A stretch of DNA of 62,813 nt, counting the filler, from Aduncisulcus paluster (Eukaryota), in assembly GCA_024181965.1 (NCBI GenBank). It is 7 parts of 7 records of this genome, joined end to end, with 100 filler letters (N's around TTAATTAATTAA, not from the genome) between each part and the next. Parts side by side here need not be neighbours in the genome. Positions count along the whole stretch, not along the records: positions 1 to 8,762 come from BQXS01000010.1; positions 8,863 to 26,430 come from BQXS01000012.1; positions 26,531 to 33,156 come from BQXS01000014.1; positions 33,257 to 37,598 come from BQXS01000015.1; positions 37,699 to 46,893 come from BQXS01000016.1; positions 46,994 to 53,963 come from BQXS01000017.1; positions 54,064 to 62,813 come from BQXS01000019.1. One strand, given 5' to 3'. Shown here piece after piece: positions 1 to 62,813 of the stretch. How positions within the stretch are numbered: the stretch's first letter is position 1; each line of letters begins with the position of its first letter. A program made the translations under genes and the position numbers. Below the pieces are notes generated by a model. That model was not told where the DNA came from. It was given only the letters and a program-made list of their open reading frames with translations, and did no database searches.

Positions 1-238
1 ATGAAAGTGACAATATACACATGGTATCCATCATATCTCAAGACATGACAGGAAGTAATGGTTCATACAATGTGATTGTTATCAGGAAAGAAGTTGTATT
101 CAATCCTTGTGGAAACGATGATATGAAGGATCAGCTATAACCACGGCAACATCGATAATCGTTCAATGGTTGCAAGTTCAGCTTTCGTTTTCTCTTGTTA
201 GGTCATATTCCATAGCCTTCTTCTTTTCTTGTTCTTTA

Positions 239-560
239 TCAATCACGAATCTTCTTGCCATCTGATGTTGTGAATGTGGCATTGAAATCTTTGATTCCAT
301 CGGGATAACTATGATGACTTACAACAAACTTACTGAGATAATGAGATGTAATAAATGGGAGATGTAAGTTGGGATTGAAATAGATGTATTCTTCACCTCT
401 TAAGAATTGCAATAAACTAGAATGATTATGACCTCTATGATAATCCCCATATGCTTTGGATCCATCAATTTCAGATAGATCTGGATGGCCAGTAGGGTAG
501 GGGCCATCCAAAACCACTTCGACAGATTCCCAATCAGTTCCAATATCCAGAATACATTTG
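239..560 (-). pseudogene. Divergent, truncated member of the lineage-specific beta-domain family
   Basis: Translation 'LLQFLRGEEYIYFNPNLHLPFITSHYLSKFVV...PDGIKDFNATFTTSDGKKIRD*' matches the family pattern 'AQKMLKGE..V.LSHLSIPF...FTFTD.DGKK'. It stops before the WHFLPIDL half of the domain. Start uncertain. Confidence 0.5.
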
Positions 561-977
561 CCAATAATTCTCATCACAAACAATAATAACACGCAAATAT
601 CGAAATTTAATTGAAATAAAAAAAGACAATAAACACCAGTAACCTCCCGCAGTTGCAAGGAAAAACACGATTTGTTGAATCGCGATCCAAAATCGTTGAA
701 TGAGTCATCGGTATCTTTAGTTCGTGTAAAATAAAGCTAAATTTCATGTCTATATATATTTTACTGCTTGTGCTCTTGCCACATCTTCCATGAGCTGGTG
801 CGTTCCTGACTGGCAATCACTGCCATAGTGCGTTATATACGGATAACTTAGATTACATTTGAGCTTCCGATAGGGAGACATGGCTGGGACCACACGTTAT
901 CCAGGTGGAGCTTGATAATGCGATACACAAGTTGTTTCTTTTGTTTGACCGTTCATAAACAGCATAAATGTAAGATC

Positions 978-1874
978 CTACATCCGATGAGCAGAAAAGG
1001 TACACCCATTGCCAAATTCGATTCTCAAGGTTCCATCCTTTTCAAGAACACATGTCCCATCGCCCTCATCTTCATCCAATTCATCGAAACCCTCATATAT
1101 GAATTCCATTTTGTCCCCATCATTTTTGAAATTATGTATTTCCCCCCTACAGTAGCCAAAACGATACTCCCCGGAGTAGCCATGAATTTTGAGATAAGCG
1201 TCCGTCTCAGCATCGACATAATCCTCACTGTGAGAAATTCCAGTTAACCTCCATTTTCCATCAAACTTCTTGCGAGCCTTGTGTTTTTTCCGGTTGCCAA
1301 CCCAACGTCCTAAAGGTGGAGGTGGCCCAATTAAGGGGTCATAGTAGCCGGGAGGGACATATGAAGCGGAGGAGGGAGGTACGGCATTGGGATATCGTAG
1401 ACAAGTCTGCCACCAATGCTCATCGATATCGAAATCTTCTGATGCTCTAATCGAAGCGAGGGAATGTAAATGATCTTTTAACTCTCTATCAATGTCGAGG
1501 TGGGACAATGATCTTCGTTTTCCACTTTTCTCATATCCCGATTGAAGGATATCCATACGAACTAATCGCTTATTCCAGCGAGAGATCTTTGTAAAGTCAA
1601 TATCAAGAAAGTCTTCTTTTGCTGATGAATTGGAACATGAAAACAATACGATGAAACCACGTTTGAGTGTGAGACAAGATTTTTCACCTTCATCAAAAAA
1701 ATGATCTGGCAACCATTCATTGGGAATTTCCGACCATAATTTTTGTTTAACGTTATCATCTGAACTTATTACAATGGATATGTCATTTTTTTTTCCCTTT
1801 TCTCCTCCAATAGGTTTGCTGGAGGAGGATTTGATTTTGTGCCAAATATTAAGCTTAAATTCAACTATTATCAT
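978..1874 (-). CDS. Hypothetical protein with a C-terminal ~95-aa beta-rich domain resembling small uncharacterised bacterial proteins
   Basis: 298-aa ORF. C-terminus 'FDGKWRLTG...DYVDAETDAYLKI...GEYRFGYCRGEI...MEFIYEGFDELDEDEGDGTCVLEKDGTLRIEFGNGCTFSAHR'. Confidence 0.6.
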   Translation of the reverse strand: MIIVEFKLNIWHKIKSSSSKPIGGEKGKKNDISIVISSDDNVKQKLWSEIPNEWLPDHFFDEGEKSCLTLKRGFIVLFSCSNSSAKEDFLDIDFTKISRWNKRLVRMDILQSGYEKSGKRRSLSHLDIDRELKDHLHSLASIRASEDFDIDEHWWQTCLRYPNAVPPSSASYVPPGYYDPLIGPPPPLGRWVGNRKKHKARKKFDGKWRLTGISHSEDYVDAETDAYLKIHGYSGEYRFGYCRGEIHNFKNDGDKMEFIYEGFDELDEDEGDGTCVLEKDGTLRIEFGNGCTFSAHRM

Positions 1875-2233
1875 TGGAAATCGAGATAAAAAGTTAGAAA
1901 ATGATGAATTATTTTGTAGTGATTTTTATCAAGCTGTCAAATCTCTTGGTATTACGAAAAAGAATGATTGATATTCTCTTCTGGAAGTTTCGATCTAATA
2001 ATTAGACTTTCAACAAATACATATCATATGATTTTTTAATTTATTACTATAACGATGTAGAATCCCGGATTCTCTTGGCCAAGTGGAAATGAGCGTTTTT
2101 CTTGCGCTTAAGACAAGAATATTTTATAATGTATGACTCATCTTTAATTAAATAATCATTGATGAATATTTTTCGATTTTATAATCCAATTTTTCTTGTT
2201 TTGCTGACTGAAGATCCACAAACAATTGTTTGG

Positions 2234-3286
2234 ATGAGTATATCCACAGATGTCGTTCAAATCGTGAGACCGGTGTTTATTTATGAGGCGGATGAATATT
2301 GTCTTCCAATTCCTAGGGATTCTCCCAATATTACGAAGCCATTCTTCCAATCTATCGAAGCCAGATATAAAAGCTCAGAAACAAGCGCTCCTGGATTTGA
2401 TGAGAGTTTAAATGCACAGAAGATGATGAAAGGGGAGAAGAATTATGGTTGTTTTACTCATATCTCCATTCCTTTCTCTCTATCTTCTTCGATCAAGGGT
2501 GCTTATATTGTTCTCCATCATTTAGATTATGATGACGTTCCGCCGCATCCATCCCACCTTATGTTTACCTTTTCTACATCAAAAGGAAAGAAAACATCCA
2601 AAAAATATGATTTTCCAGAAATTGAGACCGATTGTTGGTTCTTTCTTCCTGTTGATCTCTCTGATGTTGTTTTTTGCGAGATTACAGGGAAAGGAAAAGA
2701 CCAAGAGTATTTTCACATTAATTCCCTCGTTTTCTTTCGAGAAGAAACCCTTGAGGAAACTGTTGTTCGTGAAGCCAGAGAGAAACAATGGTTATCATGT
2801 GTACAGTTAAAATCTGAGTTTGTGAAAGAAGGAGATGAAGATCACATTCCTTTTCTTCTTGATGATCCAAAGGTTTTGAACCCTTCTTTATTCTCGATGG
2901 TAACTGCTAAGGATGACACGTATAGTAAGGAATCTGAGGAGTATGATCAGACTTCAGATGCACAAAAAATGTTAAAAGGGGAAGGTTATGTCTATTTATC
3001 CCATCTTTCTATCCCTTTCCCATCACCTAGTCCAATTAAAGGTGCTTATATGTGTGTGATTAAATATTATAGTTCTCCATCTCTTCTCTTCACTTTCACT
3101 GATGCATCTGGAAAGAAAACATCCAAGAAATTCGAATTCTCAGAGCCTAAATTTTTGAATGAATGGCACTTCCTTCCTATTGATTTGGATAATGTTGTAT
3201 TGTGTGAGATTGAAGGAAAAGGAACGTGGTATGAGAAACATAGGAGAGACTATAATATATCCTCCCTTGTTTTTCTCAAAATCTAA
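2234..3286 (+). CDS. Lineage-specific two-domain protein (tandem HLSIPF/KGAY/WHFLPIDL domains), paralog A
   Basis: Start placed at ATG 2234 (MSISTD) by analogy to the paralogs starting MSSSTD. Two internal copies of a ~165-aa domain. Clear paralogs at 9582-10625 and 55895-56998. Confidence 0.85.
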   Translation: MSISTDVVQIVRPVFIYEADEYCLPIPRDSPNITKPFFQSIEARYKSSETSAPGFDESLNAQKMMKGEKNYGCFTHISIPFSLSSSIKGAYIVLHHLDYDDVPPHPSHLMFTFSTSKGKKTSKKYDFPEIETDCWFFLPVDLSDVVFCEITGKGKDQEYFHINSLVFFREETLEETVVREAREKQWLSCVQLKSEFVKEGDEDHIPFLLDDPKVLNPSLFSMVTAKDDTYSKESEEYDQTSDAQKMLKGEGYVYLSHLSIPFPSPSPIKGAYMCVIKYYSSPSLLFTFTDASGKKTSKKFEFSEPKFLNEWHFLPIDLDNVVLCEIEGKGTWYEKHRRDYNISSLVFLKI

Positions 3287-3782
3287 AAATATGAAATTTG
3301 TTTATTCTGTTATCAGGGCAATGATGGCATCAGAGCATGATGGTCTCGCTTTTTGACCATAATCTTACATATCATTGAAGGGGATCTATTCCAGTCAATA
3401 TAAATTGCCAACTTCTCCATATTATTAAATATCATATCATATGACACCGAATGATTAAATATTTGGTGATGCCGATCAGTGATCACCAAATATTTTTGAC
3501 ATGGTCTTTTTGGGGAAAATATGAAAAAAATAAAATATAGTCCAATAAATGTGTGAATAAATCTGTAAATATTTATGGTATTGCTGTATTTTGGGGCTAG
3601 CAACGGCAAAACGAATATCATGGGAAATTCTTTAAAAGATGAAATAAACAAGGAATTATTGATTTATGCAAAGAGTTTATGTTTTGTTTTGCCGATTAAG
3701 GACAAGTTTATTTCAACTTCTGACGCTAATAATAATAAATTTTATTTTCAAAATCTTTTCCTGTCAATCAGGCTTTTTCAAA

Positions 3783-6700
3783 ATGAACGAGGATGAGTTT
3801 CATTCTTTTTCTGATGATTTAGATCTAGATATTCCAATAAGAGTCGGTGATATAAAAAGGGATGAAGAGCAAGAATTGGAAGAGGAGCCCAAGCCAAATC
3901 CTATAACTCCGCAACCCTACCAGGCTTCTAGTTCTTCTCACAATTATGATTTAGAACCCGTTGTATCAAGCATGCTTGCTAGGAGAGTTTTGTCTCGAAT
4001 CGGAACATTCAAATCTCCAAAGGTCGGTACCATCTGTGTTGACCCGGATAATATTCCAAGAAAACCTGTAAGGAGTCCTTCTGGGCACAATGTATGTGTT
4101 ACCGTCCCCGATTATATTCCTTCAAATTCCTTACCCCACGAAAATCCCATGGCACTTGCGGATCTTGATGGTCCACGAGAAATATCGATGCCTACACCTG
4201 AAGAATTCTTAGCAATGATGACCCCTCCATCTAAAACCTCTCCAATTCGCTCCAAACCTACCAGATCTAAAAAACCAATCAAATCGCCTTCTGGAAGTGG
4301 CTCAAATGTTTTTGCAAGGATGGAAAAGGATTTAAATGAGCGGAGAATGAAACAAACAAGCTTTTTAAAGACCCGAGAGTCTATTGAATTGGCATCTTGT
4401 ACATTTTCTCCATCTGTTTCAAGACATGCCCATTCTATTCGTTCTGATAGCTTCAGAGCTCTTCCACTAACCGACAAGAGTCGTATTGAGAAAGAACTTG
4501 AGAAGAAACGTCTTGACATTGAAAGGAAGAAGAGAATTCGCGATGAAATGATTGAATCTTCCTGCACTTATGTTCCTCCAATCAATTCCAAATCAAAGAA
4601 ATATGTGAAAGAACTCAGGGACGGAAGTCGAGAGCTTGCTCGTAGAGAAGCCGAAGAAAAGAGAAAAGAGGAGCAGAGAGAAAAGGATCGCCTTGAAGAA
4701 GAAAGGAAGAAGAAAGAGGCTGAGATCGAACGTAGGCGTGTCGTTGCAAAACAAATGATGGAAGAAAAAGAGAAGAAACGCATTGAACGCTTCAAGAAAG
4801 AACATGGGTGCACGTTTGCTCCACAAGTGAGTCATTCCGTGGGTGAAGCTGGTCAGCTTGAACGTTCCGCCCATTCAGGGTTTTATGGGGAAGTTCTCTT
4901 TGAAAAATGTCATGAAAAACAGAAAGATGCCAAGGCAAAGAGAGAACAAGAGGAAGAGCGTCGCAAGAAGCTTGAGGAGGAACAGAAGAAGGCCAACGAT
5001 CGTATATACCAAGAAAAAGAGCCCACTCAATTTGCTACCCCCAAAGCTGAGGATATTCGCTGGATTCGTGAGCAACGTCGAAAGTGGATCAACGAGAAAC
5101 GTGATGAATTGAAGAAGAAGAGAAGAAACGCATTGAACGCTTCAAGAAAGAACATGGGTGCACGTTTGCTCCACAAGTGAGTCATTCCGTGGGTGAAGCT
5201 GGTCAGCTTGAACGTTCCGCCCATTCAGGGTTTTATGGGGAAGTTCTCTTTGAAAAATGTCATGAAAAACAGAAAGATGCCAAGGCAAAGAGAGAACAAG
5301 AGGAAGAGCGTCGCAAGAAGCTTGAGGAGGAACAGAAGAAGGCCAACGATCGTATATACCAAGAAAAAGAGCCCACTCAATTTGCTACCCCCAAAGCTGA
5401 GGATATTCGCTGGATTCGTGAGCAACGTCGAAAGTGGATCAACGAGAAACGTGATGAATTGAAGAAGAAGATGAAGATGATCGAACGTAGGCGTGTCGTT
5501 GCAAAACAAATGATGGAAGAAAAAGAGAAGAAACGCATTGAACGCTTCAAGAAAGAACATGGGTGCACGTTTGCTCCACAAGTGAGTCATTCCGTGGGTG
5601 AAGCTGGTCAGCTTGAACGTTCCGCCCATTCAGGGTTTTATGGGGAAGTTCTCTTTGAAAAATGTCATGAAAAACAGAAAGGAGAAAAGAGGAGCAGAGA
5701 GAAAAGGATCGCCTTGAAGAAGAAAGGAAGAAGAAAGAGGCTGAGATCGAACGTAGGCGTGTCGTTGCAAAACAAATGATGGAAGAAAAAGAGAAGAAAC
5801 GCATTGAACGCTTCAAGAAAGAACATGGGTGCACGTTTGCTCCACAAGTGAGTCATTCCGTGGGTGAAGCTGGTCAGCTTGAACGTTCCGCCCATTCAGG
5901 GTTTTATGGGGAAGTTCTCTTTGAAAAATGTCATGAAAAACAGAAAGATGCCAAGGCAAAGAGAGAACAAGAGGAAGAGCGTCGCAAGAAGCTTGAGGAG
6001 GAACAGAAGAAGGCCAACGATCGTATATACCAAGAAAAAGAGCCCACTCAATTTGCTACCCCCAAAGCTGAGGATATTCGCTGGATTCGTGAGCAACGTC
6101 GAAAGTGGATCAACGAGAAACGTGATGAATTGAAGAAGAAGATGAAGATGGTGTCGATGAGTGTGGCTCACACGATGTTCAATGAAATTATGGAGGAAGT
6201 CGTCAGAATGATCGGCAAATGGGTGAGGGAAGAGGAACAATGGGTATCTGGCGTTACTAATGGATCCTTCGTGGACAGTGGGTACTCTGGGCTCAAGAGA
6301 GAAGACTTTCCAAGGTTAGACCAGTACCTGAAATGTCGTGAAATTGCTGAGAAAAAAGAATTAGAGAAGTTAAGCAAGAAGAGAGACGAGGAAGGAACCT
6401 CTGGCGAGCTCGGTAAAAAAGAGCTTAAAAAGGTCGAGAGCAAACTTAAATCACAATCTCTGCTCTCTGAATCCATTCATTTCAAGGGAAATGTCGTTAA
6501 TAGAGCAATTGAACTGGAAAGTGTTTACAAGAAACGTATGCAAAAACTCATTGTTCCTATCCACGAGTCTGAAGCCGAGAAATATATCAGAGAGAAGAAG
6601 GAAAAGAGAGAATTGCACCGGTTACGCGCGCAATTTGTTCCCAAAATAGTGACATCCCCAAAATGGCGCGATGGTGTTATTCCCAATGGAGGTGAAGGCG

Positions 6701-7446
6701 AAGATGCTGAATTTGATGGTTCTCTGACAGAGAGTGTATTGAGAGACGACCAAGGAGACAAGAAGAAGCAACAATATGTGGCCCCTCCAATTTTACTTAC
6801 CCCCGACCAGAAGGATCTTTTCACCCGTCTCCATGGCACAGCCATTATCCACATGCAAAACAGGGAGAATCGAAGGAAGAAGTATGAACAAGAAGAGATT
6901 GACTCCATGAAACAAGCCCGTGAACACCTGACCGAGAATGCCCGTGCTTCTGTCGATGAAATGTTAAAGGGTAGACGTGTCCAACCTCCTAAATGTGATA
7001 AGGATATCCAGTCTGACGTGTTTCTCAAGTCAAAGCTGGAGACTAACCCTGAATTGAAACGGAAGGTTGAGAGAGAAGTCCAGGACAAACGTATGGAGAA
7101 CGTTTTCAAGAGGGCATCAGCCAATGTGAGCGGCTCTCTTTCTGGCGTTGTTGGTGCCGAGAGTGGGATATTACCTTCACACGAGGAGGAGGAGGAAGCT
7201 GAGATGGGAAATGTTGCTGATGATGTTCTTGGAATGGATGATCTTCACATTGGCGGTATCGTTGAGGATGAAAAAGAGGGAAGGGAAGAGAAAGAGATGC
7301 TTTTTGATTTTCATGATGACGTTGAAGAGCAACAGGAAGAAGAAGGAGATAAAGAGATGACAAAACCAGTAAGTGTTGAGGATAGATATGATACTGAAGA
7401 CAAATCAGATTCTGAAATTGAGAGTGAGAAACATTCAGACCTATAA
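3783..7446 (+). CDS. Large charged coiled-coil protein with CTF.P motifs, probably cytoskeletal; one gene of ~880 aa once the duplicated 1,021 bp is removed
   Basis: ATG 3783 (MNEDEF). Motifs CTFSPSV, CTYVPPIN, CTFAPQV. K/E/R-rich helices and an acidic C-terminus. ORFs 3666, 5177 and 5776 are repeats of the same sequence, and deleting 1,021 bp restores a single frame. Confidence 0.7.
4665..6150. repeat. Near-identical internal re-duplications of 4665-5120, probably a mis-assembly
   Basis: The same 89-aa alternative-frame ORF appears at 4843, 5193 and 5864. Junctions fall in AAGAAG low-complexity sequence. Confidence 0.8.
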
Positions 7447-7833
7447 TTAGATATCCATGTTATGTGTGTTGTCACTGTTAGTTGTCTGTCTGTCCATGTG
7501 ATCCATTATTCCTTTCTTCTTTTCTCTCTTGTTTCTTTATTATTCTGGCATTTTCTTTTTTTCCCAATATTTCTAGTAGATTGATAGATTTGGTTTTATC
7601 GATGAATTTTTTTTTTATATTGATTCTTGCAAGATAATGTCAAAAAGCTCTCTCTTTGAAGGAGATTTTTTATTCTATTTTATGCATTTCTTGATCTCCC
7701 TGCCTTTATTATTATTATTATTATTCGACTTAGTTGGTTGAATGGAAATCTTTCTTAAATATCATAATTTTGCTATATCATCTTGGCTATATATATATAT
7801 ATATAAAACATTAATATTTATTATCTTTTTTTC

Positions 7834-7864
<31 letters not shown>

Positions 7865-8132
7865 GATTTTTTTTTCTGTCATGGATACATTAACGAATCC
7901 TTTTGTTATTGTTGTATCAAATTCCTTCATTATAGAATCATATTTAACATATTTCATCAATATGATCACATTTCCTGTCATATCTCATCAAGATTTTTGT
8001 GCCACACGACTTTTATCTTGGTATTAACATTGATGGTTTGAAGCAATTTGAAGTAAACATCCAATTTGAAGTCTGAGTCTCAAATTTTGAGACTCAATTA
8101 TTATCTCTGGTCAAGCTCCATCTCGATTTCAA

Positions 8133-8762
8133 TTGAGAACTATCTACAGTAATAATGAACATATTGACCATCTTAATCATGTTCTTGATTCTCTTGAACA
8201 CAAACTCCAAGTCTCTGCGCTTCAACACAAGTCTCAGTCCCGCACAAAATATAGTGCTAGAGGCGTGGAAAGTCATGTTCATAGTCATCCTCTTTCCTCC
8301 GTTAGGGAACTTGATGATGAAATGGATATCGAACATTCAAGGGAATACGATAAGGAGAGGAGAAGGAAAGGAATGGGAAGGGAAGACGATAAATATATTA
8401 CTGAAGAAGGAATTCGCAGGAATAATGGATCCGAGTTGGGGAAGATAAGCTCAAAGAAGATAAGCTCAAAGAAGATAAGCTCAAAGAAGATAAGCTCAAA
8501 GAGGAGGAAGAGTCGAGAAGGAAGGAGTCAGAACTTAAGCAAGAGGGAGAGAGCAAGGCAAATGATTGAGGTCAGAGAGAGGGAAAGGAAGAAGAGAGAA
8601 GAAATAATGAGAGAAAGGAAGAAACGGGAGAGATCTGCTAAAATATCTTTGTACAGAGCTCTTGATGCCTCAATCAGTGGTGTTTCCCTCTCTGGACATG
8701 TTAATAGTGTCGATGAGTGTGGCTCACACGATGTTCATGGTGTCGATGAGTGTGGCTCACAC
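8133..8762 (+). CDS. Basic low-complexity hypothetical protein, truncated at the contig end
   Basis: Open frame rich in R/K/E, with KISSK repeats, running into the linker. Start unclear. Confidence 0.45.
8442..8501 (+). repeat. 15-bp tandem repeat (AAGATAAGCTCAAAG)x4 encoding KISSK
   Basis: Four perfect copies read directly from the sequence. Confidence 0.95.
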
Positions 8763-8862
8763 NNNNNNNNNNNNNNNNNNNNNNNNNNNNNNNNNNNNNN
8801 NNNNNNTTAATTAATTAANNNNNNNNNNNNNNNNNNNNNNNNNNNNNNNNNNNNNNNNNNNN
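8763..8862. other. Artificial contig linker N44-TTAATTAATTAA-N44; same linker at 26431-26530, 33157-33256, 37599-37698, 46894-46993 and 53964-54063
   Basis: Identical 100-nt spacer with stop codons in all six frames, present six times. Confidence 0.98.
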
Positions 8863-9558
8863 TATGCAAACATGAGCATATTTCAGAGGAGGAGAGAATA
8901 AGGAATCACAACATGAGCGCAGACAGACTCATTGTGGAGCAATTCTTTGGCCGTTTAAAAAACACTTGGAGGGTTATGGGGGGTCGCTTCTCTTTGGGGG
9001 GTGAATCATATGCCGACATATTTCTTGTATGCGTTGCCCTGACCAATTTGTTAGTGACAAGATCCCCGTTAAGACGAGATGAAGCAGCGACGTATCGACA
9101 TTTGATGAGAAAGCATTGGTATTCCCTTCCTAATAGGAGGGTAGAAGAAGACGAGGAAGAAGACGAGGAAGGTCAAGATGCACCAGCTGAACACTCACCA
9201 AACTTATCTTTGCTCTCTCAAAGTGCCGTTTTAACCAGTGATTCACGTCCAACCGAAGAAGAAGATGATTAGATCGAGTTCAAGCATTGTAACATAATTA
9301 CGAGATATTAAACAATAAATATTCATTGTTTCTGTATTTAATTAAGAAAATATCATATTTTACGATAATACAATTACGATATTAATCAATTACGGAAAAA
9401 TCAATGAAATTTCACATCTGGCGGACCAATTTCAAAATTCGAACCAATTTCGAAATTGCCGACTAATTTCGAAATTGCTGACCAATAAAGTTTATTGATG
9501 GAGTAATTTCTTTATTAAAAATAATTTCGAAATACCCCCCCTATTCGGAAATTCCCCT
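8863..9558 (+). mobile_element. Right end of a PIF/Harbinger-ISL2EU-like DNA transposon: DDE_Tnp_4-type transposase C-terminus (8865-9272), subterminal repeats and putative terminus
   Basis: Frame open from the contig start: 'ISEEERIRNHNMSADRLIVEQFFGRLKNTWRVM...IFLVCVALTNL', the conserved catalytic-Glu region. Palindromic AATTTCGAAATT-like repeats at 9428, 9446, 9465 and 9523. End ...TTCGGAAATTCCCCT followed by AT. Confidence 0.8.
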
Positions 9559-9581
9559 ATTCATACAGCATTAATAATTTC

Positions 9582-10625
9582 TTATGGCACAGTAAATACG
9601 AGGGAGCAGATCCAGAAACAACGACTATGCTGAAAAGACCACATCCCTTTACCTTCAATCTCACACAATACAACATTACCCAAATCAATAGGAAGGAAGT
9701 GCCATTCATATTCATGTTTAGGTCTTGTGATGAATTCATACTTCTTGAATGTCTTCTTACCATCACAATCAGTGAAAGTGAAAAGAAGAGAGGGTGAACT
9801 ATAACACTTATTCACACAGATATAAGCACCTTTCATGGGACTAGGTGATGGGAAAGGGATGGAAAGATGGGATACTGATGTCTTATATTTCCCTTTTAAC
9901 ATTCCTTGGGCTTCACAACTCTTATCATAATATTTTTTCTCACAATACGAATCATCGTGGCCCTGAACCATTGAGAATGCGGGATTTAAAATCTTTGGAT
10001 TATCATGTAAAATGGGAATAGAATCTCTACCATAAGATTCCCGAACTTCTAGATGATATCCTTCCTGAACAAACTCAGGTTTTACAACAGTAGCTTCAGA
10101 CCAGAGTTTCTCTCTGGTTTCACGAGCTTTGATTTCTTCTCTACTAATGAAAACAAGGGAGGCGATTCCAAAATACTCTTTCTCTCTTCCTTTCCCTATA
10201 ATCTCACACAGAACAACATCAGGGAGATCAACAGGAAGGAAATACCAACTAAAATCATCAGGAAAATTGTATTTCTTGGCTGTTTTCACCCCCGTTGAAG
10301 ATGTTAAAGTGAAGATAAGATATTCAGGTCGATTCCAAGCACCACCAAGATAGATATAAGCCCCTTTCATTGGAGAAGATGAGGAAAAAGGAATGGAGAG
10401 ATGGGAATAGTATCCATCATTTTGCTCTCCTAACAATATCCCTTGTGCTTCCCAAGTTTGATCATACTCATCTTCATCGTCAATCTTTGCCCCCGCTTTG
10501 ATCGAAATAAAATCTACACACTTGATATTGGGGCTATCTCGAGGGATTGGACAGTGGTCGTAGTTTCCTCTATATAAAAACTCAGGTTTCACGATTTGTA
10601 TAGATCTATCGGTCGATGAACTCAT
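9582..10625 (-). CDS. Lineage-specific two-domain protein, paralog B
   Basis: ATG 10625 (MSSSTD). Two HLSIPF/KGAY/W.FLP.DL/VVLCEI domains. Long nucleotide identities with 55895-56998. Confidence 0.85.
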   Translation of the reverse strand: MSSSTDRSIQIVKPEFLYRGNYDHCPIPRDSPNIKCVDFISIKAGAKIDDEDEYDQTWEAQGILLGEQNDGYYSHLSIPFSSSSPMKGAYIYLGGAWNRPEYLIFTLTSSTGVKTAKKYNFPDDFSWYFLPVDLPDVVLCEIIGKGREKEYFGIASLVFISREEIKARETREKLWSEATVVKPEFVQEGYHLEVRESYGRDSIPILHDNPKILNPAFSMVQGHDDSYCEKKYYDKSCEAQGMLKGKYKTSVSHLSIPFPSPSPMKGAYICVNKCYSSPSLLFTFTDCDGKKTFKKYEFITRPKHEYEWHFLPIDLGNVVLCEIEGKGMWSFQHSRCFWICSLVFTVP

Positions 10626-11105
10626 TGTCAATGAAAAGAGAGTCGAATCTGAAAATATTAAAACAATTACAATGTAGTGAATATAATTGTATTTCTTTTA
10701 AAATATGAAAGCTGGAGACAAAAAAAATAAAAAAATTTAAAGTTTAAATCCGGATTTTAAACTCAACTTGATCCCGAACAACCTAAGTTACAAAACATGA
10801 TAAATTGCAGTAAAACTCTATGAATATCGTGAGGATCATCGACTTATTGGCAGAGAAGCTATACTTCTGGTTTTCTGATTTACTCTGTGTGTGAGTCCCG
10901 TGATGGATCTTTGAAGTTCATACCGTTAAACTTACAAATAAATCCTGCTATCACAATTATTTATAGATTTCTTGCCAAGAAAAAGATTGCTAAGCCTGTT
11001 GATTTTGTAAAAGAATAAAATACTCATTGATACTTACACAGCACAAATAAGAAAATATATATCTTAGAAATATTCAAAAAATTCAAGAAATAATCAAACA
11101 ATTTA

Positions 11106-12806
11106 TCACTTTTTCCCCAATTTCTTCTTCCACTCTTCGTATACTTTCAATTTGGCAGGCGATAATGAAGGATCGGTGTCTTCAAGTACATCCATAAAGT
11201 CTTTCATCGTGACAGGGACATCTGCTAGACTCTCTTTCTCCAGCCTTTCTTTAATACAAGTGAGGGAAAGACTTTCAAACTTATTTAAGGGCATCATGAA
11301 AGCCTCATGGCAAATCCCAGTGATATCGGCACAACTGTAACCTTCAGTGAGATCAGCAAGCTTATCAAAGTCGACATCGGAACTTATCTTGATACCTCCT
11401 TTGGAATGTGTAAAATCACCTGATGAATCGTCATCTGAGACATCTCCCTTCTCTGCCTCTTCTTTGGATTCTTTCTTGTCACTCTCTGTTTCTTTCACAA
11501 ATATAGACCGACGAGCATTCCTATCAGGCATTGGAATATACACACGCTTCTGGAAACGGCGCTTCATAGCATCATCGATATCCCATGGGAAATTAGTAGC
11601 TCCAATAACAATGACACGTTTATCGTCGTCGTTCGATAAACCTTCCATTTCTGTGAGGAATACTGACTTCAAACGACGAGAGGCTTCATGCTCGGAGCTT
11701 TTCCCACGTTGACTGACAAGGGCATCAACCTCATCAATGAAAATGATGGATGGGGCATAAAACCTAGCCATTTTAAACAATAAACGGGCGATAATCTCAG
11801 GTTCTCCACGGTATTTGGAGGCAAATGTCGATGTAGAAATGTTGAAGAATCTGGCTTCACTTGAGGTGGCCACAGCCTTAGCAAGCATGGTCTTTCCTGT
11901 TCCAGGAGGTCCATATAACAGCACGCCCTTCCATGGTTTACGTTTTCCAGTGAAGAAATCCTTCATAATGAGAGGAAAGATGGCAGCTTTTCGAAGAGCA
12001 AGCTTGGCATCTTCAAGACCAACAATCATCTCCCACGTGATACCTGGAGAGTGGTCCAATATTTCAAGCTCGATTTGTTCGACATATTGTTGATGTATGG
12101 ATATCTCGGCAACATATTTCTCTTCCCCATCTTCAGGGACAGGCCCAGAAACATCACCATAATCCATTCGACCCCCAATATGAGGGGCGGATTTCTTCTT
12201 CTCACCGCTGCCTGCTCTTGGAACGGCCCCCCCACGACCATTGGCAGCATATCCTCTCCCAGCAGAAGGCCCACTAGAAGCTCGAGGAGCAGCACGAGCC
12301 CTTACACCACCACCACTTCGACGTCTGTCAGACCGGTCATCGGATGGATCTTTAGATTTCACTGGACCATATGCACCACGTCTACCAATGTGACGAGGAT
12401 CATAATCATCTCGACGGACCGCAGGACGAGCATCACGGAATCCTGCTCCACCACTTTGTCTTCTTGGCTGACTTCCGTGACGAAAAGCTTGTTGAGGGGG
12501 CATGTGATGGGGTGCAGTTGAAGGTGGTTTATGTTGATATTGAGGTGATGAACTAATACTATCATGAGATGGTGGTACAGGATCACGACTTAATTGCTGA
12601 AGATTACCCTCCATTTCTTTAATAATTCTACATTCTTGTTGGATAATATCTTTCAATTTTTGACAGCTATCTTTCTCTTCCCCTTCAGGTAAAGTTCGAA
12701 GATATCGAAGTAAATCGGCCATAAATAGATCATAATTCGTTAGAGAATCACTAAAATAGCCAAATTTGGCTTGAATTCTGGCTTGTTTTAATAAAAAAGA
12801 AGCCAT
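11106..12806 (-). CDS. KATNA1: Katanin p60 microtubule-severing AAA ATPase
   Basis: N-terminal MIT-like helices and a disordered linker, then 'RKPWKGVLLYGPPGTGKTMLAKAVAT' (Walker A), 'IIFIDEVD' (Walker B), 'SEHEASRRLKS', 'GATNFPWDID.AMKRRFQKRVYIP' and a Vps4_C-like end. Confidence 0.9.
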   Translation of the reverse strand: MASFLLKQARIQAKFGYFSDSLTNYDLFMADLLRYLRTLPEGEEKDSCQKLKDIIQQECRIIKEMEGNLQQLSRDPVPPSHDSISSSPQYQHKPPSTAPHHMPPQQAFRHGSQPRRQSGGAGFRDARPAVRRDDYDPRHIGRRGAYGPVKSKDPSDDRSDRRRSGGGVRARAAPRASSGPSAGRGYAANGRGGAVPRAGSGEKKKSAPHIGGRMDYGDVSGPVPEDGEEKYVAEISIHQQYVEQIELEILDHSPGITWEMIVGLEDAKLALRKAAIFPLIMKDFFTGKRKPWKGVLLYGPPGTGKTMLAKAVATSSEARFFNISTSTFASKYRGEPEIIARLLFKMARFYAPSIIFIDEVDALVSQRGKSSEHEASRRLKSVFLTEMEGLSNDDDKRVIVIGATNFPWDIDDAMKRRFQKRVYIPMPDRNARRSIFVKETESDKKESKEEAEKGDVSDDDSSGDFTHSKGGIKISSDVDFDKLADLTEGYSCADITGICHEAFMMPLNKFESLSLTCIKERLEKESLADVPVTMKDFMDVLEDTDPSLSPAKLKVYEEWKKKLGKK

Positions 12807-12898
12807 ATGTAACCAAATAAGAAAAAAAATTTCAAATTCGATTTATCTTTAGATTTTGTCCGATTTTCAATTTTGATACATAATATTTTTTATTTTTT

Positions 12899-14834
12899 AT
12901 GTCTTTAGAGATCGATAAAATACTCAAAAATGGAATGGTATCATCTGATGACCCTTCCGATAAGTTTATGCAACTTCGAGAGAAAGTATGTGCTATTGAG
13001 ACTGATATACAGGCTCATTCTGTTACAATTGATCGTGTGCGTTCAGATCATTCCTATGTCAATGAAGAAATTCGTGGGATGAGGTCAGAGTTTTTTGAAG
13101 GTGTCGAAATGCTTGAAAGGGTTGTCCACAGTGTTATTCTTGAAGCTGGTGGAGAATTAAGTGATTATGCATCTGATTTGCGTGATGAATCGAAAGCCAA
13201 TAGTGCTGATCTTCGGTTATTGCATGATAACGTTCAATCAATAAGAAAAGAATTAAGAGAGTTAAAAAGGGATACTCATTCCAGAGATTCTCATGCTAAA
13301 AGTATTCGTGCAAGTGAATTTGAGTTCCCCATTGAAAAACTTCGGTCGAATGTTCTTTCTCAACTCTCTGCATATGATGGAGAAATTCAAGGTACATTCT
13401 CAAAATTCAAAGCCATGATCAAGACAATTCAACACGAAGCACAGATTCAATCGGCTGTAATCGCTGAAAGAAAGATGGAATTGGAGGAATTATATGATAT
13501 GTTCTCAGAGTATAAAGAAAAAGATTCTTCAGAAAGAATTACATCTTCTATGATTCGGGGAGACATGCAAGCCATGGTTCAACAATATGTGTCCGAGCTT
13601 GACTCTTCTCGAAGGAGGATTGATGATGTCGAGAGGTCTTTTTCCGAGGGGTCACGAGTCATCGATATGTTAAGGAAAAAACAATTAACAATGCATCAAG
13701 AATTATCTAAAAATACTTCCAAACTTGCCAGTATTCATGAGAAACATCAGAGAGTTGCCAGAACACTTTCTCAAGAAAAACATGAACTTGGTAAGCTTTT
13801 GAAAGAAGGTGGAATGAGAGTTGAAATGTTTGAAAGAGAAGCCAGAGAAACTGTTGCCATGAAATTTGTTCAGATGGAAGAAGAGCTTGAGATGACAAGA
13901 GACGAATGTAGAAAGTCAATTATGCAAGAGCAAACCCTTNNNNNNNNNNNNNNNNNNNNATATGTTAAGGAAAAAACAATTAACAATGCATCAAGAATTA
14001 TCTAAAAATACTTCCAAACTTGCCAGTATTCATGAGAAACATCAGAGAGTTGCCAGAACACTTTCTCAAGAAAAACATGAACTTGGTAAGCTTTTGAAAG
14101 AAGGTGGAATGAGAGTTGAAATGTTTGAAAGAGAAGCCAGAGAAACTGTTGCCATGAAATTTGTTCAGATGGAAGAAGAGCTTGAGATGACAAGAGACGA
14201 ATGTAGAAAGTCAATTATGCAAGAGCAAACCCTTCGAATGGAAGCTGAAGGAGAGAGAGACAAGCTTAGGCAACGGGTCGCAGAGCTTGAAAAAGAGGTC
14301 GCAAGTGCTAGAGCAGAAGAAGCCACGCAAGCAGAGAACAAAAAGCTTAAATCAATGGTTACTATGACAACAAAATCGATGGAAGAAATGCAGAGCAAGT
14401 ATAAAGGAGAGGTTGCAGATCTTCGAAAAGATATTCTTGTGCTCACCAGTAAGCTAGAAAAGGCCGTTCAAAGAGTTTTATTCCTTCGAAAAGAGATTAA
14501 TCAAAGTCGAGAGCGAGGAATTGATGAAAGTATAGAGCTTAGGAAAGAACAATTATCCGTGATCAAACAGAACAAAATCATGCTTGGCAAGGCCATGTTT
14601 GCACAGAAGGAGTTGTCGTCGTTGACAGAAACTTATAAGAAACTCACTCGAGATAAAGATCGTTTGGTAATGGAATTGAGAGAAGAAAAGGGATATAGTC
14701 GGATGTTAAACGCTCAATTAACCCGATTAAAGGGAGAAATACGGATTAAAGAGGCCATGGATGGTGCAGCAAGACAAAGAGCACAGGCAGAAGAGGTCGA
14801 AATGGATATGATTCGAGAATCGAGGATTGGTTAG
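12899..14834 (+). CDS. Long coiled-coil protein (~546 aa after removing the 295-bp gap-associated duplication)
   Basis: Heptad-rich helical sequence. The sequence from 13665 is repeated from 13960, and removing it joins ORFs 12899 and 13962 in frame. Confidence 0.75.
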
Positions 14835-15259
14835 GGGTTTCAAATTGTTTTATTATAAAGTTCAAATATTATAAATTACAAGAATAGTAGGTAGACATCC
14901 ACTTGTATTCCTTTATTGTTGAGTTATACCAATCGATTTCAATATGGGGAATATTGTATTATACGGGTGTTTGAAGCTGTTTTTGAACATTTCAATGGTT
15001 ATTTTTCAAAACTAAAAGTTTGTATGATTAGATATTGCCTTTTTATGGTGAAATTACTGCAGAAATCATCCAGTATGAATCATCAATTGTATTCGTCCAT
15101 TAGCGCTGAAAATAGCATTTTGGTGCATAGAAACTTGGATAAAATATATGCAATATATATTTTTATTTTAAAATTATTGTTTATTTTTGCAATAAATTAG
15201 TTTGTTTTGCAATGCACAAAACATGATTCTTTTTTTGTTCTTGACGCTATTAATAAGAA

Positions 15260-17197
15260 ATGGATCTTGAAAAGGGTTTAAAAAGAAAATTACAAAGAGC
15301 AAGAACAACTGGAGTTCTGGATTTGACAAATTTTGGCCTTGATAAACTTCCTACAGATTTGGAAGATTTTAATTCTGTATGTTATGAGGGACAACGTTGG
15401 TTTGAATTAGAACCATTGAAAAAATTAGAGTTAAGAGGAAACGAATTAAAAGATTTGCCCTCTACAATTGGAAATTTATTTGAAAGTCTTGAATATTTAG
15501 GTCTGGCAAGAAATCATCTCCATAGTCTTCCAGCACGCTTAGTAGAACTATCTAAATTGAAATTATTAGATTTATCTAACAATGATCTAAGAGGAGATCG
15601 TCTACCCAAAGACATATTTGCTCATTTTTCCCAGCTATCAGTACTTGATCTCACACATAATCCAATGCTGAGTACATTGCCCCCTTCAATATGTCTCCTT
15701 GAAGGATTAAACAAGATAAATCTTTCAAAGTGTGGAATTAGGGAACTTCCTCCTAAATTTGGTCTTCTTCTCTCTTCAGTCGTTTCTCTCGATCTTTCTC
15801 ATAATTTCCTCACAAAATTGCCCGATGAGATAGGGGCAATGGAATCTCTTCAAGAATTGAACGTTGAAAAAAACAATCTTGTTGAAATTAATCCTCATGT
15901 TGGAAAATGCAAGTCTCTCGTTCGTCTTAATGCTCGTTGCAATTGTATTCGTGATCTTGGACACGATTTATTGGCTCCAATGACACAATTAGCAGAATTA
16001 TATCTCGGTAACAATGCCCTTACTCGACTTCCCCGATCTCTTTATTCTCTTGCATGTCTCGGAACTCTTGATCTTTCTTCAAACAAACTAAAAACTATAT
16101 CAGCGTCAATTCAAAGGCTAACCCAGTTAAAAACTTTCGATGTTTCTTGCAATGATCTCCAAACACTTCCTCCGGAAATCTCGCTGTGTCCTGAGCTATC
16201 TCGAGTAATGATTGATGGGAATCCATTGCGTCAACTTAGAGTCAGTGCCGCATGCAAAGGAACACGGGAACTTTTGAGCCATTTAAGGAAGAGACTTGAG
16301 GTGGATCCCGATATCCATCATCAGGACTCCATCGCAAAGTCTGATGAGCTTCGGCGGAGGGTCAGGAGTGCCGCCTTACCTTTACAAGAAAAGGCTGACA
16401 GACCATTAGAAAAGAAAGAAGAAATTGAATTCGAAACAGATCTCGATTTCAAGGGCCTCGACTTATCAGTACTGCCAGATGGTGTTTTCGAGGAACGTGG
16501 AGCCCAGATGCAGGTTGCAAAGATCAATCTTAGCCGAAACAAGCTTACAGATTCAGGAATAAGGAGCTTTTCTGTCTGTATGGGTGATTTTGTGCGTCTT
16601 AAAGTTCTGGATATGAGTGCCAATTGTTTGGAAAGCTTACCCGATTCTATAGGAACATGTGCTGGACTTGAGGAATTATATTTGATGAAGAACAGGATTT
16701 CAAGAATTCCAGAGTCAATCACATCTTTGAGACGTCTTAAAATATTAGATATCAGTCAAAATGGTATGCCAGACTCTGTTATTTCTGACATAGACTTCAG
16801 TGCCATGACAGGACTTGCTCGTCTTGATTTATCCTTCAATCGACTCTCGTCATTTCCTTCAAAACTCACCAGCTGTTTGTCTATTCAAGTTATAAATGTT
16901 AGTAACAATCACATTGCCACTATTCCACCTTCTCTACATCTTTTACCAGTCCTTAGCGAGCTTGATGTATCAAACAATGATATTCGCATGCTTCCGCCTG
17001 AGCTTTCAAAGAGTCACAGTATTAAAACTCTCAAGGTGGAAGGAAATATCCTGAGACTTCTTAGACCAGCAATAATTGCAAGAGGAACAGAAGCTATCAT
17101 GGATTGGCTCAAAAAGAAACTCCCTGTTGATGAATCTGATGATTTGAGCGATAGAGATAGAAGGGATCGTGAAAGAAAGGCAAGAGGATTCTGGTGA
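15260..17197 (+). CDS. LRRC40: Leucine-rich repeat protein, LRRC40-like
   Basis: Two LRR blocks, each capped by 'GNPLRQLR...KGTRELLSHLRKR' or 'GNILRLLRPAIIARGTEAIMDWLKKKL'. N-terminus 'ARTTGVLDLTN...RWFELEPLKKL' as in LRRC40. Confidence 0.75.
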   Translation: MDLEKGLKRKLQRARTTGVLDLTNFGLDKLPTDLEDFNSVCYEGQRWFELEPLKKLELRGNELKDLPSTIGNLFESLEYLGLARNHLHSLPARLVELSKLKLLDLSNNDLRGDRLPKDIFAHFSQLSVLDLTHNPMLSTLPPSICLLEGLNKINLSKCGIRELPPKFGLLLSSVVSLDLSHNFLTKLPDEIGAMESLQELNVEKNNLVEINPHVGKCKSLVRLNARCNCIRDLGHDLLAPMTQLAELYLGNNALTRLPRSLYSLACLGTLDLSSNKLKTISASIQRLTQLKTFDVSCNDLQTLPPEISLCPELSRVMIDGNPLRQLRVSAACKGTRELLSHLRKRLEVDPDIHHQDSIAKSDELRRRVRSAALPLQEKADRPLEKKEEIEFETDLDFKGLDLSVLPDGVFEERGAQMQVAKINLSRNKLTDSGIRSFSVCMGDFVRLKVLDMSANCLESLPDSIGTCAGLEELYLMKNRISRIPESITSLRRLKILDISQNGMPDSVISDIDFSAMTGLARLDLSFNRLSSFPSKLTSCLSIQVINVSNNHIATIPPSLHLLPVLSELDVSNNDIRMLPPELSKSHSIKTLKVEGNILRLLRPAIIARGTEAIMDWLKKKLPVDESDDLSDRDRRDRERKARGFW

Positions 17198-17356
17198 AGC
17201 TAGATATTGATAGAATTATGACATAATCAATAATATTTCGTTGTTGAGAATCACCTTGATGATATATAAAATAAAGATCTATCGAAACTCTCTAATGTCA
17301 ATCCTAGTGATAATTGTATTTCTTAAACGATTTATCTGTATTTCTTAAATAACAAC

Positions 17357-17372
17357 GGTGTTGATAAACACC
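17357..17372 (-). promoter_or_regulatory. Histone mRNA 3' stem-loop candidate
   Basis: Minus strand GGTGTT-TATC-AACACC: 6-bp stem, 4-nt loop, GG/CC base, U-A closing pair, U at loop positions 1 and 3. It lies 63 nt downstream of the H2A stop. Confidence 0.65.
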
Positions 17373-17435
17373 ACTTATAAATTAAATGGTTTATACAAGT
17401 TTAATAACTTTTAAAGTATAGTTAAGCTAAGGAGC

Positions 17436-17861
17436 TTAGAGTTCTTGGCTCATGCCCTTACCCTTTCCTTTACCCTTACCCTTACCTTTTCCCTTACCTT
17501 TTCCTTTACCCTTTCCTCCCTTAGTAGCGGGACGGAGCTGAGGGTGGATGTATGGGAGAACACCACCACCAGGGATGATGATATCATCAAAGAGCTTACC
17601 CAACTCAGGATCGTTCTTAAGAGCGAGCATGATGTGTCTGGGGACAATACGCTGTCTGGTGTGTTGCTTGGCACAACGACCAGCAAGCTCGAGAACTTCA
17701 GCAACAACGTACTCAAGAACAGAGGCAAGGAAAACGGGAGCACCAGCACCAATACGGTCGGCATAACGTCCATCCTTCAAGAAACGGTGGATACGACCAA
17801 CGGGGAACTGAAGACCAGCACGGGCAGAACGGGACTTGGGAGCAGATTTAGAAACAGCCAT
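17436..17861 (-). CDS. H2AX: Histone H2A, H2A.X-type (C-terminal SQEL) with a (KG)10 tail
   Basis: ATG 17861 (MAVSKS). '[20 protein letters not shown]...[22 protein letters not shown]...RIVPRHI...GGVLPYIH'. Ends in (KG)10-MSQEL. Confidence 0.95.
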
Positions 17862-18495
17862 AGAAAAACTTTTTTCAAGAAGACTTATGGAGGCAAGAAA
17901 CGGCCAGAGCACTATCACGAAGTCAGAATTTATAGAAAAAATTACAATTATTTTGATTTGATATAATTTTTATAATTACCGATATAAATATTTTATGAAA
18001 ATAAATAAATAAATAAAAAAATTTATTATAAATATTAATAAATATTATTTATAGAGGATTTTATTACCATATTTTATCTGTTAAATCTTCTATTTTCAAA
18101 AATTTGAAAATTTCGTTCAAAAGATTCGTTATCATCAAATTCAACACTCATTTTTGCTTAAAAAATGTTTAAAAATGAAATATCTCATTGATCCAGAGTC
18201 AATGGATAAAATCTGGCAGGGATTTATTTCTGAACTACGGTCAGTGACCTCAACTTGAGGTCATTGATTGAATCAATAAATCATTATGATTGTGTAAAAA
18301 AGTCACACAATAAAGATATGACACAAAGATAAACAAAAATGCTGTAATATTCCTTCAAATTTGAAAAAAATATGATTTACAACAGAAAATTTGGGTAAAA
18401 CCAATAAGATCGAGATATTAAATACAATATAACCATATATAACCATATATAAACAATCTTTTAACAATATATACACACATTATTGAGTGATTTCA

Positions 18496-21400
18496 TTAAC
18501 GATAAGCAAACCTACCACTACTCAGCACTCTAGCCTTGATTCCACCAATGAGTGTCGAATCAACCATGAGGTCTTCAACACTAAGATGCATTCTGTAACG
18601 CCAGTAATGAGACACGATCTCTGGGTGTTGGATGGTCTCATCTTCGGCACCCTTGTAACATGACATGGGACTTAAGGTGAGCCAATCCTGTAGGGGAAAG
18701 ATGACGAGGAAAGCTGGGGAGAACATGTGCATGTCAATGATACGAGAAGCTGTGGCATGGTCAAGGGCGTTAGGGCAAGGGCCTTTCTCTCCGAGGAGAT
18801 CGTACCACATCTTATCACGTTGATGGCGAGAACCAGGTTGGATCCACCAAGCACGCAGATTGGCACAATCATGAGTTGATGTAGTAGCGACAACATCATA
18901 TGGGTAGTCATTTGGATGAGGAAGAACAATACTATCATCAGCAGGCATACGTTGAACACGAAGACCACATACGCGATGTTTCTGAAGTTTCTCGACAACG
19001 ACATCAGCAAGAAGACCTAAATCTTCACCGCATGGGAGCATTTTTGTTGCCTTGAGGATTGTTGACATCTTCTTGTCTGCCTCTACTCCCCAGATATCCT
19101 GATGATCTCTGTAGTAATAGTTGATCATCATTTTCTTCATCGCAGTCTGAATGTTGTGGGGAAGGTGTCGGAAGGAATGGGTCTGGTCAAGGTTGAAACG
19201 AGGGTGGAAGTGGTAATCGTGGATGTTAAGGTGATCGTTGTCCCACATCAATATGTAGTTGGTGGTGAGACTGATCAAACGATCCTTCAGAGATTCAAAA
19301 CGATCCTTCTCAGTTTCAGGATTGACACGAAGACCAAGCTTCTTAATGAGTTTCTTCTCAGAATTGACCTCGGTCTTGAACTTCATCAGAGCAACACCAC
19401 GGTAGTCACGTTTGCCATCATCATACTCAAACCACTCGTCAACGAAGAGGGGAACATCCTTCAAGAGCCCCTTTACATGGTCTTCGGGGAGGAAGGGTTT
19501 GCACAGACGGTGAATATCATGGATTCCAAGGNNNNNNNNNNNNNNNNNNNNACTGATCAAACGATCCTTCAGAGATTCAAAACGATCCTTCTCAGTTTCA
19601 GGATTGACACGAAGACCAAGCTTCTTAATGAGTTTCTTCTCAGAATTGACCTCGGTCTTGAACTTCATCAGAGCAACACCACGGTAGTCACGTTTGCCAT
19701 CATCATACTCAAACCACTCGTCAACGAAGAGGGGAACATCCTTCAAGAGCCCCTTTACATGGTCTTCGGGGAGGAAGGGTTTGCACAGACGGTGAATATC
19801 ATGGATTCCAAGGGAACGAAGATGGTCAACGTGGATGGGATGGCACTTTCTGAATCTGCCAGCGATTCCACCAACTCTGTCCTCTGGGATCTCCCAGATA
19901 CGGAACCAACCAAGGATGTGGTTGACACGGTAGGCAGAGAAGTAGTTGGAGAGTTGTCTGAAACGCTCAACCCACCATTGGTACCCATCTTTCTCCATGT
20001 TCTCCCAGTTGTAAGTGGGCATTTCCCAGTTATATCCATTACTGAAAGCATCTGGAGGAGCTCCTATCTGGGTGTCAAGCCTGAAGTAATCACGCCACCA
20101 CCAAGCATCGGCACCACGGGGACTCACTCCGACTGGAATATCAACCTTGAGAACAACTCCGAGGGAAGTGCAGTAATCTGTAGCAGCCTTCAACTGACGG
20201 TGGAGGTTGAACTGAAGCCAGAGGTGGAATTTGTACTCATCGAACAAAGAATGGGCAGGCATATCGAAGATGTCAGACAATGGGGATGGAAGTTCGCAAG
20301 AGAGAGGAGGGAGTTCCTTTTCGTCATCATCTTCAACACTAGCAGCATCAACGCTAATCTCTTCCTTCTTGACACCTTGTTCTTCAACATCGGCCTGATA
20401 TAACAAGGAGTCATCATCATCTTTTCTTTCTACTTCTTTCTCCCTCTTCAACTCAACGATAGCATCCTCCTCTTCTTCCTCTCCAAAACCTCTTGGGTTT
20501 CTTGCCCGAGACTGCCATCTCATGAAGTCACCAGTACCATAAGCCTCTTGAAGGGATTTGTAGAGACAGTAAGGTTTGAGCCAGAAAGGGTTGGCATCAA
20601 TGAACTCCTTGAACTCACCTTTAGTAATGTCAATCTCTCCTCTCTCTTCCAGACGCTCATAGATAAGACGTAAGTAGCGGAGCTTGTGGGCAAGAACAGC
20701 CTCATAATCGACAGCTGTGAGCTTGTCCAACTCTTTACCCTTGGAGATATACTCAGCCATCTCATAACCCTCCATGGGACCACAGTCAGGCACATTCATG
20801 TACAGGGGATGGAGAGCAAACACAGAGATAGGAGAGTATGGGTAGGTATCATGCCAATGGACTCCTTTCAAAGTGGTGTCGTTCACAGGGAGGACCTGTA
20901 ATAATCTGAGGTGACACTCATGACACCAATCTCCCATCTTTTTGAGAGCATTGAATTCTCCAACACCACATGACTCCTCAGTGCGAATGGAGAAGACGGG
21001 AATAACCATACCAGCGGCCTTAAAGGCTTCGGGGTCAGGATATCNNNNNNNNNNNNNNNNNNNNGACGTAAGTAGCGGAGCTTGTGGGCAAGAACAGCCT
21101 CATAATCGACAGCTGTGAGCTTGTCCAACTCTTTACCCTTGGAGATATACTCAGCCATCTCATAACCCTCCATGGGACCACAGTCAGGCACATTCATGTA
21201 CAGGGGATGGAGAGCAAACACAGAGATAGGAGAGTATGGGTAGGTATCATGCCAATGGACTCCTTTCAAAGTGGTGTCGTTCACAGGGAGGACCTGTAAT
21301 AATCTGAGGTGACACTCATGACACCAATCTCCCATCTTTTTGAGATCATTGAATTCTCCAACACCACATGACTCCTCAGTGCGAATGGAGAAGACGGGAA

Positions 21401-22145
21401 TAACCATACCAGCGGCCTTAAAGGCTTCGGGGTCAGGATATCTGAACATTCCACAGCGTACAACAGTCTTAGTGGTGTCGGTATTTAACAAAACAGACCT
21501 GTTCAAACCAGATTCCCACAAGGGAGTGCCATCGGCACCAATCAAGCAAATTTTGAATTCAACTATGCCGGAAATATCTCGGACATTCAATTTACCATAG
21601 AAGTAAGGGTATTCAGCATGAGAAAGGGAGAAACCAGCGGTGGATTCCCAAGAGCCAAGTTCATCAATAGAACCAACAACAATAACTTCATCATCGGGAC
21701 GAATGTAAGGAACGTATACAGAGAACTCTAATGTGGCAGTTTCATCCGAATGAGTGGAGTAAAGCTTCTTGAGAGGATCTTCAGGTGGACGTTTCATCAC
21801 AACACGAACAGCAGAGGACTTGGCTACGACGTCAGTGAAATATGTCTCAAAAATAAAACAATCGTTGAATTCAACGATAGAATCATTAGAAGAAATCATC
21901 AGTTTCCGGTTGTCGATTACATCCCAAATATGCTCATTTCCATTAGTCAACCAAAAATACTTAAATTCCAATTCAACATCTATTTCATTTGATATTTCAA
22001 ACTCTGCATAGAATTTATCTTTTCCAATTGGATAAAGTGGGATGCCAAGTTCTGGTTTCCACATTCCAAGTTGGAAGTGAGATCCCGAGAGAACTGGTCT
22101 CCCGTTTCTACCATTACAAGTCAGAAAAATTCGAATTTGACACAT
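18496..22145 (-). CDS. DPE2: 4-alpha-glucanotransferase (GH77, DPE2-type) with two N-terminal CBM20 domains; ~989 aa after removing the 282-bp and 398-bp duplications
   Basis: CBM20 motifs 'LSGSHFQLGMW' and 'VVGSIDELGSW...WESGLNR'. GH77 motifs 'AGMVIPVFSIR', 'QVLPVNDT', 'YPYSPISVFALHPLY', 'GAPPDAFS', 'YRVNHILGWFRIW', 'CGEDLG', 'STHD', 'HYWRYRMH'. Start taken as ATG 22145 (MCQIRIF). Confidence 0.92.
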
Positions 22146-22528
22146 TGAATCGTGTTGTGCCAAGTTATGTACGGAAGAAAAAAAAACACAAAAATTGAGG
22201 TATATCTATCTTTCTTATTATTGCTTCTCTGCTCAAATTATTATTGGTTGTTGGATTAATAGTATTTGAAACAATTAATTTTAATAAAATGAACTTCAAA
22301 TGGATATAGACATGAGTTATCTGGGTCCCAGATTCTGGGATGTATGTATTACACATGATGAGGGCAAAATTGTAATCTATTCCAAAATGAAAGTATGAGA
22401 TAAAATGAATTCTATCATCGTAATTGGAATTGCTATTTTTTCTCAGGGTCTAGAATGTGATTGTGAAACATAATTGGTGGGGGGAAAATTATCGATAAAA
22501 AAATCAATATTCCATGTTTTTGCATAAT

Positions 22529-23849
22529 ATCTTCATATGTCAATACATGGTATATTATTTCTTTCCGTATCAAAGGAGGAAAAGATTTTTGATGATCATC
22601 ATCGTCAGTGACGAACTTTCCAATCATCATGATTTAATAACAAATAAAAGTAAATTGGGTATCTCGTCGAATATTTTGTCAAATTTTCCTCCGTGGGAAA
22701 CTGATAAAAATTGACCTCCATTTGCGACATGATCGAGGTTTTTTTTCTCCGCTGAAACCATTGTTTTGTGAGTCATTAGTTCTCATAATTCAATTGGATT
22801 CCGCAATTTGATAATTCTTTGTCCGAATTCTTGATTTTTACATCTATTGCATCCATCCATCTCCATTTTACATTACATTTGACTTTTATCAAGAGAAGAA
22901 ATGTTTTCAAAACACTCGGGTCAAGCTCTTCTTTCAATTAAACCCGTTTCTGGTCCATCACATGGTAATATGAAGTGGGGAACTCCCAAATTAATCTCCA
23001 ATATTTTTGGTGTGGAGCATCCAAAAGTTGTCATCCCTTCTTCATGTCAATCTGATTTTGATGAAAAATTGACCTCCATTTGCGACATGATCGAGGTTTT
23101 TTTTCTCCGCTGAAACCATTGTTTTGTGAGTCATTAGTTCTCATAATTCAATTGGATTCCGCAATTTGATAATTCTTTGTCCGAATTCTTGATTTTTACA
23201 TCTATTGCATCCATCCATCTCCATTTTACATTACATTTGACTTTTATCAAGAGAAGAAATGTTTTCAAAACACTCGGGTCAAGCTCTTCTTTCAATTAAA
23301 CCCGTTTCATCTTCATATGTCAATACATGGTATATTATTTCTTTCCGTATCAAAGGAGGAAAAGATTTTTGATGATCATCATCGTCAGTGACGAACTTTC
23401 CAATCATCATGATTTAATAACAAATAAAAGTAAATTGGGTATCTCGTCGAATATTTTGTCAAATTTTCCTCCGTGGGAAACTGATAAAAATTGACCTCCA
23501 TTTGCGACATGATCGAGGTTTTTTTTCTCCGCTGAAACCATTGTTTTGTGAGTCATTAGTTCTCATAATTCAATTGGATTCCGCAATTTGATAATTCTTT
23601 GTCCGAATTCTTGATTTTTACATCTATTGCATCCATCCATCTCCATTTTACATTACATTTGACTTTTATCAAGAGAAGAAATGTTTTCAAAACACTCGGG
23701 TCAAGCTCTTCTTTCAATTAAACCCGTTTCTGGTCCATCACATGGTAATATGAAGTGGGGAACTCCCAAATTAATCTCCAATATTTTTGGTGTGGAGCAT
23801 CCAAAAGTTGTCATCCCTTCTTCATGTCAATCTGATTTTGATGAAAAAT
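22529..23849. repeat. Identical tandem re-duplications of the upstream region and 5' end of the 23681 gene (offsets 358 and 780 bp), probably artefactual
   Basis: 22529-23069 equals 23309-23849, and 22706-22950 recurs at 23064-23308. AAAAAT microhomology at a junction. Confidence 0.8.
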
Positions 23850-25562
23850 CTGATCTAAAGAGTTCTGTAGACTCTGTTGAGGGCAATGCCTTTCTTAATT
23901 TTAAGACTCTTTCGTTTTCTTTCTCCAAAGCTACATTTATAGAGTCCGTTCAGTTCAAAACATCGACAAATCCATTCCCTAAAGATCTTTTGTTTATATT
24001 TTATTCAACAAAGAAGGAGGAAGTGTGTTGTCGATTCCTTAATGATGATTATCAAGCCTTCGATCTCCCTATTCAAATTTCTGGAGTTGTGAAATGTAAT
24101 GTTCAATGTCTTTGTCAGAAATCAGGGAATGAAAGCACTTTTAAATTAGATGGCGTGAGGTTTATTATGGGTAATGATCCTTCTCAAATATCTGTTATCA
24201 AACCCATCTCTCCTCCACCCGAAAAAATGCTTTTCCCTGCCAAACCCATTAAAGAAGGCGATGAATGTGAACCAATTATCCCATATACATCTCCAAAGCT
24301 CGTGGTCCGTGCCTTTCGCGAAGAAGATGGGTCATTCTTGCCCGGTTCCACTCGAGTCACTCTGTATGAGTGTATTGAAGGTAATTCTCGTGTGTCCTTT
24401 TCCAATATTCAGGTTCCATTTGCCTTTCCACAGAATCTATCTTCCATTTTTATTTGCTCGAATGGGTTCAGGAGGCAACCAAAGGAACTTGTTCTAAATT
24501 TTCACAATGTCACTGGTGAAATTATAACAAAAATATTTACGTTTGAGAAACAATATGGATACTATTGGTTTGAGCTTTATGTGGATGTGGATAGTGTCAT
24601 TAAGTCTGAAATTGAGTGTCTGTCGAGTTGGGATGGAGATTCTTATTGTCAAATCGATTCCTTGCAATTCGCCTTGGCTGAACAAGATGCCGCACGTCAA
24701 TCGCTGATCCATGCAGATAAACAATCTGAGAGAGATGAGAGGACAGTTCGTGTCCGTTTTGACAGAGAGGAATTATTCTCCTGGTCTTCCCCATCCTCTT
24801 TCACTCATGTTGTTGATTCTGAGCATTATATTGATGTGTCTAGACTCTCTGGTACCTTTGCTGGACTCAGTGATATCGATATGCTCTCAAAGTGTGTCAA
24901 TCAGCTTTATTTCTTATCGTTTTACTCTCTTTTCATTCCATTTGTTCACTCCCAAGACATTAAAGGGGTTCGTTTGTTCATTGACAGTGCTAAAAACTCT
25001 CCTCTAAAGAGTTCTGTAGACTCTGTTGAGGNNNNNNNNNNNNNNNNNNNNCACTCATGTTGTTGATTCTGAGCATTATATTGATGTGTCTAGACTCTCT
25101 GGTACCTTTGCTGGACTCAGTGATATCGATATGCTCTCAAAGTGTGTCAATCAGCTTTATTTCTTATCGTTTTACTCTCTTTTCATTCCATTTGTTCACT
25201 CCCAAGACATTAAAGGGGTTCGTTTGTTCATTGACAGTGCTAAAAACTCTCCCAAACACATGGATGTTAATGTAACAACCAGTATTGGAGTCACTATGAA
25301 GAAAGAGTTCTCTGTGGATTCTTCGTTTGACCATGGATGGTTATTCCTTCCTATTGATGTTAAGGAGGTGGTTAGTTTTGAAATATCTTCAGTAGATTCG
25401 ATAAAGGGCACTAAATGGTCTGTTATTGGCGGTTTGAAAGTCGTGGTCGATCATGATCAATCCATTATGGAATCATTTCAAGTTCAGAAATTATCCGAAC
25501 TTTATCGATTGTTCTCACAATATTGTTCTCTTTGGCAGATGCCTGCTATAGCAAATGAATAG
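23681..25562 (+). CDS. Three-domain divergent member of the lineage-specific beta-domain family (~543 aa after removing the 250-bp duplication)
   Basis: Three repeats such as 'SFYSLFIPF...IKGVRLFID...SPKHMDV...KKEF...GWLFLPIDVKEVVSFEI...IGGLKV' and 'YWFELYVDVDSVIKSEIEC...IDSLQF'. Confidence 0.75.
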
Positions 25563-26532
25563 TATTGGAAATTCCGTTTTCTTTGTTATTTTGGCTTCGC
25601 CAAGCTAATTATTTGATTTTGTTCTACACTTTTGCTTTTATAATTCTTCGTATCTTCTTGATATCTCTTCATTTTTGTTACTATTATTACAACAATTTTT
25701 ACTCTATTCTTCCTTTCTTTCGATTAGGTTTTTCTCAAGTGTTATTTTCTTACGAATCTATGTTTTATTTCTTTCTTCATTAATATTATTTCGATGATTT
25801 TTTCAAAGTTTGTCTTTTTTGAAAATCATTTTGTTTCTTTTCGAAACGTTGATTGCTGGCTCAATGTTTCTCGGATGGATTGAATATGTTTTCTTATTAT
25901 CCACCTTACAACGTTTATTGACGATTTTTATTCCATTTTATTCAGTGATAACCAATTTCAAATTCAAAAAATCAGTTTATTTTTATTATTTATTTATTTT
26001 GGACGACTTCAATGGTGATTGATTATCCATTGGCTATTGTTATGAACTTTGATTTTGAAATATTTACTTTTCTTTCTTTTGCATTATTCTTTCATTTTTT
26101 TTCTTTTTCGATTATTTCCACTTTCTTTATCCATTTTTTCATTTACTTCACTCCCTCTGATACAGTTGTGCTCTTGATGGTGTACTTTATGTGTTTTGGG
26201 GGAGTATATTCCAAATGTCAAAATAAACAGTTGCTTGCTTTGTATCATCAATTTGAGATTTTGGAAGCTTACTTTCAACAGTGTAAGAACATTTTATGAG
26301 TAAAAACAAATTATAATTTCTTGGAAGACCTTCATCAAAGAAATTTTTTTTTGTCAAGAGTGAATATAGAAATAAGTAAGTAATCATCGATATCGAGCTG
26401 GCATAGAATTTATTATATGTATACAGAATCNNNNNNNNNNNNNNNNNNNNNNNNNNNNNNNNNNNNNNNNNNNNTTAATTAATTAANNNNNNNNNNNNNN
26501 NNNNNNNNNNNNNNNNNNNNNNNNNNNNNNAC

Positions 26533-28926
26533 TACGATAAAAGTTCGTATATTGTACCTGCCCCTGATACTAAATTCCATGACAAACTCTATTCTTCTTT
26601 GTATATCCTTGGGCATATCCATAATGACAACCAACGCATTGTCTGCTCCACTCTATCACATTATCTTAATGCTTTGACCTATATGACACCACAGTGGGGC
26701 ATTACATTCGCTCCTTTTGCAAACCTTATTGCTTGTGAGTTCAGTAGAATCTCCCTTGCATCCATGTCATATCTCAAGAAGAAGATTGCCCCCGTTGAGA
26801 TTGGTGCTTCTGTTCTCTTCTCCAATGGCGCAGGTGCTACTGGGCAAGGAGACAAGGTATGGGGTGAGCCTGGGTATTCCTTTGGACCTAAGGAGTGCAA
26901 GAAACCCCCCGTTACTCGTGGAAGAGATGCATCCTCTTCTCAGTGGATGGAACAAACCTCATCCATGAGCAACTTACACTGTTTAGTCTGGCAATTAGCC
27001 TCTTTCCCTTGCTTCCTTGCTGGTACATGGATATCCCATACTTCAACCGCTGCGACCCCCGTTGGGACCGCTGGAGATTCCAGTGTTCGTCTCTCCCGTG
27101 TTGTTATGCTGTCTCTCCTCGTGGATGATCTTATCAGGGAATACCGGAGAAGAGAGAGTGGTACAAGTGTGAAGAAAGAAGGAGAGGAAGAATGTTCCTT
27201 GTGTGGTGTTAATGTGAAGGTTTCTGCATCACCAATCCATAAAGTTCCTCTTCATCTTCCTTCCTTGTTGCAAATATCCAGTGCTTTGGCCAATTGTATT
27301 ACTGATTCCATCGAGTACTCATTCAGCGTCTCTCACAAAACTCCAAGACGTTTCCACCGAAGATTCTCCGATCCTGGAATGTCATATGCTATGTCCCACT
27401 GGAAACGTATTGTGCAAGCCAAGGGAGGTGATGTTGATGCTATCACGGTTGCTGACCTTGGAACTGGCAGCGTTCGTGGGGATCTTGAAAAATACTCCAA
27501 ACTTATGGGTTGCTGGAAATTGTTGAAAGGTCTTGGTGTACGTGTCATGCGGTCGACCATGAAACTGATTGTTGGAGATATCTCAGCTGCCTTGTCAGAG
27601 TCAAAGAAGTTCAGTCAGCTAAGTGGACTCCAAAATCTACTCAAGAAAGAGGAAGAAGACGAGACATACGAGGATGTCGTACTTGAACGTGCAAGATTTG
27701 AGGAGGACATGCGCAAGAGTAATCCCACAAAGTTGGCTGAGTCTAAAAAGAAGTCTGAACCTTCCATTGCTGATGAGAAGGCTTCTGAAGCTAAACCAAC
27801 CCCTGAAGAAATCAACACTGACATTTCACGTCTGGATGTCTCCTTACCAACGATTGGAGACGATGTGAGTGCCCCTGTGTCTCCGATTCCTTCTCCGAGA
27901 GGTTCTGAAAGAGACCCTGAAGTCCCAAAGTTAGAAAGTGGTATTCCTGCTATTCCTTCTCTTTCCTCCATTCAAAGGATCCTCTCTCCTCTTTCTCTTT
28001 CCATCCTTGCTCGCAACTACTCGAATATCCGCCAAGCTCTTGTGTATAAGTTTTATGAAATTTACAATGGTACCAGGAGCCACAAGATTCTTAGTATCGA
28101 TGCTTTCAAGGCATTTTCAGCTATCGTTGTTGCTTTCTTCCAATTATCTGTTGATTGCCTTCAGAGCGGATGTATTGGCCATAAAGATCGTTTCAAGGCT
28201 GGCTCTTTGTCCAACGAATGTGTTATTCACCGTGCTTTGACTGATGCTCATGCCGTCGGGAGCAAAGTTCAGTCAATGTCAGACGTGTCTTCCGAGAGAT
28301 ACTATATTGATGACACACTCCGTAAGGTTATGTACGTTATCAATTCGTGGAAGGATGGTGATGACCAGCTCAATCCATCAAGTTCTCCTTGGTCTTCTAT
28401 GCTTGGCCGTCGATCAGATTTTGTTGATCCTGACAAACTTATTGCGATTGAAGATTGTATCTCCGACGTGGGACTCGATTATAAAGAGGTTATCAAGACC
28501 AATGAATCATTCCATTCCCGTGTGGTCGAAACAGTTCTTCCCGTCTTACCTCAGATGCGACAGATCCTCATCAGTTCTGGCCAGTTATTGCAAGAACATC
28601 TCTCATTTGAAATTAACCCAGAACTATTCAGAGTCTTCAGTCACAGCGATGATTGTCCTTCTTGCCCACTCTCCAGGGACCTCATGCTCTCTTCTCAGGA
28701 TTTGTGCTGTGTCCACGGTATCAGAAAATGTGTTGCTCTTGGTAAAAATTTGGATATCTACGCCATTCATGACGTTATCATGGGATTGGCAAGCAGGAAT
28801 GAGAAAGCAGTTGATGTTCGTGGGTGGACAAGCGAAATTGTTCCTTCTCTTCTCTCTGCTTTTTATGCCATTTCTCTTGTTCTCTTCCGAGCTTATTCAG
28901 CAGCAGCTAGCTCCGATCGCAGTTAA
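26533..28926 (+). CDS. Hypothetical helical protein, 5'-truncated at the contig start
   Basis: Frame open from 26533 to the stop at 28926 (~797 codons). No family recognised. Confidence 0.7.
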   Translation, partial: YDKSSYIVPAPDTKFHDKLYSSLYILGHIHNDNQRIVCSTLSHYLNALTYMTPQWGITFAPFANLIACEFSRISLASMSYLKKKIAPVEIGASVLFSNGAGATGQGDKVWGEPGYSFGPKECKKPPVTRGRDASSSQWMEQTSSMSNLHCLVWQLASFPCFLAGTWISHTSTAATPVGTAGDSSVRLSRVVMLSLLVDDLIREYRRRESGTSVKKEGEEECSLCGVNVKVSASPIHKVPLHLPSLLQISSALANCITDSIEYSFSVSHKTPRRFHRRFSDPGMSYAMSHWKRIVQAKGGDVDAITVADLGTGSVRGDLEKYSKLMGCWKLLKGLGVRVMRSTMKLIVGDISAALSESKKFSQLSGLQNLLKKEEEDETYEDVVLERARFEEDMRKSNPTKLAESKKKSEPSIADEKASEAKPTPEEINTDISRLDVSLPTIGDDVSAPVSPIPSPRGSERDPEVPKLESGIPAIPSLSSIQRILSPLSLSILARNYSNIRQALVYKFYEIYNGTRSHKILSIDAFKAFSAIVVAFFQLSVDCLQSGCIGHKDRFKAGSLSNECVIHRALTDAHAVGSKVQSMSDVSSERYYIDDTLRKVMYVINSWKDGDDQLNPSSSPWSSMLGRRSDFVDPDKLIAIEDCISDVGLDYKEVIKTNESFHSRVVETVLPVLPQMRQILISSGQLLQEHLSFEINPELFRVFSHSDDCPSCPLSRDLMLSSQDLCCVHGIRKCVALGKNLDIYAIHDVIMGLASRNEKAVDVRGWTSEIVPSLLSAFYAISLVLFRAYSAAASSDRS

Positions 28927-29337
28927 GTTGTTTCATTAAAGAAAGAAAATATGATACCAATTGAATATTTTCATCATACAATCATAAGTTATGATTTCTG
29001 TGACATTGTGAATTTTGATCTGTTCATTGTTCCATTTTCTGCTGGTCCCTTTTATGGATATACTATATCAGAATAGTCTTCTAATTGACATTTAAATAAA
29101 CCATCTTGTCTTTCGATGACCATCTGTGCTACTTTTTGTTGACGTGGAAACTTCCCAATTTCTGTCTCTACAAGGACATTAGTATTGTCATAGGAATAAT
29201 AAAATAGAAGGCATTTTTTTAAAAATTTTTTTTTAAATTTTTTTTTTTCTCATGTCCATATTCCGCCAAGCTGCCCGGGTGGCCCACGTTCAGTGAACAC
29301 TCTTTTGACCTTTATTCCTTTTTCAGAATCTGAAAAG

Positions 29338-30073
29338 ATGATTGTTTTATGTTTAGAAGGCTGTCATGGTATGTTTCATCCCATTTTTTTTCTTGGAATA
29401 CAATCCTATACATACTAATTTTGATTTAGGCTCTGGAAAGTCAACAATCTTAAAAGAATTCCAAAAAAGAGGTTTTAATGTTCTTGATGAAGCTTTTTTA
29501 GATATGCCCAGCTTTGAATTGCACCCTCAAACTCTTACAATGGAGTTTGTTTGGGTGGCACACTGGTTCACCCGAATTCTTCGACTTCATACTGAATGCC
29601 CACCATCAAAACGAGATTCTATGGTATATATTGCCGATAGATCCCCATATTCTGCATGTTTTTATGCCCGAACAGGTGGAGAGCTACTTGGACCTGTTAT
29701 TCAAAAACAAATCAAAGAATTAACGTCAAATGGAATATATATTTTTGCTGCTTTACTTAATGTTGAGAAAAAACTTCTTTGGAAGCGGATATCTGATAGA
29801 TTAGCCCGTGAGCCATATCGCAAAAAATTTAACGAGGGAAGTCGTGAATGGATGGAAAAAACTTATAAATTTTATGAATCACAAACGTGGAATCTAATAG
29901 TTCCCATTTGTCGAGAAGATATTTCCCCCAAAATTATTGTTGATTGTTTAATCAAAAATCTACAATCAGCTCTCGGAACTACTCACTCGAAAGATGAAGA
30001 GGAAAGTGATATCATTGAGGATTCAAAGAGTAGTGTTTTACCTGTCATTGAAGGGTATATTGGACTTGAATAG
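29338..30073 (+). CDS. P-loop nucleoside/nucleotide kinase-like protein (dNK/dTMP-kinase fold); exons 29338-29368 and 29430-30073
   Basis: Removing the intron 29369-29429 (GTATGT...TACTAAT...TTAG) gives MIVLCLEGCHGSGKST (Walker A). Also 'IADRSPYS' and a lid-like 'WKRISDRL.REP.R'. Confidence 0.8.
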
Positions 30074-30082
30074 CTGGAATAA

Positions 30083-30833
30083 TATCCATTTCCATGGACT
30101 ACTTCCTGGACTAACGAGGAATTCTCCAAGATCCTTTTGGACGACATCGAGGTTCGTGGTCTCCCCGTTCTTCAAGATGCTCTCCGTAACGATCTTCCCA
30201 CTGACTTCGAGGTTGCTGACCAATGGCCCGAATGTGCTGACCGTGTCAACCATATCCGTGACCAAGGTAACTGTGGTTCCTGCTGGGCTCACGGTGCCGC
30301 TGAGGCTCTTACCGACCGTTTCTGTATCAACTCTGAGGCTGCTGTGAACGAGGATCTCTCCGTCGAATACATTGTCTCCTGTGACAAGACCAACATGGGT
30401 TGTGATGGTGGAAACCTTGGCCTCGCCTGGATGTACCTTAAGAACCAAGGTACCGTTCCCGACGCCTGTTTCCCTTACGCCGATGAGACCTACAATGATG
30501 GTGNNNNNNNNNNNNNNNNNNNNTGTGAACGAGGATCTCTCCGTCGAATACATTGTCTCCTGTGACAAGACCAACATGGGTTGTGATGGTGGAAACCTTG
30601 GCCTCGCCTGGATGTACCTTAAGAACCAAGGTACCGTTCCCGACGCCTGTTTCCCTTACGCCGATGAGACCTACAATGATGGTGACGTTCCCGCTTGTCC
30701 TTCCACCTGTGACGATGGCTCTGCCCTTACTCACTACCAAGTCAGTTCTTACCACGGTGTCTCTGGTGTTGACAACATCATGACTCAGCTTTATGAGAAC
30801 GGTTCCCTCGAGCTCGCTTTCTACGTCTTCAAG
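30083..30833 (+). pseudogene. Cathepsin B-like cysteine protease fragment, truncated at both ends, with a 181-bp gap duplication
   Basis: 'LPTDFEVADQWPEC...IRDQGNCGSCWAHGAAEALTDRFCI...LSVEYIVSCD...GCDGG...CFPY...PACPSTCDDG...IMTQLYENGSLELAFYVF'. No signal peptide or start. Similarity stops before the catalytic His/Asn. Confidence 0.85.
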
Positions 30834-31873
30834 AAATGTTTATTAATTATTCTTTTTTCAGTTTCATGATTTGTTTAATCTTTTGATTTCATTATTATCA
30901 ATCATTCAAATGTCAATATATATATAAGATATTGAATATATCTTTAAACTATTAGAGTCTGTTTGTTCTTATAAATAAACAATATATGAATTAGACTCTA
31001 TTCTTTGTCAAAATTTTGAGTGAGATATTCTCAACTAATAGATATCACAATTCAACACTCTTTAGATCAAGTCCCTCTTCTTAAATGAGTATAAAACCAA
31101 CTATTTACAATGAAATGAAGAAAAAAAATAACAATATATCACGGTATCACTATCTCCATCCAGATTGTCAGAATTGGATCACGGTTATGTTGATTTCTTT
31201 CAAAATATTTCAAGATAACTGAATAAATAACGAAATGATATTTGAAATCATCCAAATTTTCCTGCTTATGCTTTTTAAATGTCTGTCCCATTTTTGGCAT
31301 CCATTCCCAATACATATGATTGTGGGGAAATATATGTCAATATCTGCCCACCAAAGGTTAAAAGTGACATGAATAAACATTAGGATCATCAATATAACAT
31401 GTCAGAATGAATCCAAACCCATTGAAAGATTTCAACTTAAATTTTCTACAAATTTTACAAAGATAATGGGATAATCATTCATTAAATCAAACGAATTTAT
31501 GGCCAACTAAATAAAATGTGATCATTGATCCTATCAAAAGCATCAATGGAAGCAAGAAACCGGAAGAATTGAAATGATCGGATCAATTTTTTCGTCATTT
31601 TCTTTGGGCATTGATTTATGACCTTTCATATTAATATCCACCTGAGAAAAAAATAAAGGACGAATATTTCTTCTGTAAATATGCATTTCTTTCATGTTTC
31701 CGATGATGAATTCGGTGTTCAAACGATTCATCGAAATCAAGACGAAATTCGTAAGTTCCTGTTTTGACGAAAGGGAACAAAACCATCAGTTATACTTTTT
31801 ACCAAATAATTGATTTTGGTATTGTTTCTCCTCGTTTATTAACCCTATATACCTGTACTATTTCTGAATCAAA

Positions 31874-32854
31874 ATGATGTTGTGCCATTCGCAAAATTCC
31901 GATGGATCTGAAGTTCATGTCAGTTCCAATCAAAATATTACATCTGCCATTAAACGAAGGTTTTATTCGGATGATTTTTTTCATCCTATCTCCCCTAGCC
32001 TTCCTTCAGATTCTTTATTCACAAATCACAGCCCATCGCATCTTTTATCCTCTATATCAGGCCTTCATTCGGTGCCTCAGCTTAAGTTTCATTGTAGTTC
32101 TCAATTATCCCCTTTCTTTTTGTTTGACAACGTTTTATCTGACTATACTCCCCCTCCAACACATTCCATCGAGTCTCCGCCTTCTTCCCTTTCAAATTCA
32201 GACTCGGATGAGAGTGATGTTAGTATTGATACATGCTCACAAAAGATGACAGAGATTCGTGTGTGTCCAGCATCTCCGACAGATTTTTCATCCACAAGCT
32301 CACTTCGTATGAGTTCAGAGTGTCTTTGTCCTCTATTCGCCGATTCCATTGAATCTACCGATGTCACTGATTCTACTGAGTGCTCGACATCCTCCACTGA
32401 AGGTTTTGCTTCCTCCTCTGACTCCATTGCTGCTCTTTTCGACCATTCTCCAAGGATCCAGCCCGGTCCTGTGATGATATGTTCAGGACCTCTGGAGAGT
32501 GCGACTGTTCATTCATGTCCGAGTGATGCACTTATCCATTCCACTATCGATGATTTCCTTTCTCCATCTGGATCGCTCCAAGATCCTCCTTCCGACGACA
32601 AGACCCGTGCATGTCTGTCTGAATCTGTAAGTTCTGTGGGTTCTGTGAGTTCTGTTTGTGAATACGACGCATCCGCTTTGACCACTTGCTCTTCTCAAAG
32701 TCAGCAAGATTCTCACTCTTTGTTGTATTCCCAAGCTTATATTGATGATCTGATAGAGTGTGAGATCTTGAGGAATGGAGGACAGGTAGCGCGTAATCTC
32801 GTCATTGCATTTGAATCTCTTGAATGTAAGCCTCTCAAACTGACTGAGGAGTGA
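31874..32854 (+). CDS. Ser-rich low-complexity hypothetical protein
   Basis: 326-aa ORF. A possible extra 5' exon at 31681-31750 is followed by a GTAAGT donor, but the acceptor is uncertain. Confidence 0.55.
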   Translation: MMLCHSQNSDGSEVHVSSNQNITSAIKRRFYSDDFFHPISPSLPSDSLFTNHSPSHLLSSISGLHSVPQLKFHCSSQLSPFFLFDNVLSDYTPPPTHSIESPPSSLSNSDSDESDVSIDTCSQKMTEIRVCPASPTDFSSTSSLRMSSECLCPLFADSIESTDVTDSTECSTSSTEGFASSSDSIAALFDHSPRIQPGPVMICSGPLESATVHSCPSDALIHSTIDDFLSPSGSLQDPPSDDKTRACLSESVSSVGSVSSVCEYDASALTTCSSQSQQDSHSLLYSQAYIDDLIECEILRNGGQVARNLVIAFESLECKPLKLTEE

Positions 32855-33256
32855 TATATGTATCGTTGATGACATCTCTTCTTGTCTCTGTTATATTCTC
32901 ATCATGTTATATTCTTGACATGTGACTGTAGGTGTCCATTGATGGCAAGATTGTTGACGGACAGCTATGATGACTTCATTGGTATCGGTGGATGAACAAC
33001 TTCGAAATGTCATCTTGTCTGTTCCAATGATCTGTTGGATTCTTCAGAGTACTTGGGGTATTATGGAGCCTTATGTGGCTCTGTCATGTGACCGGATAGA
33101 CACACATTCCAATGTGCATTGTGTGTATTGTTGCCGCTCTGTATTCATATTCCATCNNNNNNNNNNNNNNNNNNNNNNNNNNNNNNNNNNNNNNNNNNNN
33201 TTAATTAATTAANNNNNNNNNNNNNNNNNNNNNNNNNNNNNNNNNNNNNNNNNNNN

Positions 33257-34055
33257 CTTTCAACGTTTGAGGTCTTTTAACCTTCTTGAGATTATCCAAT
33301 TTTTCAGGAGATATCCTTCGACCCTGCTCATCCACTAGAAATCCCAGATATTTCACCTGTTTTACCCCAAAATTACATTTCTTGTAATTCAATGCTAGGT
33401 TGTAGTTTCCAAACCTGTCCAATACCATTTTAAGGTTCTCTAGCATTTCGTTTTCTGTTTTACCAAACACAAGTACATCATCTAAATAAATAAAGCAGCA
33501 GCGACCGATCAAATCTAGAAATATCTTATTCATTGACCGCTGAAAGTGACCAGGTGCAGTCTTTACGCCGAATGGCATTCTATTCCATTCAAACAACCCA
33601 AAAGGTGTATTGAAAGCTAGCACTTTCCTCACACTTTCCTCGACAGCGACCTGATAATACCCACTTTTTAAATCAAGTGTAGTGAATACTTTCATACCTC
33701 CCAGAGCTGCAAACATCTCGTCCATTCTCGGAATGGGAAACATATCATCCACTATGTACCTGTTAATGAGTCTGTAGTCTACACATACTCGTGTGCCCCC
33801 CCATCCTTCTTATCAACTAATACCAAAGGTGAGGCTAACGCACTTTTTGAATCTCTTATGAAACCCTTTTCTTTCAATTCTGTTATCTGGTCCTTCACTT
33901 CCAGAAATAAACCTTGTGGTATGGAACGTCTCTTCTGTGCTATGGGCTTTGTTCCATCTTTCAATCTCAATGTATACTCCTCGACACAAGCTGGTTCCAA
34001 TCTGTTCACCCTACTTTCATAAGTCTTAATTATATCAAATAGGGCGTCTTTAAAT
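33257..34055 (-). mobile_element. Ty3/Gypsy LTR-retrotransposon reverse transcriptase fragment with one frameshift
   Basis: 'PIAQKRRSIP...GFIRDSKSALASPLVLVDKKDGG' / frameshift in a G7 run near 33796-33802 / 'TRVCVDYRLIN...FPIPRMDE...FTTLDLKSGYYQV...GLFEWNRMPFGVKTAPGHFQRSM...FIYLDDVLVFG...VKYLGF'. Confidence 0.93.
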
Positions 34056-35601
34056 TCACCTCTATTATTTAACTTATGCTTAGATAGAGCTATTCGTGAC
34101 GAGGACATCAGGTCCAATATACTGGGGTATGCAGACGACATCATATCTTTCGGAAAGAATCAGGAGGAGGGTCAAGAGAGGATGAATCGACTGATAAGTC
34201 AGCTTAAAAATGTATCTTTTGTTGTGAACCCTTCGAAGTGCTTTTTCATCAGCGCTGATTACATGTCTGTCGATGGTAGCCCGATTCCTAGAGGGACAGC
34301 CCTGGCATCAAAATACCTCGGCATTGGCATAGAACCAGGAGCACCCATGTCATCAGCGTGTGCAACACAATATCCCCCTCCTCCTTCCTCACTTCATCAT
34401 TGCGGCCAACACCTTCATAGTCCTAAAATTTGTATATATGGGTACTCTTGGCTTCCTTACCCAGTACAATGTAAGGTGGTTGATGTATGATCGCACGCAA
34501 GCTTTGTAAGCTCATCCACTCATCCTTCGAGAGTTTCCCAAAGTCATACATATACACCCCTAGGAGCATGGGAGGAATAAGAATATCATCTCTCCAGATG
34601 GTAGTGGATATTTCACGGGTAAACAACTTGCTGCGGGCTCTCTCTGACCCCACTCTGAAGGCATCATTCGAGTCATTTCTAGGACGGAGCAGTCACGCTT
34701 GGACAGAAGAAGGTGTATTGGACATCACATATACAACCCAGGGTGATGTGAGTAGAACATTCCCAGAAAGTAATGCTAGAATCCTGAACCTTAACTGGCT
34801 ACCAGCCATGATGTCATTGAGAAGGATGAACATCAAACTCAAGAAAGGAGAGGACACGCTCCTTTTAGTGGAACCGGGAACTCCATTTGAAGTGACTGTG
34901 AAAACCACAGACAGACTGAGACGAAGAGCTGGGTTAAAACAATACACCTCATGGGGGGCAATGGTATGTAGAAGGGCAGCGCCATATTATAAGGACCACC
35001 CTTCAGCGGCATCAATCTTCAAAAGATCTGCACACTTCCTCCAGTCACTCATCCTTATGAGAATCCATCTCTCAAACACTACTCGAATCGGAGATAAAAG
35101 TTGCCTTCTCTGTCAAGCCCCTATAGAATCGCAGAACCACGCTCTGGGAGCGTGTGCCGCCTCCATGTTGGATTATCGTCATCGTTACCACCAGGTCAGA
35201 GACGCAATTGTCGAGAGCATCCGCTCAGTACACCCACTCATCCCCGTAAGGGTTGAACAAGTTCCTGAAGGAGAAGTGAGGTTGAGACCTGACATTCTTG
35301 TAGACGTAGCTGACCCTATTTACATCGAGGTTACACCGTCACATATGAGGATGCTGATCTCAGTCAGTTGGAGAAGGTCACACTGCATAAGAAGACCAAA
35401 TATGCTTCCTTGAGTAACGTTATAGTGATGACATTTGGTCACGCGGGCATCTATCTCCCTTCCGTTATTGAGGACATTAAGGACTTGCTGCCATTCTCCG
35501 AACGTCAGGCATTTAGGATTGCTGACGATGGAGCACGAACAGCGATGAAAGAATCATTCAGGATCTTGAAAAAACTCTTTTCTCAATCCCAACACCTTTA
35601 A
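34056..35601 (+). mobile_element. Degenerate, 5'-truncated non-LTR retrotransposon with a restriction-like endonuclease (R2/R4/NeSL-type architecture)
   Basis: 'SPLLFNLCLD' (34056), 'ILGYADDII' (YADD at 34128), 'VNPSKC', 'KYLGI', 'IYTPRSMGGI', CCHC knuckle 'CLLC...ESQNHALGAC', 'RHRYHQVRD', and PD-(D/E) 'LRPDILV...YIEVT'. Several frameshifts. Confidence 0.88.
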
Positions 35602-36155
35602 TTCAATCCATTGGTGATCGAAGCTTCATCATGAACCAATGGGATGATCTCAAACAGATCAACATTGCTCCATGGCTTATTAGTTTGGATTCATAGTATT
35701 AATAATGATATTACAGAATCTCTTAGACCGTCTTCTCAGTTTCATGAGACCGTTCTCAATCGAAAATATCGACACTGCTCAGCTGGGATTCCGGACGATT
35801 TTTGACAAGCTTAAAAACACAAATAAATGAATAATATCAATCAACTTTTAATAAAATATCTTATTTTATAAATTATTTTAAAACTATTTTTATTATTTTT
35901 ATCCGAAAAAATGTAGAAATGATTCGGAAAAATAATTCAATGCTTTTGAAAGATTAGTATTTTGTCATCAAAAATTTTGTCAATCTTAAAGCCTACATTT
36001 ACAACTAATTAGAAATCTGTTAAAGTATGGCAAAATTATAAAGCAATTCGAAAATTGTCGTCATCGTTGAAAAAAGAAGATATTATTGTTATTATGGAAC
36101 GAGAAGTGACAACCCATTTCAGATTGGAAAATGATTCCTCTAAAATGGCTATAAG

Positions 36156-36818
36156 ATGTTGTGCCTGCTCCAGGTGTTAAAGGATTGGAAATCCTTTCGT
36201 TCTCACATCTTATCTCATGACCATTTTAGAAATGTTACAAAAGAAGAGATTTTAACAAAAGAAGGGGAATTAATTGGGAAAAGGAGATATAGGGAAAAAT
36301 GTGTCGAACAAGCAATTAAATCGAGAATACCAATCCCATCTTTAATTCAATTTATGAGTTTGAAATTTCAGGATTTCCTGAAGGAATGGTTTTCAACATA
36401 CTCAAAACCTGTGGAGCTATGTGCCTCAACGTGTTATGACAGTGCTCATAGAGTGAGTCAAAGATCTCTGTCCGAAGAGAGAAAGCAAGCTCTTTCTGGA
36501 GTTTATTCGGTAATTTTAGACAAAACAACAACACGAGGAAAATCTATATTGGCTATTTTAATATACAATGCGAAGAAAACGACAGCTGTTGGATATGTCG
36601 ATATTGGCTCCATAAAGGACGAAATGTGGACGAAATCTTTTATGGATGAAGTATACAAATCATATGTCTCTGAATTAGCCTCAAAACACCAGCACGAAAC
36701 ACCCGGAATAACAAAAGAATTTAATATTACAGATTCGAAAGGAATCAAGAAAATATTTCGAAACATTATATGGATTTTGGGATGTTTACCAGCAAAGATG
36801 TTAAAATTCCAGTTCTAA
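36156..36818 (+). mobile_element. Possible hAT-like DDE transposase fragment
   Basis: 'IPIPSL...FQDFLKEW...YSVILDKTTTRGKSILAILI' resembles the first catalytic-Asp region (S-I-x-D-E/K-T-T) of hAT-like transposases. It sits in a TE-rich contig. Confidence 0.4.
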
Positions 36819-37319
36819 AATCCACTGAATGAAATCTCTCCATGTCTCCTTATTTGAGCAGGTTTCAGTCAAATTGCGAAAAACCGGCCAGCGATCGGCT
36901 AAAATAAAATACATTTTTATAAGATTATTGGATAACTTAGAAATGAAAAATAAATAATCAAAATATTAATATAATTAAATAAAGATTAAAAACATACCGT
37001 TGTGGCCAAACTAACTATAATGCGGTCCAATTTATTAATAAACAGATCTCGAGCGAACCAATCTATTTTTAGAATGTCCCTGAGAATGGTCACCACATCC
37101 TCCTCTCACTTGAAGAGGGCATCTCATGGCCGAAACCCTGTTCTCCTCTTCGTGATCATTCTCTTGGCGTAACAAACAACTATTATTTAAGCAAACAACA
37201 CTCTTTGACCCGTTTATAGTAGCATATACCGGCTACAGACGGTATTCTGATCAAAATGGGCGCATGACGCATACAGCATCAATGCAAACATGAACACACA
37301 TACAATCACAATCAAATGG

Positions 37320-37540
37320 CGTACACATACAACACATAACACGACATATGGCGTACACACAACAACAACAACACAACACAACAACAACAACACAACACAA
37401 CAACACAACAACAACACAACACAACACAACAACGCAACAACAACACAACAACAACACAACACAACACAAATGGCTTCGACACACCAGAATCCAACACAAA
37501 CAACAACATATCCAGGGACACGACAAACAACAACAACAAA
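37320..37540. repeat. Degenerate (CAA/CAACA) microsatellite
   Basis: Run of ACAAC/CAA units. The overlapping V/C-rich and T/N/Q/H-rich ORFs are by-products of the repeat. Confidence 0.9.
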
Positions 37541-38475
37541 CTTGCAGCTATCATATGGCATTGGCTTTTATGGAATCTTCGGATGCACCGACCCGTGGNN
37601 NNNNNNNNNNNNNNNNNNNNNNNNNNNNNNNNNNNNNNNNNNTTAATTAATTAANNNNNNNNNNNNNNNNNNNNNNNNNNNNNNNNNNNNNNNNNNNNGC
37701 ACCAGAAACAGCGTTTTTTGCATGATCCAATGTATTCTGACACCCCCCTTAAGAAATCCAGTGCTTTTTACACCGATGTGGCTGAGATAGCTTCTATAAC
37801 AGAACCTCTTACCATCAGATGCTTGAAGCCCACCTTGATTGGTTCTGAAGGGGAGAGTTCTTCACGATTCAAGGATATCCCCGAAGCACACACTCTCATT
37901 CCCAACGAAACTTCACAAAATTACGCTTTGCATGTTTGTCATGGCGATAAGTCTCCCGTTTCTCCCGTTCCAAAGTAGATGTCTCTGTCACTTTCTGTCT
38001 GCATTTACATGTGTTTATAGATCATTTCTGCCATTCAAATATCGTTCTTTTTACATTGTCGTTTTGATGTCTTGAAAACCCAGTGTTGATGTATTTTATA
38101 AAGACACGGGGTTCGTCGGAACCAATGGTATTTGACAATCGATTGTTTGTGTCATATGATCGAAATAAAGGTATCGTAGAGTAATTGTAACCAGAAAATT
38201 TACAAGAGTCAAAACCACATCTTTATACCCTGTATAACGGGCCGTTAAAAGAAAGATTCCCTTTCCGGGCAATTCGTTATTGTTCTTGGCAATAAAAATC
38301 TTTTCTATTATTTAAAAGGATCGTTATAATGAAATTTTCAAAGAAAACTTGATTTTTATTTGTGATTGGTACAATGACATTATTTAATTTCTTCTGAAAA
38401 GTGAGTTGATAAAAATACTTCAATTTATTTTTCATTAAACGTGTTTTTCATTATTTTTATTTTCATCCGTAAATA

Positions 38476-41400
38476 ATGGCTAATTCCTTTGTCATTTCCC
38501 CTAAATTTCAAATCTTTTCTCACGTGTTTTTTACGGCTACTTTTCTTTTGATTTTGGTTTTAAAGCCAATTATTTGCAACTGTTCCCCTGTATCTATCGA
38601 TAACCAAGATAAATCTTCAATTGTGGCACCAAATATAAACCAACAACCCAAAATAATCTTATCTCATCCAACTAGCCCGAATACCCCTGAGAATTTCGGT
38701 GATTCTCACTATTATGATGATAATATTATTCAGGTAAATGACCTTTTCTCTCCTACTTTTGATATCCCCGATAATGTAGCTTTTTCTGAAACTTTTTATC
38801 AAGAAGCGCAAGAATACATAATTCCTGTTTTTATTCCAGACCCTTTCCTTCTTCGTTGTGTGTGTGATAAACTCGGAGAGCTTCCTCAATGTGCGCCTAC
38901 TCTGAATCAATTACGTAATCTTTATGGTGATTTTCAATGTATTTCCTCCAGACTTTCAGACCTTGAAGGCATTCAGTATCTCAGAAATATTTCTTCCCTT
39001 TCTTTAAACTATCATCCGTTTCTTGCTGGAATTTCCAAGATCAATTGTTCAAATTTGTCTTCTCTATCATTTAAATCTTTTGCAACTGTTGATCTCTCTA
39101 TTTTGTCGGAAAATTGTCAACAAATACTGAGTTTTGAACCTACAAGTGAAGATTCTTCCAATATAGCTCATCAGAATAGCTCAACTCCAAATATGGTCAG
39201 TTATGATCGCCATCCTGAAGTACTTTCCTTGAATGAATCCAACTTTTCGCCCATACTGAGCAATATTGTTGATATAAAGAGTGATGATGACAATGAGGTT
39301 GTCAATATTCCAGATTCTACACTAAACAACTGTATTTGCTCCCTTTTTGGATTTTCTGATTCAAATTGCTCCCTTACAAGAGGTCAAATGCGATCATACA
39401 CTGAGCCTCTTTCTTGTAGATCTAAAGGTATTGTGAATCTTGAAGGAATCCAATATTTTGATAGCATTACCTATTTGGATTTGGATCAAAATACTTCTTT
39501 AGTCGATGCCTCACTGATCAATTGCACGAACCTAGAAGTTCTATACTTATACAGCACCGCTGTTGATCCAACAACTTTGCCTACAACTTGTACCAAATTG
39601 ACTGAGATTCGTGTTAATAGCAATACCAAGATTGGTCAGCTCGGCTGGGGAAACATCCTCACTATGACTTCATTGACCTATATATATGCTTCTAGTTGTG
39701 CCATTTCTTCTATCGGGGATGATTTGTGTTACTCTCTTCCTAATCTGAAATACCTTGATCTTCAAGCCAATTCGAATACTCTCAGTGGATTCGAGACATT
39801 CCAGGATTGTGAAGCATTGACACATTTATATTTTTCGTATATTTACAATACGATAATTGATGAAGTCACAACCCCTTTCACATCTCTTCCTGATACCATC
39901 AACTGGGATATTCTCACGAATTTTGCTTGTTCTTATTGCCGATATGTGACAGATATAAGTGTTCTTGCCAATGCCATAAATATGATCTATCTTAATTTAA
40001 ATTATCTTATTGATGTTGAGTCCATAATTCCTCTCAATTCTATGAAATCATTGAGAATTTTATACATCTATTATTGGAGATCAATCAAAAATTGGAATGA
40101 ATTATCTGGTCTTTATGAACTTACCTCTATTCAAGCACACTATTCTAATATGAATATTTTCCCCGATATTTGTGATCCTGAGGATCCAAAACTTGTCACA
40201 TTGTATTTATATAATTCCTCGGGGTCTTATATTGATATCTCCAACCTTGGAAATTGTACCTCTTTAACTTACTTGGATTTAAGACATGCGAAGATTTATG
40301 AGACTCCTGAACCTATTAGCAGACTTTTTCAACTTGTCTCATTATATTTCAGTAATGTTAAGATTTATACGGTTATTGATGAAACAGCTGTTGTTGAGCC
40401 CATTTCAGATGGATCTTTTTTGGCAGGTTTGGTTAGTCTTACAACTTTTTATTCAAACGATACTGCTATTTCCGATCTCACTCCGTTTTATGTTGTTGAT
40501 GGGCATCCAATAGTTGATCTTAGAATGAATTCCAATAGTATTACATCTGTTGAACCACTTATGAATTTGACAAACCTGCAACACCTTGAAATGGAAAGCA
40601 ATAATATATCAGATATTTCTTATATTGCAGGAAATCCATCTTTGACGTATATTAATTTTCAGAATAATTCCATCCAATCTATCAGTTCAATTAGTGAAAA
40701 CCAAATGATTAATACAATGTATCTCGATAATAATCTTATTGAGGACATAAATCCTCTCGCAAACACCATTTCATCTCTCATCACCTTAACTTTGAATAAT
40801 AATCCTCTTGATATTAGTGCTGATAATCTGGTCAATTTATCCAATCTCGTTAAAATTCAAAGGCTTGAGATCTCTGGATGTGGGATTATCAATCTTCCTG
40901 ATATGTCTGGATTAGTGAAACTCACCGACTTGAATATATCGAACAATCCTCTTAGTGTTGATTCTGAAATGTCAGATCTATCGACTTTATCAACTCTAAC
41001 AATTCTTCAAACCTTGTATTTCAGATCAATAGCTGAAGGTAAGATTTCTGTCAATATGTCTTTCATGGATACACTCACGAAGTTAACGAATCTCTATCTG
41101 GAAGGAACTAAGATCGATAATATGACTCCGATTGCCAAATGTAGAACTTTGGTAAATTTGTATATCAATGATACTCAACCTGATTACTCTCCACCTTTAG
41201 GCATTATTCCTTTACATCCTCTGAAAAAGCTTCAAGTCCTATATGGTTATTCCTCACTTTATAATGATATATCTCCTCTATTTACAATGTCATCGGCTTT
41301 AATTTTACTCTATATTCGATATGACAGGATTTGTGTTGAAGATAATGCTACAATATATTCCTATATTACAGGATATGGAACAACAGCTCCTGGTGTTTTG

Positions 41401-44400
41401 CCTGCATTATCAAATAGGCGTGGTTATCTTGCAGATCAAAATTATTGTAAGCTTCCCGATGGGTATGCGTACGCTAAGCCCTCACTTCTTAAGAATGAGA
41501 TTGGAACATATGATCTTCAAACTTCAACAGAATATATCACCGGTGCAGCATGTTCATGGCTTGCTCTTCCTGAATATGATTCTGAGACAGGTGAACTATT
41601 GCAATGTCATGTCCTTCACGATGAGAATTTACGAACTAAGGTTGGTGAACTTCTTGTGGATATTGCTGCCGATGATGAGAATTTTACCTTCACTCTTGGC
41701 GATACCATCAACGTTTCACATCTTAGACGTTTGACAGGAACTTCATCAGAGCCTCTTGATCTGAGTAACCTTGGAATTGAGAGTGTTNNNNNNNNNNNNN
41801 NNNNNNNAACTATTGCAATGTCATGTCCTTCACGATGAGAATTTACGAACTAAGGTTGGTGAACTTCTTGTGGATATTGCTGCCGATGATGAGAATTTTA
41901 CCTTCACTCTTGGCGATACCATCAACGTTTCACATCTTAGACGTTTGACAGGAACTTCATCAGAGCCTCTTGATCTGAGTAACCTTGGAATTGAGAGTGT
42001 TCGTGGATTAGAGTATGTTTCTAAGGCCAGTTATATCAATCTTAGCCATAACAAGATCTCAGATGTCAGTCCTCTTCTAACCCTTCCCTCTCTGACATCT
42101 CTTGATCTGAGTTATAATTCCATATGTTTCCCGTTGTATTACTCTTCTCTGGCTGATCCATCTGAATCGGATTATGTGGCCGCTTTAAAGGCTGAATTTG
42201 TTGAATATACTACAGGGAGTGCGAGCAATTTGACCATTTCCATATCTGACCAATCGTGTGATGCATCATGTTCTGGAACCTCATCGATGGCAAGTGGCGA
42301 CCATGCTGTGTGTCATAATTCTTTCGGATCCACATTCACGGAAGAGTGTCGGATTGATCATTATCTAAGTTCTGTGTCTGGAACATGCATACGTGATTAT
42401 CTTGGTGTATGTTTCACCTGTGACAAATTGAATCGACAATGTCTGATTGATGATAGTTCTTCCATTTATGATCCCCTCCAAGAGTGTGGTGAGTGTCGGA
42501 CATGGTGGTATGGTGTTGACTGTGATCAACCTTGTCCCTTCGATCCTTTCGATGAGGATCAATTCGGTGAGGTTGAATCCACAGGAATGTGTGGTGTTAA
42601 CCATTCCATCACTGCTTCCCATGGTGTTTGTCTGGAAGATGATCACATATGCCAATGTGAGACGGATTACACTGGGTCTGCATGTGAATACGTGAAGTTT
42701 GACGATGAGAATCTGGAAGCGTCATTATGTCGAATCGTTCGAGATGATCCCGATGCTGTGTGCGATGGTGTTGCTCCATTTGAAATGCAACCCTTAAACG
42801 GTATTCTTGATCTGAGCAATAATGATCTTTCTGCTGGATTGAAAGGTCTTGAGTTTGCTATCAACATTTCAGGATTGGACTTAAGTTATAATCCTTTGGT
42901 TGATGAAACCGATGTATTATTTATTTCCACTTTTCTTATAGCCAATGAATCCTTCGATACATTGGATTTGAGTGGAACTGGTGTATCGGATATCTTATCA
43001 ACATCCTTTGGCGATTTATTCTCTACCATCACTTCTTTTGCTATCAGCGATTGTTCCCTGACAGATGTCTCTCAATTGACATCTTTCATAAATTTAACAT
43101 CATTGGGATTGTCCGATGTGACACAGTTAGATGATCAAGAATCTGGCCATTCTCTCACTGAAGATGACATTGGATCATGGCTCTCTTCAATGGAATCTCT
43201 TGCAACTCTTGACATTAGCAACAATAATATCACCTCACTGCGTTTTCTCCTTGAGATGAGCACTCAGCTGGAGGAGTTAAATATCTCGGGGAACAATGTA
43301 TCCGATCTTTCCCCGTTGTACAGTTTCTCGATGCTTCAATCTCTCTCTGTGATTGATACTCGAGTTGTTCAAGGTACCACTTCGACGGCGGATATCGTTG
43401 CAAAATTCGTGGGTCTTGAAGAGAGTGTTACTCTTGCAGAAGTCAACATTGAAACGTCATATGAGACACCATCTGCTTGTTCTTACCTCAATTTAGTTGA
43501 TGCCATTTCTTTGAATATGGTTTGTCTTGAAACATTCCCTGGTTCTGACACATGGTATCCTGTGTGTGCAAGCAATTCGTTCGCCAAATACTCTGACGCT
43601 TCGACGTTCTCGTGCACACAGACGAACGATGTTGACACTGGCACGAACTGTATTGGAGGGTGTGCTTATGGCCAAGAGTGTCGACAGGTTGTGTTGTCTA
43701 CTGTTGGCAGTGATCTTGTGAGTGGGGAATGTATTGATGTTGTGGTCGACCCTGCTCTCCATTCGTGTGTTGCCGACATGTTTCCCTCGTCCTCTCCCCA
43801 TGTTCTCACTGTGTATGATTCCTCTTCCGATTCCACGTCTGTGCTCTTCAGTGTTGCCTCGTTGAAGACCCTTGAGACTGTCTCCTCTGAACCTGCTGGC
43901 GATCCATCCCCGATCCTGTCGTGTTCTGCACAGGATGTATCGGATCTATCTGGAATCGAACATATTGGAGGGATTACTATTATTGATGTGAGTTATAACT
44001 TTCTTGGGCACAATACATCAAATTTATTTTTGCTATCGAATTTGTCAAATTTAGTTGAAATTAATCTGAGTGGAACCGATATAAATGTGATCAATTCTCT
44101 ATCTCACATCCCAAAATCAAGTTTAACCACGTTGAAGATGGATTCTCTTGATGTTCGTGCGGATACAGATTTCTCCCAGTTCTCTGATGTTACTGCCCTC
44201 TCTTTGCGAGATAACTCGTCTTTCACTCTCTCTTCTTCAACATCTTGTTATTTATCTTCATTCTGTCTGCCATCCTCACTCTTGTCCCTTGACATCAGTG
44301 GGTGTTCATCCTTCACTGATTTATCTTCCCTTATTCCATTGTCCTCATCATTGATCTCTCTGGGTGCATCCAACATTGGGCTCACTGATTCTTCACTGTT

Positions 44401-46893
44401 CGATGTTTCATCTCTATCCTCTCTTCAGTCATTAGATCTATCAAACAATTCTCTGACAGACATCTCTCTGCTGTTCCAGTTGTCCGAGTTGACTTCCTTG
44501 GACGTGTCTCAAAACAAGCTTTGTAGAGTGACAGATGAGATATTTACACCATTCTTCACTCTTTCTGACATCATCACAATCACGACTAGCAATGAGTCAA
44601 CTTCCACTGCGATTGACCAAGATGATGCTTATTGCGGGTATTGTTCCGGTTCAACTCCTTCTGTCGATCCTTCTTCTAATGTTGTGTGCAAAGAGGTGTG
44701 GAGTGGCGAGTACCATACGGATTGTGCTATCTTCAGCTATCGTGATTACTCCAACTCTGGGTCTGGGTCTGGGTCTGGGTCTGGCTCTGAACCGTTAACA
44801 TGTGTGAACTTTGGATCTGAAGTTGACACTTCTTCCTTAACGTGCTTGTCTGGCATCGAGTCCAATCCCAACACTCAGTGCATGGGTGTCTACAACGAGT
44901 CCAATGCATCCGTTTCTATCGAGAGTGGATGTGTTGAAGGGTGGTATGGCGATGAGTGTCTGGATGAATGTCCATTCCAAGGCACTGAGGAATGCGTTCA
45001 TTATTCCAACCAACAACAATGTGGAGGATCTGAGTATGGAGCATGTGACAGTTCAACACATACATGTGATTGCTCTCTGTCTGGCTTCCATGGTGATTCG
45101 TGTCAATATGTCACATTCGCTGATTCCCACATTCTCTCTGCTCTGTGTTCACTTGTTGATGGTCATGACTCCACATGTGACGATCAGAGTGAGGGTGATC
45201 TGACAGAGAGTGATCTTGCAGGGATTACATTGTCTGCTGGTGAATGTCTTGATCTGTCCAGTCTTGATATCACTAATTTTTCTGGACTTGAATATCTTAC
45301 GAACATCTCATGCATCGATCTGAGTGGAAACACTTCCTTGAGTGATATCTCTGTTCTTGACTCCTTGAGTGAGTTTAACCATCTGACTGCCCTGAACATC
45401 TCCGATACAGCCGTGGATGACTTGACCCAGATTTTGTCTTTGTCTGGTGTTCTGACCTCTTTGAATGTTAGTAACAACCCAAGTATCTCAGTCTCTGATA
45501 TNNNNNNNNNNNNNNNNNNNNTCACTAATTTTTCTGGACTTGAATATCTTACGAACATCTCATGCATCGATCTGAGTGGAAACACTTCCTTGAGTGATAT
45601 CTCTGTTCTTGACTCCTTGAGTGAGTTTAACCATCTGACTGCCCTGAACATCTCCGATACAGCCGTGGATGACTTGACCCAGATTTTGTCTTTGTCTGGT
45701 GTTCTGACCTCTTTGAATGTTAGTAACAACCCAAGTATCTCAGTCTCTGATATTGCATCTATTTTTGGATCATCCTTGACTGAGCTTGATGTGAGTGGCA
45801 TGGAGTTGGATGATCTGTCGTGGCTCAATGAATATGATTCTAGTTCTGGTTCTGTCTCAATCCTGTTCCCGATGTTAGAGTATCTGGATGTGAGTGATAA
45901 CAACATCTCTGATCCATCTCCATTGCTTTCTCTTTCATCGACTCTCACCACACTCGAACTAAGTGGGAACAATATCAGTGGAATGGATAATATGGAGGAA
46001 GTGGAATTGTTCATGTCTCACTTCCCACTGTTGATAAGTGATGAGTCTACCATCTTCGCTGGGAATGAACCTTTGTGTGATGATGATTCCATCTCACTCT
46101 CATCCAATATCGTCTGCTCTGAGCTCTGGCCTGGCAAGTATTCTGCAACATGTTGTTCATCATGTTACACCGATGTGAGTTCATCCTCATTATCGTGTGT
46201 GCTGATCGATGATGATGAAACTTCTGCATCCTTGTATGCTGTGTGCTCTAGTCTCTCGGGTACCAACAAGAAGTGCATTGGAATAGGCTCTGATGTGTCT
46301 GTGGATGGAATATCCATTGTGTGTTCTGAAGGATGGTATGGTGATGATTGTCTGTCCGAATGTTCTGTTGATGACTATGGGTATGAATGTGGGAATTATG
46401 ATGGAACCGATAATAATCCTTGTGACTCTGAAACACACACATGCACCTGCTCTTCATCTTCATCGTCACCTCTCATGACTGGTGACCTGTGTGAGATTGA
46501 GAGTGGAGTGACACTACTGTCTTCCCTTGGGATGGATGTTGCCCTCGTTGAAGCTATCTGTGAGTCCATGTATGTTGATGATGCAGATGTCCAATCGTTA
46601 TGTTCTTCTTCTTCTGCTGAAAACATTCTCTCCTCACTGACTGTGGATGATCTCTCCACCATCACATCTCTCACCATCCCAACCACCGTGGCTTCCCTCT
46701 CAGGGCTTGAATATGCCGAGCACCTTGAGATCCTTTCGTTTGATCCTGGAAACACTCTCATCTCTGATCTATCACCCATTGCATCCTTATCCTCGTTGTA
46801 TGTGCTCGAGCTTGATTCCCTCGAAAACATGGATGTATCACTTCTGAGCACATTGACGGATGCTGTCGGTGCTCTGAAGATGGATCTTGAGTC
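38476..46893 (+). CDS. Giant LRR and cysteine-rich EGF-like surface/secreted protein (>2,600 aa, 3'-truncated)
   Basis: Hydrophobic N-terminal segment. Repeated caps 'IPD..L...C.C' and 'F.D..L...LC', internalin-like LRRs 'L..LDLS.N.ISD.SPL', and EGF-like 'C..GWYG..C...C' and 'C.C...F.G..C' modules. Removing the 214-bp and 252-bp gap duplications gives one frame. Confidence 0.88.
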
Positions 46894-46993
46894 NNNNNNN
46901 NNNNNNNNNNNNNNNNNNNNNNNNNNNNNNNNNNNNNTTAATTAATTAANNNNNNNNNNNNNNNNNNNNNNNNNNNNNNNNNNNNNNNNNNNN

Positions 46994-48758
46994 ATCTAGT
47001 CGCCTGGGTGTTTGTGAAGACTTCACCAAGGAAGAAAGGTTTTGAGAAATCCTCGCCATCCACACTAACAATCACGCTTCCTACACCTCTTACTGTGAGT
47101 GGAATGGCTGTGTGGGAACGTCCATCACCCCCCTTACTACTGACAACATCGATACAGTCCTTGATAGCCTTTGACTCATTAAGAAGGAGAGAGATCGACA
47201 GAGGAATGCAAGTATGGGGAGGAAGAGTGAATTCTATGGATTTAAATTCAGATGACGTATACGAATGATCGAAATTGAACATCTTTATGGGGGTTCCACC
47301 AGAACCAGACAGTGATACCATGGCCGATTCCTCACTTTCTTTATCTTTGGCATATTTGCGATCAAATTTAAGCTTAAATATACTCCGTTCACCCCTAATA
47401 CAGACTCCAACGAGCGCTGGGACGACAGAGTTGTTCAAAAGTGTAAAAGACTTCGAATGAGGCGTGAGGACACTCCTGGCTCCAAAATCTATATGATTGA
47501 CGGACGATGTCACATTGGGACCAACACCAGTGACACGAATGGTGCTTGTGCACTGTGACACGGGCGAACCATCCGGATTAGAGGCAATGGTACGGACAAT
47601 AACGTGGAGGGTGAACGTACCAGCGACAAGAAGGGTGGTACTCACATGTAGTGTCTTCGATTTCCCTTTTTCCAGTATACCAGATGCAGGTTGGACCTCG
47701 TTGATGACAACATTACGTTCTTTGTTTGAAGGGGGGATTATCTCAAATCTCCCATCGAATTCTTTGCTTTTGTTCGTTAATGTAAGGGTTGTATGGTATT
47801 TATAATCAATTTGACACTCTCCAAGGGAGATGTGTGAGGGGGAAAGAGATAGTTCAGGAGCAATGGCTTTTCCAACAATGGGGATGGTTTTCTTGTCAAC
47901 CCCAGGAACAGAAATAGCAAGAGCCGCTGAGAAATTCCCTATAATAGTCACAGGAGTGATATCCACCATCACAGCTTTTGTCTCACCTTCAGCGAACTCC
48001 AGGGTGGCTGGGTGGACGACAATATCATCACCAACAGCTCCCTCAATTGATAAATGCGCAATAAATGGTGCTGTGGATGTGTTAATTAGCCGCAACGGCC
48101 GAGAAGCAAGAAATCCATGAGAAATATCTCCCAACGATATTTCAGATGGAGAAACTGTGAAAGAGGGTGATTTTACACGAGCTTTTATATTAATTGTTAA
48201 CGGATCAGAACCATCTATGAAACATTGAGTCTGTAAACGGAATGTACCGACAGTTGATGGTCTAAATGATAGTTTGAGTTGTTTCGAGGATCCTGCTGCA
48301 ATATTTCCAGCTGCAGGTATAACTGTTACAATTCCCGATTCTTCCCATGCCCAAGCAGCTTCAATACCTCCAGTATTATTAATATGCAAGGGAACTTCCA
48401 CTCGCTTCCCGACAACAACGGAAGAAATATCAATATCAGTTGGATCAATAGTTAATGTTGGTCCTACACCAACACCAGTTAGTCGCAATATCTGTTCATG
48501 GACTTCATCGTCGCCTGTAGAAGTTGAGAGTGTAGCTGTCTCGAAAAAGGAGCTAGAAATGCTAGGACGAAAACTCACTTCAAATTCTTGAGCTGCCCCG
48601 GGAAAAAGAGTAGTTTTTTCAGGAAATATGGAAAAGGGAGAAGGACACGCCCACGAATAATAGCAAACTTCTTCACCATCATTTTTGATTGTTACTGTTT
48701 TCGAAGAAAATAAACTCACATATGTATCATCAAAATTAAGCACTGTAGTGAGCAACAT
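46994..48758 (-). CDS. HYDIN: HYDIN-like central-pair protein, N-terminal ASH (ASPM-SPD2-Hydin) Ig-like repeats; 3'-truncated
   Basis: Serial ASH repeats 'GPTLTIDPTDIDI...INNTG', 'PSFTVSPSEISLGDISHGF...LINTS', 'LGECQIDYKY...LTNKS...GRFEI', 'IDFG...FTLLNNSVVPA'. Start uncertain; the frame is open further upstream. Confidence 0.7.
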
Positions 48759-49116
48759 TCTGTCGGTAATTGTCGAAAACTCGAACTCTTGATGTGCGCT
48801 CCAAAAAGATGAAATAATTGATAATTTACTATATAAATTGAGTGTTTGTCTACTATTAAATAATAATTACAGTTATTATATCGTTCTCAACCTTTAAATC
48901 AAGCCATTAATTTTCAATGGCAATTTTGGCTGAAATACAAAGTTAATATGCAATATTTATAAGAATTTATTAAAATAGATAAAAATTAAGCAAAAATTTC
49001 GATTTAAAATTCAAATATACCTGTTTGAACAACCAAGATTCTGGGTTAGAAGAAAAAAGTGAAAACGAACGAAGAAATCTCGAAGAATACAAAAAAAGCG
49101 GCCGATTTTGAATGGA

Positions 49117-50056
49117 TTAATTGGGTTGAATGAAGATACTTTGATAAGGGAGATCTACACCAATTAAAATTTGGATTAATCCCATTGCAAGTCCACTTAC
49201 AACGGGTATCATGAAGTTATCGTCAAGGAATGCACAGAAAAGTTCTGTAAATCCGGCAGAAAAAGCTCCGAAAAGAGAAATAATTGATGAATTTACAACA
49301 TCAACTCCCCCGATTGAATGAATCACAACCATGCAGGAAATATAACAAACTATAATGTTTCCAACAAGCCCCTCCGCAGTTTTCTTTCCTACAAGTCTGT
49401 GTTTTCCATATGCTATTCCAACGAGTGCGGCAGATAGATCACCCAGCATCAGACAAATGATTGAAGCTATACCCAAGATTGGAGGAAGAAGTAAAACAAC
49501 CAAAAAGGCAGCAACCAAATAATATATAATACCTGTGAATCTTGTAACCTCTTTGGTTCTCATAAGAGGTCCAGCGATCACAATAAATAAAGCATTTACA
49601 GTGGGGAAGGTCATACGTGTTAATTCTGCAAACATAACAAGAATGGCGATTGAAGCAATTATAAAGGCCACTGAAGTTCTTTTAATAATACCTTTTTCGA
49701 TGAGAAAACCATACAAAAAAGGAACAAGGAGACCAACGAGATGAAAAGATTTCCGTTTGAATTCAGCAACTAATTTTGGTTGTCTATGCTTATCTACCCG
49801 AAAAATTGTTAAAAGATTTAATAAAAAGGGTGATATTGGAGCTTTAGCTGAAAATAAAGGTAAAATAGAAATAAAACCAAGAAAAAAACATAAGAAGGCA
49901 GAATACAACAAAAATAGTGATGAAAATATATTAAGTTGATTACTTACAGATAATGGGATCTGTGGTGGGCATGTGTGATATTTGATATGTCCGACAAAAC
50001 ACAAGAATCGACTTGCAAAGGGCTGGAAAATTAATGCGCCGTCCTAGTGGCATCAT
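49117..50056 (-). CDS. CTP-dependent polyprenol/diacylglycerol kinase family membrane protein (DGK1/VTE5/dolichol-kinase-like), one intron
   Basis: 'EFKRKSFHL', 'GDLSAALVGIAYG', 'KKTAEG', 'DDNFMIP', and multiple TM helices. Exon 1 is 50056-49948 with a GTAAGT donor at 49947. In-frame acceptors at 49794 (TTAAC branch candidate) or 49848. Confidence 0.82.
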
Positions 50057-50209
50057 AGTTTAAAAATTATTATTAAAACAACGTTTTATAGAAAATGAGA
50101 AAGGAGTCTTATCATGGGTCTTTTTTCGACACGTTTGGATCTTCCACTTTGAAAAACCCATTTTTTGAAACCCATTATCTCAGTCATTATCGATTCCATT
50201 TGAATTAAA

Positions 50210-50797
50210 ATGGCTGATCAGACAGAAAAATCGATGTATGCACAATTATATGAAAGATATAAAGAAGATTTACTAAGGGATATTGCATCTTTGGCAGAAG
50301 GTATGTCGATAAATTCAAAAAATTACTAATCAAGTATTTTTCATTGCCAGTCGATTTTAATATTGTTTTTATTTGTACTTTTTGATTATTTCAACTGCAT
50401 GGTGATTTGAACAATCATGGTTTTTGTAGGTACTGATCCAGAATTAATAAGGATGAATAAGGAATCTGAATCGTTTGCAGAGAAAAGAAGGCATATTTCG
50501 ATGTTAAAATTCTTTTATGAAGTACAACGAGCTAGAAATATGTTAGAGAGTGATCTTGGCGGAATCGAGAGAGATCTTCAACAATCATATATATTTAACA
50601 AAGAACTCACACTTCAAAAGATAGATATTAAACGAAGCGATAGCATTGAAGAAATGAAAGGATATTTGAAACCTTACGAAAAGGCAATTCCCAAAGAAGA
50701 TCTTCCAATGCTCTCTCTCCCCGAAATTCCAATTCGAAAAAGAAAGGCATCAAGTGATATTGTATTGGATCAGTCAAAATTTTCAATCGATGAATAA
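50210..50797 (+). CDS. Small coiled-coil protein, Sds3/BRMS1-like (Sin3-HDAC subunit candidate); exons 50210-50300 and 50430-50797
   Basis: Intron 50301-50429 (GTATGT...TTTGTAG) gives 'QLYERYKEDLLRDIASLAEGTDPELIRMNKESE...', resembling the Sds3 'L..L.EGT.PE' helix. Confidence 0.55.
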
Positions 50798-51271
50798 TAA
50801 TAACCTATATTTATTCGTTGATATTCGATGTGTTTTATTGTCAGTATCATATTCTATTTTTCAAGTATTTTATGCAAATTAATTGCAAATAAAGCTTTTA
50901 ATGAGATTTTCTAGGGCTGTTCTTTTGTTACATCTTTCAAAGTTGCTCTAGAGCGGCTGATCAACTCTGGGAAAAAAAAATCAGTTGTGGACAACGATGG
51001 AGGAAATTACTTTAGATTTAGCACTTGTAATTGCAAATAATCCAATTTCAGCAGCTAAAAAATCAGATTTGCTTAGGGATCTTAGCAATAGGGCTGTCTT
51101 AACAATTGCTATNNNNNNNNNNNNNNNNNNNNTTTTCAAGTATTTTATGCAAATTAATTGCAAATAAAGCTTTTAATGAGATTTTCTAGGGCTGTTCTTT
51201 TGTTACATCTTTCAAAGTTGCTCTAGAGCGGCTGATCAACTCTGGGAAAAAAAAATCAGTTGTGGACAACG

Positions 51272-53252
51272 ATGGAGGAAATTACTTTAGATTTAGCACT
51301 TGTAATTGCAAATAATCCAATTTCAGCAGCTAAAAAATCAGATTTGCTTAGGGATCTTAGCAATAGGGCTGTCTTAACAATTGCTATGAACCCAAAACAG
51401 CTTTCACTTGCTAAAGTTGCTGATTTATATTGCTTATCAGTTGCTTCAAAAGGTGTTAAAGATTTTTCATTGCGTTTTTCTGAATCTATACAATCATTAC
51501 ACGTAAGTTTGAAGGATGTGTCAAATGGAAATCTTATTAATGCTCTTTCAACTTTGACGGGATTAACTTTTGGTGAAACAGATATGTCTTCCATGCTCAC
51601 CCGGTCTTGGATGTACGAATTGATTATAGCTATTCTCGTTCGTATGCTTTCTTCTCCTGTGCCTCCACGGTTAGTTCCCTTTATTGTATTTCAGTTGACA
51701 TGTAATATTCGTGTTTCTGATATTACTCAAACCTTGGTTTCTTTGGTTTGTAGACGTTTTTCTGACAATATCCCCTTCATTCTCACCCTATTAAAATCTT
51801 GGCTTCAATTCCTTCACAAAGCCAATTTTGCTGCATTCCATCGTGAATCTGCAACCATTGTTCAGACTCTTCACGTATTTATGTCGTCAATTACTAAATT
51901 TACTTCAATTGGTAACATTTCCATTCTGTTGTATGATATGTTTGATATTGGAATTCAAATTGCCAATTTGGGAGGTTTATTAGCCATGACACAGGATTCT
52001 CCCTCCCAAAATTTCCTAACCACCCTATTTATTCTTGCGTGTATCCATTCCCATCTCATTCAGACATCCCATGCCACCCCTGTTTTCACTGCGACTCAAA
52101 ACATTATTCTGAGCCAAAAGGCCGTTCAATTCTTGATAACTTGGGTAGAGTGCGGTGGAGCTAGTTTTAAAGTCTTCACGCCCACACCCCGGAGTGCTGG
52201 ATCATTCGTTGTAACCCACACAGATCTCTCCCTCTCTTGTGTTCGGATGCTGTGTGAATTTAGCCGTAAATACTCACCATCACTCGTTCGTTGCACCCGT
52301 TTCCCCACGCCACCTTCCATTGCTTCCTCGTTAGCCTTTGGAGGAGGCAGTATGGGATCATCAAGGAGAGGAAAGAAGGGCAGAAAGAGGAACAAAAAGA
52401 CCGGTTCAAAATCTTTTGCTTCAACGTCTTCCATTTTTGATGACAAATCTGTAACCGAATCCCATGATTTTGAGGAACAGGAAACATCCGGAAAGCGAAG
52501 AAGTTCCTCATCACAAGCTCAGTCCGATGATCTTTCTAACGGAGACATGTGCATTTCACACTGTATTCAGAAGGAATGGTTTGATACTTGTGAACATCTC
52601 CCTGGGTTTCGGGCTTCCTTGTTCGATCTTTTGCGTGCATTGTTCATCATATCCCCTCCAGAACATCCCGCTCCCTTCATCCCCATGCTTTTATCGCTCT
52701 GTAACGAAGTGAGAACGAATTCGCGAGTGAGTAATAGGTTATCACTCAGTGCTGCCTCCTGCCTCGCTGCTGTCCAACTCTCTTTCCTCCCCAGTGGTGT
52801 ATGTACCCCGCAATCCGGTGACATTGTCAAAGTTATCCGTGTTCCAGTGATAGTTGAGGACCATTGTGTTCCATGTTCTTCTCATCCAGTGAGTAATGAG
52901 TTATCACTCGTTGCTGCCGCCAGTGAAGTCCAGGTTCCAAATCAATCATCCATGCCCATCCTTGGTCTTGTATCCGGTTCCAATAATCAGTCGAGTGGTA
53001 GTGATGGAAAGAGAAGGATCGACACGGGAAAAGATGAAGAAACTCAAGATAGACTGCAAAATGAAGAGATGGAAGAAGAAGAGGAACCGTCTGTGCCAAT
53101 GTTTGGAACTGAACTGGTTGATCGTACACCTATTCAAACCCCATATGAGTCTCCAATCCAAAGTGAAGGAGAAGATATCCGTGATGAAAGCAAATCTAAG
53201 CATATTTTCTCTCTGAAGGGAAAAGACGAGGAAAAGTTGCAACCCATAGAAA

Positions 53253-53283
<31 letters not shown>

Positions 53284-53296
53284 GGAGGAGGACGAC

Positions 53297-53328
<32 letters not shown>

Positions 53329-53365
53329 AGCTGGACACGCCCTTGATTTATCTACTTTCATGTGA
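51272..53365 (+). CDS. Helical-repeat protein with an acidic tail, PELP1/Rix1-like candidate
   Basis: Helical N-terminal region, basic loop 'RRGKKGRKRNKK', 'FRASLFDLLRALFIISPPEHPAPF...SAASCLAAV...P' resembling the PELP1 C-terminal helical region, and a poly-Glu tail. The 5' region is duplicated across the gap at 51113-51132. The CDS is solid; the family call is tentative. Confidence 0.55.
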
Positions 53366-53754
53366 ATCCTATAATTTTTAGGGATATTCTATCGCTCCCC
53401 TCGAACCATTAATGGTCACGATTATTTGTTCTGACTTTACATGCCAAATTAAATCCTGGTTTATCTTTTTTAAAATTTCTTACATCGGGCTAGTTCTCCG
53501 CTTCTCCCCCCTTTCCTCTCCTTTTTGCTTAACTTCACTTCCTCCGAAAATAAATCCGTGTTTCTCTCGTTGAGATCTCATTTTGGATTGTGTCAAAAAT
53601 TGTTGTTTGCAGGATGTTGATATTCTGAGTGAACCATTCCCGAATTCGTAATGTATTTGTGATGTGAGTCTTGCCATAACCATGTGAACCCTCATCCGCG
53701 AAGGTTTTCTCGATGTGCGCAATTATGATATGTTCTGTGTGAAATTTGAGGCGT

Positions 53755-53828
53755 GCCTTCGTAGCTCAGTTGGTTAGAGCACCCGGCTGTTAACCGGTAG
53801 GTCGTAGGTTCGAGTCCTACCGATGGCG
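53755..53828 (+). tRNA. trnN-GTT: tRNA-Asn (GTT)
   Basis: Acceptor GCCTTCG/CGATGGC (one U-U mismatch), D-arm GCTC/GAGC, anticodon arm CCGG-CTGTTAA-CCGG, T-arm GTAGG-TTCGAGT-CCTAC, discriminator G, no encoded CCA, TTTT terminator at 53830. Confidence 0.95.
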
Positions 53829-54063
53829 CTTTTCAGTCTTTCTTTCTTGATGCAGCGTTTCGCTCACACACTGATAAATGATGAAGATAGGAGATAGATA
53901 ATCATATCGTTGAAGAGAATACAGATTGCTGTGGTCCATTATCAACAGTTTTATAAAGTTTATNNNNNNNNNNNNNNNNNNNNNNNNNNNNNNNNNNNNN
54001 NNNNNNNTTAATTAATTAANNNNNNNNNNNNNNNNNNNNNNNNNNNNNNNNNNNNNNNNNNNN

Positions 54064-54733
54064 CATCAAGATTACCGACTCTTTGAGCCATACGTGCTAA
54101 TACCAACAAAAGGGGAGGAAGTTGGGCAAAATTGGGAATTGAAGAAGGATCAAATCCGGAAATTTCCATCATGCCTCGCCTCACGGGAATAGCAACATGT
54201 GTAGGATCACTTTCGGGGTTTCTGGCAAGAATATGAGCAAATAAATACCATGTCCACATCCTTAGCATCGAAATATTGGGCAATTTATCATATAATGGGC
54301 ATTTATATTCGGTTTTTAAAGGATCTTGAGTTGTTTTTTTTATGCCTTTCTTCTTTGCAAGTTCCTCTTGAAACTCTGCATCAGTTACAATTAAGAATTG
54401 GTGTAAAGCATTTTGGGCAGGAGCAAATGCCCCTTCACGTGCCAGAAAATGAGCTGCAATGAAGAATGCTGGGAAAAAGGTGGATTGGTTCTTGTTCTGA
54501 CTGAATTCAACACAAAGATCAAGAGCTCCTTGGTGTTTTGAAGGCTGGGATGTTCCCAGAGGATCAATCATTATTGAAAAGGCCAAATAAATCAAAGCCT
54601 CTTGTTTCTCTGTTGTTGATGCCTTCTTTTTTTTGGCGATGATATCACAGCGATCTGTACCATATTTCCACCAATCTTGGGCGGCTTTATATCTATCCTT
54701 GAGGGGTATTTCAAGAGATAAATCGAACATCAA
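54064..54733 (-). CDS. Alpha-helical (TPR-like) hypothetical protein, 3'-truncated
   Basis: Open frame running into the linker, with amphipathic helix pairs ('AFFIAAHFLAREGAFAPAQNALHQFL'). Confidence 0.6.
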
Positions 54734-54973
54734 ATTATTACTCCGAAGAAATGACGATTGATTCTCTCAATCATTTTTGAAACTTTAAACTGCAATATAC
54801 TCAGTAAAGAAATGTTATAAATATCATCATTTGTTTAAATTATTTTATTTTTATTTGTTGAATCTGCTTGGAGAAGCCTTTGTTACACCAATGGAAGAAA
54901 ACGAAAAAAAGTGCCCCATAAATTCTTACAATGTCATACAACTGTTTATTACGAATATTTGTTAAAAAATAGA

Positions 54974-55549
54974 TTATTTCGACGCAATATCAACTAATAA
55001 ATCAAAATATTTTGTTACATTTTCCTTACTTTGATCTAAACAAGAAGAGATCAAAAGACATCTTGACATTTCTTGAGGGAGATACATTTCTTGAGCGTGT
55101 TCTTCTAATGATTTCCTATTTGCAAAAACAATAATTTTAGATCCCACTTTAGTAGTAGCAATTGCAGAATAAAATGCATGAAGATCTCTGGCCGCTGATT
55201 TGTCTCCAGCTTTAATAACAATTGCAACTGCATCAAATAGAGGAGAAAAGGTCACAATTTGAGATAATCTAAAGCACAATAAAGAAAAATAAACAACAAA
55301 AATAACATCAAATACAAAAGAACAGGAATAATTGGAAACATACGTTGCATCTCCTCCAAAATCGAAAAAATCGATTTTTTTATGTCCATATTTTGTTTCT
55401 TTTTCTTTGGATAGAATTCTTAAAGTTGATTTCAGTGGGATAGATTGAAAATCTTTCAGTGGGAGTTCATCATTAACATAATAATCAACTAATGAACTTT
55501 TACCAGTAGAGCGCGGTCCTATTATTGCAATTTTTATGGTATCGGTCAT
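54974..55549 (-). CDS. IFT22: Rab-like small GTPase, IFT22/RABL5-like; intron 55269-55343
   Basis: G1 'IIGPRSTGKS', 'TLRIL', G3-like 'FFDFGGD', atypical G4, no C-terminal prenylation cysteines. A 75-nt GTATGT...TTTAG intron accounts for the hydrophobic insert. Confidence 0.6.
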   Translation of the reverse strand: MTDTIKIAIIGPRSTGKSSLVDYYVNDELPLKDFQSIPLKSTLRILSKEKETKYGHKKIDFFDFGGDATYVSNYSCSFVFDVIFVVYFSLLCFRLSQIVTFSPLFDAVAIVIKAGDKSAARDLHAFYSAIATTKVGSKIIVFANRKSLEEHAQEMYLPQEMSRCLLISSCLDQSKENVTKYFDLLVDIASK

Positions 55550-55894
55550 GTTTTAATGTATGGAGAAAACAAACCCGGAACCTTATTTTTCTATTTGAAA
55601 TTGGATAAATAATCTATAATTTCAATATGTAATAATTCAATTTTCTCCGGAATTCGTTAATTTCATTATTTATTTGCATATTACAAAAGTGTTGATGACG
55701 TTGAGTCAACAACTTGTTGAACATTGAGTCAATGTCACATTGACCGTCAAAGTACAACGTGACGTTGTTGATTGAGAAGGAATCATCGAGGATCAACTTG
55801 ATCGAAGGAGTGTGCAACTTGTTCAACAATCAACCATCAACTTCAAGCTTGAAATGAAATCTTCTCTCAATAGGAAACTTTCCTCTCTGCACAG

Positions 55895-56998
55895 TTAAAA
55901 ACTATTCCACGGAAGAAGACATAATCGTTCAACAATAATTTCCTCTGGAATGGCAGTAAAAACAAGGGAGTAGATGTAGAAATATCGACTATTCTTATCA
56001 CACCACCTTCCTTTCCCTTCAATTTCGCACAATACAACATTACACAAATCAATAGGAAGGAAGTGCCATTCAAATATACGTTCAGGTTGTGTGAATTCAT
56101 ACTTCTTGGATGTCTTCTTACCATCACAATCAGTGAAAGTGAAGAGAAGAGAGGGTGAACTCCAATTCTTCTCCACACATATATAAGCACCTTTCATTGG
56201 ACTTGATGAGAAAGGGATAGAAAGATGGGATAAGGGTACATCACATTCCCCTTTTAACATTTTTTGTGCTTTTGAACTTCTATCATAAAACTCAGATTCC
56301 TTACCATAAAAATCATCCTTGCACTTAACCATTGAGAACCAAGGATTTATAAGATGTGGATCATCATGTGGAATGGGAATAGATTTTCTACCTTTTGATT
56401 CTTTATCTCCTTCCTTAACAAACTCTGGTTTCACAACTGGAGCTTCAGACCATAGTTTCTCTCTGGCTTCACGAGATTTGATTTCTTCAGGAGTTTCTTC
56501 TCTACTAATGAAAACAAGGGAGTAGATTTGAAAACACTCTTCCTTTCTTCCTTTCCCTGTAATCTCACACAGAACAACATCAGGGAGATCAACAGGAAGG
56601 AAATACCAATAATAGCCTATAAATTCATGAAATTCGCATTTCTTGAATGTTTTCTCACCCTTTGAAGATGTGAGAGTGAAGATAAGGTGTGATGGAGGTG
56701 AAGAATTACCATGTAGACAGAAATAAGCCCCTTTCATTGGGGAAGATGAAGAGAAAGGAATGGAGATATGGGTAAATTGTCCATAATTACCCCCTCCTTT
56801 CATCATCCTTTGTGCCCAAGAACTCTGATCGTACCCATATTCACCTTCTTCCTTGGTTATATTAATTGCTTTGATAGTTGGAGACTCTGCACCCGTAATA
56901 TTGGGGGCATCTCCAGGAACCGGACAGCAACTCCCCGATCCTTCGTGAACAAACACAGGCTCCACAGTTTGAATAATAGCATCTGTGGATGAACTCAT
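55895..56998 (-). CDS. Lineage-specific two-domain protein, paralog C
   Basis: MSSSTD start, two family domains, and a C-terminal extension 'PEEIIVERLCLLPW'. Confidence 0.88.
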   Translation of the reverse strand: MSSSTDAIIQTVEPVFVHEGSGSCCPVPGDAPNITGAESPTIKAINITKEEGEYGYDQSSWAQRMMKGGGNYGQFTHISIPFSSSSPMKGAYFCLHGNSSPPSHLIFTLTSSKGEKTFKKCEFHEFIGYYWYFLPVDLPDVVLCEITGKGRKEECFQIYSLVFISREETPEEIKSREAREKLWSEAPVVKPEFVKEGDKESKGRKSIPIPHDDPHLINPWFSMVKCKDDFYGKESEFYDRSSKAQKMLKGECDVPLSHLSIPFSSSPMKGAYICVEKNWSSPSLLFTFTDCDGKKTSKKYEFTQPERIFEWHFLPIDLCNVVLCEIEGKGRWCDKNSRYFYIYSLVFTAIPEEIIVERLCLLPWNSF

Positions 56999-57813
56999 TT
57001 GAAATAGCGATAGAATATCTTATCTAAAAAAAATAAAACCAAGCAGAATAATATTAGTATTTGTAAACAAACAGAATAATTGCGAATTTCAAGGAGAACG
57101 ATCCGAGAAACAAAGACAAAACTAATAAAACGAAAAAGAAGCAACCACACAGCACAATATAGTTAGTATAATTGAATGAATCCAATTGAAATATTTCTTA
57201 ATATACATTTAATAAAAGATATGACATATAGTAAACATACAATTTGTTTGAAGGCCAAGAAACCGAAAAAATCGAGGACTGAACATCAACCCTTCAATAG
57301 ATAAGATTGGAAATTTAAAAAAACGCATATAAACGAGTCCAATGCCGATAAATGCTAAAAACATGTTTTATTTTCATTTCCATGCTTATTCTCGATAATA
57401 TCGACGATATTATCAAGTCGATATCTCAGGCTTTTGGGACCCTTCAGGACTGGATATAGTTCTATTTCACGTGTTAAGAACATTTATGAACGATTTCAAT
57501 GCTATTCAATAACATGGATATATTTCCATTTCATTTCTATCCTTATCCTTGCCTTTCTGTTCATTTTCACTTGCTTTTGCTTACAATCAAAAATATCAAG
57601 AACTCGGAATACGATGGTATACATATGTCCGTATACTGCTACGAATCTAATCCCCTGATGCTTCATGGAACACGACATTTCCTCCCCGAATTCCAACTCC
57701 AACTCCAACGCTCCAATGCCAGATCCTGATCATCTGCTTCATTTAATACTGAGATTTGTGCTATTTCACCCTAGCTTGACAATGTGACAATCATGGAAAG
57801 TGATTTCGTAGGT

Positions 57814-57921
57814 TTTTGAATTGCAGTTGGAATGGGTGTGGTTATCAGTGTTTGGAATGAAGCCTTTCTTACATTAAGTGTTGGTGAAAGAGCCATGATT
57901 GTAATAAAATCGATCCTGACC
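57814..57921 (+). pseudogene. FKBP-type peptidyl-prolyl isomerase fragment
   Basis: From 57820: 'IAVGMGVVISVWNEAFLTLSVGERAMIV', then a frameshifted 'IDPD'. This matches FKBP 'G.G.VI.GW.E....MSVG.RA.L.I.PD'. In-frame TGA immediately upstream. Confidence 0.65.
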
Positions 57922-58203
57922 CCCCTGCCCCCCTGACGCCAATATACCAATAAAATTTTGACATGACAATATAATGGTTAAATAACACTTATATACTTAA
58001 AGAAAGTAAAATATTCGGATGATAATTAACATTAATTTGCCAATCTACCTCCAAATCGGATTTTGTTGCTAGATATTGGAATGAGTGCAAATATCTATTT
58101 ATTATTCTATATTATAAAATAATTCCAGATTTTATTAATATGTGTTGCCCTTTTATTTTTCCTTTTATGAGGTTGACTTGGGATATCAATAAGCGAGAAT
58201 ATC

Positions 58204-61098
58204 ATGTGTTTTGATAGCGATTTCTCGCTCACGTCATTTTCAATGACTTCAAGATATGATCATAGATTTGGATCGCATCTTCAGAAGTCAATCACTCTCA
58301 ATGTTGATATGCAAGATGATCCGTCAGCATCTATCCACCCCACCTCTGAAGATCCATATCAACAAATAGAAGATTCGTTGGAATTTGAATGTATTGAATT
58401 TGAAAAATCTTTGATTAGCAAACCAAAGGACTTGGAGGTTATTTCCTCGACGGTTAAAAATTTTGCTAGATCTTTCCCCAAATCCGATTGGTTAATGAAT
58501 CAACATATTACCGATATATTATTGGGTAAAATATCTCCAGTATCGCGGTTTCATCTTTATTCAATGCATTCATTTGCAAGATGCTTATTTTTCAATGGTT
58601 GTGAATTGCTTACCCATTTCCAGGGTTTCAATTGTTGTCATATGCTATTATACAAATCTATGAAATCGTTGCAATTCCCAACAAAATGCATAGAGGATTT
58701 TCAAAAACATTGGACTGTAATATGTAAAAATTTGCACTATATACATAGAATACCCCTATTTTACCGATATCAATTCCATAATGATATTTTAATTGAACAA
58801 ATTTGTCGTTTAAAATCCTTTTTGCAAATTCCTTCATCGATGGGTCCCATTCACCAGTTATTGCGAATGGAGGAAAGAAATTCACTCTATTTCAACTATT
58901 CAAACGCCTTGTGTGGAGTATACCTTGATTCTCCTGATGATGTTCCCATTGATGAAACTGATTGGATCAGGTCAATGTTCCCCCATCTCTCACTACGTCC
59001 TCTATTCGCCTTTGCTGCGAGTTCTCAGATATTCCTCGTGTATCCCCTGTGGTCCTTGGAAAAGAGCGCATTTTCTCCCCATATTAAGAATCCAGATCTA
59101 CGTCCTTCATATATTCATACACTTTTCAACGCTGACTCTTTGTCATCCAGACTTGTCACATGTGTTCTCTTCAATGAAATCGAAGGAGCAAGTTCTTTAT
59201 GTCATGTTTCCACAGATTTATGTAAAAAATTTAAGATTCTTCCATATTCTATCGAAGTTTCGACTAAATCTTTCGTTGCTGATGGTGAACACCCGAATTT
59301 GGCTGAATATTTATCTGTTGAGTCAGGAATGACCAGTATTGATGAAGTTGAGGCAGATTTTTCAACTGTAAGTTCACCTTTAGACTCTTTTAAACCCGAT
59401 ATTTCAGAGGATCTACATGCTGATACGTCAATATCACCCTCGAAACAATCTGAGCCGACTTTCACCCATAGGGATTCTCATTCAGATGATTCATCTATAT
59501 CTGATGCAGATAGAGATATTGAGCCCATTTCTATTAATTTTGAAGAGCTAATTTCTCTCAAGGAATCTCTTAAAGATATGAAGGATTCATTCATTTCTTC
59601 ATGTCCTGACTGGGATTCCATTTCCACTCTCCATGAATTAGATATCACTCTTGATGAGGAATTGCATGATCTTCGGAGAATTTATGATGACATGGAAGGA
59701 GAAGAAAGACATTATAAGAGAGCAGAAAAGAAAATGATGAAAAGGGAATCAAAATTGAAAAAGAAAGAAGATGAATATATTAAACAAACAAAACATCTTG
59801 ATTCAATAACAAAAGATGAAAAACAATTGGATGAAAAGTTTCGAAAGCTTAGAATCATCCAACATCGTTTACTGCAACAAACGGCAAGCTTGGCGGTGAT
59901 ATATGACGAACTAACTGTAAATGATTGGGCCACTCAAATTGCTTCCCGTCAACTTGGCCATTTTGAAGTCAAAGTTGAACTCCAATGTATGCAGAAAGCT
60001 CGAAAAGAAATGAGTCTTGTAAAGGTGATTGATGGAGGTGAGCAGGTCAAATATGCCTTGAAGGCAGCTGAAAAGAAGAAAAAGGTGCAAAACAGGCATA
60101 TTCGACAAATAGATATAAAAAAACAGGAACAAGATATCTTATCATTGCAAATTCAAATGGATGAAAAGCAGATTTCTCTCTTGGCAAAACAAAAAGAAGA
60201 AGAAATTGAATTGGATCGTGTTTTATTGGAAAAAAAGGCACTTAACCAAAAGAAAGCTCTTGCCATTGAGCTTAGAAAGTGTGGAAATGTTATTATTCCG
60301 GATTTTTTCACGAAGTTAGAACGATGTCATTTCCAGCAAGAAGGTAGTTCAGGAAAGAAAATGAAAGCTCTTAAAGTTAAAAATTTTTCTGATTGTACTG
60401 TCCGGTTGAGTGAAGCGGAATTAGATGCATATATTCGTCCTCTTTTCATAAGGTCTGACTCAAACCCTCTTGGATATGCTCGTGATCAAAAAGAAAAGAA
60501 AACTCCATATACGAAATTTAAGGTAAAAAGTGCATTGAGAATTGAAAATCCATATTTATTCAAGCAATACTGTGATTCTAGAGCTGCAATTCGACAGAAA
60601 TATGGTGATTATCTTATCCCTTCTTCTGGAAAAAATCCTCTTAATGTGATATCTTTTGGGAAGTCAAAGGTTCACTTATGTACTGATATTGATGAACATT
60701 TGATGTTTCATGGGTCTTCATACCAAATAATGAAGAAAATTGCCGTAAGTGGATTTGATTTTCGGGAAAGCAGGAGCGATGGTTCTGCCTTCGGAAAAGC
60801 GAATTACTTTGCTGAAGTCATTGAAAAAGCGGATCAATATTCTAGTCCAAAGGGTTCTATTGATAATAAGATATACACTGTTTTACTTGCATTGAATATT
60901 GTTGGTCCGATGCCCAATGTTCTTAAAGTGAGGGAAACAAGACCTGGTTCCACTCGGCCACCAATTATTCCGGGAAGAAAAGGGAAAGGAAGATTATACA
61001 ATAGTGTTGTTGGTCAATTTACTTATCGAGAATTCGTTCAATATGAGTTGGTATCGTCTTATCCATTGTTCATTGTATTCTATAAGAGAAAACCTTAA
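58204..61098 (+). CDS. PARP-family ADP-ribosyltransferase: unknown N-terminus, coiled coil, C-terminal catalytic domain
   Basis: 'RIENPYLFKQY', 'EHLMFHGS', 'IAVSGFD', 'FGKANYFAE...KADQYS', 'YREFVQYE...YPLFIVFY'. The H-Y-E triad is present. Confidence 0.85.
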   Translation: MCFDSDFSLTSFSMTSRYDHRFGSHLQKSITLNVDMQDDPSASIHPTSEDPYQQIEDSLEFECIEFEKSLISKPKDLEVISSTVKNFARSFPKSDWLMNQHITDILLGKISPVSRFHLYSMHSFARCLFFNGCELLTHFQGFNCCHMLLYKSMKSLQFPTKCIEDFQKHWTVICKNLHYIHRIPLFYRYQFHNDILIEQICRLKSFLQIPSSMGPIHQLLRMEERNSLYFNYSNALCGVYLDSPDDVPIDETDWIRSMFPHLSLRPLFAFAASSQIFLVYPLWSLEKSAFSPHIKNPDLRPSYIHTLFNADSLSSRLVTCVLFNEIEGASSLCHVSTDLCKKFKILPYSIEVSTKSFVADGEHPNLAEYLSVESGMTSIDEVEADFSTVSSPLDSFKPDISEDLHADTSISPSKQSEPTFTHRDSHSDDSSISDADRDIEPISINFEELISLKESLKDMKDSFISSCPDWDSISTLHELDITLDEELHDLRRIYDDMEGEERHYKRAEKKMMKRESKLKKKEDEYIKQTKHLDSITKDEKQLDEKFRKLRIIQHRLLQQTASLAVIYDELTVNDWATQIASRQLGHFEVKVELQCMQKARKEMSLVKVIDGGEQVKYALKAAEKKKKVQNRHIRQIDIKKQEQDILSLQIQMDEKQISLLAKQKEEEIELDRVLLEKKALNQKKALAIELRKCGNVIIPDFFTKLERCHFQQEGSSGKKMKALKVKNFSDCTVRLSEAELDAYIRPLFIRSDSNPLGYARDQKEKKTPYTKFKVKSALRIENPYLFKQYCDSRAAIRQKYGDYLIPSSGKNPLNVISFGKSKVHLCTDIDEHLMFHGSSYQIMKKIAVSGFDFRESRSDGSAFGKANYFAEVIEKADQYSSPKGSIDNKIYTVLLALNIVGPMPNVLKVRETRPGSTRPPIIPGRKGKGRLYNSVVGQFTYREFVQYELVSSYPLFIVFYKRKP

Positions 61099-61129
61099 TA
61101 TCAATCCAATTTCGGTCATATTCTAATGT

Positions 61130-62813
61130 TTACCAGCTCTTTGAACCCATAATATCGTCAAATCTCGATGATATCGACACCTTATCTTGAAATTTCTTAT
61201 GCGACGAATCCATAAATAAGGCCGAACAATTACCGATGAATTTCATTTCCGATAGATCAACGTAATCTCTCCCTGTGCTTTGAGCACAACTCATTGTCTT
61301 GAAATCAGGAGAAGACAGAGCAAAGGATATCAAACCTCCAAGAGCTGGATCAATGCTTTCTAATAGACCCTTCAAAGAATCATCAGCACCATCCTCAATT
61401 TCTTCTTCCTCTTTCTCTTCCTCCTTCTTTTTGTCTCCTTTCTTTCTCATCATCTCGTTCNNNNNNNNNNNNNNNNNNNNCCTTATCTTGAAATTTCTTA
61501 TGCGACGAATCCATAAATAAGGCCGAACAATTACCGATGAATTTCATTTCCGATAGATCAACGTAATCTCTCCCTGTGCTTTGAGCACAACTCATTGTCT
61601 TGAAATCAGGAGAAGACAGAGCAAAGGATATCAAACCTCCAAGAGCTGGATCAATGCTTTCTAATAGACCCTTCAAAGAATCATCAGCACCATCCTCAAT
61701 TTCTTCTTCCTCTTTCTCTTCCTCCTTCTTTTTGTCTCCTTTCTTTCTCATCATCTCGTTCAGTTCACTCCAACCTTCCTCGACAGAGTCTAATTCATTC
61801 ATCGCAGCAGTCAAAACACTGAGATAAATCGGACAAATGAATAAATGTGTCTTGGACGAAGTGATGGTTGATGCTTCATCACAATCATATACATGGTGTG
61901 TGTCTGCATGGTGTGTGTCTGGATGGTGTGATGGAGAGGAAGGAGAGAGAGTAATGGGATCAGTTCCAACTGTAACAAGATCACGCCATTGTCCTTTTCT
62001 ATCAGGCCCAGAACGACCATAAAACTTAAATCCAGCATCTTTATGCTCAGTTTCATCACATGGGGGACAAGAACAGGACCATTCCTGGTGCATGTGTCCA
62101 GCATGCCAGTCGGAAATGCACGGATAACACCTGAAATGAGAGAGTAAAGATGTTAACACTGGGGATCCGAGACCATTCGAAGGTACAGAATCACCTCGAC
62201 CACTGTGCATCTTCTGCCGTTTCTGAACAGATTCAATATATTCCTTCTCTTTCAAAGCATCAACTTGAAGATGTTTTTGAAGCTTAGATATGTCACCGAA
62301 GGTTGAAATTGTTCGAACCCAATCATGAGAGAGGAAAATAGATCTCTTTGGAGGACATAAAGATCGAATTTTGGAGAATAAAGGATTATCCAAAGAAGAT
62401 TCATCATCTGTCCATTCATTTAACTTCGAGTACATGCAACACATCATGTCAGTATCAAGTTTACGATGTTGGTACACACCTTTGAGTTGGGATACACCTC
62501 GTAGGGGCACAGATTCTTTATGGGGCGACGATAGAATAGAATGACCAATTCCACTTATCCCACTCACACGTAAAAAGTCAACACTTACAACATCTTTCCC
62601 TTTTCTTACCTCTTTCATGAGAATAACAGATCCACTAAAACCCAAATAATAGATATTCGGAGCAATCCAACCACCATATGGAGTTTGAAGTAAAAATTCA
62701 CTGCATTCGTGATTACCCGATATTAAAATTGTTAAATATGGTGCAACTTGAGTTCCATCTGAATATTTGTGAAAGGATCCCATGGTACGATATCTAGGAG
62801 GACACGCAAGAGA
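61130..62813 (-). CDS. DBR1: RNA lariat debranching enzyme, 5'-truncated by the window edge; 301-bp gap duplication near the 3' end
   Basis: 'LACPPRYRTMGSFHKYSDG..VAPYLTILISGNHE...YGGWIAPNIYYLG', 'SGISGI', 'FLSHDW', 'LGSP', 'WHAGHMH'. Confidence 0.92.

Follow-up and report, generated by a model that had tools for sequence, protein, structure and literature searches.

[quoted passage not shown] Reading function from fold, architecture and variability, we consider the domain, on balance, probably a diversified module for intracellular targeting or substrate recruitment. The DNA analysed here (the window, 62,813 nt) consists of seven A. paluster contigs, with spacers of the form N44-TTAATTAATTAA-N44 in between.

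The loci in the window and the family at large

Domain loci are spread over three of the contigs (positions 1-8762, 8863-26430 and 54064-62813), and translations and HMM matches bear out the five loci of the original prediction, i.e., three two-domain genes, one divergent three-domain member and one broken copy:

2234..3286, + strand: free didomain gene (P0308), open frame, 350 aa from the ATG; N-type domain at 2255-2737 and C-type domain at 2807-3277 (domain HMM E 5.8e-67 and 2.4e-66)
9582..10625, - strand: free didomain gene (P0121), open frame, 347 aa; N-type domain at 10140-10601 and C-type domain at 9591-10097 (domain HMM E 1.1e-64 and 2.7e-67)
55895..56998, - strand: free didomain gene (P0003), open frame, 367 aa; N-type domain at 56501-56974, helical linker and C-type domain at 55955-56446 (HMM E 3e-77 and 1.7e-74)
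23681..25562, + strand: divergent three-domain member (ADUPG1_000037, identified by its identity to P0152, 607 aa); HMM matches at 23813-24166, 24239-24673 and 24887-25006, the last resuming at 25137-25439
242..484, - strand: partial domain, truncated or degenerate, that covers HMM positions 30-111; two stop codons come after it

The three close genes (2234-3286, 9582-10625 and 55895-56998) translate without interruption, and their six domains were matched at E 1e-64 to 3e-77 by a domain HMM derived from one gene. All three contain the motifs that had been claimed for the family, H[LI]SIPF, KGAY, FTFT..GKKT.KKYEF, W.FLP[IV]DL..VVLCEI and I.SLVF, and gene 55895..56998 ends in a short conserved C-terminal tail. 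Gene 2234..3286 gave no Pfam match, and kinase homology is absent downstream of it; for gene 9582..10625 there was no Pfam family above threshold. For the divergent member a broader HMM yielded E-values of 3.1e-16, 4.7e-32, 4e-5 and 8.1e-21, the third domain being matched in two pieces, and this domain is broken only by a 20-N scaffold gap (25032-25051). The sequence following the gap, 25052-25252, repeats 24802-25002 exactly (201 bp); this repeat is an assembly artefact, which explains the apparent frame change in the gene. The fragment at 242-484, which the narrow HMM matched at E 0.61 and the broader one at 5.3e-7, is the weakest of the five loci and represents a relic or a truncated gene.

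Three sampled members are also found in the EukProt set, under transcript-style ids. Contigs from run X1, which is only presumed to be RNA, match parts of the 55895-56998 coding sequence exactly, and one contig joins 55268 to 55344 over a 75-nt GTATGT..TTTAG interval in the neighbouring minus-strand gene, suggesting that spliced RNA is present in this run. Run X1 cover is low at 57175-57356, an observation that we do not count as evidence.

The three close loci are 71-78% alike in DNA, the similarity is confined to the coding region and ends at the CDS borders, and the flanks are unshared and free of repeats, which rules out a transposable-element reading. Paralogues are 54-80% identical to one another, which is too low for alleles. 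These observations bear on the wider suspicion that the copies are non-functional, being transposable-element or viral genes, pseudogene debris, contamination or uncollapsed haplotypes, as the high copy number, the dispersal, the one truncated relic in the window and the fragmented assembly might indicate. That suspicion is already largely refuted, and we give it almost no credence, since frames are intact and cores strongly conserved, the contigs also bear eukaryotic genes of ordinary kinds as well as a spliced intron, and members were found in the transcript-derived set.

Genome-wide counts were drawn from protein databases. A word-indexed search returned 168 proteins (201-643 aa), a second such search 233 proteins (297-2000 aa), and scanning all 1.84 billion representatives gave 178 clusters at 50% identity; these counts, as well as the labels separating free from kinase-linked members, carry error because the assembly is fragmented (N50 4.6 kb), with partial models for many family proteins, and some fusions, e.g., to an AAA ATPase (P0282) or LRR (P0148), are probably merged gene models. 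The very large and dispersed family that had been predicted is thus found: the hits far exceed a handful, belong to no known Pfam family and are modelled as a beta-sandwich. Among 30 sampled representatives, 29 were from A. paluster. The sole exception, the Bacteroidales T9SS protein P0259, was rejected as a bacterial repeat artefact that lacks the domain, its score being the sum of 15 weak matches (≤10.5 bits each) to a 40-residue motif within a 77-residue repeat. The A. paluster genome announcement does not mention the family, nor did literature searches on the A. paluster genome, on kinase expansion in Aduncisulcus, on Carpediemonas-like kinomes and on the Giardia kinome with its Nek kinases yield an account of it, and the domain so far has neither a name nor a Pfam model.

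Fold, relatives and location of the domain

Judged by sequence comparison, the ~160-residue domain has no recognisable relatives. Pfam hmmscan at E≤1 gave only sub-threshold noise for four window proteins and nine further members, the ANAPC10 profile (PF03256) was unmatched in the same proteins at this threshold, the PF00754/CBM32 profile was likewise unmatched in the window proteins and further members, and a PDB sequence search of the domain returned two chance matches (E>1). The annotation 'NudC/CS domain' on some UniRef records was rejected: P0007, P0011, P0096 and P0298 are made up of the new domain alone and have no CS Pfam match at E≤1.

The AF2 model of P0003 reached a pLDDT of 91.4 and a pTM of 0.85, and that of its C-domain a pLDDT of 96.8. 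The modelled domain is a compact beta-sandwich that superposes on solved members of the galactose-binding-domain-like superfamily. CBM32 / F5/8 type C modules were the highest structural match (Z 12.2-13.3), tied with APC10, DOC, IFT25 and PITH within a spread of 1-2 Z units, and Foldseek also matched the two-domain model to DDR1 (4ag4). The top ESM Atlas score, 0.86, fell short of the 0.9 level, and rows naming CBM32 or 'galactose-binding domain-like' are leads only.

Of the APC10/DOC likeness that the original prediction had seen, the similarity in fold therefore stands, the model being structurally similar to APC10/Doc1, whereas membership of that family does not, there being neither a sequence match nor an E3-ligase context. 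True DOC-domain homologues would take part in degron recognition by ubiquitin ligases, like APC10, HECTD3, HERC2 and CUL7. It is very improbable that the new proteins do so: the ANAPC10 profile finds nothing in them, cullin, HECT and RING are absent from the Pfam domains of 120 + 120 listed members and from our own scans, and the recurrent partner is a kinase. The new family further differs from APC10/Doc1 and the DOC proteins in forming tandem arrays and didomains and in comprising hundreds of paralogues in one species.

No 19-residue hydrophobic stretch is present in any family protein encoded in the window. Among 302 family proteins, such a stretch occurs outside the domains in 16, mostly inside the kinase core, and in none between array and kinase. 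This agrees with the earlier claim that signal peptides and transmembrane segments are absent; the proteins are therefore considered intracellular, in support of the cytosolic location proposed for them. The location weighs on a further comparison. CBM32 and discoidin domains, including the tandem CBM32 of Clostridium perfringens ZmpB, have both the fold and the tandem arrangement in common with the new family, and the domains might likewise form a lectin repertoire, binding cytosolic or prey-derived glycans in the manner of CBM32 / F5/8-type C modules, with the kinases signalling recognition. CBM32 / F5/8 type C modules are secreted or extracellular and joined to glycosidases, peptidases or receptors. 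The new proteins, in contrast, carry no signal peptide or membrane segment that would place their domains outside the cell or in a lumen, no PF00754 or CBM32 sequence match was obtained, and CBM32 stands within the narrow Z spread of its structural competitors, all of which makes a lectin repertoire improbable.

Didomain unit and kinase fusion

The working unit is a predicted didomain, in which an N-type and a C-type copy with a conserved helix between them are modelled as one compact body. The 'NC' pattern is present in 135 proteins, and arrays preceding a kinase mostly end in NC. At least 100 proteins are free didomains of about 365 aa each, the kind to which the three close genes of the window belong, while arrays of up to 15 domains stand immediately before a kinase.

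The kinase fusion, which is the main functional clue, had gone unseen in the original prediction; the kinase-fused members are located elsewhere in the genome, outside the window. Among the 302 family proteins fetched, 88 combine the domain array with a Ser/Thr kinase, which follows the array in 82 of them. Pkinase (PF00069) scored above the gathering cutoff of 31.7 bits in seven of the nine long members scanned (35.7-60.4 bits) and is carried by 28 of the 120 proteins listed from the second word-indexed search. One homologous cluster accounts for 91 of 143 non-domain regions; HRD[IV]K was found in 60 non-domain regions, in most of which DLG follows 25 residues on, and HRD often lies ~190-200 residues past the last domain. 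The kinase alignment shows GxGGFGEV, VLKK and HRDIKPDNFLV, and the fused C-terminal regions combine the Pkinase profile with the catalytic Lys, HRD and DFG-type motifs of eukaryotic protein kinases. This lineage-specific Ser/Thr kinase thus keeps the catalytic motifs GxGxxG, VLK, HRD[IV]KPDN and DLG. At E≤0.01 a kinase profile matched 530 PDB sequences, of which the best 60 were all protein kinases, headed by STK38/NDR, HRI, CDPK, RIPK1 and Aurora (E 1e-9 to 1e-6), and Nek was absent among them. A phmmer search of the PDB with one kinase-fused member gave zero matches.

On a tree (FastTree topology, without support filtering), kinase-linked and free didomains interleave, with 23 state changes where shuffled labels gave 42 on average, which indicates that the kinase was gained or lost repeatedly.

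This architecture resembles that of DDR1 and DDR2, in which a galactose-binding-like (discoidin) domain likewise lies N-terminal to a kinase in a single polypeptide. However, DDRs are receptor tyrosine kinases that span the membrane and expose one discoidin domain outside the cell, whereas the new proteins have up to 15 domains and a Ser/Thr-type HRDxKPDN loop, and their array-kinase stretch lacks a membrane segment, which rules out a receptor-kinase reading.

Another resemblance, which is one of analogy and not of homology, leads to Giardia. According to PMC3218828, Giardia possesses Nek kinases with TALM-ankyrin arrays alongside the kinase-less Protein 21.1 family, the Neks are mostly inactive, and the ankyrin arrays are C-terminal to the kinase. 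Both cases are expansions in a fornicate lineage in which a single lineage-specific interaction module is found fused to a massively expanded kinase family as well as in many kinase-less proteins; arrays vary in length, the kinase has come or gone repeatedly, and receptor kinases are absent. The A. paluster module differs in being a beta-jelly-roll instead of ankyrin repeats, in its position N-terminal to the kinase and in the retention of catalytic motifs by that kinase.

Variable loops and proposed function

Among paralogues, the alternate loops (pre-beta1, beta2-3, beta4-5 and beta6-7) are hypervariable, and the strands and other loops are nearly invariant. Mean column entropy was 0.55 bits in the strands and 0.64 bits in the other loops but 1.63 bits in the alternate loops, which hold 25 of the 33 hypervariable positions (permutation p<1e-4). 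Judged from strand order only, the four variable loops would share one end of the sandwich, the one at which CBM32 and discoidin domains bind their ligand and APC10 binds the degron. We infer that the family could form a 'recognition repertoire', as originally suggested, and the focus of variability on these loops lends support to this idea; the variation could also reflect relaxed constraint instead of diversification.

The loops also bear on the possibility that these abundant proteins have a structural or scaffolding role, e.g., in the cytoskeleton of the feeding groove or flagella, and do not recognise diversified ligands. Loops would then drift neutrally, and the fusions would merely anchor kinases to that structure. 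Uniform drift is not what we observe, as variation is focused on the alternate loops and the other loops are conserved like strands, and contig depths in run X1 cannot rank expression. We regard a structural role as rather unlikely, while noting that the very large number of paralogues and the strong conservation of their core would suit it, as would the many near-identical copies indicated by 480 of the 1069 run X1 contigs on the gene (95-99% alike) and the presence of the flagellar protein IFT25 among the tied structural matches. In Giardia, the analogous families are housed in cytoskeletal organelles according to PMC3218828, which would also fit.

For the favoured targeting or substrate-recruiting module, the variable end of the domain would recognise diverse intracellular targets, i.e., proteins and possibly glycans or lipids, and a scaffold or partner in common would be maintained by the conserved end together with the linker. 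Arrays fused to a kinase may position it in the cell or bring substrates to it, and the free didomains may act as kinase-less adaptors or as competitors for the same targets. The relation of array-kinases to free didomains would then parallel that of the ankyrin-array Neks to the kinase-less Protein 21.1 in Giardia.

A bolder version, offered tentatively and in our view unlikely, is an intracellular and rapidly diversifying recognition system that arose independently of, and in parallel to, Nek/Protein 21.1, constituting either an address code for hundreds of kinases and adaptors or a set of immune-like sensors. An address code would target distinct cytoskeletal or membrane sites; immune-like sensors, whose output would be the kinase, would detect molecules that stem from prey bacteria, viruses or parasites. 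If such a recognition system existed, a jelly-roll scaffold would serve as a cytosolic variable receptor.

The domain now has a predicted fold, an N-C didomain unit, a recurrent active-looking kinase partner and a mapped variable surface, so that a whole set of 'hypothetical proteins' can now be approached with testable hypotheses. Together with the Giardia analogy, this suggests that a kinase family, a private targeting module and kinase-less copies of that module have expanded more than once in Fornicata, each time from different building blocks, and such parallel expansions would bear on how signalling is organised in cells without receptor kinases.

Family copies and their surroundings in the window

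The window (62,813 bases) joins seven contigs at positions 1-8762, 8863-26430, 26531-33156, 33257-37598, 37699-46893, 46994-53963 and 54064-62813, separated by spacers of the form N44-TTAATTAATTAA-N44, with 20-N scaffold gaps within contigs. ORFs spanning the artificial junctions (8763-8862 and five others), such as 46938-48758, are not real. The A. paluster draft genome comprises 29.4 Mb in 25,863 contigs (N50 4.6 kb) with 15,316 predicted proteins, and its description does not mention the domain family (PMC9933649). The following family copies were located.

Copies of the domain family in the window
2234-3286, plus strand, close didomain gene, open frame of 350 codons, originally noted motifs present
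9582-10625, minus strand, close didomain gene, open frame of 347 codons, originally noted motifs present
55895-56998, minus strand, close didomain gene, open frame of 367 codons, originally noted motifs present
23681-25562, plus strand, divergent three-domain gene, broader HMM, E 3e-16, 5e-32 and 8e-21
242-484, minus strand, "broken copy", partial match to the broader HMM (E 5e-7), two stops following

The three close two-domain paralogs of the original prediction have uninterrupted frames, and a 158-position HMM seeded with the two halves of one gene detected all six of their domains at E values of 1e-64 to 3e-77. The divergent member likewise has the three domains proposed for it; the broken copy, the weakest case, is a partial match to the broader HMM followed by two stops. 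In the divergent gene, whose annotated product is ADUPG1_000037, positions 24802-25002 (201 bp) recur exactly at 25052-25252, right after the 20-N gap at 25032-25051, and this repeat is an unmerged scaffold overlap. The third domain is broken solely by the gap and the repeat, the apparent frameshift arising because the repeat offset is 250; in ADUPG1_000037 the overlap has produced an internal duplication of ~60 residues. At the three close loci, DNA similarity (71-78%) stops at the CDS borders, which identifies a gene family and rules out a mobile element as the source of the copies.

The genes around the copies are unrelated to the domain family, and no kinase-like sequence was found near the copies.

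Neighbouring genes
11106-12806, minus strand, AAA ATPase with Vps4_C, fidgetin/katanin-like, adjoining the didomain gene 9582-10625 (minus strand)
15260-17197 and 38476-46945, plus strand, large LRR proteins (Pfam LRR_8/LRR_4)
18496-22163, minus strand, GH77 4-alpha-glucanotransferase preceded by two CBM20 starch-binding domains; two ORFs, split by 20-N gaps
46995-48758, minus strand, HYDIN/CFAP65-like flagellar protein fragment with Ig-like ASH/PapD-like domains, at a contig end
54974-55549, minus strand, Roc/Ras-type small GTPase (Pfam Roc E 4.5e-6), likely intron 55269-55343, downstream of the didomain gene 55895-56998
58204-61098, plus strand, PARP catalytic domain protein, 964 aa, E 1.6e-10

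The LRR protein at 38476-46945 is probably one gene of >2800 codons broken by scaffold gaps. LRRs occur together with three domain copies in the family record P0148. The family record P0282 ("fidgetin-like protein 1, partial", 1598 aa) carries domain arrays and the same AAA architecture as the gene at 11106-12806, of which it is a paralogue (27% identity); either this record is a merged gene model or the neighbourhood recurs. Region 60469-61050 of the PARP protein shares 28% identity with the N-terminal part, outside the domains, of the kinase-linked family member P0124 (3335 aa).

Run X1, the sole sequencing run compared with the window and only guessed to be RNA, yielded contigs that match portions of the 55895-56998 CDS exactly. 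A single contig bridges the 75-nt GTATGT..TTTAG interval in the GTPase gene, which is likely a spliced intron, a weak sign that X1 contains spliced RNA. Among the X1 contigs, 480 of 1069 were placed at only 95-99% likeness, pointing to many close paralogues.

Family size, range and predicted fold

A word-indexed search with the 367-aa query returned 168 proteins (201-643 aa), and the 120 listed (identity 54-80%) all came from A. paluster records or from the window itself. A profile from eight window domains returned 233 proteins (297-2000 aa), with A. paluster only among the 120 listed, and a complete HMMER scan across 1.84 billion cluster representatives gave 178 at E<=1e-3 and 153 at E<=1e-10, bearing out the proposal of a very large, dispersed family. 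When 30 of the 150 listed representatives were looked up, 29 were from A. paluster; the 30th, a Bacteroidales T9SS protein, was an artefact of summed weak matches to a motif of 40 residues within a 77-residue repeat. Three looked-up members also occur in a EukProt set with transcript-style ids. The listing covers the strongest 150 of the 178 hits, and faint relatives outside A. paluster may exist. The 302 family records fetched, which count two window genes twice owing to different start codons, contain 719 near-full domain copies.

The domain matched neither a Pfam family, in keeping with its prediction as uncharacterised, nor a PDB sequence. An AlphaFold2 model of the didomain built with 82 paralogues (pLDDT 91.4, pTM 0.85) comprises two beta-sandwiches and a joining helix at residues 170-185, and the C-type domain modelled alone reached pLDDT 96.8 and pTM 0.91. 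For the single domain, the best 50 VIA-align rows were all galactose-binding-domain-like modules, PITH structures were among the tied fold matches, and Foldseek ranked APC10/Doc1 first (1jhj, E 1.4e-4, TM 0.54/0.58), followed by CBM32, SUN and muskelin; the two-domain model resembles tandem CBM32, neuropilin b1b2, DDR1 and allantoicase. The modelled fold thus agrees with the predicted galactose-binding-like beta-sandwich, with APC10 at the top in Foldseek.

Kinase fusion and location in the cell

When the domains were scored with N-type and C-type HMMs separately, the N-C didomain emerged as the basic unit. The pattern NC occurs in 135 proteins, of which 27 have a kinase and 108 do not; longer arrays such as NCNC, CCNC and NCCNC also occur, and most arrays ahead of a kinase end in NC. 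Non-domain regions of 100 aa or more numbered 143, and 91 of them cluster together as homologues. This cluster is a protein kinase: the Pkinase score exceeded the gathering cutoff for 7 of the 9 proteins scanned, 28 of the 120 proteins listed by the profile search carry PF00069, and the region has the motifs GxGGFGEV, VLKK, HRD[IV]KPDNFLV, DLG and GTLVYNSxE, together with an acidic insert and an activation segment rich in Ser. In all, 88 of the 302 records carry the kinase (82 after the array, 3 before it, 3 within or overlapping it), and in many members HRD lies ~190-200 residues past the last domain, which favours true fusions over merged neighbours. With a kinase profile, 530 matches were obtained among PDB sequences at E<=0.01, of which the best 60 were all kinases, led by STK38/NDR, HRI, CDPK, RIPK1 and Aurora (~1e-9), with no Nek among them. 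The fused kinase is a divergent, lineage-specific kinase group.

Non-kinase fusions (thioredoxin, LRR, AAA) are rare, and those with LRR and AAA may be merged gene models. Two family proteins, P0058 and P0101, carry thioredoxin (PF00085, E 1e-21 and 1e-14) C-terminal to the didomain, whereas TXNL1, which consists of thioredoxin and a galactose-binding-like PITH domain, has the two in the opposite order.

A FastTree phylogeny was built from the terminal NC didomains (164 in total: 50 linked to a kinase, 103 free, and 11 ambiguous ones left uncounted). On it, kinase linkage required 23 state changes, a count inflated to some degree by partial gene models and unsupported topology, whereas shuffled labels needed 42 on average and never fewer than 35. 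Kinase linkage is therefore heritable, yet was gained or lost many times. The three close genes group among free didomains, with one kinase-linked protein among the four nearest neighbours of 55895-56998.

Hydrophobic windows of 19 residues lying outside the domains occur in only 16 of 302 records, mostly within the kinase fold and four times in doubtful N-terminal extensions, so that the proteins are predicted to be cytosolic and without a membrane segment, as originally proposed. None of the 302 records has such a window between array and kinase, which rules out receptor kinases. An MGxxx[S/T]-like start is present in 19 of 276 Met-starting records (P0162, P0222, P0248, P0309, P0203, P0197, P0206, P0048 and others), several with Cys at positions 3-6, a combination that we take to resemble N-myristoylation/palmitoylation signals; on this basis, a minority of members may be N-terminally acylated and a subset membrane-anchored. 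The three close genes begin with MSSSTD or MSISTD and do not have the motif.

Loop variation and a putative recognition role

Column entropy in an 82-sequence didomain alignment averaged 0.55 bits in the strands and 0.64 bits in loops beta1-2, beta3-4 and beta5-6, all of them near-invariant, and 1.63 bits in the alternate loops (the segment before beta1 and loops beta2-3, beta4-5 and beta6-7). Of the 33 positions reaching 2 bits or more, 25 are in the alternate loops, 1 in other loops and 7 in strands (permutation p<1e-4). Judging from strand order, the alternate loops should share one end of each sandwich, because short loops reverse the chain direction. CBM32, discoidin domains and APC10 build their ligand site from loops at one end.

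The family thus comprises hundreds of intracellular paralogues of an orphan jelly-roll domain with a didomain unit, recurrently fused ahead of an active-looking kinase and varying mainly in the alternate loops. Lectins, a structural scaffold, a true DOC/E3 function and artefact were weighed as alternatives to a recognition module. For the recognition module, the closest functional parallel, by analogy only, is in Giardia, where 133 of 198 Nek kinases bear a private ankyrin repeat in arrays, the same repeat is present in the kinase-less Protein 21.1 family and the arrays influence localisation (PMC3218828). In A. paluster, the domain would serve as a diversified module for recognition, targeting kinases or recruiting their substrates, and the free didomains may act as kinase-less adaptors or competitors.

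Follow-up and report, generated by a model that had tools for sequence, protein, structure and literature searches.

Hypervariable sites on a conserved two-domain scaffold: a candidate germline repertoire of binding proteins in Aduncisulcus paluster

Three paralogous genes of the free-living anaerobic flagellate Aduncisulcus paluster, designated A, B and C and found in one stretch of joined genomic DNA (62,813 nucleotides in its full length; hereafter the window), encode proteins in which single residues change radically inside near-identical surroundings, and the question arises what kind of protein and what kind of evolution would produce such a pattern. The initial annotation had based this observation on the strings FHINS/FGIAS/FQIYS, YNISS/FWICS/FYIYS, CVIKYYSSPS/CVNKCYSSPS/CVEKNWSSPS, GKGTWYEK/GKGMWSFQ/GKGRWCDK and GEGYVYLSH/GKYKTSVSH/GECDVPLSH, all of which are indeed present in A/B/C. 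Gene C (P0001) is an intronless open reading frame of 367 aa and a canonical two-domain member of its family (family HMM score 683.7, E 2.6e-207). The genes of the window that belong to the family or are related to it are as follows:

55895..56998, minus strand: gene C, by family HMM match and ORF reading
2237..3286, plus strand: paralog A, the most divergent among A/B/C, with the C-terminal tail unrecognisable
9582..10631, minus strand: paralog B (P0119), in which a TAA at the family's Glu351 position removes the constant tail
23663..25559, plus strand: distant relative with 3 family-profile matches in 2 ORFs split by an N run (E 1e-15, 5.6e-11)

A search among proteins of 201-643 aa returned 168 family proteins at E<=1e-3, and the 120 that were listed comprise 118 from A. 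paluster and the window's own 2. The profile search of 1.84 billion representatives resulted in 165 clusters (50% identity), 110 of them with E<=1e-30, and each of 20 clusters sampled over the whole score range was from A. paluster, while the JGI metagenomes scanned with the family alignment gave 120 pattern matches, none of which was confirmed by tblastn. On these sequence comparisons the family appears so far to be specific to A. paluster. It is an orphan family, annotated by no sequence database, and no description of it was found in the literature, including the main text of the genome announcement (PMC9933649). The fragmented state of the draft assembly is probably due in part to this family.

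Some relatives are considerably longer. The giant proteins P0121, P0124 and P0126 (2162-2714 aa) possess 4-5 exact domain motifs each, with neither head nor tail motifs in their interior. P0122 (3335 aa) lacks a tail and has a single head-like match inside; P0003 is a clean three-domain protein. The explanation of the giants as merged gene models was partly rejected, because internal head and tail motifs are nearly absent and P0003 is clean; by the same evidence the number of domains truly varies. The gene models of longer relatives also include predicted fusions with Pkinase, PARP or thioredoxin domains, with no E3 domains.

The AlphaFold (AF2) model of gene C (pLDDT 91.2, pTM 0.85) is characterized by two galactose-binding-like beta-sandwiches joined by a helix, and the protein can be divided into the following parts:

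56501..56977, minus strand: domain 1, residues 8-166, predicted galactose-binding-like beta-sandwich with a fold match to IFT25 (2yc2_A; Z 11.3, rmsd 2.6, 118 aligned, model 32-166)
56444..56491, minus strand: conserved linker helix, residues 170-185 (model and alignment)
55946..56440, minus strand: domain 2, residues 187-351, predicted galactose-binding-like beta-sandwich containing the positions first described, with a match to APC10/Doc1 (1gqp_A; Z 12.1, rmsd 3.1, 148 aligned, model 187-351)
55898..55945, minus strand: C-terminal helix and tail, a constant part (alignment and model)

The constant parts of the family are the linker, a CCPIP motif and the C-terminal ...ERLSLLPWK tail, whose last nine residues are exact in 38 of the 75 canonical members, with close variants in more. 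The tail is possibly a docking motif; since A and B are without it, either it is dispensable or these two copies are decaying. The conserved start MSSSTD is preceded by an in-frame stop 7 codons before. The upstream regions of A, B and C gave no mutual alignment, so no shared promoter was found among these three.

Membership in the galactose-binding domain-like superfamily is evident at the level of fold, with Z 10-13.3 over the 50 listed entries, where single-domain matches extend over 113-151 aligned residues at rmsd 2.2-4.5, and with Z>=8 in 129 of 981 chains. The top structural match is the tandem CBM32 of ZmpB (7jnb; Z 13.3, Foldseek E 3.7e-9, probability 1.00), further matches include neuropilin b1b2 and factor V/VIII C1-C2, and many sugar-bound CBM32 and F-type lectin modules occur at Z 10-11; most of the nearest solved structures by Z are modules that bind sugar (CBM32 in complex with Gal or GalNAc, F-type lectin). 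The likeness to lectins proposed earlier is thereby borne out for the fold (Z 10-13), but APC10 and IFT25 share this fold and are not lectins, so the match proves no function. At the sequence level the Pfam scan of gene C at E<=1 found no F5/8 type C or CBM32 domain and one chance-level match to an unrelated family, the profile search of PDB sequences gave a best E of 0.92 followed by 1.4, and the best ESM Atlas score for domain 2 was 0.86, under the lead threshold of 0.9.

More definite assignments were rejected. An APC10/DOC domain is limited to fold likeness (1gqp, Z 12.1), because PF03256 is unmatched by Pfam and the longer relatives are without E3 domains. The fucose-binding motif of F-type lectins, H-x24-R-x-D/E-x4-R/K (PMC5712786), was found by regular expression in 0 of 120 family proteins. 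The bicupin matches of Foldseek (oxalate decarboxylase, vicilins) had TM 0.10-0.14 and rmsd 21-26 and are regarded as two-barrel look-alikes.

Canonical members are mostly without a hydrophobic N-terminus or membrane-like segment (KD(19) >=1.6 in 3 of 75, hydrophobic N-terminal window in 4 of 75), and as signal peptide and membrane segment are lacking the proteins are taken to act inside the cell. The Cys content is about 11 per protein.

The variability was estimated in an alignment of 77 family members (76 distinct) over 367 columns. Entropy was <1 bit in 230 columns and >=2.8 bits in 27, each of the latter containing 13-17 residue types; the columns with >=2.3 bits (43, or 12% of all) were defined as hypervariable. 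Thus the radically variable positions in a near-identical framework, first seen in three sequences, form a pattern far beyond chance. In gene C it is distributed as follows:

56930..56938, minus strand: hypervariable patch, residues 21-23, 2.8-3.7 bits (alignment entropy)
56807..56839, minus strand: segment 54-64, hypervariable at 54, 55, 61 and 64, with 61/64 on the same face of helix 59-67 (alignment and model)
56777..56791, minus strand: alternating hypervariable 70/72/74 with conserved N71 and G73 between them (alignment)
56699..56713, minus strand: hypervariable loop 96-100 (alignment and model)
56609..56620, minus strand: hypervariable loop 127-130 (alignment and model)
56522..56545, minus strand: segment 152-159, hypervariable at 152, 155, 157 and 159, with invariant F156 and I158, entering the last strand of domain 1
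56393..56404, minus strand: hypervariable 199 and 202, corresponding to 21-23 in domain 1 (alignment)
56261..56290, minus strand: segment 237-246, hypervariable at 237 and 243, moderately variable at 246 (2.2 bits; alignment and model)
56234..56245, minus strand: hypervariable 252, 253 and 255 flanking conserved V254 (GECDVPLSH; alignment)
56162..56173, minus strand: hypervariable loop 276-279 (CVEKNWSSPS; alignment)
56075..56077, minus strand: hypervariable residue 308 (alignment)
55997..56008, minus strand: hypervariable 331, 333 and 334 flanking invariant W332 (GKGRWCDK; alignment)
55970..55984, minus strand: hypervariable 339/341/343 in alternation with conserved F340 and I342 (FYIYS), last strand of domain 2 (alignment and model)

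The two domains vary at corresponding positions: of the equivalent columns, 13 are hypervariable in the two domains alike, 10 just in domain 1 and 2 just in domain 2, while 137 are not hypervariable in either (Fisher p 2e-11, Spearman 0.63). At hypervariable columns the enrichment over other columns is 4.0x for Y, 3.4x for N, 3.1x for W, 2.2x for H, 2.1x for D and 1.7x for C, which agrees with the Y/W/C/H/N enrichment suggested initially, and P, V, T, I and L are depleted; this composition resembles that of binding sites. Between paralogs the hypervariable patches are almost uncorrelated. In 312 pairs with 93-96% scaffold identity the identity at hypervariable sites averages 22%, while 19% is expected by chance, the residue set is unique per domain in 76 of 76 proteins, and in the 12 closest pairs the hypervariable 12% of columns account for 22-48% of all differences.

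The arrangement of these sites was only partly as first described. The i/i+2 alternation holds in 70/72/74, 155/157/159, 253/255, 331/333 and 339/341/343 but not elsewhere, where contiguous loops such as 21-23, 96-100 and 276-279 occur; counted over the 43 sites, lag 1 occurs in 13 pairs, lag 2 in 15 and lag 3 in 9. In DSSP order the hypervariable positions lie in alternate inter-strand loops, the same in both domains. Instead of the single sheet face proposed originally, they more likely sit in loops and at strand termini at a single end of each sandwich, a placement derived from the strand order and from reading 19-22-residue DSSP 'strands' as hairpins.

Codon tests were based on the coding DNA of the three genes A/B/C, with site classes set from 73 other members. 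Omega was 0.22 for scaffold, 1.24 for intermediate and 2.92 for hypervariable codons, and the likelihood-ratio test of the latter against 1 gave 2dlnL 31.2 and p 2e-8. In the closest pair, B-C, pN at hypervariable codons was 0.60 versus pS 0.295 at other codons, and dN(hypervariable)/dS(other codons) reached 3.2 (bootstrap CI 2.1-5.3). Because the test takes its synonymous rate from other codons, a higher local mutation rate at the hypervariable codons, or gene conversion or codon bias that depresses the synonymous rate, would give the same outcome as selection. The two older pairs, A-B and A-C, are saturated, with ratios of 1.5 (CI 0.96-2.5) and 1.1 (CI 0.68-1.9) that are indistinguishable from 1. 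Codons differing between B and C at 2-3 nucleotides constitute 21 of 36 hypervariable and 14 of 221 scaffold codons, and the apparent B-C pS is 0.42 inside hypervariable codons versus 0.24 in the scaffold, a value unreliable for multiply hit codons. On three genes, therefore, the initial suggestion of diversifying selection is supported, namely a multigene family with omega >1 at defined sites and purifying selection elsewhere.

The identity of B and C flanking DNA over 20+ nt was also confirmed, exact nucleotide runs between variable codons being 50, 31, 34 and 28 nt, and framework dS among A/B/C was 0.3-0.8. Gene conversion, raised in the initial annotation as a matter to be checked, was indicated by permutation of polymorphic sites in the three sequences for B-C (p 0.028) but not for A-C (0.12) or A-B (0.77), a signal too weak to call.

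According to these data we regard as reasonably probable, taken as a whole, a germline repertoire of two-headed putative binding proteins under diversifying selection, which probably act inside the cell. Each member, with two galactose-binding-like beta-sandwich domains and a helix, would be a two-headed binder, in each domain of which a rigid, near-invariant scaffold would display five or six short loops or strand ends, different in every paralog, and these may together make up a paratope-like site with many Tyr, Trp, Asn, Asp, His and Cys residues. The diversity would be germline-encoded, one specificity pair per gene, with the variable codons sustained by diversifying selection and the scaffold fixed by purifying selection and possibly some gene conversion. 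The linker, the CCPIP motif and the ...ERLSLLPWK tail may link every variant to one common partner or fate, and the proteins would serve as intracellular recognition adaptors for many different or fast-changing ligands, for example those that prey bacteria, parasites or viruses present as proteins or glycans.

A quite improbable reading, in our estimate, is neutral drift: in an old family the variable positions, as unconstrained surface residues, would have reached saturation without being selected for diversity or forming a binding repertoire. It would agree with the intervals of the older pairs, with the near-neutral intermediate class, with the codon evidence coming from three genes only, and with the near-uncorrelated patches, which saturation would produce as well; however, omega equal to 1 is rejected for the hypervariable class, the ratio of the youngest pair lies above 1 over its whole interval, the sites are already random at 93-96% scaffold identity, the residue mix, 4x in Y and 3x in W, is unlike that of neutral surface loops, and both domains are hit at the same positions. 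It would be still less probable that the excess change reflects mutation supply and not selection alone, through a dedicated site-directed hypermutation or short templated conversion that draws on the paralog pool. Such a mechanism would account for 2-3-nucleotide changes adjoining exact runs of 28-50 nt, for about 3 replacements per hypervariable codon at dS ~0.3, very high for ordinary substitution, for the raised B-C pS in these codons, unreliable as it is when they are multiply hit, and for identical multi-residue patches shared by otherwise unrelated paralogs beyond the expectation of independent columns (patch 276-279 is identical in 19 pairs versus 2.5 expected). Against it, blastn in the window recovers no template-like extra copy besides A, B and C and the matches between their own domains, and the gene-conversion signal is weak. 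A diversity-generating retroelement target was rejected, as the 63-kb window contains no template copy, its single reverse transcriptase, an RVT_1 fragment of retroelement type (33201-33752), lies 22 kb off, and about 29% of hypervariable residues are E/K/W/Q/M, outside the NNY codons of such retroelements.

Where the proteins would act is a separate matter. The same repertoire may be used outside the cell as lectins or adhesins, which leave it by unconventional release or extrusive organelles and capture or sort prey bacteria by surface glycans, and this we consider unlikely. The predominance of sugar-binding modules among the nearest structures speaks for such use, multivalent glycan binding would suit tandem domains, and A. 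paluster is a bacterivore cultured with food bacteria (PMC9933649); but most canonical members are without signal peptide or membrane segment, the in-frame stop lies 7 codons ahead of the conserved start, neither the F-type fucose motif nor a Pfam lectin or CBM match is present, and the Cys content comes with no sign of the secretory route. A bolder version of the intracellular reading is an anticipatory recognition system in a free-living protist, with many hundreds of two-headed, antibody-like cytosolic receptors. Their paratope codons would be diversified by a dedicated mechanism, beyond what mutation and selection of the usual kind provide, and their expression, regulated and perhaps restricted, and a shared effector would be made possible by the conserved upstream region and the constant tail; we give this version very little credence.

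If the intracellular germline repertoire is true, about 1% or more of A. paluster genes would constitute a recognition repertoire, and the way in which a bacterivorous single cell distinguishes prey, parasites and viruses would become testable. The scaffold would also be of interest as a small, stable two-domain protein in which nature already tolerates some 20 randomised positions in each domain. Animals, plants, fungi and parasites are known to encode repertoires of variable binding sites in their genes; to our knowledge, such repertoires are hardly known in free-living heterotrophic protists, and we know of none on this scaffold in a cytosolic-looking protein.

Several known systems share separate features with the family. 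F-type lectins (eel fucolectin isoforms, oyster sperm bindin) belong to the same jelly-roll superfamily (2j1t, 2j1r, 4gwj; Z 10.3-10.6) and their domains are often in tandem too, but the A. paluster proteins are without the fucose motif (0/120), the Pfam match and the signal peptide, and they are encoded by hundreds of genes, both domains being diversified at about 20 sites each, while F-type lectins have a few. The CBM32 and F5/8 type C (discoidin) domains, which bind ligand by loops at one sandwich end, are the best structural matches, with undetectable sequence similarity; they are not known to us as hypervariable multigene repertoires, and the A. paluster proteins, in contrast to them, look cytosolic. 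APC10/DOC and IFT25 are cytosolic proteins that share the fold of the A. paluster domains: APC10 (1gqp) aligns with 148 residues of domain 2 at Z 12.1, IFT25 reaches Z 11.3, and the DOC domains found in CUL7, HERC2 and HECTD3 give Z 10-11. APC10 recognizes degrons by the equivalent loop end; unlike the present family, APC10/DOC and IFT25 are conserved single-copy genes without hypervariable loops, and canonical A. paluster members possess neither a Pfam ANAPC10 match nor a ubiquitin-ligase domain.

The MATH-BTB and F-box adaptors of nematodes and plants and the TRIM5 SPRY loops represent expanded cytosolic beta-sandwich families, large and specific to their lineages, in which positive selection falls mainly on the substrate-binding site and for which foreign proteins have been proposed as targets. 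In these a BTB, F-box or RING domain couples binding to ubiquitination, whereas in the A. paluster family the short C-terminal tail is the sole constant candidate for such a coupling element.

The nearest parallel to the presumed evolution of the family is offered, in our opinion, by the fungal HNWD/NLR WD40 repeats (het-d, het-e). According to the published account, these are near-identical repeats of intracellular recognition proteins with four codons each under positive diversifying selection, the selected codons lying on the interaction surface and the framework being in concerted evolution (PMC1805685). The HNWD proteins have a beta-propeller and a NACHT effector domain, and their diversity is among repeats and alleles of about 10 genes, whereas in A. 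paluster it extends across hundreds of dispersed paralogs, whose framework, given the dS of 0.3-0.8, is not strongly homogenised.

The window is eukaryotic in character, with about 38% G+C and few introns, and besides gene C it carries two full paralogs and one more distant relative.

Members of the gene C family in the window
55895-56998, minus strand: gene C, 367 aa
2237-3286, plus strand: paralog A, full
9582-10631, minus strand: paralog B, full
23663-25559, plus strand: distant three-domain relative, three family-profile matches (E 1e-15 and 5.6e-11)

The distant relative is made of two ORFs broken by a run of N, and a Pfam scan of it gave no match. The members are scattered among ordinary genes, and their neighbours in the window include a Roc-like GTPase, a PARP-domain protein and a Vps4-like ATPase. 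Adjoining gene C, at 58204-61098 (plus strand), lies a gene for a 964-aa protein whose C-terminal part is a PARP catalytic domain (E 1.6e-10) and whose long middle resembles a coiled coil.

With gene C as query 168 proteins of 201-643 aa were found at E<=1e-3, and among the 120 matches listed 118 belonged to Aduncisulcus paluster, a free-living fornicate flagellate, the other two being the window's own proteins. A 76-member profile recovered 165 clusters at 50% identity from 1.84 billion representative proteins, 110 of them at E<=1e-30, and all 20 clusters sampled across the score range came from A. paluster. None of 120 pattern matches in JGI metagenome contigs was confirmed, and neither the Pfam families nor, by profile search, the PDB chains showed a sequence relation to gene C. 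Within the databases searched, the family thus appears restricted to the A. paluster lineage.

Over gene C, contigs of the DNA sequencing run X1 gave a summed depth of 0.04-3.1 million versus 1,210 at 55700-55801, a single-copy stretch just outside the 3' flank; this suggests hundreds to more than 1,000 copies of the conserved segments, although summed depth is not copy number and gives only a rough indication. The X1 depth was 176,000-463,000 in the 5' flank upstream of the start codon (57000-57200) and 57,000-87,000 just after the stop (55802-55903), falling to 1,210 farther out, and because it stays high on both sides the flanks seem to be common to many paralogs. Upstream of their genes, A, B and C showed no alignment to one another. 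Upstream of the gene C start the depth drops much faster in a second run, X2, the kind of which is a guess, than in X1.

The variability was described on a MAFFT alignment of 77 rows, made up of 75 members from the database (335-400 aa), A from the window and a second copy of B; 76 of the sequences are distinct. Column entropy is below 1 bit in 230 of 367 columns, while 43 columns reach 2.3 bits or more, designated here as hypervariable, and 27 reach at least 2.8 bits, with 13-17 kinds of residue.

Hypervariable sites in gene C numbering
Domain 1: 21-23, 54/55/61/64, 70/72/74, 96-100, 127/129/130, 152/155/157/159
Domain 2: 199/202, 237/243, 252/253/255, 276-279, 308, 319, 331/333/334, 339/341/343
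Near the N-terminus: columns 7 and 49, which reach 2.3 bits outside any patch

In consensus sequence the two domains share 56% identity, and the hypervariable columns of one match those of the other: 13 are hypervariable in both domains, 10 in domain 1 alone, 2 in domain 2 alone and 137 in neither (Fisher p 2e-11, Spearman 0.63). The structure therefore determines which positions vary. The initial annotation had proposed an enrichment in Y/W/C/H/N, and this holds across the family: Y is enriched 4.0x, N 3.4x, W 3.1x, H 2.2x and C 1.7x, together with D (2.1x), and P, V, T, I and L are depleted, so that in composition the sites resemble protein binding sites. In 312 pairs with 93-96% scaffold identity the hypervariable identity averages 22%, the expectation from column frequencies being 19%. 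The residue set in each domain is unique for every one of the 76 proteins, correlation between patches is almost nil (r at most 0.13), and in the 12 closest pairs 22-48% of all differences fall in the hypervariable sites, which make up 12% of columns.

A confident AlphaFold2 model of gene C was obtained with the family alignment (pLDDT 91.2, pTM 0.85).

Architecture of the gene C protein in the AlphaFold2 model
Residues 8-166: beta-sandwich domain 1
Residues 170-185: linker helix
Residues 187-351: beta-sandwich domain 2
Residues 352-360: C-terminal helix

As modelled, both domains fall in the galactose-binding-domain-like superfamily (Foldseek, VIA). The structural matches include the tandem CBM32 of ZmpB (7jnb, Z 13.3), APC10/Doc1 on domain 2 (1gqp, Z 12.1, 148 residues aligned, rmsd 3.1), IFT25 (Z 11.3) and, at Z 10-11, many sugar-bound CBM32 modules, the DOC domains of CUL7, HERC2 and HECTD3, muskelin, and F-type lectin modules; with scores only about 1-2 Z units apart, no branch can be named as the nearest. 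In DSSP order one hypervariable patch leads into the first core strand and another into the last strand, with the others in every second inter-strand loop, and the intervening turns are conserved (SSSP-MKG, SSKGEK / CDGKK, LPD / LxN). Because the strands are antiparallel and the patches lie in alternate loops, we infer that in the model the variable patches gather at one end of each sandwich, a placement that requires reading DSSP "strands" of 19-22 residues as hairpins. They are so read since residues 32-166 match almost without gaps the 132-residue IFT25 chain (2yc2_A), the fold of which we take to have nine strands. CBM32, discoidin and F-type lectin domains bind their ligands at this same sandwich end.

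Selection on codons was estimated from three genes only (A, B and C), with site classes taken from the 73 other members so that A, B and C had no part in defining the sites on which they were tested. In a custom three-taxon codon model (MG94-type, shared branch lengths and kappa, one omega per class) omega was 0.22 for scaffold, 1.24 for intermediate and 2.92 for hypervariable codons, and fixing the latter at 1 was rejected (2dlnL 31.2, p 2e-8), in agreement with the diversifying selection suggested from the window alone. Counting in the youngest pair, B-C, agrees with the model: pN is 0.60 at hypervariable codons versus a pS of 0.295 at all other codons, a ratio of 3.2 (bootstrap CI 2.1-5.3), while the older pairs are saturated and uninformative at 1.5 (CI 0.96-2.5) and 1.1 (CI 0.68-1.9). 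Between B and C 21 of 36 hypervariable codons differ by two or three nucleotides, with exact runs of 50, 31, 34 and 28 nt between such codons. The synonymous rate used as reference was taken from other codons, so a local rise in mutation would mimic selection, and gene conversion or codon bias lowering the synonymous rate would inflate the hypervariable ratio; a permutation test for conversion tracts was weak for B-C (p 0.028) and not significant for the other pairs. All paralog peptides quoted in the initial annotation were found in the window translations.

The constant parts include the start MSSSTD, present in most canonical members (exact in 26 of 75), and the last nine residues ERLSLLPWK (exact in 38 of 75 and closely similar in further members). 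The proteins are read from sequence as cytosolic, because only 3 of 75 canonical members have a stretch whose hydrophobicity would suffice for a membrane helix and 4 of 75 a hydrophobic N-terminal window, and because the gene C start is preceded, 7 codons upstream, by an in-frame stop. In B a TAA (9582-9590 region) stands at the family's Glu351, and since the codons beyond it still resemble the family tail (EII...), the truncation, with loss of the conserved ...LLPWK tail, appears recent; in A the C-terminal tail is unrecognisable. The domain number differs between members. P0003 is a clean three-domain protein; in P0121, P0124 and P0126 (2162-2714 aa) the core motif recurs exactly four to five times, and head or tail motifs are missing from the interior; P0122 (3335 aa) carries four core motifs and a single head-like match in its interior, and lacks a tail. 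Family domains share gene models with protein kinase, PARP or thioredoxin domains in P0121, P0122, P0251, P0056 and P0059, with Pkinase matches in P0121 and P0122, a PARP match in P0122 and a thioredoxin domain in P0056, a separate 479-aa member; of the giants, P0121 and P0122 were the two covered by the Pfam scan. If real and not merged gene models, these fusions would tie the variable heads to signalling enzymes.

The evidence is best explained by a repertoire of two-headed, presumably binding proteins encoded in the germline, in which the scaffold would be kept by purifying selection and the loop codons diversified by selection, acting probably inside the cell, where the constant parts may couple all variants to a shared partner. 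The hypervariable sites, with their omega above 1 and their particular residue composition, speak against neutrally drifting loops. The same repertoire could act outside the cell as lectins for prey, as the sugar-binding structural neighbours would suggest, but no secretion signal was found in the family and lectin motifs are absent.

Programmed diversification of the hypervariable codons is a possible but unlikely alternative: no template copy occurs within the window, NNY codons could not encode 29% of the hypervariable residues, and the sole reverse transcriptase in the window is a retroelement fragment. This RVT_1 fragment (E 8.7e-31; 33201-33752, minus strand) is interrupted by an N run and adjoined by an ORF without Pfam match (34487-35413, plus strand); it is probably a retroelement remnant unlinked to the family.

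Further runs of N occur at about 19500, 25040, 30500, 41790, 45700, 51000, 61480 and elsewhere, several with the same sequence on both sides and a translation repeated around the X run (for example in ORFs 18496-21009, 41771-46945 and 61395-62783). They look like unmerged scaffolding overlaps, which makes ORF lengths across them unreliable. At 38476-46945 (plus strand) two very long ORFs of 1120 and 1724 aa, the first with a hydrophobic N-terminus, contain in translation many leucine-rich-repeat-like "LDLSxN" units and Cys-rich EGF-like stretches, a candidate second recognition or surface family.

No description of the family was found in the literature searched, and the text of the genome announcement (PMC9933649) is silent on it. 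It would be a new family, orphan in sequence, in an organism and a probable cell compartment where it was not expected, and it follows a known evolutionary logic. In fold and logic the F-type lectins come closest among known systems; in them, as outlined in PMC5712786, loops termed CDRs surround the site and oyster bindin has eight pocket sites under positive selection; their defining motif was found in 0 of the 120 family proteins listed. In evolutionary mode the closest parallel is the fungal HNWD WD40 repeats, described in PMC1805685 as a nearly identical framework with four selected codons per repeat.
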